Below, in pieces: positions 1-64,000 of a DNA stretch of 64,000 nt. The DNA is from Amoebophrya sp. A120 (taxonomy: Eukaryota; Protista; Dinoflagellata): the NCBI GenBank assembly GCA_905178155.1, contig CAJINV010000004.1, forward strand, positions 10,072,381 through 10,136,380, written 5' to 3'. The first letter of the stretch is position 1; every line of letters starts with the position of its first letter. Below the pieces are notes generated by a model. That model was not told the DNA's origin. It searched no databases and saw only the letters and a program-made list of their open reading frames with translations. A program made the translations under genes and the position numbers.

Positions 1-171
1 GGCGCGGCACTGGCCATTCCTCTACTTCGCGACGCGCGTCCCCGTTGCGGTTGCGTTCGAATGTCGCGAGGAGCAAGCCCGCCCGGCCTCGGAAACTGCT
101 CCGACCGCCCAATGCCCTCCAAAGATGCAAGGTCTCTGCACGGGGGCCCCAGCCCCCGTGCTCGGACCTTG
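1..171 (+). mobile_element. Possible Helitron-like 3' end inserted into the left TIR of an introner
   Basis: Perfect 10-bp GC stem GCACGGGGGC(138-147)/GCCCCCGTGC(152-161), then 10 nt ending CTTG. The sequence then resumes mid-TIR (TTTGTGATGC) at an inferred A|T site. Confidence 0.4.
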
Positions 172-442
172 TTTGTGATGCATGAAATGCGACGCAAAAA
201 TAAAAAGACTGCATTGCAGACGACGCAATGAAGGCCGACTATTGTCCTGCTAAGGTTGAAGAATTGGAGTGCTGCTTAGCACGACAGAAGGGCACCCCTT
301 TGTCTTCACCTGCATCACAGACATGCTTTAAATGCTCGTGAAATTTGTCATGCGCCGACTACAAATGCCGCTTCAACTGGAGTCGTTTTTTTGCATCACA
401 AATCATTTCCACTTTGAGGATTTCCAACCTGAGGCTTTCATA
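172..442. mobile_element. Introner family I, left TIR interrupted
   Basis: Right end ...CCAACCTGAGGCTTTCATA resembles the 10212-10518 TIRs. Only the inner part of the left TIR is present. Confidence 0.65.
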
Positions 443-3400
443 TCGTCTGGAGAACTGCTGTGGAATCGCTAGCTGCGGTTGCGTTGAATCAGGATATTGT
501 GTCGACTGAGCCGCTATGCATTGCAAAAGTATCGTACTAGTGTAAATTGCATCACAAATTTTTTCAAGAAAAAAAATGGAAGTTGTAATGCTGATTTACC
601 TATGAGAGGAATATTTGTCATGCATGATAGCAATTACTACTAGTACGACACTTTTGCACAGGATAGCCGCAGCTACACGCAGTGATGATGTACCGCCAGC
701 GGTTGGACCTGCTCTCTAGACATGCCGGTAACCTATGCATTGCAAAAGTAAAAGTATCGTACTACTAGAAATAGCATTACAAATTTTTTCAGAAGGAAAA
801 ATGGAATTTGTAATGCTGAATAAGCTAGGGAACCAGATTTGCATTTGTCATGCATGACTGCAATTACTAAGAGTGCGATGCTTTTGCACAGGATATAATC
901 CGTTGCTCAACTACTTTTCATCTGCAGCTTCGGCACGAAGCACCACAGGAGCCTTGATGATGTCGCTACTTTTCAAGAACGACAAGAAGATGGCGAACAT
1001 TCCTGCGCACCAGCAACAGCATCCGCACCAGCTAGATGAGTCTCTCCTCCTGGACCTGTACCGCACCCAAGAGGCCGCGGACATGGTGCGAGCGGTTCTT
1101 TTGCAGACAGCTCAGGCGAACGGTCATTTTCTCCTTGACGAGGAAAACAAATCTTCTTCGTTTTCCTCCCCAGATGAAGAAAGTGAGGTTTTTTCCAACA
1201 CAGTCGATTTCGCGGAAGACGAGAAAGACGCCGTGATTGCGCACGTGATCGCCGTGTTGGTGTACCTAAAGTTGCAAGACAAGAACATCAGATCGGGAGG
1301 TCACCAGAGGACCGCTACCACTCGTCATGGTCATGATGATGTCCCTGCTGCTGGAGAAACTGACCCGGATGATGAACCCAAATTCTACGTCGAAATTGGG
1401 GTCGGCCCGGGTCCGATCGAGCACAACACGCGCGCGTTGCGCACCTGGCACGGGTACACCGGGCTGCTGCTAGACCCCACGTGCGATATGGATTACAAAT
1501 ATGTCTGGGTCTGGAAACTTGTAATGCTAAAAGTGAATGATAGATGACGCACTGCAATACGCAGCTATGCATGACAAATCTTTTGGCTGACCTGTCTTAC
1601 GTATTTCGCATGGCAAATTGCGTTTGTGCATGACAGGGAAGAGGGCCTTTTCGTGCCTATGCAGCACAGATTCTCAAGTCATGCCAGACAAGCATGACAA
1701 ACTTGCATTCTTCCAGACCCACACACTTTTGCATTTGATGTGCGACAACCCGCGACTGAATTGCCACCCGGAGGCGGTTTTTCCGGAGAACGTGTTGGAG
1801 CTGCTATCACAAGAAAAAAGTGCTGTTACAGTTACACATTGCGATGCAAGACCAGCAACAAGAGACAACCTTTGTCATGCAGGAAATGCTTGGGAGCCTC
1901 GTTTCCTTTCTGTTTTCCCACCTTATGATCTTCGCATTACAAGTTTTCTCTGCCACACGGAAAATTTGTGATGCAGAAACTCCAACAAATGTGTAACTGT
2001 AACACTTTTTTCTCGTGATAGCTGCTGGGAGATAAATATCAAGTTCCGGAGAAGTTTTCCCTCCTCTCCATCGACGTCGACGGGCAGGACTACTGGCTCC
2101 TGAAGAAAATTTTGGAGTCGAAGAGATTTTTCCCAGAAGTTCTCATCGTCGAACACGGATTATGGAGGTTGATTCAGGTCGCGATTGGTCGACGACAAAT
2201 GACCGGAAATATGGAGGTGCCCAGCCTGATAAAGAAGTTGCAGTGGACCGCAATTTAAATCACTTAAAATCCTGATATTTTTCAGCTTGTGTTGTTGTGT
2301 GATCTCCATTAATTTCATAAGCGGTTCAACTACAATCAAAGAATCGACTGTGCTCAACATACCATTTGGAGTACTTACAACTCACTGCTGTACTCGTGAT
2401 TGGGCCTTCAGGAAGAACCCACATTTGATTCTAGGAACCAGGAGCATCGGCTTCAGGAGGCGCACGAACTCCTGCAGAGAGGAGCCTCTCCAACAAAAAC
2501 ATTTTTGGCCGCGCACATAGCGCTCCGTGCAACACACTAAGTCACTCCGGCCATAATTGTGACGATTCCCCACCTGAAACACATCCATACCAACACGGTT
2601 TCTGGTGGCCGGCGCTGCAACTGCCGTTGGATTTGGAGGCGGTGCCGAAGAAACACGTTCTAGATGAATTGCTTGCGCCAGCATCTTATCAAGTGCAAAT
2701 ATGTCTGGGTCTGGAAGAGTGCATGTTTGTCATGCTTGTCTGGCATGGCTCTGAAATCTGTCATGCACGTTACCCAAGAGCCCCATTTTGCTGTCATGCA
2801 GAAACGCAGTTTGTCATGCAGAATAGGCAACACCTAGAACCTCAAAAGCTTGTCATGCTGCGCCAGCACTTGTGGCCTCTTCATGATACGCCATCCAGCA
2901 TCACAAGTTTCCAGGCCCAGACACTTTTACAATCCATACATCTCGCCGTCCTGCTCCTGCTGGAAGCGCAGTAGAAGATGCTGGGTTGAAGGATGATGAC
3001 GCAGCTGTGGCACCAGCAGCTGCTAGGAGAAGTACTGCGACATTTTCCGAAGCCGACCTCAACGCGATCTTCGAACAGAACAGAAACAGTGGAGATGAAA
3101 GAACGGATCCTGGCGAAGCGGTAGAAGAAACAGAGGACATCAACCTGAATGACGATGCGAATTCGAATGACGTGGGCGTTTACCCCGCGACGGCCAAGGC
3201 GCTGCTGAAACTGGCGAACCAACACGGATACACCCTCGTCTACTACGGGGACACGGATCTGATCTTTGTCCGCGAGGAAGAAAGTGTGGTCGCGCCAAAG
3301 CAGGAGGAGCTCCAAGGCCGCGAGACTACAAGCGTTGATGCAGTTGAGCACCAGAATATTAACGTTGTTCCGTACTACCAAACCGTCTTTCCGAACGCAA

Positions 3401-3552
3401 ATGACCTTCCCGCGCTGTGCAACCGGTATCGACAGTCCGAACGGGCGTGGAAACGAGATTTGAGATACAGTGAAAGCAGCTACTGCTTTGAAACGGCCGT
3501 GCAAGGGATCAGCAGAAGGTCTTTTCGGGAGAAGTATGTGAAGCCTGCTTGA
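443..3552 (+). CDS. FkbM-like SAM-dependent methyltransferase domain protein, 5'-partial, 6 internal introner introns
   Basis: Spliced translation is open: FYVEIGVGPGPIEHNTRAL..GYTGLLLDPTCD|NPRLNCHPEAVFPENVLEL|LGDKYQVPEKFSLLSIDVDGQDYWLLKKIL..PEVLIVEHG|FWWP..ALLKLANQHGYTLVY..DLIFVRE. The EIGVG, LSIDVDGxDY and GYxLV motifs are typical of FkbM-like proteins. Stop at 3550-3552. Confidence 0.8.
515..665. mobile_element. Introner family B
   Basis: TATGCATTGCAAAAGTATCGTACTAG...CTAGTACGACACTTTTGCACAGGATA; DR GCCGC; join EP|QLH in frame. Confidence 0.9.
734..895. mobile_element. Introner family B
   Basis: B-type TIRs; DR TAACC/TAATC; join GN|PLL in frame. Confidence 0.88.
1487..1740. mobile_element. 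Introner family A
   Basis: TATGGATTACAAATATGTCTGGGTCTGGAA...TTCCAGACCCACACACTTTTGCATTTGATG; DR TGCGA; join PTCD|NPR. Confidence 0.9.
1805..2020. mobile_element. Introner family G
   Basis: TATCACAAGAAAAAAGTG..TTACAGTTACACA / TGTGTAACTGTAACACTTTTTTCTCGTGATA; DR GCTGC. Confidence 0.92.
2161..2589. mobile_element. Introner family J (long, degenerate)
   Basis: TATGGAGGTTGATTCAGGT / ACCTGAAACACATCCATA. The 7-bp DR AACACGG (2152-2158, 2592-2598) is offset 2 nt from the TIRs; join VEHG|FWW in frame. Confidence 0.7.
2687..2938. mobile_element. Introner family A
   Basis: DR CATCT; close copy of 14321-14573; join APAS|RRP. Confidence 0.92.
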
Positions 3553-5376
3553 CGTACAGTTAGGCAAAATCGAATGCACATCATGCAGCATGTAGTGCTC
3601 CGCCGAAATAAAATGAAAACTGGTGATGAATGGGAAAATAGAAGACATACGACATGGAGTTACTATATACACAACCAACATGAATTATACTTAACACCTC
3701 CACCTAGACCGTGCCGTTTGTACAACTTTTTTTGGCACCACGCACAGAAGATGCAATTGACGAGAGTCAACGCTAGATGTTGCCGTCAAAGAGGTACTGC
3801 TACACTTGATGACCAGATGTTCCGTGCTTTGCTGCTTCATTTTCAACATCTTCTTCATCTTGATATCAAAATAAAAATGATCATCATGTCGAGATGCGAT
3901 GGTGGATGAGGACAAGATAAAGATCCGTAGTAAATCCTTTTGCGAAGATGCGACCACAATTGATTGAATGTGATGAGTTCTTTCCAACTTACCTATTTCT
4001 GTAGCAATATTATACGCTAATAAATGTGTTATGGTAAACTATTTTATATTGACATTTTTCATCTGTGCTATCTTACGGCCTCCGGGCTCCTCCGATTCGA
4101 TGTGTTTGGTTATCTCATATAAAATTCACGCGTCTTGTTTTTTCTTTATTTTTTGACCGATCTCATTACCGAATCCGAAACATCTTTAGGCCATGGGGTA
4201 TTGTATGAAGGCATGAGAGATCCTTGTTTGCATTCTTTTTTATATGTTGTTGCTTCACGACTGATCATGTGTTTGTCCCTGTTCGAGGCAGCACACTTCT
4301 GCAGTCTGAATGCAGCCAAAGCCAAAAAAAACCCATGGGCTTGTGCCAGTGGCGGAAAACTAGTTGAAAATTCTGCTTACTCCTACCCGCTAGGCGTACT
4401 CAGAATTTTGAACTCCGACGTTCCTGATCTCGCTGCCACGGAGGCGCTGGTAGTACTGGGCAGGAAGTAGACGTATAGCTGCAGCATTGCACATACATTT
4501 CACCAGGGCTGGTGGAACTGCTGGTTATCAACTTACGACGTTGTGGTCCTTGTCTGGTCGTTCGGCTGTGCTGCACTTACATACGAAGCTTGTACTTGGT
4601 TTGATTACTGTCCAGCAACCGTCCGCTTCAACGTGTAAGTATGTCGTCGGAACAAGCTGGCATTTGTTATTGAGTAGCAGCAGCCCACCTACTTCCGGTT
4701 TTTGTACTACTGCTCCTGCGGTATCCACTACGTACTTCGCCGGCCCTTCTAATATCGCTCGAGGCAAGCTTCATCTTCCCACCAGCTTGACATGTACGAC
4801 CAGTAATCAAGAGGGGCAACGAGGATGAATTTGAATGGTATTTGGGAAAATAGCAATACAAATGTTGTACTGTGTATCGCAAGAAAAAACTGTTTCACTA
4901 TAAGCTTTTGATACAGAGGATGCATGCGGTTGTCTTCTTGCTCCACGTGCAAGATAGTGGATTTTTTGCCGTGTTTTCCCCGAGGGAGCACTCGGATCAG
5001 GTTTTCTTGGTCATGTAGATGAGAACAAACTTGCAAATGCAATGTGAATGTCAAACTTGGAAAATCGTTCGGGGGAAAGAAACAGTTTTTTCTATGCGGT
5101 TGTTGTACTATCGCAGCTGCACCGACTTCGAACTTCGAGCTGCTGGCCAGACTAGCATGATGGTGAATGTGAGGACGCGGCACCGCATTCACTTGGTTCT
5201 TACGTCGCTGTAGTTTATTCTGGACGTATCACGTCGTGGTTGGTTTTGTGCTAGTGCTTCATCATATCGTCGAAAACAAGTTTGTCATGTCACACCACCG
5301 TCAGGAGGGACCCTCCTGAAAAAATTTTGTTGCTTTCGACGTCGAACCAAACAGCAAATGTGAGAAGCCGAAGTTG

Positions 5377-5494
5377 TATCCAGGAAAAACAGCCATCCCC
5401 ATCGAATTTGTCGATGCAAAACATGCATAGAATCAAAACCTTCCAGTGTTTGTCATGCAAAAAAAGGATGAGGATGGGTGTTTTTTCCTGGATA
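5377..5494. mobile_element. Introner/MITE family F
   Basis: TATCCAGGAAAAACAGCCATC...GATGGGTGTTTTTTCCTGGATA; DR AGTTG; host frame unclear. Confidence 0.88.
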
Positions 5495-6119
5495 AGTTGC
5501 GTGTGAAGTTCTAGCGTCATTTGTCTTGCTATTGGATCGACACTAACATTACGTTTCGGCCAAATACCATTCATCTCAGACGCATGCAGAAGCCCCCCGC
5601 ATCTTCATAGAGACCCAGGCAGCGACCTTACACGGGAATGAAGCTAGCCTAGAGCGGCTCCTCCTGCGCGGTTTGCCATCGTGGAAGGCGGCAGCGGGAA
5701 CAGATCGGCAGCGGAATCTCGGAACGCAGCAGCAGAGGAATCGAACGAGCCACCGGATCCGGAAAGACGGAATCAGTCGGAAGAAACACGACTCGAGAGC
5801 GAAAGGAATCCTGATCCAAGAATCGTCGAACGCAGCAGACAGTCCTCCACTCGAAAGAATACTCGTGGCTTAGGGGCACAGGCGGGGGAATAGACATCTT
5901 CACCTTCTTCACAAATTTTGAACTCGAAAAAAAAAATGCTCAATCTCTGCTACAACATTTGTATCTGACACACGCCAAAGGGGACCACAAGAATTGAGGA
6001 GCAGAGTTGAAGGTCTAACAGTACTTGCGATTATTTGTAGTCTAGCGACATTTTTATATTGGAGTGACACGGGGCATAGCTTGTGGGTGGGGTTCCAAGC
6101 CAATAAGGTATCGAGCCAA

Positions 6120-6830
6120 AATCCGCAAAAATGTGCGCCTTTTTTTCTGTGCGCCGGGGTTTTTTTAGTTTGCATGCCGGCGCCTGTTCTTATTTTTCAA
6201 AAATGCGCCTCTTTTTCTATGCGCCTCTTGTTCTGTGCGCCTCTTTTTCTGTGCGCCTCTTTCTCTGTGCGCCTCTTTTGCCGGCCTGCGCCTCAGTTCC
6301 TGTGCGCCGGGGCCTCCTTGTTAAATGCCGGCGCCGCGGCGCCTTTCTTCCGAACCTGCATGCCTTTTTGCTGTGCGCCCGCCGCCGCCAGGCTCTTGTT
6401 GCGCGCCAGTGCCCCTCTTCTGGCGCCGCTTTTGTTTCACGTGCGCCACTTTGCCTATGTGGCAGTGCCGCTTTGCTTATGTGGCAGGCGCTTTTCTCTG
6501 GCGCCATTTTTTTTTCACGAGCGCTTCTTTGCCTTGCTTGGCTGTGCTGCCAGCCGCTTTGACTTACCGGCGCCTCCTTTCCTCTCTCTGCGCCTCCTTT
6601 GGTGTGCCGCGGGGGGGGGTGTTCTTTTTTCATGCCGGCGCCGCCTTTCTTTCCCTGCGCCTCTGACTATCCTATGTTCCTGTGCGCCCCTTTTCTTATG
6701 CGCCCCTTTTCCTGTGCGCCTCTTTTCCTGTGCGCTACGTCCTTTTGTTTTGCATGCCGGCGCTCGCCTTCCTCGGCGCCTAGTTTATTCCCGTGCGACG
6801 GCCAGCCTTCTTTTCTTGTGGCGCCACCAG
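6120..6830. repeat. Degenerate (TGCGCC + T-tract) minisatellite-like tract
   Basis: Dozens of TGCGCC/GGCGCC motifs separated by T-runs; strongly A-poor on the + strand. Confidence 0.8.
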
Positions 6831-7401
6831 TCGCTACTCTGTAAGTTGAGACTATGAATAAAAAGATTTTGGATCATCGATACAACAACGGTGAATAGCC
6901 CTGTCCCGCGAGTTTATGTCTTTTGTTGTTCCGAAGAACCTTTGGCTCCGAAAATGTCTATTTTTCTTTGCCTGCACGTGTCACCTCCCACTTGAGTACC
7001 CCGACCAGCAGAATTGTCGTTGTCTTCACACAAGTAACCACCACTCTATGCCTCTACGAAGTACCGTGGTGCAGGAAAAAGCGCGCGATACAGATACAGA
7101 TTGATGAAGAAGGCAGCTCAACAAGGGTGGAACTACACAGTCCACTTCTTTTCTCTACTTGCACAGTGCAGCAACTACAATCCAAGAACGAAAAAGACGA
7201 GCTGGTGCGGCGTTGATATTTGCATCCCCAGTCGAGGCTGGAAATGGAATTTGAATTTTGAAGTTTGCCTTTCGGAGGTAAGCAACGGTGTTCAACATCG
7301 TTTGATGCTTTGCATGGCACCAGTTCTTTCTGTATCTCATTCTTTTTCCGGGGGAACAATTTTCCATCTATCTCCAGCATCTATCACTTTCACTTGTGTA
7401 A

Positions 7402-7529
7402 TATCCTCTGCAAAAGTTTCGCACTCGTAGAAATGCAAGTCTTGCATTACAAGTCTTGTTAATTAAAAAGGCAAATCCGCATGACAAATTCTTGCAATTT
7501 ACACCAGTACGATACTTTTTCAATGCATA
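7402..7529. mobile_element. Introner/MITE family B (short)
   Basis: TATCCTCTGCAAAAGTTTCGCACT...AGTACGATACTTTTTCAATGCATA; DR TGTAA; no clear host frame. Confidence 0.8.
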
Positions 7530-8718
7530 TGTAAAGACAAACGTACAACAGCGGTAGAGTCGACTGGCGACGAGGGTGGCTCTTAGTCAGCAGGCTCTTG
7601 ATATGACAGTGCACAACCCCCACTCCCCCGCATGATGAGTAACGCCAAATGCGAAGTTCAGTGGCATTGCTTGCATGTGTTGCCTTGTGTTCCTGCCTGA
7701 ATGACAAGTTTCAGAAACTGCACAAACGATAATTACTAACTTACGACAGAAATCGGCGCAGGAGCCAGCGGCAGGAACAACTTGGCACACAGACAGGCTT
7801 CGTGTTCGCAATAATCGTTGGCGTTTCCGTGGCTTGTCATGCACATGCTCTTCAACTTCAAATGAGGGGGAGAGGTGTTTGTGTACTTTGATACAGAACC
7901 GCTGGAGGCTATGGGAGGAAGCGGAGCACGCGGCGCGTCGCAGCTTTTTACAACCAGCACCTCGTCGACACGATCTCGATTTACGGCGAAATACACTCGA
8001 CTACTAATGTCAATGCACTTCGCAAATATCCAGCCTCAATACAGTCAGATGTAGTATATGTAATGAATAAACTATAATTTGGATTTGCATGATCATGATG
8101 TATGCTCCTACCACAACTTTGTATTAATGTGCGCTATAGCATTTGCATCACGATCACCGTAGTTAATGCAGTTGACACACTAGCAGCTGCAGGACGAATG
8201 AATGATTTACTAGACGAGTCTGCATATATGCGAAGTGCTTGACAAGCGAAAATCATTATGCTCCCCTAAGGGCGGCTTCTGTTGTCTTTTAAGTGAGACA
8301 GAGCCAGCAGCATCATGTCTGCGACCCTTCTAAACTGTCCATTTCTTGTCCTACCAAGATGAGCTCGTCCTACCGAGTTAGTACGCTGAAAAAAAAGATC
8401 ACAACAATAAACGAAGCTGGGAACTACAGTTGTCGTCCCCGTGGTTGTTGACAACTCGTTGTCTTGATCAGCAGCGGCCTTGGTCGATGCTACAAGGTTG
8501 TTCTTTTTTTCGTTCAGCTACAAAAATATCGCTGTGCTGTCGTTATATATTATTTCGAGCAGACGGCTTTTGGATGATCAACAACAACATCAAGATCATC
8601 TTTACGAGGACGGAAATCTTTTTGCTAACGACGAGCAGACCCAGTTGTCTCGTTGACGCACTTGTCGTGTAGTGTGTAAAGCTGGAAGATCGTCAGTGGT
8701 ACGCCCGAGGCATTATTT

Positions 8719-10916
8719 TTGTTTCTCCTTATCATGATTTTTCAGCCCAACAAGCAGATAATGATTGGCCATATGGTCGTGATATTGAACTATTGGTGCC
8801 GAAGATGTCTGGAGGTGTTGGTGTTTTTCCCCCTAGTACAGATGATGAAAACAGGATGGCCGCTAGTTTGGTCGATCATGATGGCATTCGACACGCCTTT
8901 CTTCCTCGCCTTGACCACCACGACCACCTCCCTGACAAACTACAGCGGCCCTATCCAGGAAAAAACACCCATCCCCATCCAATTTGTGATGCAAAACATG
9001 TATAAAGTCCTGTGTTTGATGTCATGCACAAAATGGGTGTTTTTTCCTGGATAGGCCCTGGCGTGATACTAGTAGTGAACGCAGCAAGACCACGGCAATG
9101 GTCTCCGGATTCCCGGTCCTCCGGCGATTCCTCGGGCCAAGACCTGCGGTGGTGGTCAACCGGGCAGCGGGCTGCGAGTAGTGGTTTCACGAACCAGTGC
9201 GGAGACCGACTGGCTACAAGTAGCGATATTGTGCCGCTGAACTACGAACACTTTGCGCAGAAATTCAACACTTTTAAAATGAACCGCATACTGCTGTTCT
9301 CCCGGCAAATTATCGCGGCGAACGCCCAGCTGGGGCAAGCGGAATTTATGCTGTCCATGACTCCGGAACCGAGTGAGAGTCTGATTGGAAAAATCAGAGA
9401 CGAGCTATGAAATGCAATTGATATGCCAATGCCACAGTGGGTTGAGTGGCCCCGGAAGATTCGACTTTGAAATTTTTTGTATTGCAGAACATTAACAGCA
9501 CAGATGAGAAGGTGCAAAAAAATTGACCGTTTCTCACGAGACAGGAGACTACTTATTTGTATTGCGAAAATATCGTGTGCTTTCGCCAAAAATGCTCTTT
9601 ATTAGAAGCCTGCTCTGCAGTTTGAATCTGCAGAGTTTGCATCAATTATGCGAAGAAAGAAGTAAGTAATTGTGTAGGTCTAAGGGCGACCACGTCGAAC
9701 TACATGTGACTTTCCACGTAACAATAGACCACTTCTGAGGACTCCAATGGCAGAGCATTTTTGCATAGGATAGCCGCTTGAGAAGGTGCAGCAAAACTTT
9801 CTTCTGGAATACAACTTCGTTGCAGGACGAGAGCAGCACCCACCAACCGTTCCTTCCAACGACCGCGCTGCTGCCTATACCCCGCAGCAGATGATGCGCG
9901 ACGCGAAACTTCTACGAGACTGGCTGCAGCCACTCAAATCGCACCAAACGGAGCAGTTCTATTCTGATGGCACTGGGCGAGGATCCGGCGTTTCTCTCTT
10001 CGGCTATACCTCTGACTATTCCCTGAAATAAATGTACCATCCCCAACATCCACTCGCCTTGCACGATAAAAGAACAAAGCAGGCTCTTCTCCTGGTTTTG
10101 TATGACAAATTGGATGTTGCGGGTGGCCAAAGATTTTCAGGTGATACTGACGTCAACTGGAACGGTCATCCCGTCTGTAAACTGTACCAGAAAATCGCCG
10201 AAGTGTCCACGTATGGAAGCGTCAGGTTCGAAATCGTCAAAGTTGAAATAATCTGTAATGCATAAAATGCATGACCCGGGGTGCGTGTGTTGCAGAGCAG
10301 GCAAGTGAGGCCGATTGTAAGCCTGTTTGGGGTTACAGCTCGAGCTGCTAAAGTAGCATGAGAAAATCGCTCTTCTTTGCCTAAATAGCGTGACAGACTG
10401 GATTTAGGGACCGCTGAAGTTTGTCATGCGCCACTTGGAAACTGGGTTCCAACTGGCATCCATTTTATGCATGACAAATTATTTCAACTTTGTCGATTTC
10501 AACTCTGACACATCCATACCACGGTGGAGCATTTCATTCCTGCTGCGGCTAGTACTGGTGGTGGGCAAATGCCAGTCACGGGCCGCGGTGTAAACAAAAG
10601 CCGAGTTCCCCCCGCGACCGCGCTGCTCGGCTCCTCCATCTTCTGGCAGCAGAAGCTCGCCCCGTTTGTGGAATTCCGCCAGAACTTCTATTACGGGATC
10701 AGAAAAGTGGCGGAGTTCAACCTGGAGAGTGATGTCTTGGCGCGGGTGCGGAGCATCCAAAATGGCTTGCTAGTCACGGAAGAACAAGAACTACTGAAAA
10801 GCGTAGGACAAAATAGCTCGGCGCGCGGCAATAGGGGGCAAAACTACCACGCAGGCAGCTCCCCAGCAGCTCCCAGGTTCCCGCCCCTGGGGACACCTCG
10901 TAGCAGCAGACCGTAG
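8719..10916 (+). CDS. Hypothetical protein (~423 aa spliced, start uncertain), 4 introner introns
   Basis: ORF pieces 8719/9012/9786/10032/10524 join in frame (YSGP|GVI, RDE|LEK, TSD|VNW, VST|VEH); spliced length 1272 nt. Confidence 0.7.
8952..9053. mobile_element. Introner family F
   Basis: TATCCAGGAAAAAACACCCAT / ATGGGTGTTTTTTCCTGGATA; DR GGCCC. Confidence 0.92.
9406..9772. mobile_element. Introner family K (degenerate)
   Basis: TATGAAATGCAA..ATGCCA / TGGCAGAGCATTTTTGCATAGGATA; decayed DR CGAGC/GCCGC; removing 9406-9777 restores the frame. Confidence 0.65.
10017..10146. mobile_element. Introner family L
   Basis: TATTCCCTGAAA..CAACATCCA / TGGATGTTG..TTTTCAGGTGATA; DR CTGAC. Confidence 0.88.
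10212..10518. mobile_element. Introner family I
   Basis: TATGGAAGCGTCAG..AAAGTTGAAATAAT / ATTATTTCAACTTT..CTGACACATCCATA; DR CCACG. Confidence 0.9.
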
Positions 10917-12029
10917 GGGGACAGATAGTATTTACTTTATACCCTGCCTTCCTGTTCCTGCTAAGAAAGGAGCAGGAATGTCGACAACGAAGACGTCTTC
11001 CGCGGGACGAGATCCAGACATCTTAGTCGTACCTAGTCATGTATTGGTATTGCAACGCAATGTGAATGTAGTAGAAGTACACGAAGTGAAGACGAAAGAG
11101 AAAGTCACAGAGTTTCTATTCCGATCGCAAGCGTAGTTCAGTCTTCTTCTTCATGTGCATATATTTACAAAAACAAATGTACAGTACGCGCTGCCGCTAC
11201 CCAGCAAGCTTTATTTGAATACATTATAGACTTGTAGTTTGCGTAAATACAAGAATCTTGAAGGAACGACAAACGGCCCGCTGTTGTTCGCAGGAGATCT
11301 TTTTGTCTGTTGAAATTTTGCAATTCCAGAAAAATTTTGCTTGCTCAGGGTACGCGAAAGAAGAAATCTTCAGAATGCACTGGGGCTGAACAACGCAGCA
11401 AGCCGGCCGGGTGATGCAGGAAAAAAGTAGATCACGAGGTCGTGGCACTACTACGCCGTCTTCACAGATTCGCCTCTGATCAACCACAACCGGGACGCCA
11501 GAGCCATAAGTAGGCTGTTTATTGCGCCACGAAAGTAGAGTTCGTTGTCGATTTCGATCGAAGATCCGAAGCAGAAACGAAAGACCAAGGCGAAAACTGA
11601 TAGACAGGCCATTGTCGACATCGTCTGATGGTTAGGGTTAGACAATGAAAATAAATGAGGCCTAGGCAATTTGCGATGCTTTGGTTTGAATGATCCTCGC
11701 TGTTATTTTTATCATCGATCTGGCACATTTTCTTTTTCGTACGCAGCAGCAGCGTATCGGATGTGGAGTACCTTTACAGCACACTTTGGGTAAGCTCATG
11801 CACATAATGTCAACTTGAACTTCTGCGGCATGAATACCTATGTTTTGTAGTTTTGATCAATCACGACGGACGAGATAAAGTTACTTACTTATTTTTTTCC
11901 TTTTTTTTTTGTGTGCCGTGCCATCGAGAACCCAGTTCGAACGTTTAGTTTCAATTTGTACAATTAAGCCTGGTGGTGCTTGAGCCTGTATACGTAGTAC
12001 CCACCGTTTTAGTTTTGGGACCACGGCTA

Positions 12030-12827
12030 ATGAAGATGAAACCGAAAATAGAGGTCAACGTAATGTTGCCCTTCACGACCTCCGGCTCCGCAAGAAATTC
12101 TGGCAAGTCGCAGCTTCCCGCGTCATGGAACAGTTGTTCTGCGACCACTGGATCATTACAACTCTTGGCGAGTCCCAGCAGCGAAGATGCACCAAAAGAA
12201 GCGACGAGAAGGGTTGCAGCTTCTGTGCACGACGAGGAGCCATTTTCCAGCAAGGCCCAGGCGAGAGCTGCGTTTCGCATTCGATTTCGTTTCAAATCAG
12301 GTCTGCGCTTACTTACCAGCAGCCTGGTCGCGCTTTTTTCTTCGATGACCTCCTTTTCATCGTCAACACCAGCGTGCGCAGTGCGGCTGACGTCTGTGGC
12401 TTTTCCGGCTAGAAGCAGAGAAGGTGCTACTAATAGGCCAACAAGCGTTGTTGCTGAGCCAAATACGGCCTCAGTGTCCACTTCAACGGCGGAGTATGAT
12501 GGTGAATCGTCTATGGACAACATCCTCCCCCAAGAGCCGGACCGGATCCGTCGTGTTGATGCCCCTTCCACCGCAGCTACGTCCTCCCAGCACCAGGGTA
12601 GGGAATTACCGAGGAAAAAAACAAATCACGTGATATCCGCGCGCGCCCTGCGGGTCGCGCTGCAGCACCTGCGGTCGGCGCCCTTGGCGAAGGAAAGACG
12701 AGCAGCTTTGGCTAAGTGTGAAGAAGCCATCCGGAAAGCGGGCGGGAACAAGTTCCGGGATCGCGAGGTGCTTGAACTTGTCTACCAGACTTTCCATTTC
12801 ATTCGCAGAAATAAAGAGACGCTCTGA
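12030..12827 (+). CDS. Hypothetical Ser-rich protein, possibly a 5' exon of the next gene
   Basis: Long open frame with coding-like composition; ends 35 nt before the next gene's first ATG. Confidence 0.45.
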   Translation: MKMKPKIEVNVMLPFTTSGSARNSGKSQLPASWNSCSATTGSLQLLASPSSEDAPKEATRRVAASVHDEEPFSSKAQARAAFRIRFRFKSGLRLLTSSLVALFSSMTSFSSSTPACAVRLTSVAFPARSREGATNRPTSVVAEPNTASVSTSTAEYDGESSMDNILPQEPDRIRRVDAPSTAATSSQHQGRELPRKKTNHVISARALRVALQHLRSAPLAKERRAALAKCEEAIRKAGGNKFRDREVLELVYQTFHFIRRNKETL

Positions 12828-12861
12828 GTAAATATTTCATTCCGTCTATACGTACTGGCTC

Positions 12862-15800
12862 ATGTGTGAATTGGATGTTTCGCGCCGATGGTGGTATAAA
12901 TATACGTCCCTCCCACAAGAACCAAGACCACAACAGGTATGCCCCCCCTGGGTAATCGAGTACCTATGCAATGCAAAAGCATCGCACTAGTATAAATCGC
13001 ATGACAAATTTCCTCAGCATGAAAAAGAAAATTTCTAATGCGGATTTCCCCTGAGAAAGAAATTTGTAATGCATGAATGCGATTAGTACGAGTACGATAC
13101 TTTTGCACAGGATAGTACCCTCTGATCGCCCATTTGGTATTGAAGCAGAGTCCGGAATTGTTTCAAACCTTCCCATATCAAATGCAAAAGTGTCTGGGTC
13201 TGGAACGTTGGAACTTGTGATGCTAACTTTGTCTTTGGACGACTCTAAAAAAATCTGCATTGCATGACCAGCAAGAGGAGCCACATTTGTGCTACGCGAG
13301 GAGGGCATTTGTCATGCGGAAATGGCATCAGGAAGCTTTCCAAAGAGAAAAATCTGTGATGCTGGGTCATGCATTACAAGCAAAGCATCATGGGTCATGC
13401 CAGAGGACAAGCAGGACAACCCTTCCATTCTTCCAGACCCCGACATTTTTACGTTCGATATCCCAAAAAAGCTCCGGTCGAATTTTCTCTACCTGCTCGA
13501 GGCCATCCGGCTGAACGAGAGAGATTCTTCGATAATCATATGATGATGAACTGCAAGAAAAGTAAAAGTATCGTACTCGTATAAATGCATTACAAATTTC
13601 CTCAGCATGAGAGAGAAAATTTGTAATGCGACTTTACCTCAAGAAAAATATTTGTAATGTTGCAAGTCTTGCATTTATACGATTGCGATACTTTTGCACA
13701 GGATAAATCAAGACCATCCGCAAGTTCCAATGCAGCTCCAATGAGGACGACACAAGTCATTTCACGGGCGGCCGGCAGTTGGTTCCTGTCGTACAACTAC
13801 AGCAGGGTACTAGTGAAGACACCAGGGAGGATGAAGAAATTGCCCTTGAGTATCATCATAATCAGGTGGACGACATCAAGAGGAAGAGCTACAGCATGTT
13901 CCACCAGGACGAGGCCGCCACGCTCTATTCTTCTCCTTCACCGTCAGCGTCACACACCATCAAGCTGCATAATCATTTGAAATTCCATCTGAACGCTTCT
14001 TGTTCGGCCCTCAACCTGCTTCGTGCCGTCCGTGCCAACGCAAATGTTCTGTTCGAGGACTGCTGGTGTTCGGTGAGCAAAGCAGCAGCTTTGAGGGAAA
14101 ATATTAGCGGAGCTGCGCAGCACGACAGCTCGCCGCCGAGCAACCCCCTCCAGTTGCTTGACGGGGCAGGAGGTGGACACGACGAGGAGGGCGCTGCAGC
14201 TGCTGATGTTGTAGTCAGCACACCTCCACAGCAGGTCGGCCAGTCGTCGACCTCTTGTTTTTACTGTCCGCCCGAGAATGTCGGATGGAATCCGAATGGG
14301 TTTTGGTACGCAAAGCCCGATATCAAATGTAAAAGTGTCTGAGTCTGGAAGAATGCATGTTTGTCGTGCTTGTCTGGCATGACTCTATAAATCTGTCATG
14401 CACGTTACCCAAGAGCTCCATTTTTCTGTGATGCAGAAACGCAGTTTGTCATGCAGAATAGGCAACACCTAGAAGCTCAGAAACTTGTCATGCTGAGCCA
14501 GCACTTGTGGCCTCATCATGAGACGCCACCCAGCATCACAAGTTTCCAGACCCAGACATTTTTACACTTGATACCCGATTTCCTTCAACTAATTGAATTG
14601 GCAGGCAGAAGCAGGAGTAGGGGAGCAGGCGTCGCGACTCCTGCTTCCTCTGGTGCTGCTGCACCTTCCGGAAGTAGAACATCGCAAGGTAGAAGTAGCA
14701 GTGGTGGTACGACGACAGCTAGTGACCATCAAGAAGCAGGTTCTACTTTTTTGTCCAGGCTCCGTCAGGAACCAGGGGACGAAGAGCACTGCCGCAAGGC
14801 AGCGGAAGAAGAAGAACGGAATAGAATCAACGTGATCAAAGACATCCTTCAGGAGGAGCAGCAGTTTGCGGAGTTTTCAAAATGCCGGGACCGGCTATGG
14901 CGTTCTCAACTGTTACATTCTCAAGTGTTACATGAATTTGTGATGCAAGAATGGAAAAAGTGAAAGGAGGAAGATTGCGCCTTTTGCAATACAAATTTTG
15001 CGCAGATTTTGGTGCTGTTTAGCCCTTCGCAAATTTGTCATGCGAAGCAGCTTGATCTTGGGGATGGTCATGGTATTTTTGCATGACAAATTAATGTAAC
15101 AGTTGAGAATGTAACGTTTGAGAACGCCATACCGGCTGCGGAAGTATTTGAAGAAAGTAGAGACACACGTGCTCCACAAATTCGTCGAGGCTTTTCACGA
15201 TCATTGCGATTTACCAGGACGTCGGGCACCGCTACCGGCGGCTACTTCTGACATTAAGATTGAGACTTTTTCTTCTACCGCCGCGGAAGATCATGAAGAT
15301 GACTTTGTCATTTTTGACAAACTCTTCGCCCTCGCGACCTTCGCTCCGTTCTACGGGAACTTGGCAGCGCGGCGCGAGCGTACGGGGTTGGATGAGACGG
15401 ACGGGGTGAGGCGCATGGCGATGGTGCTGTACAGCGAGACAACGGAAGCTTCGATGATTGAAGTTGCCCAAAAAGCCACGACCCCTGGCGAAGATCTGGT
15501 CAGTTTCCTGGCCGACCACGCCGGCGGTTCGGGGCAAGAAGTTGTGGTAGGCCAGCACGACAACTCTGACTCGTCGTCAAACGCGGCGAGAGGTCCCCGG
15601 CGTCCGAGCACGACTGCTCAGGTCGTTCGGCCAGTGGACTTGTTCCGAAAGTGGCTGCAAAAGGTGGTTGAAGCAAAACGCGTTGTGGGCTGCGACGACG
15701 TGGGGGCGAGGAAGCCGGACCGGGTTGCAGGACAAATGGATGAGGAAAAGAAGAACACAGCTACTGCAAAAACCACAAGAACCAGTCGTGTACTAGGAAA

Positions 15801-18800
15801 TGAACTTAGTTTGGCCACAGTAGATGTTGCTGAGCAACAGTCCTCCTCTAGTGTGTCTACTTCATCGCCGGAAGGAGAAGACGTTGCTGCACCAGCAGAG
15901 CTGCCGTCGTCTACTGCTCACGGGGAGATTTTCCGCCCAATAAACCCGGCATTCGCATTTTCACCTTCTTCGCCATCAAATAATGCGGACCATTCTCCTT
16001 CTCCTTCTGACATTCGGGCTCGACGCACCTTCGAAGCGGGTAGTCCCCACGGAAAGGACAAAAATGAGGGGGAGATGCGGTCATTCTTATTTGATACCAG
16101 CAAGAGTACTGATGATATCCCGCGATCCCCACCTCCCACGGTTCTTAACCCCGATTTTCTCTCCGCCGCCCTGCGCCAGGATCCGCACCACGTGCAGAGT
16201 CGCTTGCAGGAGTCGCTAGCGCAGTTGAAGCGCGGCTTTCAGGCCGAGATGATGCAGATCAACCGACTTATGGAGTTCTCAAACGTTACATTCTCAACTG
16301 TTGCATGAATTTGTCATGCAAAACTACCATCATCTTCATCATCCACAAGCTCAAGCTGCTTCGCATGACAAATTTGTGAAGGGCTAAACAGCACCTAAAT
16401 CTGCACGGGATTTGTAATGCAATTTTTGCAATCTTCCCCCTTTTGCTTTTGGTTTTGCCATTCTTGCATTACAGATTCATGTAACAGTTGAGAATGTATA
16501 ACGTTTGAGAATGCCATACGACTGGGGCACTGGTTCGGTGTGGTGAAGCGGGAGCAGAGCCTGCTGGACAGCATCGTGGCACGCTGCACGCGGAAAGTGC
16601 GGGAGCTGGTAGATGCAATTGCGGCGGTGAACGAGGAGATAGTGGCTTTTGGGAGAGGGAAACAAGAAAAATACAAAGATGTTGGGACAGCTTCTCCTCC
16701 TTCTCATTCTAAAGCGCAGGAGCAGGTGGACCATGACCCGCATCAATGGGCGAAAATAAAAAACGAAATAACTACATTCGACGAGGAGCTGCATCGACTG
16801 GACCCCAGGCGGTCCTTTTTCCCAATGGGCAGACGGGTAGTGGTTCTCCGCGTTTTCAAACACGAGGTTGAGGCGGAGGTGAAAGTAGGGAGACCACATT
16901 CACGAACAGCAGCTTCTACTTCCTCTCAAGCTCCTCCCCCTGCAAGTACTGCAGCATCACCTCCAACAAGGGGCAGCTCCTCGCAGACCACGCCTGCGAC
17001 CGGCACTACAAGACCCCCAAGCAGCACAGGAACCAGAATAAACGTGGCAGTACAAGAACCGCAGGAGCGGACCGCGGGGACAACCAGTCACACGCCGCCC
17101 TCCACCTCTGACTCTAAAGCGGCGGCGCGCACGCCGAGCGACTTCTTCTTCCATGCTGCGGAAAATTTTGCGGCTGCGCAAGCGCTGCGAATAAACCAAC
17201 AGAGACGTCGTGTCTCGATGACTGGTACTGCTGTAAGTCGTGCTCAGCTGGACCAGGAAGAACAGCGCGGGACGTCGTTGACGCGCTCCCCGAGCTCCTC
17301 GAGCTCCTCTTGTACACCTACTGCGTCAACATCATCATCAGCGCCGTCACCACCGGGGGATTCGGGACTGTTGACTGGCCGATCCTCTACTTCAGTCGAG
17401 AGTGTAGCAAGCGCTTCAGCTTCGACTTCCGAATCATCTTCATTCTCTTCGTCTACCAGAAGTAGTAGTTCAAATTCGGCACCAGAACATCTTGTTCGCG
17501 TCGGCGCTTGCACGGCCCCCGGCGCCAGGGACGGCGGCAGTCAGAGCAGTCACGCCATCAGTCCACAAATCAGCCTCGTCAGGCACGAGGTGGAGCAGTT
17601 TGGCCGCCGCCGCGTCGAAGAGGAAATTGTAGAGCAGGTGACGGACGCGGACGACTCAACATCGTCAACATCTTCTGCCAGTGAAGAAAATGAAGCATCC
17701 GCATCGAGCTCGAGCAGTGGTCTTGTATCCAGGCTGTGGAACGGAGGCTACCTTGGTGGTCATCCCAATTCGCTGTTGTTTCCTAGCCGCACTGTAGAAC
17801 AGCGCCGAGCCCCGGCCGCCCGTCAAGCCGGTCTTCCTGCAGCGCAGCATGCAGCTGGTGCAGCAACATCGGTCGTTGCGATGTCGTCGTCCACCGTGGC
17901 GTCAACAAATCTCGCGCGACCTTGTGAAGAACATGAAGTAGTTCTTTCTGTGTCACGAGAAGCCGGCCCACAAGCTACGTATGACGAACAGTTGGATCTA
18001 CTTCCGAAACAAGATCTCACCACGACTCCAACACGACTCGCGGCACCCCAAATAAGCCAAAGCCAAATGAAGACTCTACTACCCTGCGCAGCAAACCACT
18101 CCTCGGACCACGACCGCCGTGCTCCTTGCACGACCCCTAACCACAAGGACGAGCACACGACCCACCGGCGGTTCTTGGTTGACGACCTGCGCAGAACGAG
18201 GGACATGTATTTGGTGAAGGTTGCCGACCTGCAGAAGCTGCTGTGGACAGCGCACTATGCAATGCAAAAGTATCGTACTCGTAGTAAAAGTAATTGCATT
18301 TATGCATTTACAAATCTCGTTCTCAAGGTAAATCAGCATTACAAATTTAATTCTCAATGCTGGGCCAAGTTGTCATGCAATTTATACTAGTACGATACCT
18401 TTGCAGTTCATACACACAGGAGGTTGCGGTTGCTGAAAAATGTGGAGGAAGGATACAAACGAAGTCGACCACCACTTGCACTTCTGGGGACGACAAATGA
18501 CGTTGCTGCTGGGGCAATGAATGCGGTCGGACGAGGAGATGAACCCGGGGCAACAAATAATCGCTCCTCGCGTCCCGCACGCCGGACTCTTCGTCCCGCC
18601 GAGTTGAAGGTGCAAGTCAGTGCCATCTTGAGCTGGCAACAGACCGGCCTCCAGCTGGCACTGCCCTTTTCCTCATCTTCTTCAAAACGTGTAGACGAGC
18701 AACGTCGCGGGTATAATCCGTATCAGCAAGAGCCTACTTCTACCTTGAGAACCGCGAGCGAGCAGTACGAAATTCATAGGCTTGCCGACGATCTTCACTA

Positions 18801-20968
18801 TGCTGACGTCCGCGAGATGCTCGAGCTCGACATGGCGGATGGTGTGGAAGAGTTGACGAGATCAGTCGGCCTGAAGGAGCTGCTCCGGCAGCGGATGGCG
18901 AATTTCGTCTCCCGCGCCGAGGCGGTGATTGCGGCTATGGCTAGGTTGGAACTATGCATTGCAAAAGTAGCGTACTAGGATAAATTGCATTACAAATTTT
19001 GGCAAGAAGAAAAATGGAATTTGAAATGCTGTTTTACATTAGGAGGAAGATTTGTCATGCGTATTTGCAATTAGTACGAGTGCGATACTTTTGCAAAGCA
19101 TAGGAACGCTTCCGGGACGAGATCGCGTCGGGGGAGTGGCTGGAGTATCAAAAGGAAAAATCCCCCCTCCCAATATCGAAAACGAAATTTGTGATGCTGG
19201 ATTTGAGTACACAAATCAGATTTGTCTTGCTGAAGAGGACTGCAGGCCCGCATCAAGCCGGAGTAAAGAGGTTTTGGCCTAGGCGCTTAGCATGAGAAAC
19301 GTCTGCGCTGTAGGCCAAATAGCACCAGCACCACAATCCGCCTGCATAATGCGGCGGAGCGTGGGGAATTGCCTTCTTGCAAGATAGAGATCATTCGTGG
19401 TCGCAAATCAGCATTGCAAATTTTCTGCGACGTACCTTTTCGATATGGGGAGGGCGGATTTTTCTCCGGGATATGGAGCGGCTACTGGACCCGATCGCGG
19501 CGGGTAAAGTAGGAGCTGTTTCTGTGGACAAGACGAATGTTGATGTTGAGGGCATGACGAGGTGGAAGAAGGGCCGGAGCACGCAGGGCACGCTTATTTC
19601 GCTTTCATCTGAAAAAATGTATACCTATGTCTACCCCCCGGCGCCCGAACTCTTGATCTGGAGAATGTCGAGTGACATTATGCCGAATAACTCTCAAGAA
19701 GAAGAGGCGTTTATTGGCGACAAGCTACTGACGCAGAATTGTACTGGAGAAGATTTCACACGGTTGTGCACTGGGGAGGTACTATCTACTTCCAAAAAAA
19801 ACGACCACAAAGAAGATATCAAGCTACTCCAAAACACGCTGAACCAGCACAAACAGTTGCTGCGCGCCCCGGCCGCGGAATTCGACCACTACTTCCTGAC
19901 GGAAAGCACCGGCGCCGCCTCCTGGGCCGCGGGCCTGACCGATTTGGTCGGGAAATGTTTGAGACGGTGGTCCCGGCTTCTGAAGGGTATCGACAACGCA
20001 CGGCTGACCAGGTTGAAAATCCTCCCCGGAGATGCAGTTGTTCTCGCGGATTTCTACGATCCGAAAAAAGTCTTTGGGTCTTCAGGGGACAAGAAGAAAA
20101 ACAAGTATATCACCGGCCGTGTGCCTGGTGTCCCTGTCTCGTCGCCAAGTACAACATCAACAGCGTCATCTCCCTCATCGTCGTTCTGGGAAATAGATGA
20201 ACAGCCCGACGAGGAGGAAGACTCAACAGGAAAAACTACTGCGGAAACACGAGCAAAGGATAAAAAGGATTCCTGCAGGGCGAGACTAGAAAAGGAGATC
20301 GAACAAAGGCAAAGTGCGGTCAGTTCCTTTACTATGGGTATGGGAACATCAGACAACGCGATGAACTTGGTAGAGGAAGGGAGCACCATCAAGTTACTTC
20401 GCATGAGAACCCAGTTGGAGAAGTTGCAGGCTTCCAATTTGCGAGTGGGGCGCGTATTGCGTATTCAGCGAGCAGCAGGAGGAGCTGGTGCAGAAACTTC
20501 GACGCCCTATGCGAGCGGTGCTGTTAAGGCAGAGAGTAAAACGAATTTGCTTAGGGCTACAAATACCGCTCTGCCATTTGTTCAAGGCGAATATGAAGAA
20601 ACATCAAACGACATACTTTATGTGAGTTTTGATTCGAGCAACACGGAAATTTTCTCCCTCCCTCGCTACTGCTGGAGCCGGGCTGTCACGTCAGCTGCAA
20701 GCGAGGTATCCTGTGCAAAAGTATCGTACTCGTAGTAGTTGCAGTCATGCATTACAAACCTCGTTCCCAACGCAAATCAGCATGACAAATTCCATTTGTC
20801 ACGGTGAGCGAATTTGAATTTGTGTTGCAATTACTACTAGTGCGATGCTTTTGCAGTTCATACGAGGCGCTAGCTGATAACGAAAGCAGGCTGGCGAACT
20901 TGAAGCGGCGGCGGGAAATGAGCGGCGAGGAGATGGGCCGGGCGCTGGCAGGGGAAAGATTCGTCTAG
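12862..20968 (+). CDS. Large hypothetical protein (~1,974 aa from this ATG), Ser-rich with helical blocks, 10 introner introns
   Basis: All ten junctions are in frame after removing the element plus one DR (e.g. KPD|FLQ, RDR|LRK, INR|LGH, TAH|RRL, WLE|RLL, ASE|ALA); spliced length 5925 nt; TAG at 20966-20968. Confidence 0.8.
12965..13114. mobile_element. Introner family B
   Basis: B-type TIRs; DR GTACC. Confidence 0.92.
13176..13460. mobile_element. Introner family A
   Basis: DR TCCCA; interior is the reverse complement of the 32218-32479 type. Confidence 0.92.
13539..13705. mobile_element. Introner family B
   Basis: DR AATCA; left TIR carries small duplications. Confidence 0.88.
14321..14573. 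mobile_element. Introner family A
   Basis: DR CCCGA; close copy of 2687-2938. Confidence 0.93.
14896..15131. mobile_element. Introner family C
   Basis: TATGGCGTTCTCAACTGTTACATTCTCAA / TTGAGAATGTAACGTTTGAGAACGCCATA; DR CCGGC. Confidence 0.93.
16269..16518. mobile_element. Introner family C (opposite orientation to 14896)
   Basis: C-type TIRs; DR CGACT; interior reverse-complemented. Confidence 0.93.
18256..18412. mobile_element. Introner family B
   Basis: DR CGCAC/CACAC. Confidence 0.9.
18953..19102. mobile_element. Introner family B
   Basis: DR GGAAC; similar to 38481 and 46846. Confidence 0.92.
19146..19473. mobile_element. Introner family D
   Basis: TATCAAAAGGAAAAATCCCCCCTCCCAATATCG / CGATATGGGGAGGGCGGATTTTTCTCCGGGATA; DR TGGAG. 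Confidence 0.92.
20707..20862. mobile_element. Introner family B
   Basis: DR CGAGG. Confidence 0.92.
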
Positions 20969-22103
20969 GAGAGGGACAATTGATGAAGAAGTAGAATCGA
21001 GGGCGACGATGTTGAAGTAGTCGATGTGAGTTTTATTACGCCCCATGGTGCCACCCGAGGACATAATTGAGATCCTCATGTAATTATTCTAATTTGGGAA
21101 TACAACAGAAAGAGAAACAAAAAGAAACCATTCCCCTCGATGGTACAACGACACGGGGATTTTGAGGCAATCACGAATTTTGGTATACAAAGATCTAGAT
21201 CATAACGACGTAGAGCAGCTAAGTAAATCATTCGTGCAAGTTTTGAGATGCCAGCACTTGAGTATTTAAAATGAATTTGAACCATGATCGTGCCTCCTTC
21301 TGCACCGTCGCAGTATGTTGAGGTTTTCTAGGCTGTAGGTGGTGTCACCGTTGTTAAAACACGATCTATCGTTGTACGTGTGCCAACAGCTCCATATATT
21401 TTTTGCAAAAGCTTGTTTGCGCTTGCCCTGCTTCGAGCCTTATTTGCTTTCAAAATGCACGCAGACACAGAATGACGCCTCGTCTTGGGAAGACGAGGGG
21501 CCTGAACGAGTGATCCATGAAAAGTACTTCTGGTGGACTTGTTTAGTTTCACTACTTCACTTCCTTCGTTCTCGTGCTAGCTCCGGAATAAATTGCAGAG
21601 CGTTAATATGATGTAGTGCGAGAGACTTCTGACGAGTTGTAGATATAACTCGCGTTATCAAAAATACCAGCTTGAGTGATAGGCATCGTGATCTTCACGG
21701 AGAGGTAGAAGGCATCGTGATTTTCACAGAGAGGAAGGTTTGTGGAGTTGGAGTTGGCAAGCTATAGCTTGTGGTAAGTCAACGACCTGGTTTTTGTCGA
21801 ACTCAAGCGTAGACATCATAGTTTTTAGACGAATATAGAATAAACTCGACATAATTCACATTGCACCACCTACCACCACTGTTGACCTTGCTGTTCTTCA
21901 TCTGGATATCAATATCGTCTTGACCTTGCTGGTCATCTGTAGCTAAATCAATATCGTTCTTCTAGTAGTGCGTCCGCTGGCTCGTTGCACACTAAAATCA
22001 AAATAAAACAACAAAGTCCTCCAGAAGTCCGCACCGTCGTCGTGGAAAAAGAGATAAGACTCGTCTAGTATACACGACATCAACTCGTGGGAACTGCAAC
22101 AAG

Positions 22104-23009
22104 ATGAGTTCCGAAGTCGAGGAAGAGGAGGACGAGGTCGAAGAAAGCCTGGAGCAGGCGAACTTGGGCGTAATCCCGAAGCACTCACAATTGCCGGATG
22201 AACGGGAGACCGCGCTCAACACGCCGAACATCCCCGCGCCGGCATCGACCGACTTTTCGGAGGCCACCAGCCGCGCGCCCACCGGGACGCTCAGCGTCAA
22301 TCTCACGCAGAAGTCGTCCGTGCAAGACAGCGCGCCACCGGAAACGGAGGTACAGAGCGACGACGGCCCAGAACAGGACGAGAAAACAGTACTACAGTGT
22401 GATTTTTATCGACTTCGCTCGTAACGCTAGAAGTACAGCGACAGCGTTCTTGACACGTAGCACAGTAGTTTCTTATGCACGCTTCGCAAAGAATTGGAGA
22501 ATTGACTTTGATTTTTAAGAAAAGAAAATTACGACATTTCAGCTCGACGAAGAGGAAGATTTCGACGATGAGCACGATCCGAACGAATCTGCCTCCCAGG
22601 CCAGTGCCCACATTCCGGAAACGGATGCGTCGAGCGCGCAGATTCAAACCGCATCGCAGTTGTCCCAATCTCAGTCCCAGTCCCAGTCACAGTATGCATT
22701 TGCAAAAGCATCGTACTAAGTAGCACACATTGGAATTACAATTATTGCACCATGTTACTAAATTGTTCAGAAAGAACCAACACAAAGCTTCCACGACTCT
22801 ACTCATGGAGATCCAGCGAAAAAAAAAACTACAACTTAATTTACTTTGTCATGTAATGCTGCAAAGGGAACAAGCGACGCGAGTCCAAGTGCGATACTTT
22901 TGCAATGGATACGTAGTCGCAAAGCCCGTCGGAAATGCAGAAGGGAACGGAATACAAATTTAACTTGCCGATGGATGACGAGGAGGAGGAGTACGAGCTA
23001 AGAAACTGA
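22104..23009 (+). CDS. Small acidic low-complexity protein (~181 aa)
   Basis: Exons 22104-22388, 22525-22692 and 22917-23009; one probable GT-AG intron (22389-22524) and one introner; spliced length 546 nt. Confidence 0.65.
22693..22911. mobile_element. Introner family B (diverged)
   Basis: TATGCATTTGCAAAAGCATCGTACT / AGTGCGATACTTTTGCAATGGATA; DR CACAG/CGTAG; join SQ|SQSP. Confidence 0.8.
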
Positions 23010-23609
23010 AAAATTATGGATTCGCATGCCTGTGGCCGCCCACGGCATCCAGGAAATAAAAAATCAATATGAAATCGTGCCTTTATCTCCATAGAAGAAC
23101 TGAGCGCAACTCTTTTATGTTGTAATCGAATCGCCCACGACCATTTTTCACATCAGCCAGAGTCATCTACACTACTCATTCCCATTCGATGAACACCTTT
23201 TTAACGTAGCTAGTAACAGTAGGCACGGACACGATCAATGTGTAGTTCTAGAAGTTTGTTGTGGGCGGCTCTTTGGCCAATTTTGTAGTTTTCCCCGGGA
23301 TAGCTAGAAGACGACTACGAAGAAGAAGATTACGAGGACGATGAAGACTTCGACGACAGTGACGAGGGAAGCGATCACGGTATAATCAGCTATTTGTACT
23401 TACATAGGCTAGAATCTGCTTGATTATATTTTTGACGTTCATTTTCGTTGGATTTGTGCTGATGGTGATGTGTTGTGGAAGTCGCTTCTGATACAGACGT
23501 ACGTTGTGGCAGTTTCTATCTGCTTTCTGGCCCTCTACGTCTCGTGCTTTGCGCTGCGGAAAGCTCTTCTTGAGAAGCAATCTTGGGCGCTCTTCTTGAG
23601 AACCAATCT

Positions 23610-25935
23610 TGGGCAGTTTTTGGTCCCGTGGAAAGACCGCCTCCCGTCGTGTTTCGGGTTGCAAAAAAAATCGAAACGGCCGCGCTTTTCCCAGAAGCCG
23701 GTATTTTGAGCTAGTTTTTGCTACCGTGGGAAGACGGCCACCCCTCGTGTTTCGGGTCGCCAAAAAAAATCGAAAAAGCCGCGCTTTTCCCGGAAACCGT
23801 TTGAGCTAGTTTTTGCTACCATGGGAAAACGGCCACCCCTCGCGTTTCGGGTTGCCAAAAAATTCGAAAAAGCAGCGCTTTTCCCAGAAGCCGTTAGTTT
23901 GAGCTAGTTTTTGCTACCGTGGGAAGACGGCCACCCCTCGTGTTTCGGGTTGCCAAAAAAATCGAAAAAGCAGCGCTTTTCCCAGAAGCCGTTTCGGCTA
24001 GTGCTTTTTGCTGCCGTGGGAAGACGGCCACCCGTCGTGTTTCGGGTTGCCAAAAAGTCGAAAAAGCAGCACTTTTCCCAGCAACTGTTAACTATGGCTA
24101 GTTTTTGCTAGCGTGGGAAGACGGCCACCCGTCGTGTTTCGGGTTGCCAAAAGAATCGAAAAAGACGCGCTTTTCGCAGAAGCTGTTATGCCTAGTTTTT
24201 GCGAGCGTGGGAAGACGGCCACCCGTCGTGTTTCGAATTGCCAAAAGCTCGAAAAAGCAGCGCTTTTCCCAGAAGCCGTTTCGGCTAGTGCTTTTTGCTG
24301 CCGTGGGAAGACGGCCACCCGTCGTGTTTCGGGTTGCCAAAAGAGTCGAAAAAGAAGCGCTTTCCGCAGAACCTGTTATGGCTAGTTTTTGCTAGCGTGG
24401 GAAGACGGCCACCCGTCGTGTTTCGGGTTGCCAAAAGCTCGAAAAAGCAGCGCTTTTCCCAGCAGCGGTTTCGGCTAGTGTTTTTTGCTGCCGTGGGAAG
24501 ACGGCCACCCGCCGTGTTTCGGGTCGCCAAAAAGTCGAAAAAGCAGCACTTTTAACAGAAACTGTTATGGCTAGTTTTTGCTAGCGTGGGAAGACGGCCA
24601 CCCGTCGTGTTTCGGGTTGCCAAAAGAGTCGAAAAAGAAGCGCTTTTCGCAGAAGCTGTTATGGCTAGTTTTTGCTAGCGTGGGAAGACGGCCACCCGTC
24701 GTGTTTCGGGTAGTTGCCAAAAGCTCGAAAAAGCAGCGCTTTTCCCAAAAGCCTTTTCGGCTAGTGCTTTTTGCTGCCGTGGGAAGACGGCCACACGTCG
24801 TGTTTCGGGTTGCCTAAAAGTCGAAAAAGCAGCACTTTTCCCAGAAGCGGTTTCGGCTAGTGCTTTTTGCTGCCGTGGGAAGACGGCCACCCGTCGTGTT
24901 TCGGGTTGCCAAAAGAGGCGAAAAAGAACCGCTTCTCGCAGTAGCTGTCATGGCTAGTTTTTGCTAGCGTGGGAAGACGGCCACCCGTCGTGTTTCGGGT
25001 TGCCAAAAGCTCGAAAAAGCAGCGCTTTTCCCAGAAGCTGTCTCGGCTAGTGTTTTTTGCTGCCGTGGGAAGACAGCCACCCCTCGTGTTTCGGGTTGCC
25101 AAAAAATTCGAAAAAGTAGCGCTTTTCCCAGAAGCCGTTACTTTGAGCTAGTTTTTGCTACTGTGGGAAGACGGCCACCCCTCGTGTTTCGGGTTTCCAA
25201 AAAATTCGAAAAAGCAGCGCTTTTCCCCGAAACCGTTTGAGCTAGTTTTTGCTACCTTGGGAAGTCGGCCACCCCTCGTGTTTCGGGTTGCCAAGAAAAT
25301 CAAAAAAGCAGCGCTTTTCCCAGAAGCCGTCTGAGCTAGTTTTTGCTACCGTGGGAAGTCGGCCACACCTCGTGTTTCGGGTTGCCAAAAAAATCAAAAA
25401 AGCAGCGCTTTTGCCAGAAGCAGTTTGAGCTAGTTTTTGCTACCGTGGGAAGTCGGCCACCCCTCGTGTTTCGGGTTGCCAAAAAAATCAAAAAAGCAGC
25501 GCTTTTCCCAGAAGCCGTTCGTTTGAGCTAGTTTTTGCTACCGCGGAAAGACGGCCACCCCTCGTGTTTTGGGTTGCCAAAAAAATCGAAAAAGCAGCGC
25601 TTTTCCCAGAAACCCTCTGAGCTAGTTTTTGCTACCGTGGGAAGTCGGCCACCCCTCGTGTTTCGGATTGCCAAAATGTCGAAAAAGAAGCGCTCTTCCG
25701 AGATGCCGTTTTGTTTAGTTTTTGCCCCCGTGGGAAGACGGCTTTCCCCCGTGTTTCGGGTTGGCAAAGAGGGGGAGAAGCAGCGCTACTCCCAGATGTA
25801 GGCGTTTTAGCAGGTTTTTGCTACTGTGAGAAGGCAGCCTTCCGTCGTGTTTTGGGTTGCCAAAAAGAAGAAAAAGCAGCGCTTCTTCCAGAAGTCGTTA
25901 TTTTGGTTAGCTCTTGCCACCGCGAGAAGACAGCG
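23610..25935. repeat. Tandem satellite, ~95-bp unit, ~25 copies
   Basis: Unit resembles GTGGGAAGACGGCCACCCGTCGTGTTTCGGGTTGCCAAAAAGTCGAAAAAGCAGCGCTTTTCCCAGAAGCCGTTTCGGCTAGTGCTTTTTGCTGCC; edge copies are degenerate. Confidence 0.95.
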
Positions 25936-25979
25936 CACCAGAGAAAAAGAACAGATATCGAGCAAGCACTTTTGCTGCA

Positions 25980-26230
25980 ATAAAAATGAAATTTTGAAAT
26001 TTCGCGGATTTTGAATCTTCATGAAAATAAAATTTTAAAATTTCGCGGATTTCGAATCTGCATAAAAGTAAAACTATCGAAATTTCGGTTTCGCGGACTA
26101 TGATACTTGAAAAGTAGAACTTCACAAAGAGCACACTACCAGTATGCAAATAAAAATAAAACTTTATTGAAAGTCGCGGATTTTCATTTTGTAAATCGAT
26201 AAAAATAAAATTTTGAAATTTCGTTGATTC
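25980..26230. repeat. AT-rich short degenerate tandem repeat
   Basis: About 5 copies of AAAATAAAATTTTGAAATTTCGCGGATTT-like units abutting the satellite. Confidence 0.7.
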
Positions 26231-26628
26231 TTCTTTTTGGAGGACTTATGATAACTGAGAAGCTTCTTCAGATGAAGATGCCGATGCACGTATAAGCTCT
26301 TGGCGGAGGTGGGGGCATTGAAGGAGATATCGATCACGCACATAGGCTCTGCTATTTGCAGCTCTTCACGGATTTCCGAAGCTAATTTACCTTTTCAACC
26401 CCGAGACGGACCAGCAATAGAAATACGCACATGATGACGACCGACATCTTCACTCACGCAAACAACGGCAGCGGCTGTGCCAACGATCTCCAACCCGATT
26501 ATCAAGAATATCGATAACCAACATCATAATCTCGAAGAGCTGGTGCTCATGATGACAATCAAAATGTTGTTCGCAACATAAAATGTATACAACACGACCA
26601 CATTATCTTAACGACAGATCCCCGTGCG

Positions 26629-29600
26629 ATGGAAGGCCTTCCCGAGGGTGTTCTGCCCTTCCAGCCGGTCATCACGGAAGCGCTGCTCCAGAGATATCAC
26701 AAGGAAAAGTGTTAGCATTAACGGTTTCGTTTCACAGATTGCAGTCATGCATCACAAATGTAGCCCAATTATATGCATTCTATGCATTGGGTGTTTTGTG
26801 ATGCATTGCTGCATCACAAATTCCGTTAAGATTAACACTTTTTGCTGTGATAATAGGGGAGGGTTGAACATGATGGCCCCCGACCAGATGACAGACGCCG
26901 AATACATTGACCGCATTCTGGACCCGGTGCTGCGCCCGCTGATCGACGACCTGTCCAAGCGGATGCCCCAAAACCCCATGGCCTACATCCGGAGATGGGT
27001 AATATCGTATTTTTGGTAGAGAAGGTCTATATTGGAATTGAAGACCTCGTGCTCGCCATGCTCATGCGTTTTAGCACCTGCAGTGCATCGAAGTAGCTAA
27101 TTGTAGCATGACAAGTTCGCTATGAGTTTGTTGGCAGTCTCTTTATCAGTATTCGAAAGAAACAACCATTCAAAATCGTCCCGCCAAAAACTACAGCTCC
27201 AACGCCCGCCCCCCTTAAACGCCACGATCTACGACCGACGGCGGTACTACGACCGCACCCTGGCGCCGATCATCCACAGTTTGCTAGAGGAAGCGTTGAA
27301 GCGCCGCCCCGCCGACATTCTCCGTTGGCTCCGGGATTTGATGAATCAGGCGGGGTTGCGGAACGACGGCTTCGACCCGGCGACGGGGGAGGCACCGTTA
27401 CCCTACCGCGACTACGTGGCCAGTGACGAGACCATGCTGCGGCTGCTGAAAGCGGCGATCAATAACGCAAACCCGCCCAGGGTATTGGAACTGCTGGTGC
27501 ACAGGAGAGTTTTATTTGCATCTGAAAAAAAACTAAAATCGGAATGAAACCACCACACTTTTCTACCTCGCCGGTAACAACCTCTTGCATGATCACAAAA
27601 GCACAGTTATAAGACAAATGGAATGTTGACTTTTTGATATCTTCACACATGACAGATCGGCGGCAGCGGTCTTCGCCAGCAGGTCGAAGCGATCTTGAAG
27701 GAGAAAAACGCGGACAAGAAACTTCCCCCCGGCGTGGCCGAGCGGCTGAAGATGCACAACCAGTTTCTGGACGCGGCCACGGGCGGGAAGGGCAAATCCG
27801 CGGGGGGCGCGGGAACCGGGGGCGCGGGTGGCGGTGACCGCGAGGCCGTCGCGGAGGAGCTGCTGCGGCTGGGGAACCAGCTGCTAGGCCGCGAGGGCTC
27901 CGCGCAGTACGGAGCGAGCATGCAGGGCGGCTACAGCCTCGGCGAACCGTTGATTGCGAAGGCCGAAGCGATGGATGCCGCGAGCAAAATCCACCGGGGC
28001 GCGTCCTTCACCCCCCTGTCAAACAAGCCGCCCGGGGAGAAGTCAAACTGGCTTCCCGACCCCGGCCCGGAGGGTCCGCACGCGCCCTACGGAACGGGCA
28101 CCCCGCCGTTGCGCGGAGTCGTGACCACGCCGGGGCGGTTCCGGTCGGGGGGGCCCCCCGCCCCCGGAACCGATGGCGAGGTACCGAAGTACGACATCTT
28201 CCAGCTCCGCGAGCCGTATGACATCGATGGCCAGGCGGACCGGCGCCGGCGGGATTTGATGCGACAAGCAGACGACATATACGAGGACCACTTTCACCAC
28301 CAATTTGGCCACCGCGACATCAACTTTTCACAAAACATGGCGGTCGGAGAGAGCCGACTGCAAAACGCGACGACGAATCCGTACACATTTTATCAGGAGC
28401 CGAAAAGCGGGCTAGCAGCCGGGGGGAACAAGGTCAAGCTGGCTGTAGCCGCTGGCGGACCTCCTGCTGCGCATCAACAACTACAGGCTGCTATGCCCGA
28501 TAAGACCGGAGCAGGAGGTGGCTCACCGTCTCGAAGCAGCAGCCCCGGTGGTCCAGGGAGTGGGAAAATGAAAGCAAAAATTGCTGTGGATCATGTTAAC
28601 CAGCAGTCAGTGAGGAAGAAGTCCACGAACGTCCGTGCAAACCCCAACGTGAAAATGGCGAAGAACGACAAACATTCGGGTACGACGTCGGTGAACAAGC
28701 AGCAGCAAGAAGGAATAACAAAGACCAAGAACACGACCAAAAGCTCCTCTCCAAGCTCTAAAGGGACAGCAGCAGCAGCAGCAGCTCCACCCCGTGTTTC
28801 GTCCTCCGACGATAGCGAATTCGTTTTCGAAGCTTTCAAGAGTAGTCTCGCAGCGGCGAGGAGGACCCACAGCAGCTCCGGTGGGGGCTTGATAAACAAA
28901 CCCATGTCGGCGGCTGCCGCGATGGCACCGTTTAGAGGGTTAAGTTCCTCGAATGGGAGTACTAGTTCATCATCAACTACAGCAGGTCCACCTCGTGGAG
29001 GGGCAACTACATCCTCTCATGGTCCTGTCGTGCCGCCAGTTCCCGTCTCCGAAATAGACCCGCGGCAGATTGCTGCAAAACGCGACAGGATTGGTCCGCT
29101 GTCCAACCGGTTGGAACTGTCGCAACGGTTGCAGCAAAAACTCGGCGAATTCACCGCGGAGATGGAACATTTGGTCAGCTCGAAATCGAAGCTGGAACAG
29201 GAAGAGAAGATGAATAAAACGGCTTCTTCTGCCGGTTCGCTTGCGAAGGGAGCTGCCGCAGCTGCGGCGGAAGCGGACCGGTTTGCTGCCATCATGGCCG
29301 CGTCCAAGAAAGCAACGGAAAAACGGATCACCGAGGAAAGGAGGCAAAGGCATATCAGTGCAGCTTCAGCTAGTACAATTTCAAGCGCTACTGCGGCACA
29401 GCACATCAGGGGGGAGAACCACAATACGAGGACAGCTACAAACGTCGGTGAACAAACAGTTCCGGCTTCCGCCTCCATGCTCTCTGCCATTCACATCTAC
29501 GAGAGTAATGATGAAGAGAACTACACGAACACGACGCGGGAAGCTCAAGCTTCTAGGATCAGGGCACCGTCTCCGTCTTCTACAAGCACGAACAAGCTTA

Positions 29601-30697
29601 CTTTCTATCCCGACCCCCGAACTGCTACTACTAGTAGTGGCGCAACAAGTGCAGCTGACCGGAGAAAAAAAATCGTGGAGCGTGCAAAGAATCCAGGCGC
29701 AGAACAGGAGCGCAGTGGCGGAGCGGCTGTTGCTTCTCGAGCAAACTTCGTCGCGAGACCAAGTATCCCGGACAAGGGCAAGGGCGCCTACCTCGTGCGC
29801 GCCGGAGGGCAGCACTCCTCGCGCGTTGCCAGCGGGTTTTACGAGGTGTGGCTCCCTGGAACAGCAGAGATTTTGAAGGAATCTACTTCCGCTTTGGAAT
29901 TGGTTTGCTTCATCAAACCGAAGCGCATGCCGCCAAAGTTCAAGTTCCCCGACGCAAGCCGCGGAGAGGACAGCATGCGCAAGGCGATGCTGGTGCAGCC
30001 GCTGACCGCAAACGCAACGCAGGCGGTGGCGATGTTTCTCCGGCGGATACAGCGGAACTTCGGCCTGGAAGCTGTGAGCCTGCTGGCTGATAATGATGTT
30101 GTATGAGAGTGCACCGCAACTCCGCGGCCTCTCCCTCATTTGTAATGCAAAATACCAAGTCCACCTCCAGGACCAGCTCCACACACACGCTTTCGCTTTG
30201 TCCCTTGGCACTGTGTGCATGACAAGTTCTGGCAGAGGCAGCCCAAGCAGCACTACAATCTTGTGGTGGAAATTCGTGATGCAAAGCCTGCAGTTTTGTT
30301 CGTTGTTTGTATTGCTGGTCATGCCTTACAAATGAGGGGGAGGGGGGATTGTGCACTCTCATATGTTGCTGGCGAAAACAGCAGCATGACAACCACACAC
30401 CTCGCGGAGGTTCTTTCCGTGGCAGCTTCAAGTCCGGATCATGGCGGGATGATGAGGCCGTCGTCGTCCTTGGCGGGAGCTTCAGGCGCGAGTAGTAGAA
30501 CATCAACTGTGGGGAGACTTTCCCGGGAAGTGGAAAATTTGGTAGAGAATTCCGTGCCGTATCTGGTGATTCTTCCAGGCCACGTGACGATCCCGGCCGA
30601 TTTCAAGCACGTGCTGCGAAGTCGTCGCGAGTGGACCGATTTCGCTTGTGGGTGTGGCGGAGATTTTCTGAGTTTAGAATCTTCGAGCGGACCGTGA
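26629..30697 (+). CDS. Dpy-30/RIIa-like dimerization-docking motif protein (~1,093 aa, start uncertain)
   Basis: EYIDRILDPVLRPLIDDLSKRMPQNPMAYIRRW and YYDRTLAPIIHSLLEEALKRRPADILRWLRD fit the Dpy-30 motif. Two introners and two GT-AG introns (26999-27196, 27497-27655); spliced length 3282 nt. Confidence 0.72.
26695..26852. mobile_element. Introner, G-like family
   Basis: TATCACAAGGAAAAGTGTTAGCATTAACGG / CCGTTAAGATTAACACTTTTTGCTGTGATA; decayed DR AGAGA/ATAGG. Confidence 0.82.
26999..27196 (+). other. Canonical GT-AG intron
   Basis: TGG|GTAATA...CTACAG|CTC joins RRW|LQR in frame. Confidence 0.7.
27497..27655 (+). other. Canonical GT-AG intron
   Basis: CTG|GTGCAC...TGACAG|ATC, in frame with the 27695 ORF. 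Confidence 0.68.
30102..30363. mobile_element. Introner family M
   Basis: TATGAGAGTGCAC..CCCTCATTTGTAA / TTACAAATGAGGG..GTGCACTCTCATA; DR TGTTG; join NDV|AGE. Confidence 0.9.
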
Positions 30698-31821
30698 ACG
30701 ACCTGCAGCTTCAGTTTGTTCGTGAGGCTGCGTTTTGACAGCACCACGGCCAAAAACAATGAAGACACAACGAACTACAATTCTAGTCTCTGTATGATCA
30801 TTTCCATTTACGTCGAAGACTCGGTGGTACCGATAAGTTTCTACAAGCTGATGAATCTCAAATGCATATTTCGTACTGCGAGATGTTTTTTCAACAAAAA
30901 TGTGAGGATTTGATTTCGTCGACGGTGCTTGCCGAAGCAAAGTAAACAGCCAAGCTATGTGAAACCAAAAAAGTCAAATGTAACTACTTCATCTAGCAGC
31001 AAGATTTAACAACTACCCGTCGACATCGTCGTTTCAAAATAAATGAAATTCAAAAGTCCCATAAGGGATTGCTGCTGCAGTACAAATACTACAAGAGGTT
31101 TTCCTTGTCCTCGTTGCTGCGGAGTTCCGCACTTCGCTCCAAGTCATTATACGCTCGTGCACGTATACGCAAAGCTAAGCGTACTATCGTCAGACCACTA
31201 AACGTATCGTCAGAGCACTTGTAAAATAAAATGGAAAGATCTCTTTGATGATGTGGTTAACACACATGGATAACAAGGTGAAATTTTAAGTTATAGTCGT
31301 GATCACATCTTCAAGTTTTCTCGTCCTGCTTTCGTGGAATGAACAGCTGCGTCGTGCTTTTATCCGTGCAAAAAAAAAGAACTTGAAGAACCGTCCTTGC
31401 TTCATTCGCCGTGTCGTCGTAAATGTTTCGTTGTCAATAAAGGATGAACAGTTACTGAACTTTCAAAATGGTTTGCTCCCATACCATCATATTGCATCTG
31501 CTCGCAACGACAGGGTTTTTTTTTCAGTATGTGACACAAAGCACTCTCTCTACGGAAAACAAACGCTAAAGCGACGGCCTATTGCGATATTGAACAACTA
31601 CAACTTCAACTAAATTTACCTTTACAACTTTTTCACGATTACACTACTGCCATAATAACTGGAATTTCTGTACACAAACTTTTTGGTCCCCGACTTTACC
31701 CAACCTCCCAACATAACCTGTGAAGACATTCTCATTAAAAAAAGCCCCACATCACTTTGACCCACAGCACGACCCAAGAAAACACGCATAGAAATTATTC
31801 CCTCACCTTATCGAAAAATAA

Positions 31822-34800
31822 ATGCCGCTCGACGGCGATGAGTCGGACCACACCGCCCAGCCGGAGGAGCTGGACTTGCTCTACGATGAGAAGGGCGAGC
31901 TCCATCCCTGGCTGTTTGCGGAAACGGACACCAATGGCAACACGGTTATTTACCAAAAGTCCGCCCCGCCGGCCTCCTTCAAGCCGACCACGCGAGGGAT
32001 TCCCGGCGGGATCAAGTCCAGCAAGAAGGGCGACCAAGCGCTGCAGAAAGAGCTCAATGAGACTCGCGACCCCGGCGGTCGGGAGAAAATTGTGCTCGGC
32101 GCGGAGAACCGGATCGTCGCGAGTTCCGACCCGGTGGGCACCTCTGTTGCCCCCGAAGAACAAAGCAGGAAGAAGCCGGGCTGGAGCCGGAACACCGGGC
32201 CCCCGCCGTGGAAGCAGTATCAAATGCAAAAATGTCTGGGTCTGGAAGATTCTGAGACTTGTCATGCATGTTTTGCATGACCCAGGATGTCTGTAATGCA
32301 CGAACTAGCATCACAGATTTTTCGAGGGCTTTCTGATGCCTACTCCGCATGACAAACGCCCTCTCCGCGTAGCACGAACTAGACTCCTCTTGCTGGTCAT
32401 GCTATACAGATTTTTTTAGAGTCCAAAGTTAGCATCACAAGTTCCAACCTTCCCGACCCAGACATTTTTGCATTTGATAAGCAGACGGACGAGGCCAAGG
32501 TGAACATGGACAACATCGCTGCGCGCGGCGGACCCACGAAGAAGCAGGTGGAGGAGGCGCGGACGCGACGGTTGGAGCTGAAGTTCGGCGAACAGACCAG
32601 GCGTCTCCAGAAATGGTGGCGGAACGTCGTCGCGCGCCGCGCGTTCATGAACACGCGGTCGCAGAAGTTTAAGGACCGGCTCGCGCAGCAGGAAAAGCTG
32701 GATGAGGAGAACGCGCGGCGGGAGGCGGAGCGGAAAGAGCAGGAGCGGAAGCGGGCGTTAGCTATGGCGGACGAGGACGCGGTGTACAAAAAGCGCGTCC
32801 GTGCGGCCTCCAAGATCCAGGCGAACTTCCGCGGGAAGAAGCAGCGCGCACAGGTGAAGAAGAAGAAAATGGAACTGGAAGCGATGCTCAAGTCCGGCCC
32901 CACGGTGCTGCAAAATGCGTACGACAAGGTGGATACCGTGCAGCTCGGGTGGCTGTTGCGGCCCACGGCGAAGTCCATAAGGCAAAGAAGAGACCAGATC
33001 CAGGAGTGGGTCAAGAAAACCCACGCGCACGCGATGCGATTATCGAAAACGGAGGCGGAACTCGCGCGACAAAAGCAATTGAGCGAAAAGCACCCCGCGC
33101 TGCTCACGGACAGCATGCAGCCGGTCGGCCACAGCTCCGCCGCCGCGCCCTCCGGGACGGAACCCAATATGGCGTTCTCAAACGTTACATTCTCAGCTGT
33201 TACATGATTTGTCATGCAAATTTACCACCAAGATCGCCACGATTTAGCTGCTTCGCATGACAAATATCCGAAGGGCTAAACAGCATCTAAATCTGTGCCA
33301 AATCTGTAATGCAAGAGGCGCAATCTTCCCCCTTTCACTTTCGCCGTTCTTACATTACAAATTTTTGTAACAGTTGAGAATGTAATACTTGAGAACGCCA
33401 TACCCAAGGTGCACGAGATGGACCGCAGGCTGCGGCAGTTGGAGGCCCGGCTATCGTATTTAAAAACGTCCCCACCCTATAGTTGTAATGCAAATCTGCA
33501 TGCTGAAAATGTTTCTTATGCGGAGCCCCATGAGAAGCATTTTTTATTCGTGTTTTGGAATTTGTCATGCTCCAATCAGGATCATATACTAGATCTGTGA
33601 TGCTGCTGAACTAGAACTACCTCAAACAGCAGTACACTACGAGTCCAAATTTGTCATGCAAAACATTCAAAGCTCGTGGATTTGTCTAGCCGACTCCCCA
33701 TCTTGACTATGGGTGTGGGGACGTTTTTACATAGGATACCGGCCCCACGACATTTTCAAGGCGATCCAGCGTATGGGACAGCTGGAGCACCGGGTGAAGG
33801 AAGACGCGGTGCGGGCCATGGAGACCATGAAGAGGCTGGAGCAAGAAAGCTCCGCGCCGGCCGATGTGCTGAAGCGACGACTACAGCAGGTCGAGCAGGA
33901 ACTGCAGGCGTCGGTGGACACCCTGGAAATCGCGCGAAACATGGACAAAAAGCGGCTGGACGCGCTGGAAAGTATTGTTCTGGAGGCTCTGGAAGCGGCA
34001 CGGACCAGTGCTGCGGCGGACGCCGAAATCGATGAAATGGCGCGGGTCAACCGCCGGCACATCGTATTGATACAACTTGATGCAAGACAGCTTTTTAGGT
34101 CTGTATCTATTGGTGTTGCTGATTTGGATGTTCGTAGAAATACGTAGTCGTTCATTTCTTCCTGTCAGAAGCAAGTACGAGTTGCTGCATCTTTTTTGCT
34201 AAGCGAGTGTAGAACCTGAAATCACTGCTTGAAGATACAGATTTCAATGTCCCATTTTCCTATCAGGTCGTCGAGGGCGGTAAGCAATACGCCGCCAGCC
34301 GCAAGAAAGGTCTGCGACAGCCAGAACCCGTCACCCTCGAGACGGTCGCCAAGGCCCGTGAGGAAGCCGAAGCGTCCGATCCCTTTTCGAAGCTCCGTGC
34401 GGTGAATCTCCCGGGCTACGCGAAATCGCAGTCGACCCGCAACGCCGGTGGCACCGGGCCGGGCGCGGCTGGTACAACTTCTGATGCTAAGAAGAACGCC
34501 ATTCACCTGACCGCCGGGCCGAACAGCGTTCTCTACAAGCTTCCTGGGCAGCAAGCCGCGGAACAGGCCGCGATGGCGCAGCCGGAGCCGAAGTACCTCG
34601 CGCCCGCCGGCCCTATCGAACCTTTTCCCCTGCAGCCGCTGCCGAAACGACCCTTTCACGAGGGGCATTTGGAGACTGCGGACGAGGACCAAAACGTTGT
34701 GCACACAAACGAATATCTTCGCGCCGGAGGGCAAACGCACCCGGGCCAGGCGACAAGGATCACGAAGCTGGACCCGGGGCACGTGCAGATGCACAGCACG

Positions 34801-37800
34801 AGCCCAACCCGGGAGTCGAACTTCCAACAGCAGCAAATAAAATTCAACCGGGACGAGTCCGCGGCGATGCGAGCACAGCAGCAGGGGAGAATGCAGCCCC
34901 GAGAGTCGCGTCCGAGCCCCACGAGTGAGGCGTTCGAGCGGCATTACGGTAGCCGGCAGAAGCCGACCTACTCGAACAAGATCGCGAAACCGGAGGGGGA
35001 GCGGAATTTCGGGCGTGGTGGGCCAGGAATCGCACCTCCTGTCGTCGAAGAGCAATTTGAGGAGGGCGTTGACCTGCTCGACGAGCACTTTGGGCTCAAC
35101 CACTTAGCCTACATGGCCTTGCCAAAACCAGCTGAAGAGGACATTGACCTTGTTCAGGAGCCGGAAGTCGACCCGACCACCGGCATGGAAGTGATGCGGA
35201 CGAGGACGCCAGAGCATTATCTGAACAAGAAGGCGAAGCAGGATGCGCAGAAGAGACGTGTTTCGATAAAGGAAATCGAGGAGATCGCAGAACAAGAAAC
35301 CGATAACCGGCCCTTGGTCGAAAACGCGGACGATTTGATGCGCAGCAACCGCTCCGTCCCCAGTCAAACCTCTACCTCGAAACGCCCCTGGGAAACGCTG
35401 GACGTCGTCATTCCCACGATGCCGCCACCGCAACTCTTCATCCCCGCGCGGCAACAGGGCCCCTCCGCGTACGCGTTTGGCACGACCCCGATGAAGGCGG
35501 GCGGGCAGGCCTCCTACGGGGGCTACGCCACGCAAACAAACGACATCTTCGATGCGAACGGACAGCCGATCAGCTTCTACGTGGGACCGCAGTCCGCGAT
35601 GAGCTCCGCGGCCAGCACCGCGACCGAGGTGATGATGCGCCCGAAGGTGATGCAAACAGCGGACGAAATGCGGGAGTTTTGGGGATTTTCCGCGAACGCG
35701 CTGAGCCCACAGTTGCTCGGGCCGAACCGGGATTTAGTTCACGGGACCTACGCGGGTCACCTCGGTTTGGAGGGCACGCAGTACCCGCCCCCGAAAACCG
35801 CGGCGTCGAGCAAGATGAGCCAGAGCATGGCGGGGGACGATGAGGAGGTGAAATCCTCAACTAGCGAACACCAAATGCCCCACACGCAGTTCTTACTGGC
35901 CATGCAGGAAGAGCTAGAAAAGCGGTATGAGGAGCACCTGGGCGCGCAAAAGCAAAAAGCGGGCCTGCATCGGGCGGAGGTGCCGGAGGATGATGATGGA
36001 GGGAGCTGTGGCCTCGACGAGGGTTCAACCTCTGATCCTGATGCGTATAAAAGTTGTGCTGAAGCTGATGCTCTTGAGTACTACGCAGGAGCAGGAGCTA
36101 CGGAATACTTGGAGCTGTTCTACGACTCTAGTTGCGACGAAGAAGAGATCATGGAGGAGCGAGAGCCAGGGTTTGATGAAAACTTCGACACACGACCACT
36201 ATCACGACCCTCTACTACTACCAGCTGCTTTTTCGACGGTGAGCACTCCGCGACCAACGACGACGAGCCCGGTGCTTCCTCTACTTCCGCCGCGGCCAAA
36301 CCGGAAAACACTAACACGACGACCCCGTCCGGCCGGCAGCTGCCCCCTGGCCCGCTTACTGCGCCGAAGGACTTGGTCCAGCCCGCGTTTTACCTGACGC
36401 CGGACGCCCGGTTGGGGCAGCTTCCGTACAGTTCCATCGACGGCCCGATCCAGGAAGCCTTGCGGAAGCAGCACCACGTCCACGTCCACTCGGCTTCCTC
36501 CGCCTTCGGGTCCTTCCACGAAAGCGGACTTTACACCGACAGTGCTGGACAAATGATAAATTCTGCGAGACAAAACTCCCGCGCCAGCGCGTTCGGATTC
36601 CTGTCCCCGACGAGTGGAAGTCGCAGGCCAAAGCTGCACACCAACGCCGTCGCCGAAGCGCTCGCGTCTCCAGTTTCCGTTGCGGAGAAGCTCGGTTTGG
36701 CGCCCGTGCCGAATCTGCTCGGCGGGTCGATCGGAACCAACCCGTTGGCCATTGACACGAGTAAGTACCGGAAGCCGGTGATTCAGCTCGACCCGCTGGA
36801 CCAGCAGAGGAAGGACATGACCGAGTCCCGGTACCAGGTGGAGCTGATGCTGCAGCAGCACGCGCGGGACTTAGCAATGGTAACGCAGACGAACACGGAT
36901 TTGCGTTTGAACAACATGAGCAGCCTGCAAAAAATCACAACTTCTTCCCCTTTAACCGGAGCTAGGGCTCTCGCTGCAACGGGCAGCTTGACGTCACCCG
37001 TCGTCCCCGCGACCGCGATGACGACGAATTTGCTTTACAACAACACAAGAGTCGGCTCGACGTCGCGCGCGAAAGCCGCCGTGCAATCGGGGTTGCCGCT
37101 CCCGCCGTCCGCAATGCAGCAGGTGATGGCCCGGCCGCTATCGAACAGCAATTTACACAACAATTTCAACGCCGGGTCTTTAGTCACCAGCCCGAACCAG
37201 TTTCTTCGGAACACAACAAACATGGTCCTCGGGAGTTCCGTGCAAGACCCAAATGCGTCTCTGCTCGAAAGCGGAGTGCTGGAAGAGGCTGATTTGGAGG
37301 CTTCTATTGAGCACAAGTTCAAAGAGAAAACGGCCCGTCTCGAATCCGCCGCCGCTGCGCAACTCGACCTGCAGTTGAACGCGATCGAATCACAGTTAGA
37401 CGCGTTGCAAAAGCGGATGGAGAAGCACAAGGAGCGGGGGCAGGAGGCCGGAAAGCAGGAGCAGCACGCGCGGGAGAAGTTGCACAGCTCGGAGATTCTG
37501 TCCTCCATCGGGTTGACCGCGACGGAAATGAACAGCAACGTTCCCGCGGGGGCCGCGGACGATTTGAGTATTTTGTCCTCCGAAGAAGCGGTTGTAAACC
37601 GCGCGAAGAACGCCACTTCGATGGTGAATGCGAAGGAAAACGTCCGGCACAACCCGCTTTTTGCCCATGTCTCCTCGAATGCGGAAAAACAGGACGAGGC
37701 GCGGGAGCGGGAGATCCGGCAGAAGTTGCACGCCTTGGAGGTGCGGAAGTCGGAAAGAGATTTAGAGCAGCGCACGCGGCGGGAACAGATGGTGGCGGAG

Positions 37801-40800
37801 TTGGCTCTCGTCCGGAAGCAGCGGCTCGAGCGCGAAAAACGGGCGGAGGTGCAGTTAGAGAAACTAGACGCGGAAGAGCAGCGGGAGGAGTTGGACATGG
37901 TGAATCTGGAAACCGAGGTTGAGTCCCAAAAGCAGCTCCGCGAATCGCACGCGAAACGGTTGAAGAACAAAAAAGAGATCGACTACACCGCCAGCGACTG
38001 GAATTTCCTGCAGACCGTGAACCAAGCGAACGCGCGGGACCGAGAGCATCTGCAGGTCGCGAAGCAGCGGATGGCGGGAAGGATAAAGCAGATCCAGAAG
38101 CACCGCGATTCCGTGCAAGCGGACAACATGAAAAGAAAAAACGACGAGGACAAGCGCGAAGCGGAGATCGAGGCGGCGCAGAAGCGGTTGCTGGATGTGT
38201 ACAAGTCCGTGGAGGCGGACGACGGCCGCGCGAGGGACAGTCTGAACACCGAACTCCAAAAGGTCGAGCAGAAACGCGAACTCCGCGAGGCCAAGCAGGC
38301 CGAAATCGCCCGGTCCCAGCTCGTGGAAGAGTCTGAGAAGCTCGCGCTCGCCCGGGCCAAGCAGCTGGAGCTGAAATTGGAAGAAGAAAAGTGGGGTCGC
38401 ATCCGTCAGGAACACGAAAAAGCCGCGAAGCTCGGCGAACGGGAACAGTTTGAGCTGGAGCAGAAGAAACTCATGGTGCATATGCATTGCAAAAGTATCG
38501 TACTAGTATAAATTGCATTAATACAGATTTTGGCAAGAAGAAAAATGGAATTTGTGATGCTGTGTTACCTCAGGAGGAAGATTTGTCATGCGTATTTGCA
38601 ATTAGTAGGAGTGCGATACTTTTGCGCAGCATAGTGCACGCGCAGTTGCAAATCGTCAAGAACGGCGGGGTGGTTTTGCAAGACGAAGCGCTCCGCGGCT
38701 TCCTCGACGTGGCCGACGCGCCGCTGGAGCGCGCCGCGAAAATGCGCGAGCTAAGACAGTTGGAAGAGGCGACGGAACAAATTTTACGGGAAAAACAGGC
38801 GACCGGGGATCTCCTGCAGGCGGAAGCGAATCTTCTGCAAAAGAAGGTCGAGGACGCGCGGACGGAGAGACTGCAGCTAGAGATGGACCGGGCAAACTTC
38901 GCGAAGGAGAAAGCGCAGTACGACTTGGCTCGCGTCGTTGGCTCCGGCCCCTTGACCGGGCTATCCGGGAGTCCCGCGTCCGCACACATGCTGCCCGAAA
39001 TGTCGCACTTGCATTCGCAGTTACTAGAGGCCCAGAAGGTAAACGTCGAGCTCGAAAAGCGGCTGCGCATGTGGGCGACGCCGTACCTCGGGATAGGCAC
39101 CCCGGGGTATCAGTCCTTGACGAACTCCACATCCGGAGCGAACATGTACAATTTGTACAACCGGACTGGGATTCCTCTGTCATCCTCTTTTGTCCAAGGT
39201 GGGGGTACTACTGCAGTCGGCGCGGTAGCTCCAGGTAGTAGTAATACCCAACCTCCCGGCTCACCTCTGTTTTCCCTCGCTAACAACAGCATTAACAGTC
39301 CGACTTTCATGGCTGCGAACTTAGTTTGGGACATGGACAAGTCTTCGGCCTCTTTGATGCAAAAAGCGGTCCTTGCGGCGGAAAAAATGCAGGAGCTCCA
39401 GAAGAATCTAAAGCAGTTGGAGGAGGGCCATACGGTGGAGGTCGCCAGACTCTGGTCCCGGAAGGAGGACGAAATCAACGCGATTGACCGCTCGTACCGG
39501 GAGAGGTTGCTAGATAAGCCGCAAAGACGGGTGATCTTTGACGCGGACGCGGGACGGAAGCTAGACCAAGTGGAAAGGCATTTCGAGTCGGAGAAACTTA
39601 AACTCGACTTCGCGTTGCAAGCGAAGGTCGCGTCTCTGCGGATCGAGCTCGCGAAGCAAAAGGCGGCGGGAAAGGGGTACGAAGCGACCGCGGAGTTTGC
39701 GAAGAAGGTGGAGGAGCTGCAGGGGAAGTTGAACGTGAGCACTTCCAATTGCAACACAAAGATCAAAAACTTCGAACTCGTGTTTCGCGAGCAGTGCCAG
39801 AAGATCGATGAGGAACTGACAAAACAGCTGGCCGACCAGCAAGCTGCGGCCGCGAGCAACAGCTCGCTGCAGACGACTAGTTCCATGCTGGCGGTGTTGG
39901 AGGCGAACGCGGCGAACAAGAAGCGCGAGATGGAGCACATGCTGCTCGAGCAGAAGAGGCAGCTCGAGCAGGAGATGCGCGAGTCGAACCGGGAGTTGCA
40001 GAAGGATCTAGCCGAGCAGAAAGCCCAGGTGAACGCGCACCTCGCCGCGATCCCGCACCTGGAGCGCATCGCCATCCTGGAAGCGCAGTCCGCCGCCGCG
40101 GCGGAAGAGTACAAGGCGCAGGTACAGAGGTTAACGCGGGAAGTAGAACTCGCGCACAAGCAAGTGAAAGAGGACGTAACACGAAAGATCGAGCTGGATC
40201 CCGCGCAGCGGTCTTTGTTGGAGGCGATGGCGGCGCGGCAGGACGAGCAGCTGGAGCAGCGGCTGCAGCTGGAGAAGCAGAAACTGGACTTGATTCTGGA
40301 AAGACGCACGTCCGAACTCCAGCACGAACTCCAGCAGCACCAGCACGCGACGGAGATGCACATGGCGAGCGCGCAGGCTGACGCGCAGATTTCGCAGGTG
40401 CAATTGAAGTTGGAGGCGGCGGAGCAGGACCACGGGAAGCGGGTGTTGGAGTTGGAAAAGGATTTGAAAGAGGCCCACAAACTGCTGGAAGAAGAGTGTC
40501 GGAAAAGAACCGAGCAAGAGCCCCTAGAGCGGCAGAAGCTCCAACAGGAACTGGCGGACAAAAAAGCGCAATTAGATAGAGACCACGAGACGGAGAAGGC
40601 GAAGTTAGTTGTGATGCACATGTCGCTGAAAGCGGACATGGCCGCGGAGATCGCGAAGCACCGAGCGGTGGCGGAAAAGGAAAAGCACTTGTCGATCGCG
40701 GCGCACTCCGACAAAATCTCCGACTTGCAGAAACAACTGGAACTCGCGAAGCAGGAGCACGCGAAGCAGTTGGACAAGGTGTTCCGGGAGTCCAAGGACG

Positions 40801-43800
40801 AGCAGAAGAAAATCGAGGATGAGTACAAGAAAAAAATCGCCTCCGAGCCGGCGAAACGGTTGCAACTAGAGCAAGAGATGCAGCACAAACTCGATCATTT
40901 GCAACAGCAGGCCGACGTGGCGAAGAGCCATTTGCAGGCCAGTCAAGAAGCCACCCAGGCCCAGTTGGAAGCGACGCTCGCGCGCGAGAAGCAGGAGCGG
41001 AACGAGAAAGAAGCCCAAGCGGAGCGCGCGGAGATCGAAAGGAGCAGTAAGGAAATGCTCAGCCTGAAGATGCGCCACGCGGAGGAGGAGCATAAAGCGG
41101 AGTGTTTGCAGTTAGAACGGGAAATGGCCATTGCGCAGCGGAAACTCGAGGAGGAGTACGGTCGCCACGCCGACGCCGAGGGGAAAATGGATGAGGAGTG
41201 GAAAAAGGAGATGAAAAGACAGAAAGACATCCTCGAACAGCACATGGTCGCCGACAAGAAAAAGCTCGACGCGCGCCTGAAAGCGCAGCAGCAGAACCTG
41301 CAGACAGAAAACGCCCGCGAGCAGGCTTTGGCCATCGCGAAAGAGAAAGAGCGGGCCGCGGAGCACGAGGAGCAAGTGCGGGAGGCCGCGTTTTCGGAGG
41401 CGAAGCAGGAGGCCCAGAAGGACTACCAAGCGAAACTGCAGAGACTCGCCGCGGAGAAGGCCGCCGCGTTTGCGAAGTTGGAGGAAGAGCATAAGGCGAG
41501 AGTCGCTTCGGAGGGAAATCTGAAACAGGAGCACATCGACGAGATGGCAAAGCAGAAAGCCAAGCTGGATGCGGAGATGGCGGAGCGCGAGGCGGAGCTG
41601 AAGAGGTCTCTGGACGTGAAGAACGCAAAATTGGAGGAAACCCACACGAAGGAAAAGGCGGAAATTGACGCCAGGATTATGGATTGCAAAAATGTCTGGG
41701 TCTGGAAACTTGTGATGCTAAAATGCGGATGATGGAAACAGTTCCGAATGCTACACAGCATGACAACTCTTCAGAACGCTTTGTCATAGGAAATCCGCAT
41801 GAGAACCTGCGTTCTTGCGTGTACAAAAGTGGCTGCGACTTTTGTTGGCTATGCAATACAGATTTCCTATGTATGGAGAGCTAGCATTACAAGTTGCACC
41901 CAGACATTTTTGCGTTTGATAAAGATCCGGTCCGAGCAACTTCTTGTCGAAGCCGAAGTGCAAAAGCACGAGCAGGAGGAGGCCTTGCGACGCCTCGACG
42001 CAGAGCACGCCGCCGCCGAGGCGAAGGCGAAGCGCGAGCTGCAAGCGAAGATGCACCAGATGGAGGTCGAGTATCAGAGCAAGATTGCCACCGCCGACGC
42101 GTCGAAACAGGCGGAATTGAAAGCGCAGCTGGAAAAACAGGAAAAGCAAATGGAAAACGGCTTCAAGGAGCAACAGATGCAGCTGAAGAAAAACCTCGAC
42201 GGGGAGCGCCGGGCGATGCAACGGGAGTACGCGCGTGCGAGGTCGGACGCGCAGGAGGCCGAGGCCGCGGAGGAGCAGTCGCACCAGGCAGAAGTGGAAA
42301 AAGCGCGGCTGGAAGCCCGGTTGACCGCGATCCAGGCGGAATACGAGGGTCAAAAGCAGAAGCTTCTCTCCGAGGCGAAGCGGGACAAGGAAAAGGCAAA
42401 TTCCGACTACGCCGCCCGGATCAATCTCGCCGTGACGCAGCAAGAGAAAGACAAACTGAAACTCGAGCTGGATGAACGCCTGAAGCAAATCGACGCGCGC
42501 ACCCAGATCGCGGTCCAGGGTCTGGACGACAAAAACCGAACCCAGCGAGAGGACCTGATGCGAGAGTCCCACGCCCGGATGGAAGCCACGAACGCGCGCG
42601 TTGCGGAAGAGGCGAAACGCCGGGCGGTGAAAGAGGCGCAGGAGGTGCTGGAGCAGCAGAAGAAAGAGGTGAAACAGAGCCACGAGTCCGAGAAAAAGCG
42701 GCTGAAAGACGAGGCGGATCAGAAGCGGCAGCAAACCATTGAGTTTTACAACAAAAAGATGACGCAGGACGGCGTCGACCGTGCGAAGGCGGAGGAGGAA
42801 CTCGCGAAGGAATTAAAACGGCAGGAACAAGAGGCTGACGAGTTACTGCACAAGCAAGAACTCTTCTTCTCCGATTCGCAGGCCAAAATTCAGCAAGAGC
42901 ATTTGCAGGACCGCGCGCAGGCGGTCGAGCGGGCTGCGGCGGACGCAAGGAAAAAGGCGGATGAGAAAGCGAGACTAGAGCTCGATTCGAAAATCCGGCA
43001 AGAGAAGGAGAAATTTGACACTTTTTCCAAAGAAGCCGAACTGAGAAACGAAAAGGAAAAACAGCAGCTGCAAGCCGAGTACGCCGCAAAAATCGAACAG
43101 GAGGCGCACAAACGGGAGGAGCACGAAAGGGAGTTGGAGAGGAAAAAACTGGATTTAGAAAAAAGCATAGCATTAGAAAAACAGAAGGCCGAGGAGAAGA
43201 TGAAATCCAACCAGAGGGGGTTAGAGCGCGAGCAAGCTCGGACGCAGGCGGCCTTGGCAGAGAAGGAAACCGCGGAGCGGCATGTGCGAGACGTGGAGGC
43301 ATCCAAGCTCGCTTTAGAGGAGCAGATGCGGGCCGCCCGGAGTCAGCACGGGATCGAGGAAAAAAAGCTGTTGGATGACGCGGAAAAGTCGCAGAAGGAA
43401 ATGGAACAGCAGTTCAAAAAGCGGCTCGCCGCCGGCCAGGCGAGTGAGGCGGAGCTGGAACGGGAAAAAATCGCACTGCAAAGGCGTGTGAAAGAACAGC
43501 AGGAAGACATGCGCGCGGAGCTTCGCAAGCAGCACGACGACATGGAGGCGGAGCACAAAAAGGAGCTCGCGGAAAAGGAGCGGAAGGCGGCCGATATGAA
43601 CTGCAAATATGTCTTGGTCTGGAAGGTTGTGATGCTAATGTCCGAATCATACGCAAACTGTATTGCGGAGCCGCGCATGACAAGTTTCTGAGCGACTATA
43701 TCTAGCGTTAATCGCATGTCAAATTGGAATTGCCTTTTACTTTTTGCATGACAAATAAGTGGCACTGTTGTAGCGCAACGAGCATGACAGACTCTTCTGT

Positions 43801-46800
43801 ATGGTCGACCGAGCATGACAAACTTGCATTCTTCCAGACCCAGACATTTTTGCAATCCATAGCCGAGGAAGCGAAGCAAGTCGCCGCGAAGGAAGCGAAG
43901 CGCGCCCTGGACGAGCAGATGCGGCGGGCGAACACCCAGCACCAGGAGGAGCTCGCGAAAATCCAGGCCGAGGCTGAGCAGGCGAAACGCCTCGCCCAGG
44001 ACGAGCACGAGCGCGCGATGGCGTTTGCCGAGGCGAGTGGACAGGATAAGACGCAGCTCGAAAAGCAGTGGCTTGATCGGAAAAAGGACTTGGAGGAAAA
44101 ACTGAAAGCCGAAAAAGACAGTCTTCACGCGCAGCTCGCCGACGAGAGAGCAAAACTGGAGTCCGAGCACGAAGCCGATTTGAAAGCCCTCGACGCTGCG
44201 GAGCAGGCGCGCAAGCAGATCGAGAGGGAAAAGGAGGAAATGGAGCAGAACATGCGCAAGGCGGCTATTCAGCATGAACAAGAGGAGAAGCGGCTGCACC
44301 AGGAGGCGGAGGAAGCGAAAAGGCAGATTGAGGAGGAGGCGAAGAAGCGGGAGTTGGACAAGACCAAAACCGCGGAGCAGCACGCGACCGAACTGGCGCA
44401 GCAACGAAGGGAGCTCGAGCAGCGGCTCCAGCGGGAAAAATCGGAACTCGCCGCGAAGGTGCGGGAAGAGCAAGACAAACTCCGGAAAGACCAGGAAAAA
44501 CGGCAGGAGGAACGGACGCGTCAATTGGAACAGGAGAAGCAAAGACTCATGGAGCAAGCGGCCAACGCAAAGTCGAAACAGGCAGAGGAGATTGATAAAC
44601 TCACGCAGAGGGTAAGTGATCTGCAGCTGGACCTGATGAGGGAACAGCAGTCGTTGGTCGATAAAGAGGAGGAGTTCTCGCAAAAATTGAAGCAGGAGCA
44701 CGAGCAAAAAGAAAAAGACCTCGCGCGGCTGCAACAGGATCTGCACGACAGCCACAGCTCGCAAAAAGCAAGTATGGCCGCGGACCACGCAACGAACATC
44801 TCCGATTACGATTTGAAATTGGAACAACTGAAACAGCAAGCGCGCGACCGCGAGGCGGAGCTGGAGAAAAAGCTGGTCCTCGCGCAGGAGCAACAACGCG
44901 CGCTAGAACTCGCCACGATCCGGAAGGTGGACGAGGCGAAGAAGTCGCAGGAGGAGGATATCAACTCCAAAAATGTCTGGGTCTGGAAACTTGTAATGCT
45001 GCGTTGGGAATAGTGCATGCTCTGTAATGCAGAGGCAAGCATGAGAAACAAATGTCTGCGCTTCTTTGTGTTGCGTTTTTCGCATGACGAACTGCGTTTT
45101 TGCATGACAGGCAGAAGGGTCTCTCTCTCTTCTTGGACACGCATCACAAACTTTTTGGTCATGCCACACAAGCATGACAAATCTTGCAATCTTCCAGTCC
45201 CAGACACTTTTGCATTTGATAGAGGAGATGCGGAGGTTGTTCGCGGAAGAGCTACAGTCGGAAAAGCTTCGCATGTCGCAAAACCTGGACTCTCGCGTCA
45301 GTCAGGTGATGGCCGAGCACCAAGCGCAAATTGAGAAGATGCAGGCGGAATTCGGAACCCGGATGAAGGCCGAACAGGACACACACGCGGAAGAGCACGG
45401 GAAATTGAAGGAAGAAGCGGATGCTGCGCACAAGGAACTCGAAGACGAATTCCGGGGGAAAATCGAGGCCGAGAAGCACCGCCAGGCCGAGCACGAGGAG
45501 GAGTGGGCCAGGCAGCGCGCGCTGTTGGACGAACAGGTGGCGCACGAGCGGAACTTGCTTGATGCGAAGTTGAAGGACATGGAGAAGCAGCTGCAGATGC
45601 AGATCGAGGCGAACAACGCGCGAGATAGGTTGCAGGAAATCGATGACCACACGAAGGACGGCATCGACGCCGGCATGCAAAAACTGACGGAGAAGCACGA
45701 GGAGGCAATGCAGCAAGTGATTACCCGGACCAACTTGAAGTTCGCGCAGCTGAAACAAACGCACGAAAAGCAGATGAAGGAGATGAAGCAAGAGCAAATG
45801 CAGCACCTGAACGACCCGACCATGAGCGCGCAGCTGGAGCTGAAAAAAATGAAATTGGAGGACACGCAGGAAGAGGAACGGAAAGGTTTGGAGCAGGACA
45901 AGGCAAAACAGCTCGCGGAGCTCCAGCAAAAGTTCCTCACCGACCAAGACAAGCTGCGCAAGGAGCACGAAGTTGCGGCGAGGCTGGCGCACCAGACCGC
46001 CGAGGAGCATCGGACGGTGCAGGAAAAGGACGCGAACAGCAAACACCGGCAGGAGCAGGAAGAATTGCTGAAAAAGTTCGAGGAGGAAAAAGCCCAGCTC
46101 GCCGCCGCGCACCAGGTAAAACTGGCAAAAACCACTTCCAAGGAGGACAAGCAAAAAATCCAGCAGGCTTACGAAACCTCGGTCACTGATTTGGAGCAAG
46201 TTCTCCGCGCCAACCAGGCGGACTTGGAACAGGCGTTGATAGCGAAGAAGGAAAAACTGAAGAAAGACGTGCAAAAAGTGAAGAAGGCCGCCGCGTCCGC
46301 CGCGGTGCGGGCTCTGATTCGCGTGAAACCCGCCCGGAAGGTGGACGTGAACGACGCCCCGGTCGCCATGCGGACCACGTCCCAGGCGAACCAGGGGGCG
46401 GTCAAAGCGACCATGGTGACTCCCGGCCGCGTATCAACTGCAAATCTGTCTGGGTCTGAAAGGTTGTAAAACTTGTGATGCTGCCTGTGCATTCTACAAA
46501 AATCTGTATTGCATGAGCAGCAACAGGAGTCCAGTTTTTGCTACTTACGCGGACGGGGAACAATTTCTCATGCGGTATAGGCATGAGGAACTACCCCTCG
46601 CAATAAATATGTGATGCTAGAGCATACATCACAGACATGATGGGTCTTCCAAAATCTGCATGACAAACTCCTACACTCATTCAGACCCAGACACTTTTGT
46701 ATTTGATACCGCGCGCAGAAGGAACTGATCACGAACCTGTTCGACGAGCAGAACCAAAGGCTGCGCGAGTTTGAGGCGCAGGAGCGGAACGAATCCAAGC

Positions 46801-49800
46801 GGCTGCTGGAGGAGATGTTCCGCGAACAGAACGAACGACTCCAGTTATGCATTGCAAAATTATCGTACTAGCAGAAATCGCATTACAAGTTTCGGCAAGA
46901 AGAAAAGTGGAATTTGTCATGCTGTTTTACCCACCGGAGGAAGACTTGTCATGCATATTTGCAATTAGAATTACTACGAGTGCGATACTTTTGCGCAGCA
47001 TAACAGTCCCACCTTGCGGAAACCACCGCCATTCAGCAGCAGTCGGTCACGGAGCAGAATCTGCAAGAGCTGCTGAACCAGCAGACGAGCGAGGCTTCGG
47101 ACTTGCGGACGAAGCTTGAGCAGTTGCAGTCGGAAAAGGAAAAACTCGAGGACAAGCTAAAATCCCGCGAACAGCTATCCAAGAAAAAAACGTTGTTAGT
47201 GTAAATTAAAATTTGTGATGCGCAACATGCAAGATGATTGCGTCTGTCATGCTTGGCATGCATCGTAGGGTCCATTGAAGGGCGTTTTCGCGTAGTATCT
47301 GCGCATGACAGGTTTTTGCTGTCATGCCAGACAAATCTGTAATGCTGTTCCTCCAAAAAAGTAGTTAGAGTTGCGCCTACAATGTTTTTTTCTTGGATAA
47401 CAGCTCACGAAGATGAAGGCTCTGGAGCTCGAAGACCAGCTGAAACTGTTCGAGAACAAACTCCAGCTCGAAAAGCAGGCCCGCGCCGCGGAGGGACAGC
47501 AACGCGCGCAACTACTTGCGGACAAGGACCGGGCCTTCGAGAGCCTCCTCGCGGAGCACACGGAGCTGAAAACCTCGAAAGAAGCCGCGGACGCCCGGCG
47601 CGCCAACGAGGACGACGCGCTGCGCGCGGAGACGCAGGCGCAGCTGGAGGAGCGGCTGCGGGAGGAGGAAAACCAGAAGTTCCAGGAGTTGATGGCAAAT
47701 CAGGAGAACATGACAGCTATCAACTGCAAAAATGTCTGGGTGTGGAAACTTGTGATGCTGAAATGTGCATATACTGAAAGACTTCCCAATGCAGCCAAGC
47801 ATGACAAGTTTTCCGGACACTTTTTCATGCGCAGTTCGCATGAGAAACTGCCCTTTTGTATGACAGAAGGAGGTGTCGTTTTGTTAGTCATGCAATACAG
47901 ATTTTACAGGAATGTAGGACTAGCATCACAAGGTCAATGTTTCCAGACCCAGACATATTTGCAATGCATAACTGCCGAGGAATTGGAAAAGTTCGCTTTG
48001 GAGATGTCGGAGCGCGAAAACGCACACTTATCCCGCGCCGAACAGCTGGAGAAAGCGCACGAGAAAGCCCAGCAACTGATGCAGCAGCAGCGCGACTACC
48101 AGCGGAAAGCCCGCGAACGACTCCTCGCGCAATCCGCGAACCTCGCCGGCATGTTTGCGGCCGGGGACGACGACGACGCGACCGCGGAGGAGCGTCGGAT
48201 GATGCAGGCGACGCTCGCCCAGCGCATGATGGAAGCCATGCGGACCATGCAGGAACAGATGCTGGACCTGCAAGAGGAGCACGACGACGAGATCGCGCGG
48301 CAGAACCAAGCGCTGGAGGTGCTCCGCTCCACGCTGGAGGAGGACCGGCAGAAATTCGAAGAAAAACAACTGGAGATGGACGCGGAACACGAAAGAACCC
48401 GCGACCAGCTGAACGCGATCGCGGCGGAGCGGGACCTGGCGGAGAAGCGGTTATTGAGAGGAAAAATCCCCCCTCCCCATATCGAAAAGGTATGCTTCCG
48501 AAAATTTGTGGTGCAGATTTGTGACCACAAATCCTGTCTGTCTTGCGAGAAGGCAAATCCAGGCTCTCTGCCACTCTCTGCAGGCGATTTGTAATGCTGT
48601 AAGGACTATAGGACAGCCGTCTACCATGCTAGGCGCCTACACCAAAAGGCCCCTAACTAGGCTGGCGATCTGCGTGCAGTCCTCTACTGCAAGACAAATC
48701 TGATTTGTCATTTGTGTACGCTCTTGGCGGTCGGCTGTCTCCGGGTGTCCTTCCCAAGCTGTGGCTCGCGGCGTGGTGCGTTTGCCGGTGCCGACCCTTT
48801 TCTACGGAACGCTGTGGTGTCCTACTCTTCTGGCGGTCCTTCAAGAGCCCTTTCGCCTTCATCCCAGTGCTGTCGTTGACAGACCTTGGGCTGATAATCC
48901 CGTTGCAGGAGGTTCGGTCCTTGGCGCGTCTTCGCCACCGGCAGGAGTCAGGATGGGTAGATGGGTCTCCTCGTTGTTGCTTGAGCTTGCTCAGGTCTTC
49001 GCTGCTTTCGGTGGCTGGTGGCCGCTCTTGGGTTTCAGGTGTGGGTCGGAGTTCGTTTGCCTCTCGTCAGTTTGGACGGAGTGCTCTCGTTCAGCCACCC
49101 CCCGGCGGTCGACTGTCGGCGATCTGGCCCCCCCAGCTCATGATTGCAGTGTTGGCTGGTGATGACGAGGTTGCGGACAGTTGACTTGTCATCTGTCTGG
49201 TTCGCCCATTTTGCTGCCACGACTGTTTGGTCCCCGGTCCCCTGAGGCGGGGGGATACGGGTTACCTGGTCGGGATGTCGCGCGGAAGGTGTCTCTCACG
49301 TCCCTAGCTCTTCGTACTCGCCGCTGAGTACAGTCGAGCGCCTTGGTTGATCGCCACACTGTTTCATAGTGCTGAAACGACCCGGCTTTCACTAGGGGGA
49401 GCATTCGTACACTTTGTGCCCTCCGGGACTATGCCTCTGCTTCCGTCTAAACTGAGGGGTCCACTTATCCCTCTCGGTATTCGGTCGCAGGGAAGGGTTG
49501 CCGGGGTCTCCCTCGCATCGGTTCTCGATGTCGGGTGTGAGTTTGTGACTGCGGGGGCAGTGGTTGGCTTAGGTTTGCGGAGTACATCTGAAAAGAGGCT
49601 CCCATTCCTTCTTCCAGGTAGCGATCCTAGATCGCCGCCACGCGGAGCCACCCCCGTATTTCACCCCCAGGGGGTTGTGGACCTGGCAAAACCGATGAGT
49701 TCGGGCTGCTGACTGTTCCACTTCTTCCGAGCGCGATCATGCTACGCCTCACGCCTCACGCCTCACGCAAATCCAGCATCACAGATTTCCTTTGCGAGAT

Positions 49801-51586
49801 GGGGAGGGGGGATTTTTCCTTTTGATAGCGGTCCCAGGAGCTCCAGGAGTTCGTCTACTTTGGGTCCGACCAACCCGCGGAGTTTGGGCCGCCGGCCGCG
49901 GCCATGGCCTCGCAGCAAACCGTGATCGCGCAACCGATAATTGGCGCGATGCTGGCGGAGGAGGAGAATGTTGGGGAGTACAAGGCGTATTTAGATTCCG
50001 AGAAAGAGCGGCTGGAACAGGAGAAGCGGGAGCACGAGTTGGAACGCCAGCGGTACGACGAAAAGGTGTTTCAAGACCGCGTCAAGTTCGCGGAGACGGC
50101 CGAGCAGATGGAGCGGGAGCGGAAAGACCACAACGACCGCATGCAGGAGGAAAAAAACCGGATCTCAAACGACTACCAGACCCTGCAGCAGCAGATGGCG
50201 ATCTACGGCAGCTCCCTGAACGAAAAGCTGAAAGAGGTCGCGAAGCAGGGAACCACCATCACCGACCCCAACACGGGCGAGAAGTTCACGTTGGAACACG
50301 TCGAGGAGATCAAGCGCGAGCAGCAGATCCTCCGGCAAGCGCGCCTAGAAGACCAAATGCGATTGGAGGAGCTGAAGAACCAGCGGGATGAGGCTTTTGA
50401 AAAGCATTTGTCTGAGAAAGACGCGCACCGAGAAATCATCGCGCAGCTGGCGCAGGAACGCGACGCGCTGGAGGACCAGCTAAACAGCACAAAACTGGAG
50501 CTGGAAAGCCAAGCCCGAGCTGCAAAAGACCCGGACGCCGGGAAATCCTTGTTTGGGGGTATGTCTCTGCCCACGACCGGTGGCGTTTCCGTGTCGTTGC
50601 CAGGAGCAGGAAATATGCCCTCCATCGATGTAAGCAACCCGTTTGGGAGTGCTGGTGGGGCGGCGGGTGATGCAGCTTCTACTACTGCAGCGAACAATAA
50701 ACCTGCCGAAGAGGACAAGGACTACGCGATCATATTGAAACACACACGGGAAACGAAGCAGCGCGCCGTCGCCCGCTTAGATGCGTACAACGCGAAAGTA
50801 GCGGAGCTGAAGAAGAACGAAGCGAAAATGTCCGAAAGCGAAAAGCAGAAGGCTCGGAAGGACTTAGAAAAGATGGCGAAGGACGACGAGGCCAAGTCGC
50901 GGGAGGAGCTCGACGCACTGTTGAAGGAACGGCGGGTGATCGAACTCCGCAAGGCCGCGGCCGACCGCCGGACCACCGGCCAGGCCGACGTCGCGACCGC
51001 GAAAAGCAGCAAGGAGCAAATCGCGGCGCAAAACAAGCTGTCCGAGGTGGAAATGCGGAAGCGAGCCTTGCTGGAGGATCACTTTCACGACCACGGCGCG
51101 ACCGCGGTGAACAGCAACTTGGCCGCGGAGTACGCGAACTTGCACCGCAAGTCGCAGAAACTCGCCACGAAGGCCCGGCCGGGGGGCTCGTCCGCGGCCA
51201 CGAAGCCGCTCTACTACCAGGAGCGAGAGTTGCTCAGCGCGCGGATCATTAGCAACAAACTGGACCAGATTGCTAAGGGGGAAAGTGTGTTGTCGCGGAA
51301 TAACTATTTCGACTTTTCTTCGCCGAATATTGGGGTCGTGAGGAACAACCATGGTGCCGTGCTGTCGAGCGGAGCAGGCATCTTCGGTCCAGAGGAAATA
51401 CCAGGGTCGTTTGCGCAGCATCAAAATATCAACTACATGACCGCTCGAACAGCTGGACAAGAAGATGAAGATGAAGAAGAACCTCCAGTAGAGCAGCCAC
51501 CGCCCCTGCCGCAGCCAACTCTGTTCGGACTCATGATGCGCCAAGAGGCGCAGCGGCAACGCTCCATGTCACCGAACAGAATGTAG
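31822..51586 (+). CDS. Giant IQ-motif, coiled-coil protein (~5,167 aa), probably cytoskeletal or flagellar
   Basis: Twelve introners plus one GT-AG intron; every junction is in frame; spliced length 15504 nt. IQ motifs LQKWWRNVVARR and IQANFRGKKQR; about 3,000 aa of E/K/Q/A-rich coiled coil. Confidence 0.82.
32218..32479. mobile_element. Introner family A
   Basis: DR AGCAG; join WKQ|TDE. Confidence 0.93.
33168..33402. mobile_element. Introner family C
   Basis: DR CCCAA; join EP|KVH. Confidence 0.93.
33452..33738. mobile_element. Introner family E
   Basis: TATCGTATTTAAAAACGTCCCCAC / GTGGGGACGTTTTTACATAGGATA; DR CCGGC; relative of 59219. Confidence 0.93.
34064..34266 (+). other. Canonical GT-AG intron
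   Basis: ATC|GTATTG...CCTATCAG|GTC, in frame with the 34402 ORF. Confidence 0.75.
38481..38633. mobile_element. Introner family B
   Basis: DR GTGCA; join MV|HAQ. Confidence 0.93.
41678..41921. mobile_element. Introner family A
   Basis: DR AGGAT/AAGAT; close copy of 62231-62484. Confidence 0.92.
43595..43861. mobile_element. Introner family A
   Basis: DR GCCGA. Confidence 0.92.
44959..45221. mobile_element. Introner family A
   Basis: DR GAGGA. Confidence 0.92.
46432..46708. mobile_element. Introner family A
   Basis: DR CCGCG; join PGR|AQK. Confidence 0.9.
46846..47002. mobile_element. Introner family B
   Basis: DR CCAGT/ACAGT. Confidence 0.9.
47176..47399. mobile_element. Introner family H
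   Basis: TATCCAAGAAAAAAACGTTGT / ACAATGTTTTTTTCTTGGATA; DR ACAGC. Confidence 0.9.
47718..47970. mobile_element. Introner family A (in frame, stop-free)
   Basis: DR ACAGC/ACTGC; ORF 47413-48594 reads straight through it. Confidence 0.9.
48452..49827. mobile_element. Introner family D carrying a ~1-kb nested insertion
   Basis: D-type TIRs; DR GCGGT; the two halves match 63327-63648; join EKR|SQE. Confidence 0.9.
48722..49764 (+). mobile_element. Probable 5'-truncated non-LTR retroelement (LINE/SINE-like)
   Basis: Absent from other D copies; 3' tail (ACGCCTC)3; ACGC on both sides; the peptide VPTLFYGTLW is reminiscent of LINE ORF2 C-terminal regions. Confidence 0.55.
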
Positions 51587-53282
51587 TGAAACTGATGGGT
51601 ACATCGTCATCCTCATCGTTTTTGTTTGATTTTTCTTTTTGTGCCATATAATCTTACTCCGTAATCGTAACCCGACCCGAGACGAAGTTGAAGTTGTTCC
51701 ATAGTAAAGCCTACCCGCAAAGAATAAATAAATAAGTAACCCAACCCACCGACTACGATGAAGCCCATCTTCGTGGTCGTCGCTTTTCTTCATCGTGCAT
51801 CATACATCATACTTCAATTTATTTTTCATTTTTCGGATTATAGCAAGAGCAGTAGAACAAGAACAGCAGCTCGCTTGCGTAGTTTGAGTTTCATAGCAGA
51901 GTAGTTTCAAGTAGAACATGATTTTATTATAAAGCACAAAAGTAGCAAGACAAATTTTTTTTTAACAATGTGACAGATGATCATCGCCATCATGCAGTAG
52001 TAATAAATCCAGTACACGTATTATTCATTGCCAGATTTCCTCGTTTCTGATTCGTGATGGTATTCGCTCGCTTATTTAAACATTTTTTGCAAAAAAGTAA
52101 GACGTATTCGTTTTCATTGACATTGAAATTTGATCCAGTTCCTCGAGATTTATTGCGTACATAGCACGTATTTGACTTGACTTTAATATTTTATCAACAT
52201 GAGCTCTAACTTTTCTCGTTTTGCATACGATTTCATATTCATATTACTTTCTCGCTTGTCATAGACTCAGACCACTATATGTGACCAATATCAAACACAA
52301 TAAACTCAAATCATGTACACATCTCAGGCAGCATTGGGATAACCTCCCTGCATGCCCACGACAAAACACGCAGCAATGCTGGATCGAAGTCAAATCCGAC
52401 AAGAACACGACGCTGAAGTAAAAAAGAAATGCTGTTTTCGTCGTTTTGAATGTAGTTTTTTTGCAGGTGCAAACTTTTCGTGATGCACCTGTAAAAAAAC
52501 TACTTGTCCATCTTCGTTGCTTTATTAGGGAGTACAACAAATTGTGGTCTGCAGCCAAAGATGAACTCCCGGAAGATGATCTCAGGCTCGATCACGTACT
52601 ACATCATAAGAGGTCAAAAAATAATGCCCGAAAATGAAAAAAGTAGATCAACAACAAAGTCGGTGAATTGAAGCGCGGTGGAAGATCGGTAGGTGTTTTG
52701 TGATCATCAAATAAGTGCTCATAGTTCATCACACAAAGCCCACGATCCTTCTCGACGAGATGTTAGAAGCTGTTCGAAATGAAGGAGCCCGATGATGAAG
52801 ATCCGCCGTTGAATCTGTATGAAGCCTGAGACACTGCAGTAGGCGCAGAACGTTCACAACCTCAATGGGTCGATGGGGTGAAGAAAAAGTTAAAGTGTCA
52901 TCGAAACAGAAAGTGCACGAGAACGTCGACATTCTCATTCGCGCAACATTATTAAAGTCCAACGTTGCGGGAATCTTTTTGTTTACCTTTTTGCCACGGA
53001 AGATAAACTGATTCACAGGACAAAATCACACTTGATTTTATCCAAATTTATCAAAACCAAAAGGAACTTTCTTCAATTTCAAAACCGAAGTGCCAGTATT
53101 TTTTCACGTAAAGTAGCAGGAGGTCGCTACACATTTATTCCGTACTAGTCTACAACAGTAGGAATTTCTTTTCCGTTTCTCACGGACAAGCCTGGTCAGT
53201 AAAAACTCAAAAGTTTTTTCCTTTCACCACAGACGAATCAAAGTCAATCTTTTTTCGCAAGACCAGTCCCAGTCGAAATAAA

Positions 53283-54215
53283 ATGACGCGCTTGATCGGC
53301 GTTGCAGTCCCCAACTGCTGGGTGGCTTCCGCTTTCGTTTTGCTGACCTCGTTCTCTGCTTTGCTACAGCAGCAATGCTTGGTGGCAGTTTGGGCTCTAC
53401 GTCCTTCGACGCGGGCCAGGTCCCCTTTCAGCTCTCCGTCCGGTCGTCGGGCCGCGCGAGGGCGTGGACAACCGCTCTTGTCACCTCGTCACCAGCAGGA
53501 CCGGCAGGCGGCGGGAAGTGCCGCGGCACAACGAGGAGAGAGCTTTTCTCCTGAGGATGTTGATCTCGAGGCTGGTGGGCGAGGCGGTACTACGGCAGGT
53601 AATCTTGCTGCTCATGGCAACGTTGTTGACCACCCACCTGCTGTTGTTGAGCGTGGAGGTCCTCCTGCGGGCACGCCAGAGCAGGGAGCACCGACCGCTT
53701 CTCGCCACGCTGGAGTACATGAAGGTGCAGATGCGGTAGGTCTGCCTGCTGGTCAAGCGGAGCTGCTAGCGCCAGCCGCGGAGGTAGTTCTAGTGAATGA
53801 CGCAAGAAGAGCAAGAGACGAAGGACGAGCAGGTGCGGAAGGAGAAGGGGCGCGACGGGTGCCACAGCGACTCGCCGCTATCGAGCGGGAATTACAGCGG
53901 CTCGAACGCCACCAGCGCGATATGGAACATATGGCCGGAGGCAACCGGATGGTCCGCAACGGCGCGGCAGCTACTGCAGTTCTAAGTGCAGCCTGGGGCG
54001 CGTATCTTGGTGGCACCGCGGTCGGTGCTGGCGCGGCCGTGTCGGGCGCGTGCTCCGCGTACACGGCCTGTCATGCCTATCTTGGGCAGCAGCACCAGCG
54101 CGAAGTGCAGGCCTTCGCGCGAGAGCAGAGGGACTTGATGGAAGAGAGAGATCACTTGCGGGCGCAGCTAGCTGTACTACAAGAGGCTCGTGAACGTGAT
54201 GAGCCGGAGCCCTAA
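53283..54215 (+). CDS. Putative secreted or membrane protein, paralog 1 (310 aa, intronless)
   Basis: N-terminal hydrophobic leader, disordered linker, coiled coil, Gly/Ala-rich hydrophobic segment, coiled coil. The frame is conserved with paralog 2. Confidence 0.8.
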   Translation: MTRLIGVAVPNCWVASAFVLLTSFSALLQQQCLVAVWALRPSTRARSPFSSPSGRRAARGRGQPLLSPRHQQDRQAAGSAAAQRGESFSPEDVDLEAGGRGGTTAGNLAAHGNVVDHPPAVVERGGPPAGTPEQGAPTASRHAGVHEGADAVGLPAGQAELLAPAAEVVLVNDARRARDEGRAGAEGEGARRVPQRLAAIERELQRLERHQRDMEHMAGGNRMVRNGAAATAVLSAAWGAYLGGTAVGAGAAVSGACSAYTACHAYLGQQHQREVQAFAREQRDLMEERDHLRAQLAVLQEARERDEPEP

Positions 54216-55728
54216 ATTAAGAGTAAGCTCATAAGCCCAAGGTGGCACGCATCATCCTCACAACACCGAAGTCAAGTACCTTTTCGCCATTTAAAACAAG
54301 ATACATCAGGCGGGGTCGTGGGCTTCTCGTCGTGTCTTGCTTTAACCGAGGCCCGTTGAGGAGGAGCGAGGCAAACAAAAAGTCGTAAAAATTATCGACT
54401 CGCGTACAACTAAAGTTACTTTTTTTCCCACGCGGCGCACGCCGCGTGGATTTTTGGATCTTTCTTCAGATGATGAACTAAAAATTTGTATATAAGTATG
54501 TTTTCATCTTTTGCCAAGAAAAGGAAAAGCAAAGCCAAAAGTTGTCATCAAAGCAAAGCCCAGCCAAAAGTTGTGCGAGGGCGCACCAAGCACGCACGTA
54601 CATCAGAACGGCAACAACCACGACGAGAACGAGAAGCGGTAAGTAGGCTATGTAGTTCTAGTTGTCTCGTCTCGAAGATGTTAGCGACTTCTGCTACAGG
54701 TGGGGAAATGGCACAAAATCACAATGTATGACTTCACCAAACAGGAAAAGCAGATGCACTACATCTGTAATTTCGTATAAGGTTCGAAGAAAATGAAGAC
54801 AAAGGTAAAGATGGAAAACCAGCGGAAACTTTGTATGATGAATAAGTCGCAGTGTTGGAGTGGACAAGCCTAGTGGAAAGTTGTTGGAGTGCTGGACAAG
54901 CCTACTCTGAATGGAGACTTCGTGTGCGTGTTCAATTTGTTTGAGCGACTTCCCACTAGTGCTACCGGCGGAATTAAAAATAAGGTGTACTGTGCTTGAA
55001 CATCAAGAACAAGAAGAGAGAGGCATCGCTGCCGTGCGCTTCATTGTCGTGATCAAGATTCATAACTTGTACCACATGAAAGGTAAGAAAATAATGCCTG
55101 AAAATGAAAGAGGTAGATCAACAACGTCGGTGATTTTAACGGCGGTGGAAGATCGGTAGGTTTTTTGTGATCAACAAAATGCTCATAGTTCACACAAAGT
55201 TCACGATCCTTCTCGACGAGATGTTGAAAGCTGCTCGGAATGAAAGAGCCTGATGATGAAGATCCGGTTTTGAATCTGTATGAAGCCTGAGACACTGCAG
55301 TAGGCGCAGAACGTTCACAACCTCAATGGGTCGATGGGGTGAAGAAAAAGTGTGATCGAAACAGAAAGTGTACAAGAACGTCGACATTCGCGCAACATTA
55401 TTGAAGTCCTACGCTGCGGGTATCTGTTTGCTTACCTTTTTGCCAGGGAAGATAAACTGATTCGCAGGACAACATCACACTCTAATTTATCCAAATTCAT
55501 CAAAACCAAAAGCAACTTTCTTCAATTTCAAAACCGAAGTGCCAGTTTTTTTTCACGTAAAGTAGCAGGAGGTCGCTACACATTTATTCCGTACTAGTCT
55601 ACAACCGTAGGAATTTCTTTTCCGTTTCTCACGGACAAGCCTGGTCAGTAAAAACTCAAAAGTTTTTTCCTTTCACCACCGAGGAATCAAAGTCAATCTT
55701 TTTTCGCAAGACCTCCAGTCAAAATAAA

Positions 55729-56673
55729 ATGACGCGTTTGATCGGCGTTCTTGCAGTCCCCAACTGCTGGGTGGCTTCCGCTTTCGTTTTGCTGACCTCG
55801 TTCTCTGCTTTGCTACAGCAGCAATGCGTGGTGGAAGTTTGGGCTCTACGTCCTTCGCGCAGCTCCAGGTCCCCTTCCATCTCTTCGCCTTCGCGCACCA
55901 GCTCCTCGTCCAGCTCTCCGTCCGGTCGTCGCGCCGCGCGGGTGCGTGGAGGACAACCGCTCTTACAACCCCCTGTTCTCGACCAGCAGGGACTACAGCA
56001 GGCGGCGGGAAGTAGTCCCGCGGCAGGACCTGAGGTTGATCTCGAGGCTGGGGGAGGTGCAGGTTCTACGCTCGGCAATCAGATTGCCCCTGCGGCTGCG
56101 TCCACCTCAGGAGGAGGCTGGAGGTGGAGCCGGGAATGCGCTAACCATGAGGAGCGACCACATCATGAAGGTGCAGATGTGGCAAGTCTGCTTGCTGGTG
56201 CTGGTCGTCCAGCGGCGCTGCTAGTTCCAGCCGCGGCGCAGGTTCGAGAGAATGACGCAAGTAGAGATCATGAAAGACGACGCGCTGAAGGAGACGGGGG
56301 ACTACGTCGGGTGCGACAGGAGCGCCTCGACGCTATTGAGCGGGACTTACAGTGGCTCGGAGGCGAACAGCGAAAATATGAAAGATTGGCCCGAGGCGCC
56401 CGGAGGGTCCGCAACGTTGGTGTAGTTGCTGCAGGTGGCTTTGCAACGGCGGGCACGTTAATTGGTGGCACTGCTCGCGGTGCTGGCGCTGCCGTGTCGA
56501 GCGCGTGCACCGCGTACACGGCCTGTTTTGCCTATGTTGGGGAGCAGCACCAGCGCGTGGTGGAGGCCATCGCGCAAGGGCGGAGGGCCTTGATGGAAGA
56601 GAGAGATGACTTGCGGGCGCGGCTAGCTGTACTACAAGAGGATGGTGAAGAACGTGATGAGCCGGAGCCCTAA
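55729..56673 (+). CDS. Putative secreted or membrane protein, paralog 2 (314 aa, intronless)
   Basis: Same architecture; shared leader, DLEAGG motif and ERDEPEP C-terminus. Confidence 0.8.
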   Translation: MTRLIGVLAVPNCWVASAFVLLTSFSALLQQQCVVEVWALRPSRSSRSPSISSPSRTSSSSSSPSGRRAARVRGGQPLLQPPVLDQQGLQQAAGSSPAAGPEVDLEAGGGAGSTLGNQIAPAAASTSGGGWRWSRECANHEERPHHEGADVASLLAGAGRPAALLVPAAAQVRENDASRDHERRRAEGDGGLRRVRQERLDAIERDLQWLGGEQRKYERLARGARRVRNVGVVAAGGFATAGTLIGGTARGAGAAVSSACTAYTACFAYVGEQHQRVVEAIAQGRRALMEERDDLRARLAVLQEDGEERDEPEP

Positions 56674-58372
56674 ATTAAGAGTAAGCTCATAAGCTCCAGG
56701 TGGCACGCATCATCCCCACAACACCGAAGTCAAGTATCTTTTCACCATTGATTTAAAGATACATCAGGCGCCGGGGTGGGCTTCTCTTGTTCGTGTCTTG
56801 CTTTATTAACCGAAGCCCGTTGAGGAGAAGGCAAACAAGAACAAGTCGTAATTATCTACTCACGTTGTGCAACTCAAGTTGCTTTTTTTCCCACGCGGCG
56901 CACGCCGCGTGGATTTTTGGATCTTTAGATGAACTAAAAAATTGTATGAAGTATGTTTTCATATTCATCTTTTTCTTTTGCCAAGAAAAGGAAAAGCAAA
57001 GCCAAAAGTTGTCATCACAGCGAAGGCAAGCCAAAAGTTGTACGAGGGCGCACCAAGCACGCACGTACATCAGAACGGCAACAACCACGACGACAACGAG
57101 AAGCGGTAGGCTATGTAGTTCTAGTTGTCTCGTCTCGAACTCGAAGAGGTTAACGACCTCTGCTACAGGTGGGAAATTGGCACAAAATTACAATTTATGA
57201 CTTCACCAAACAGGAAAAGCAGATGCACTACATCTGTAATTTTGTATAAGGCTCGAAGAAAATCACAATGAAAACAAAGGTAAAGATGGAAGACCAGCGG
57301 AAACTTTGTATGATGAACAATTCGCAGTGTTGGAGTGGACATGCCTAGTGGAAAGTTGTTGGAGTGCTGGACAAGCCTACTCTGAATGGACACTTCTTGT
57401 GCGTGTTCATCAATTTGTTTGAGCGACTTTCCAATTCCACTACTTTCGGCGGGATTAAACAAGTGTACTGTGCTTGAAGATCAAGAACAAGAAGAGAGAG
57501 GCATCGCTGCCGTGCGCTTCATTGTCGTGATCAAGATTCATAACGTTGTATCGTATTTGTTCGATGCTTGAAGTAGATCAGTGACAGTGTTTGTCTTTGA
57601 AACCCAGAGGTTGAAGTCGTGGACCACCACCACGTGCGGCGCAGCAGCCACTTCGACCTCGCATCATGGTCCTATGTTGATTTGTTCAAGCATGAGATTC
57701 AGATCTGCTTCTTTTCATGGTGCATTCGATCCAAAGCCAGGTACCGAGGATGAAAAAGGAACCGCCATTCGTTATGTCGGGGCCTATTTTATGCATCCCT
57801 AGCTATGATCAGTATAACAGTGCTCCGAAAATCAAAATTTTTATATGATTTTTTTATTTTGAAATAGCAAGGCAGCTCCGCCGGGGAGACTTTTGCGATG
57901 TGATCTTAGTGATCTGGCTGTGGATCTTCTATCGTTAATCTACTAGGTGAATAATGAAATTGACCACCGCTCCCGCTGCCAGCTCTACGTCTATTCAGCC
58001 TCACTTAATACGCCCGAGCATCTATCTTTGTTTCTTTTTTTATTCCTTCCTCGACCAAAAAGGAAAAAATTCTTTGGCCGCATTATTTCATTTTCCAGTC
58101 CCCACCGCCACCAGACCTATTTCAATAGGTACGTCTAGGTCTACCTTTTCGTTCTTTATTCTCCAGAAGACTTTACCAGGTGTACCGCATTTCGATGAAA
58201 TAAAGAAGCTTTACTAGTTTTTACCTACCCTTTTTACGTGCAGCAGCAGAGGGGGAAAGATCGCCCTTAAAGTACGTGAAAACGTGGTTTTTAAATGTAG
58301 TAAGTACCATACTCGCACCAGCTAGACGTTGAATTTACATTTACACTACAAAGAAAATCCTTTTATTCGAAG

Positions 58373-61300
58373 ATGGTCGCAGCTCCGGCAGGGCCGACGG
58401 CGACGAATGGCACGACAACCGTGTCAACTGCATCTTCGGGCCAGAACGGGATGAAAGACCACCGGAAAGTAATCGACCTCACCAAAAACAAGAATGGCGA
58501 CACCTTGGACCCCCGCATTGCGGAGGAGTTCGAGCCGGTATTTGCCTTGGAGTACGAAAAAGTCCCGGTATCGATGGTAAAGCACAAAAAGACCGGGATT
58601 TCTATGGCGTTCTCAAACGTTACATTCTCAACTGTTACATGAATTTGTGATGCAAGAACAGCAACAGTGAAAGTGGCAACGTTGCAACTTTCGCATCGCA
58701 GATTTTCCACAGATTATCATGCTGTTTAGCCCTTCGAAAATTTGTCATGCTAAGCACCTTGATCAAGTGGAGGGCAATGGCAATTTTGCATGACAAATCC
58801 ATGTAACAGTTGAGAATGTAACGTTTGAGAATCCCATAATTTCCATCTGTCTGGCCGAGGTGAAATCGCCGTTGGTCAACGGTTACGCATTGCAAATATG
58901 TCTGGGTCTGGAAGATTGCAACTTGTCATGCTGAGTCTGGATCATGCAAAAATTTGCGTTGCATGATTACCAAAAGATGTCCACCACTTTTGACCAGATT
59001 GACAGGGAGTCTCTCATGCAGGATAGGCATGATAGACACGACCTCACAGCATTTGTCATGCTAGGTGCTGCATTCCAGGCCTGATGGGTGTCATGGAAAA
59101 ACTGCATCACAAATCTTACATTCATCTTTCAGACTGAGACATATTTGCATTTCATAGCGGTTACTTTTCCGTCCACACCGAAGCAGACGACGACTACGGC
59201 TGTCCGCACACGCTGGAGTATCGTATTTAAAAACGTCCCCAGCTGCCCATACTTGTAATGCAAATCTGCACACGACTGAAAATGTTTCTCATGCGGAGCC
59301 CCATGAGAAGGATTTTCTAGTCGTCTTTTGCAATTTGTCATGCTCCAATCGGCATGATGTACTAGATCAGTGATGCTGCTGAGCTAGCTAAAACAGCACT
59401 ACACTTTGAGTGGTTCAAATTTGTCATGCAAGACAGCCAAACCGTGTGGATTTGTCTAGCCGATTCGCCATCTTGACGTATGGGGTGGGGACGTTTTTCA
59501 ATAGGATATGGAGCACCTCATCTTTATGGGCTCGAAGAAGTACCCCTACAAGGGAATCTTGGATTTACTGGCGAACCAATGCTTGGCGCAAGGAACGAAT
59601 GCCTGGACAGACACGGACAACACGACCTATACGGTATGCAGTAAGTTTTTGTAAAACTACAAACCACAGTTCGTTGCGGGACAGTTTTGACGTACATCAT
59701 CTTGATCCGCTTTATCAAATTTTGCTTTGTATTGTATCAGGATCAGCATTCAAGTTGTAACGCATCAAGAGTGTGCTTAGAAGTACACATGCTTCTAGTT
59801 TGCATTGGAAATGCAAAAGCAAAAGGACACTGAATGTTGTAGTTCTACTTGACCAGCAAGAAGTTGCGAAATTTTGATAAAATATCAATCAGATCGAAAC
59901 CGCTGGTGCCGAGGGGTTTCTGCAGATTTTTCCGATCTACATGGACCACCTCCTGTTTCCCACCCTGACGGACAGTGCGTTTGTCACGGAAATCCACCAC
60001 ATTGATGGCGAAGGGGTGGATTCCGGAGTGGTGTATTGCGAGATGCAAGCGCGGGAAAACGAGATGGATGACGTGCTCGAGTACGAACGGCGTCAGATGC
60101 TCTTCATATGGATTGCAAAAGTATCGTACTCGTACGTAATTGCTATCATGCATGACAAATTTCTTCCCTTCTAAGGTAAAACAGCATTACAAATTTCAAA
60201 TTTGTAATGCTGAGGTAAATGTGTAATGCAATTTATACCATGCAATACTTTTGCAATGCATAGTTCACAGACCAGAACAAGTCCCTGAAATCCGAAACGG
60301 GCGGGCGGCTGCGGGAACTCCGGGACATCACGAACAAACAAATCCAGGACTACCACAAGGCCTACTACGCGCCGAACAACATTTGCTGCATCGTCTGCGG
60401 GCAGTGCGAGTTGGGGGATTTGTGCAGGGTGCTGCTGCCGGTATTGGACCGGTACCCGTTGGAACTCTTGGACCCGAAGAACCCGGCCAACGTGCTGCTG
60501 AAAGCCCGGCCGTTCTCTACCCCGATGGAGAAATTGAGGACGAACCAGTACAAGGAAACTGTTTTTCCCGCGGAGGACGACGAGGCGGGCGGCTGTGTGC
60601 AGATCTCCTGGTTCGGCCCCAAATGGGCGGACTTCGACGGAATTCTCGCCTGTGAAACCCTGTTGAGCTACTTCACCAAGGATAGCATCTCCCCCTTGCG
60701 AAAGCGGTTCTCCGACCCGCCGGAGGAGTTGCAGATGGAGCCGCTCTGCGCGACGGTCGGGTTCGGCAAGCTGGAGGTGTCAGAAACGGTCTTCACATTG
60801 GAGCTAGAAAACATCAACCTGGAGAACCTCGGGCTGTACCTACACAGTACTACTGCGACCTCCACCTCCGACGGAAGCAAATCCAAATCGCCAGGAACTA
60901 CAAACAAAATCGACGAGGCCGTCGTGAAAGTATTCGAAGAGGAGGTCGACAACTTGGATTTGCAGCGCCTGCGCTCCTTGCTAGAGCTGGGCAAGCGGAA
61001 GCACCTGCAACGCCTCGAGGGGTCGCCGCACGATGCGTACAGCGACTTTCTCATTTCCGAGTTCCTGTTCGGGCCGTCGTTTGACCACCACAATGACGTA
61101 GATGTAGAGGGGAACAAGAAGATGACGACCAATGGGACAACTTCTCAGGAGCCCGGGTCCGTCCTCCTAGCCAACATGTCGAAGATCGAGCGTTTCGACC
61201 GGTTGCTAGCCTGGACGGACGAGCAGTGGAAGCAGGTTTTGCGTTCGGTTTTCATTGACAACCAGCGGGTTTGCTTATTTGGGAAGCCGTCCAAGGAAAC

Positions 61301-63959
61301 CGCCGAGAAATTGCAAAGCGACGAAACGAAACGGCTCGACGCGCAGAAAGACCAACTGGGCGAGGAGGGAAAAAAGCAAAAGGCGGACCAGCTGACCCAT
61401 ATGGATTGCAAAAATGTCTAGGTCTGCATCAATGCAGACGTTTGTGATGCAGGTTTTGCATGACCCGGAGTGTCTGGCATGCAGGACCAGCATCACAGGT
61501 TCTTCGAGAGCTTCACGATGCCTACTCTGCATCACAAATCCGCTCTCACCCTGCCCAAACATAAGTACACAGCTTTTGCTGTTTGTGCAACACAGATTTT
61601 GTGTGATCTGAAATGCGCATCACAAGTTGCCATCCTCCTCGCCCAGACATATTTGCAATGCATAACCCAAGCGGATGCGCAAAACGGGATCGACCCGCCC
61701 AAGGAGGTTTTGGCGACCAGCATCGAGCCGCCCGATTTGCGGAAAGTGGAGTTGATCGCCTGCAAAACGGAGCAGCTCGTCGCCCACCGCCGGGGCGCCA
61801 CGCCGACGGCAAGGATTCAGATCGACAGCATCGAGGGGGCGCAGTTCTGCTATGAATTGCAAAAGTATTGTACTCGTAGTGATTGCATTCATGCATTACA
61901 AATCTCTTTCTCAAGGTCAATCAGCATTGCAAATTTGATTTGTAATGCTGGGCTGATTTGTAATGCAATTTTCCCTAGTGCGATGCTTTTGCAATGCATA
62001 TCTGCGACATTCGGTTGATTTTCAAATTGCCAGAGGGAAGAGGTGAACTGCGGGAACTGATTACCATCTGGCGCGAACTGGCGTTTCAAAGTCCGTTGAA
62101 AAAATCGAACCTCGGACCGGCGACTACAGCCGAAGAAACGGTGAAACTTGTCACGGAAGTGTTCAACAACTCCAGCTGCTGCCCGTCGCAGGGGAAAAAT
62201 TCCGGGTCTACCTGGGGGGCCGGACCGATCTATGGATTGCAAAGATGTCTGGGTCTGGAAACTTGTGATGCTAAAATGTGGATGATGGAAACAGTTCCGA
62301 ATGCAACACAGCATGACAACTTTTCAGAACGCTTTCTCATAGGAAATCCGCGTGAGAAACGGCGTTTTTGCGTGTACCAAAGAGGCTGCGACTTTTGTTG
62401 GCTATGCAATACAGATTTGCTAGGTATGGAGAGCTAGCATTACAAGTTGCAACCTTCCAGACCCAGACACTTTGGCGTTTGACACGATCGGGACAGACGC
62501 GATTTTCTTCTACGCCAAGGTGGCAAAAGAGGATTTGGTGAAGGGAACGAAACTGTTGCTACGCATCAAAGAAGACGTGGTGTTCACGCACGAGAAAGTG
62601 AAATTGGCGATTTCGAGAATTCTCAACGTGTTACCTCAGGAGAAACGCCAGGGGTGGAGTTTGTGCTGCTTAGCCGGGCGGGCGTTGGTGTACGACGATC
62701 GGAGCATGCAGAAAGTGAATTCCTGGCCGAAGATCTTGGCGCAGCTGAAAATGTTTGCCACGGGGAAGGATGAATCGGGGGCGGGTGAAGACGAGGATGG
62801 CAGCGAGGATGAGGAAGGCGGGGAGGAAGAGGAGGACGATGAAGCCATGCCCGATGCTGCTGATAATGATGACCAAGGCAAGAATACATCTGACAGCAAA
62901 AATGACAAGGATTTCTCCCCCGCCCCCCGCACCTCCGACGTGACTATGGAGGGCACGACGCCGGCGGATGAAGAGATGCTGCCAGAGGTTTATGGAATGC
63001 AAAAATGTCTGGGTCTGGAAGAATGCAAGATTTGTGATGCAGGTTTTCCATGACCCATGAGGTCTGGAATGCGAGACCCAGCATGACAGATTCTCTGAGG
63101 TCTTTATCATGCCTTTCCTGCATGAGAAACTCCCTCTCAACTTGGTCAAAAGGGGACAGCTTTTGGCACTCATGCAACACAGATTTCTGCATGATTCGGA
63201 TTTAGCATGACAAGTCGCAATCTTCCGGACCTAGACATATTTGCAATGCATAAGGTTGACGAGGCGACAAAACAGGCGAAAATCGAGGAAATGATCGGTG
63301 GCTTGGGAGAACTGCAGAAGGCGCTGTATCGTAAAGAAAAATCCCCCCTCCCCATATTGAAAACGCACCGTCCTGAAAATTTGCGTTGCAGATTTGTGAC
63401 CACAAATCCGGTTTGTCATGCAAGAAGGCACCTTTAGGCTGTCCCCCGCGTTATGTAGGCGATTTGTAATGCTGTAGGGCCTACAGGGCAGACGTCTGCC
63501 ATGCTAGGCGCCTACAGCAAGAGGCCCCTGTCTAGGCTTGCGATCTGCGTGCATTGCTCTACTGCAAGACAGATTTGATTTGTGTACAGAAATTCCGCAT
63601 CACAGATTTCCGTTTTGATATGGAGAGGGGAGATTTTTCATTTTGATACACTGTCCACGGTCGCGATGCACGTTGGCGGGGATTTGGCCGAGTTGCTGGA
63701 CAAGACCACCCCGCAACACAAGTTTTTCACCGAAGACCTGTGGACCGACCTTTGCTCCACACGGTACACACCGCTACCGACCTGGACCTGCCTGGCGATT
63801 GAGTGTGACGAGACGAAGAAGAGCACCTTGTTGCAGGCAAATGATAATGAGGAACAAACAGCGAGCACCACAAATACTGCAACGAATGAAAATTCATCCC
63901 CCTGCGGCATCGTTGTCTACGCTTCTTCCATCGAGTCCAACTACCTGCGGATGCAAACC
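58373..63959 (+). CDS. M16C-type zinc metallopeptidase (insulinase/presequence-protease-like), 3'-partial
   Basis: Spliced: KHKKTGIS|ICLAEVKSPLVNG|YFSVHTEADDDYGCPHTLE|HLIFMGSKKYPYKGILDLLANQCLAQGTNAWTDTDNTTYT|IETAGAEGF..SGVVYCEMQARE..DYHKAYYAPNN. Contains HxxEH, NAxT and GVVYxEM motifs. Confidence 0.92.
58603..58838. mobile_element. Introner family C
   Basis: DR ATTTC. Confidence 0.93.
58884..59156. mobile_element. Introner family A (TAC start variant)
   Basis: DR ACGGT/GCGGT; interior is the reverse complement of the 62991 type. Confidence 0.9.
59219..59508. mobile_element. Introner family E, splits HxxE|H
   Basis: DR TGGAG. Confidence 0.94.
59634..59892 (+). other. Canonical GT-AG intron
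   Basis: ACG|GTATGC...AATCAG|ATC joins TTYT|IETAG, as expected for M16C. Confidence 0.82.
60107..60262. mobile_element. Introner family B
   Basis: DR CTTCA/GTTCA. Confidence 0.9.
61400..61664. mobile_element. Introner family A
   Basis: DR ACCCA. Confidence 0.9.
61851..62000. mobile_element. Introner family B
   Basis: DR TCTGC. Confidence 0.92.
62231..62484. mobile_element. Introner family A (ACA end variant)
   Basis: DR CGATC. Confidence 0.92.
62991..63252. mobile_element. Introner family A
   Basis: DR AGGTT. Confidence 0.92.
63327..63648. mobile_element. Introner family D
   Basis: DR CGCTG/CACTG. Confidence 0.92.
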
Positions 63960-64000
63960 TATCCCACGAAAAAAGTGTTACAGTTACACATTTGTTGCTG
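63960..64000. mobile_element. Introner family G, left TIR only (window edge)
   Basis: TATCCCACGAAAAAAGTGTTACAGTTACACA matches the 1805-2020 TIRs. Confidence 0.8.

Follow-up and report, generated by a model that had tools for sequence, protein, structure and literature searches.

Introner elements in a 64-kb window of Amoebophrya sp. A120: transposon-like introns without GT-AG ends, very probably cut inside the flanking duplication

The introner elements of Amoebophrya sp. A120 are a known phenomenon (Farhat 2021; PMC7789003); published sources are cited here from excerpts. These elements have inverted repeats of TAT, 7 variable bases and at least 3 A, direct repeats that are 3-5 nt long and measure 5 bp in Fig. 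S19, a hairpin, and non-canonical removal supported by RNA, and no transposase was found for them (PMC7789003). The legend of Fig. 3 gives the border position as unknown or variable, the families are described as strain-specific (A25 versus A120), and the excerpt mentions no shared internal 9-mer (PMC7789003). In 41 of its 58 rows considered here, a table of A120 families lists TIR DNA elements of ~105-320 bp, mostly of unknown superfamily, that resemble the window elements, with target-site duplications of 2-6 bp from automated, mixed calls (PMC12130899). The introners of Micromonas and Aureococcus are, like the window elements, non-autonomous TIR elements serving as introns, whereas those of Aureococcus have canonical splicing motifs that the window elements lack (PMC7789003). 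Nonconventional introns of euglenids share with the window elements a MITE-like origin, paired ends and absence of GT-AG; their cut is set by spacers, the shorter one on the 5' side, as may also be the case in the window (PMC12501133; PMC11282704). Their motif is however CDG/CH'G, spaced by N3 and N5-6, and the exon begins with a purine, while the window elements have TAT/ATA ends with probable spacers of 1-2 and 3-4 nt (PMC12501133; PMC11282704). The N3-CDG / CH'G-N5-6 signature is thus not found here, and for either possible cut all four bases occur at the exon start, 18 or 23 of 46 being pyrimidines.

The analysis covered one stretch of 64,000 nt, here called the window. Its elements form repeated families with a hairpin and non-canonical ends, and the host is A120, as shown by 100% identity to protein P0002. 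They have the published inverted repeats, a predicted hairpin, removal from probable transcripts and lack of a transposase, so their existence and anatomy add nothing new (PMC7789003). The first-pass annotation had suspected known Amoebophrya introners; the agreement proved closer than it guessed, in the A120 label, the TAT+7 nt+AAA motif and the 5-bp repeats. What is added is a cut very probably placed inside the duplication, a signal independent of repeat identity, a shared 9-mer, and occurrence of the families in a related genome, although the geometry of the cut, or the motif, may be depicted already in Figs S19-S25 of Farhat (2021), outside the excerpt. A120, in which U1 snRNA was not detected, removes tens of thousands of introns without GT-AG. 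Elements with differing repeat copies are natural markers of the cut, and existing RNA reads can therefore fix the geometry genome-wide; a spacer fixed at 1/4 or 2/3 would leave fewer machineries to consider and could be compared directly with the experimentally defined spacers of Euglena. The features are as follows (elements have no strand assigned; repeat positions count from 1 to 5; "loci" are those fetched from the related genome).

172..442, right part of a truncated or nested element whose left end is missing from its place in the window; copies in loci 80-89%; P0002 enters the window frame just past 442
515..665, element, ~150-bp family, exact repeat; junction agrees with P0002
734..895, element, ~150-bp family, with a synonymous mismatch at repeat position 4
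1487..1740, element, ~255-bp family, right end ATG
1805..2020, element, singleton
2161..2589, element, 429 bp, mismatches at positions 2, 3, 5; cut after position 3 or 4
2687..2938, element, ~255-bp family; X3 contig piece begins at 2939; P0002
4875..5098, degenerate element, decayed right end (approximate); 72-73% to locus copies; X3 contig 10 unspliced through 4190-5370
5377..5494, element outside a long ORF; 123 nt skipped in X3, present in X1
7402..7529, element outside a long ORF; X3 piece stops at 7396
7602..7893, element outside a long ORF, mismatches at positions 2, 3, 4; bin depth arithmetic
8952..9053, element, 102 bp
9406..9772, element, mismatches at positions 1-3; X1 contig unspliced across
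10212..10518, element; X3 piece begins at 10519
12965..13114, element, ~150-bp family (1,984-aa ORF)
13176..13460, element, ~255-bp family
13539..13705, element, ~150-bp family, left end lengthened
14321..14573, element, ~255-bp family
14896..15131, element, ~236-bp family
16269..16518, element, ~236-bp family; X3 piece begins at 16519
18256..18412, element, mismatch at position 2, left base kept; X3 piece stops at 18252, contig continues
18953..19102, element, ~150-bp family
19146..19473, element, ~325-bp family; X3 piece begins at 19474
20707..20862, element, ~150-bp family; X3 piece stops at 20701
22693..22911, element, mismatches at positions 2, 3; cutting ahead of position 3 would create a TAG stop in the probable frame
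22997..23302, degenerate element, left TAT missing (start approximate); zero matches in loci
26695..26852, element, mismatches at positions 2, 5
30102..30363, element
32218..32479, element, ~255-bp family
33168..33402, element, ~236-bp family
33452..33738, element, ~290-bp family
38481..38633, element, ~150-bp family (4,704-aa ORF)
41678..41921, element, ~255-bp family, mismatch at position 2
43595..43861, element, ~255-bp family
44959..45221, element, ~255-bp family
46432..46708, element, ~255-bp family
46846..47002, element, ~150-bp family, mismatch at position 1
47176..47399, element
47718..47970, element, ~255-bp family, mismatch at position 3
48452..49827, element of 1,376 bp, ~325-bp family, containing a nested insert of ~1.05 kb (about 48720-49768) that has 7-bp tandem repeats at its end; no Pfam match
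58373..63959, plus strand, M16-type metallopeptidase host gene with nine complete elements (PF05193, E 5.5e-8; spliced contigs)
58603..58838, element; joint 58597-58839 skips 241 = 236+5
58884..59156, element, left position-1 base kept; joint 58879-59158 skips 278 = 273+5
59219..59508, element; skips 295 = 290+5
59634..59892, plus strand, ordinary GT-AG intron of 259 nt, missing from the same contigs; internal RNA control
60107..60262, element, left position-1 base kept; skips 161 = 156+5
61400..61664, element; skips 270 = 265+5
61851..62000, element; skips 155 = 150+5
62231..62484, element, right end ACA; skips 259 = 254+5
62991..63252, element; skips 267 = 262+5
63327..63648, element, left position-2 base kept; skips 327 = 322+5
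63960..64000, left end of an element that continues past the window edge; at 63959 contigs of X3, X5 and X6 pass from the window to other sequence

Forty-six complete elements, with TAT...ATA inverted ends and flanked by a 5-bp duplication, lie in the window, besides two incomplete ones interrupted by its edges or by a nested insert (right end 442; left end 63960) and two degenerate ones (4875-~5098 and ~22997-23302), which makes the earlier count of about 48 a fair one. A strict scan found 29 elements in the window, against none in 19 and one in the other of 20 Markov-shuffled windows. The ends are TAT..ATA in 43/46, the exceptions being TAT..ATG, TAC..ATA and TAT..ACA, and TA stands at both termini in 44/46. 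The TAT + 7 variable nt + AAA motif was present in a position matrix of 74 window ends and 686 locus ends. The duplication is 5 bp throughout the window, in contrast to the mixed table of PMC12130899. It is exact in 33/46 elements, with one mismatch in 8, two in 2 and three in 3, and the left 5-mers are of 43 different kinds. The first-pass length range of 102-430 bp fits 45/46 elements (102-429 bp) but not the one of 1,376 bp with the nested insert. Predicted folds pair the element ends in 44/45 cases, with a median z of -6.7 (8 shuffles each); covariation is nearly absent (1/31 pairs), inverted ends pairing by construction. A search of the window against Rfam gave zero matches.

Removal was seen in the M16-type metallopeptidase gene. 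Between 58.1 and 64 kb all 9/9 elements are skipped at element length+5 in X3, X4 and X5 contigs, with 8/9 listed for X6 contigs; X3-X6 come from a single sample within one study, that they are RNA is a tool's guess, and contigs drop rare variants. The same skipping contigs also lack the GT-AG intron 59634-59892. The first-pass annotation had proposed precise removal together with one repeat length and had named retention, or joints at GT/GC/GA-AG sites, as grounds against it; all nine joints equal length+5. Elements in either orientation are removed. The listed joints at 1.3-21 kb mostly rest on ends of contig pieces, and the five elements at 46.4-49.8 kb have zero bridging contigs among those listed. 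Coverage of the window comes from contigs, the raw RNA runs X9 and X10 giving 0 and 4 reads. Element 5377 is skipped, as 123 nt, in X3 and spanned in X1, and for 7602-7893 the bin depth is 8.6, against 8.6 predicted if skipped and 19.5 if kept. The DNA-like run X1 (depth about 43-45) keeps both elements that it was seen to span, 5377-5494 and 9406-9772. In addition, the A120 protein P0002 is identical over the whole query to window exon sequence and equals the spliced window ORF across six junctions; alignments of transcripts were the basis of the A120 gene models (PMC7789003).

Reading frames agree with these joints. Removal of 44 elements with 5 extra nt yields longest ORFs of 4,704, 1,984, 925 and 893 aa; with 0, 3, 4, 6, 7 or 10 nt the longest ORF is at most 1,622 aa, and with 8, the same frame, 4,112. 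Retained elements cause a stop or frameshift at 42/43 coding sites, and the genes therefore need their removal; 5377, 7402 and 7602 lie in no long ORF. When elements were tested singly, +5 gave the strictly longest ORF at 37/46. The earlier claim was frame restoration at each of the 40-plus coding junctions checked; the other nine elements favour another offset by this crude measure, among them 5377, 58884, 59219 and 63327, which are nevertheless removed as +5 in contigs. For the loci, the frame test gave 3, 80 and 3 for 4, 5 and 6 retained bases, and once its elements were taken out with 5 nt, locus L015 ran colinear with its ortholog at most of the junctions. The data support the view of the elements as introns of transposon-like build that lack GT-AG and are lost precisely, together with one repeat length. 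The full model, in which they are Amoebophrya introner elements and likely non-autonomous DNA transposons, absent with 5 more bases from what are probably transcripts and likely cut at a set distance from the predicted hairpin of their ends, appears fairly probable.

Mismatched repeats narrow the border left open in the legend of Fig. 3 (PMC7789003). The left base is kept at position 1 of 58884 and 60107 and at position 2 of 63327 and 18256, as read from contigs, and at position 3 of 22693 by stop avoidance. Protein P0002 matches the spliced ORF if the cut follows position 3 or 4 and not otherwise. Six window junctions, read from contigs, stop avoidance or P0002, agree with such a cut, one of the six bounding the right side. 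At L015 the A120 ortholog P0003 sides with the left copy at position 2 and, though weakly, with the right copy at position 5. Few junctions enter the placement, and the right-side bound consists of one annotated protein junction and one weak ortholog comparison; taken together they make it very probable that the cut lies inside the duplication, left positions 1-3 and right position 5 being kept. The intron would therefore start 1-2 nt before TAT and end 3-4 nt after ATA. Position 4 decides between the two. At L041, a PF05903 peptidase, the left position-4 base gives NVYH and the right one NVYP; His fits the family motif better there, a weak hint for the left base. An ortholog search for position 4 gave zero hits for L017 and, for L041, only the unspliced ORF P0004, a one-member cluster; the position-4 junction of L015 sits in an insertion, and the L041 exon had zero matches in PDB. 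On sequence grounds a cut 1 nt before TAT and 4 nt after ATA seems slightly the better choice. With this 1/4 geometry every intron, whichever way its element lies, would read N-UAU(G/C)...UUU..(G/C)AUA-NNNN, so that U stands at +2 and a run of U close to the 3' end.

Elements with 3/5 mismatches are still removed, 2161-2589 being cut at +5 in the transcript-based P0002, so the signal does not lie in matching repeats. More likely the cut is determined by how far it lies from the inverted ends. The first-pass annotation had the boundaries defined by structure, that is TIR hairpin plus direct repeat, rather than by splice dinucleotides; the dinucleotides are indeed not fixed, while a role for the direct repeat is not supported, 2161-2589 and, by bin depth, 7602-7893 being removed despite three mismatches. 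Synonymous mismatches are commoner at positions 4-5 (25/40) than at 1-3 (22/59; p 0.015), an excess that could reflect wobble of the cut. Codon-likelihood and mutation-direction tests of the exonic copy were set aside as uninformative; in the loci the codon-likelihood test gives no position for the cut, and its preference at position 1 is for the right copy (16 vs 4, sign p 0.012), contrary to the RNA result. A skew of mismatches to positions 1-3 in the first 44 window elements (13/15, p 0.027) was ascribed to chance, the locus counts being flat (22, 22, 15, 20 and 20 for positions 1-5).

With respect to splice signals, GT-AG falls at the inferred cut in 0 or 1 of 46 elements, and the ends are thus not of the U2-type GT/GC-AG class. 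The first and last intron bases show no preference, 36 and 34 different end pairs occurring among 46 for the two possible cuts; this fits a spliceosome poorly. TTT lies 9-18 nt before the element 3' end in 42/46. No branch point was found, and the shared 9-mer was rejected as the main candidate for one, since on the strand that is transcribed it does not always lie close to the 3' end. A120 has U2, U4, U5, U6 and 83/89 spliceosomal proteins, U1 snRNA not being detected (PMC7789003), and A25 has a U1-70K homologue (PMC12787238). The introner RNA is likely cut from the pre-mRNA at a fixed distance from the predicted end hairpin, possibly by a modified spliceosome that works without usual U1 recognition and takes its boundaries from the hairpin; we consider the chances of such a spliceosome about even. 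Among the listed matches of the literature on Amoebophrya splicing, transposases and the 9-mer, no title or opening of an abstract indicated a resolved mechanism.

The same elements and hairpin ruler could instead be served without a spliceosome, by a structure-specific endonuclease and a ligase as proposed for the nonconventional introns of euglenids, which form circles. The missing base preference, with its 36 and 34 end pairs, speaks for this, as do removal in both orientations, the short 5' and longer 3' spacer resembling the N3 and N5-6 of Euglena (PMC12501133), and the non-lariat circles that euglenid introns yield (PMC11282704). However, endonuclease and ligase are putative, a near-complete spliceosome is present (PMC7789003), and the 1/4 geometry would supply a donor-like N-UAU(G/C) together with the TTT near the 3' end, so that spliceosome-independent removal is judged rather unlikely. 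Use of cryptic GT/GC/GA-AG sites near the ends is the least probable reading of all: 8/46 elements allow a canonical-like placement (GT/GC/GA-AG or AT-AC) and 2/46 a GT-AG one, but random insertion sites give 7.0 +/- 2.4 and 1.9, and of the nine joints, all length+5, one alone allows GT-AG. The earlier statement that the ends carry no fixed GT/AG pair agrees with these chance levels.

Excision of the elements from DNA in some life stage, IES-like, with the spliced contigs stemming from rearranged templates, would suit the TA-bounded ends and transposon-like build, and rare precise joints could fall outside the best 15 of 644 in X1. It is nonetheless very improbable, given that X1 contigs span two elements, that the skipping contigs also lack the GT-AG intron, that cover of the region is uneven, and that the published introns are supported by RNA-seq (PMC7789003). 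Both TA ends are moreover gone at the joints. Ciliate IES excision leaves one TA behind. A strong hairpin with short direct repeats is a classic setting for template-switch artefacts of reverse transcriptase, and all transcript evidence here is likely cDNA-derived. Such an origin is, if anything, slightly less credible still: the ORF is broken by 42/43 retained elements, the second genome gives the 3/80/3 frame result and an L015 colinear with its ortholog after +5 at most junctions, and removal persists with 3/5 repeat mismatches.

BLAST grouped the window elements into 15 clusters (12, 14, 4, 3, 2, 2 and nine singletons), close to the "about 12 families" first proposed. Several families share the 9-mer GCAT[GTC]ACAA; neither 9-mer was found in the literature among the matches listed. 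It is somewhat favoured that an integrase-like DDE transposase acting in trans spreads the elements, with the 9-mer as a likely site of protein binding. The IS3EU/GingerRoot group, with TA..TA termini and an integrase-related DDE transposase, offers a parallel to the TA..TA of 44/46 window elements, yet its duplication is usually 6 bp and the excerpted passages do not describe it as introns (PMC10045372); locus elements have an exact 5-bp repeat in 304 and a 6-bp one in 0 of 426. A120 family 38 has integrase-like ORFs, which the window elements lack, and is annotated "5-bp TSD, TA/TA Termini" (PMC12130899). Farhat (2021), in contrast, argued against mobilisation by a transposase (PMC7789003). 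The first-pass suggestion of long elements with the same TIRs and a transposase found no counterpart in the window or among the long locus elements checked: four ORFs of the nested insert and five of two long locus elements had no Pfam match, and the first ESM Atlas hit (0.82) came without a family.

As a more tentative suggestion, the machinery might read no base at either cut and need no matching duplication, measuring off 1 nt ahead of a TAT/ATA stem and 4 nt past it; the symmetric ends of this stem would supply a donor-like UAU(G/C) and a run of U in both orientations. Any transposon with such ends would be a ready-made intron, the geometry would have been reached independently in Euglena, and one protein binding the shared GCATNACAA 9-mer may serve all families. 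Two element patterns had zero matches in viral contigs. The same families occur in the related genome, in contrast to the published strain-specificity (PMC7789003), and repeats of 6-9 bp are found in none of its fetched elements. A target-site preference, G/C at repeat position 2 in 80% of window repeats, was discarded since it is weaker in the larger set (168/291).

The short inserts with TAT...ATA inverted ends that interrupt the genes of this window are the A120 introner elements of Farhat et al. (2021). An exon of the window is 100% identical to P0002, a protein labelled Amoebophrya sp. A120, and P0002 agrees with the spliced ORF across six elements. The accessible text of Farhat et al. 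(2021; PMC7789003) describes A120 introners with inverted repeats (TAT, seven variable bases, then at least three A), direct repeats of 3-5 nt (5 bp in Fig. S19) and RNA-supported removal. The earlier suspicion that the phenomenon was probably not new was thus correct, as it was published for A120 itself with matching end motif and repeats. The element system is real and well supported, yet already in print for this strain; the present analysis contributes a cut-mapping method, a shared 9-mer and element families common to two genomes. For a different Amoebophrya, mostly canonical introns are described in the part of the source available (PMC12005148).

A strict scan (TAY...RTA ends, at least 13 of 20 complementary bases, exact 5-bp flanking repeat) yielded 29 elements, against 0-1 per window in 20 shuffled windows. 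With looser criteria, a profile of the ends and a scan for ends alone, the total rose to 46 complete elements, beside 2 incomplete ones at the window edges and 2 degenerate ones, close to the roughly 48 counted in the first-pass annotation. Elements take up 17% of the window (computed from 44 of them). TAT..ATA ends were found in 43 of the 46 and an exact 5-bp repeat in 33, the other 13 having mismatched copies. The left repeat showed 43 distinct sequences, as a target-site duplication would predict. BLAST grouped the elements into 15 clusters, where about 12 families had been proposed; both orientations are found in each of the two largest, of 12 and 14 copies, within genes that all lie on the + strand. 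One element carries a nested insert of about 1.05 kb (about 48720-49768), which is flanked by a 4-base repeat and has 3.6 copies of a 7-bp unit at its end. The insert resembles a truncated retroelement, a reading that Pfam and Atlas searches did not support, and is partly covered by contigs of the probable RNA runs X4 and X6, one with 2 differences.

Absence of the elements from probable transcripts at the predicted junctions was observed in contigs of X3-X6, four runs from one sample of one study whose RNA status was guessed by a tool. These contigs skip exactly the element length plus 5 nt at all nine elements of a gene encoding an M16 peptidase (PF05193 match; eight of nine listed for X6), with skips of 241, 278, 295, 161, 270, 155, 259, 267 and 327 nt. 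The GT-AG intron 59634-59892 is likewise absent from them. At 5377-5494, 123 nt are skipped in X3 while the DNA-like run X1 reads through; X1 also spans 9406-9772. Seven further piece ends in X3 coincide with element-plus-repeat edges. For five elements at 46.4-49.8 kb no bridging contig was among those listed, and the raw RNA runs X9 and X10 gave 0 and 4 reads on the window. A degenerate element at 4875-5098, whose right end lacks TAT/ATA pairing, is kept in the X3 contig that skips intact 5377, which fits a requirement for intact ends.

The reading frame also requires removal. Taking out each element plus one repeat length, as previously proposed, gives ORFs of 4,704, 1,984, 925 and 893 aa, against at most 1,622 aa at out-of-frame offsets. 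When sites were tested singly, this offset gave a longer ORF than any other at 37 of 46. An element left in place introduced a stop or shifted the frame at 42 of the 43 sites in coding sequence. Canonical-like splice placements were possible at 8 of 46 elements (chance expectation 7.0 +/- 2.4), in agreement with ends lacking a fixed GT/AG pair. An element-like insert at about 22997-23302, without a left TAT and within an acidic coding stretch, also appears from its frame to be removed, perhaps as a GA-AG intron.

The A120 introner border is called unknown in the Fig. 3 legend of PMC7789003. Junction positions are invisible where repeat copies are exact, and cut mapping relies on the 13 elements with mismatched copies. 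In contigs the left base was retained at repeat position 1 (58884, 60107) and position 2 (63327, 18256); stop avoidance indicated the left base at position 3 for 22693. At 2161-2589, transcript-based P0002 is compatible only with cutting after position 3 or position 4, which means that position 5 carries the right base; this single junction sets the right-side bound. On this basis the intron would begin 1-2 nt ahead of TAT and extend 3-4 nt beyond ATA. A weak hint at position 4 comes from the PF05903 peptidase of related-genome locus L041 (His versus Pro), judged by the family motif. A codon-likelihood test did not place the cut and at position 1 contradicted the RNA result. Synonymous mismatches are in excess at positions 4-5 (p 0.015), which may reflect wobble of the cut.

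Element 2161 is removed despite mismatches at three of five repeat positions, and 7602, equally mismatched, is skipped judging by depth (8.6 observed, 8.6 predicted). Both cases argue against repeat identity as the signal, and of the boundary rule first proposed, hairpin plus direct repeat, the repeat part is not supported. The same two elements argue against the junctions being template-switch products. The element ends are predicted to pair in 44 of 45 folds, with little covariation. The favoured proposal for removal is a modified spliceosome that takes its guidance from the hairpin. It is preferred because the spliceosomal core is present and an intron starting 1 nt before TAT and ending 4 nt after ATA would have U at +2 and a run of U near its 3' end whichever way the element is inserted; TTT occurs 9-18 nt before the 3' end in 42 of 46 elements. 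U1 snRNA was not detected in A120, according to the accessible text of PMC7789003. Non-spliceosomal removal of the kind described for Euglena (PMC12501133, PMC11282704) is a close rival, since the A120 elements show no base rule at either cut.

Insertion would be due to an integrase-like DDE transposase, because of the 5-bp duplication and TA..TA ends. In the accessible part of Gozashti et al. (2025; PMC12130899), most of the 41 of 58 A120 rows covered are classed as TIR DNA elements whose superfamily is unknown; family 38 is noted as having integrase-like ORFs, a 5-bp TSD and TA/TA termini. IS3EU/GingerRoot elements, as far as PMC10045372 describes them, share the TA..TA termini but make 6-bp duplications, and membership is not claimed because of this difference. 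No transposase was found in the window or in the long elements checked, nor by Farhat et al. (2021) in the text available (PMC7789003).

The 9-mer GCAT[G/T/C]ACAA, in either orientation, has 105 copies within the elements, which total 11 kb, against 7 in the remaining 53 kb. It is present in 42 of 44 window elements, unrelated families included, and in 331 of 343 exact-repeat elements of the related-genome loci, its first copy usually 30-50 nt from an end. Its variable centre and subterminal position suggest a putative protein-binding site, on either DNA or RNA. A single copy at 27106 lies within an apparently ordinary intron and may be left over from an element that has decayed.

A pattern scan of metagenome contigs returned at least 145 stretches, kept as 137 partly overlapping loci (798 kb); the 73 loci listed all lie on contigs of a single accession prefix. 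They belong to a different genome from A120, since identity between an exon of L015 and the A120 ortholog P0003 is no more than 79%. The same element families occur there with up to 93% identity, in proportions biased by a scan pattern that selected one family. An exact 5-bp repeat flanks 304 of the 426 distinct elements there, whereas repeats of 6-9 bp flank none. Among 345 with usable flanks, confident joined frames numbered 80 at five retained bases, 3 at four and 3 at six. Two lengthened elements with exact 5-bp repeats (L004:505-1608, 1,104 bp, with an internal insert; L013:6184-6998, 815 bp) have ORFs without a Pfam match. At L041:496-818, P0004, an unnamed ORF that shares 94% identity with the exon of L041, continues at this site into sequence resembling the element, which suggests an insertion shared with a further strain or allele.

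Other features of the window were as follows.
31822-51586: very long gene with 11 elements and ORFs of 508 aa and 4,704 aa, charged and coiled-coil-like; 46-51.6 kb has almost no cover by probable RNA contigs.
23615-25899: satellite-like array in which a 94-bp unit is repeated in tandem about 24 times (83% matches), unmatched in the related-genome loci.
52.9-54.4 kb and 55.4-56.9 kb: tandem duplicate of a ~2.45-kb unit, each copy with an element-free ORF of about 367-370 aa, the first ORF without a Pfam match.
6204-6308 and 6677-6735: pyrimidine-rich 16-bp tandem repeats in a region of strong T skew.
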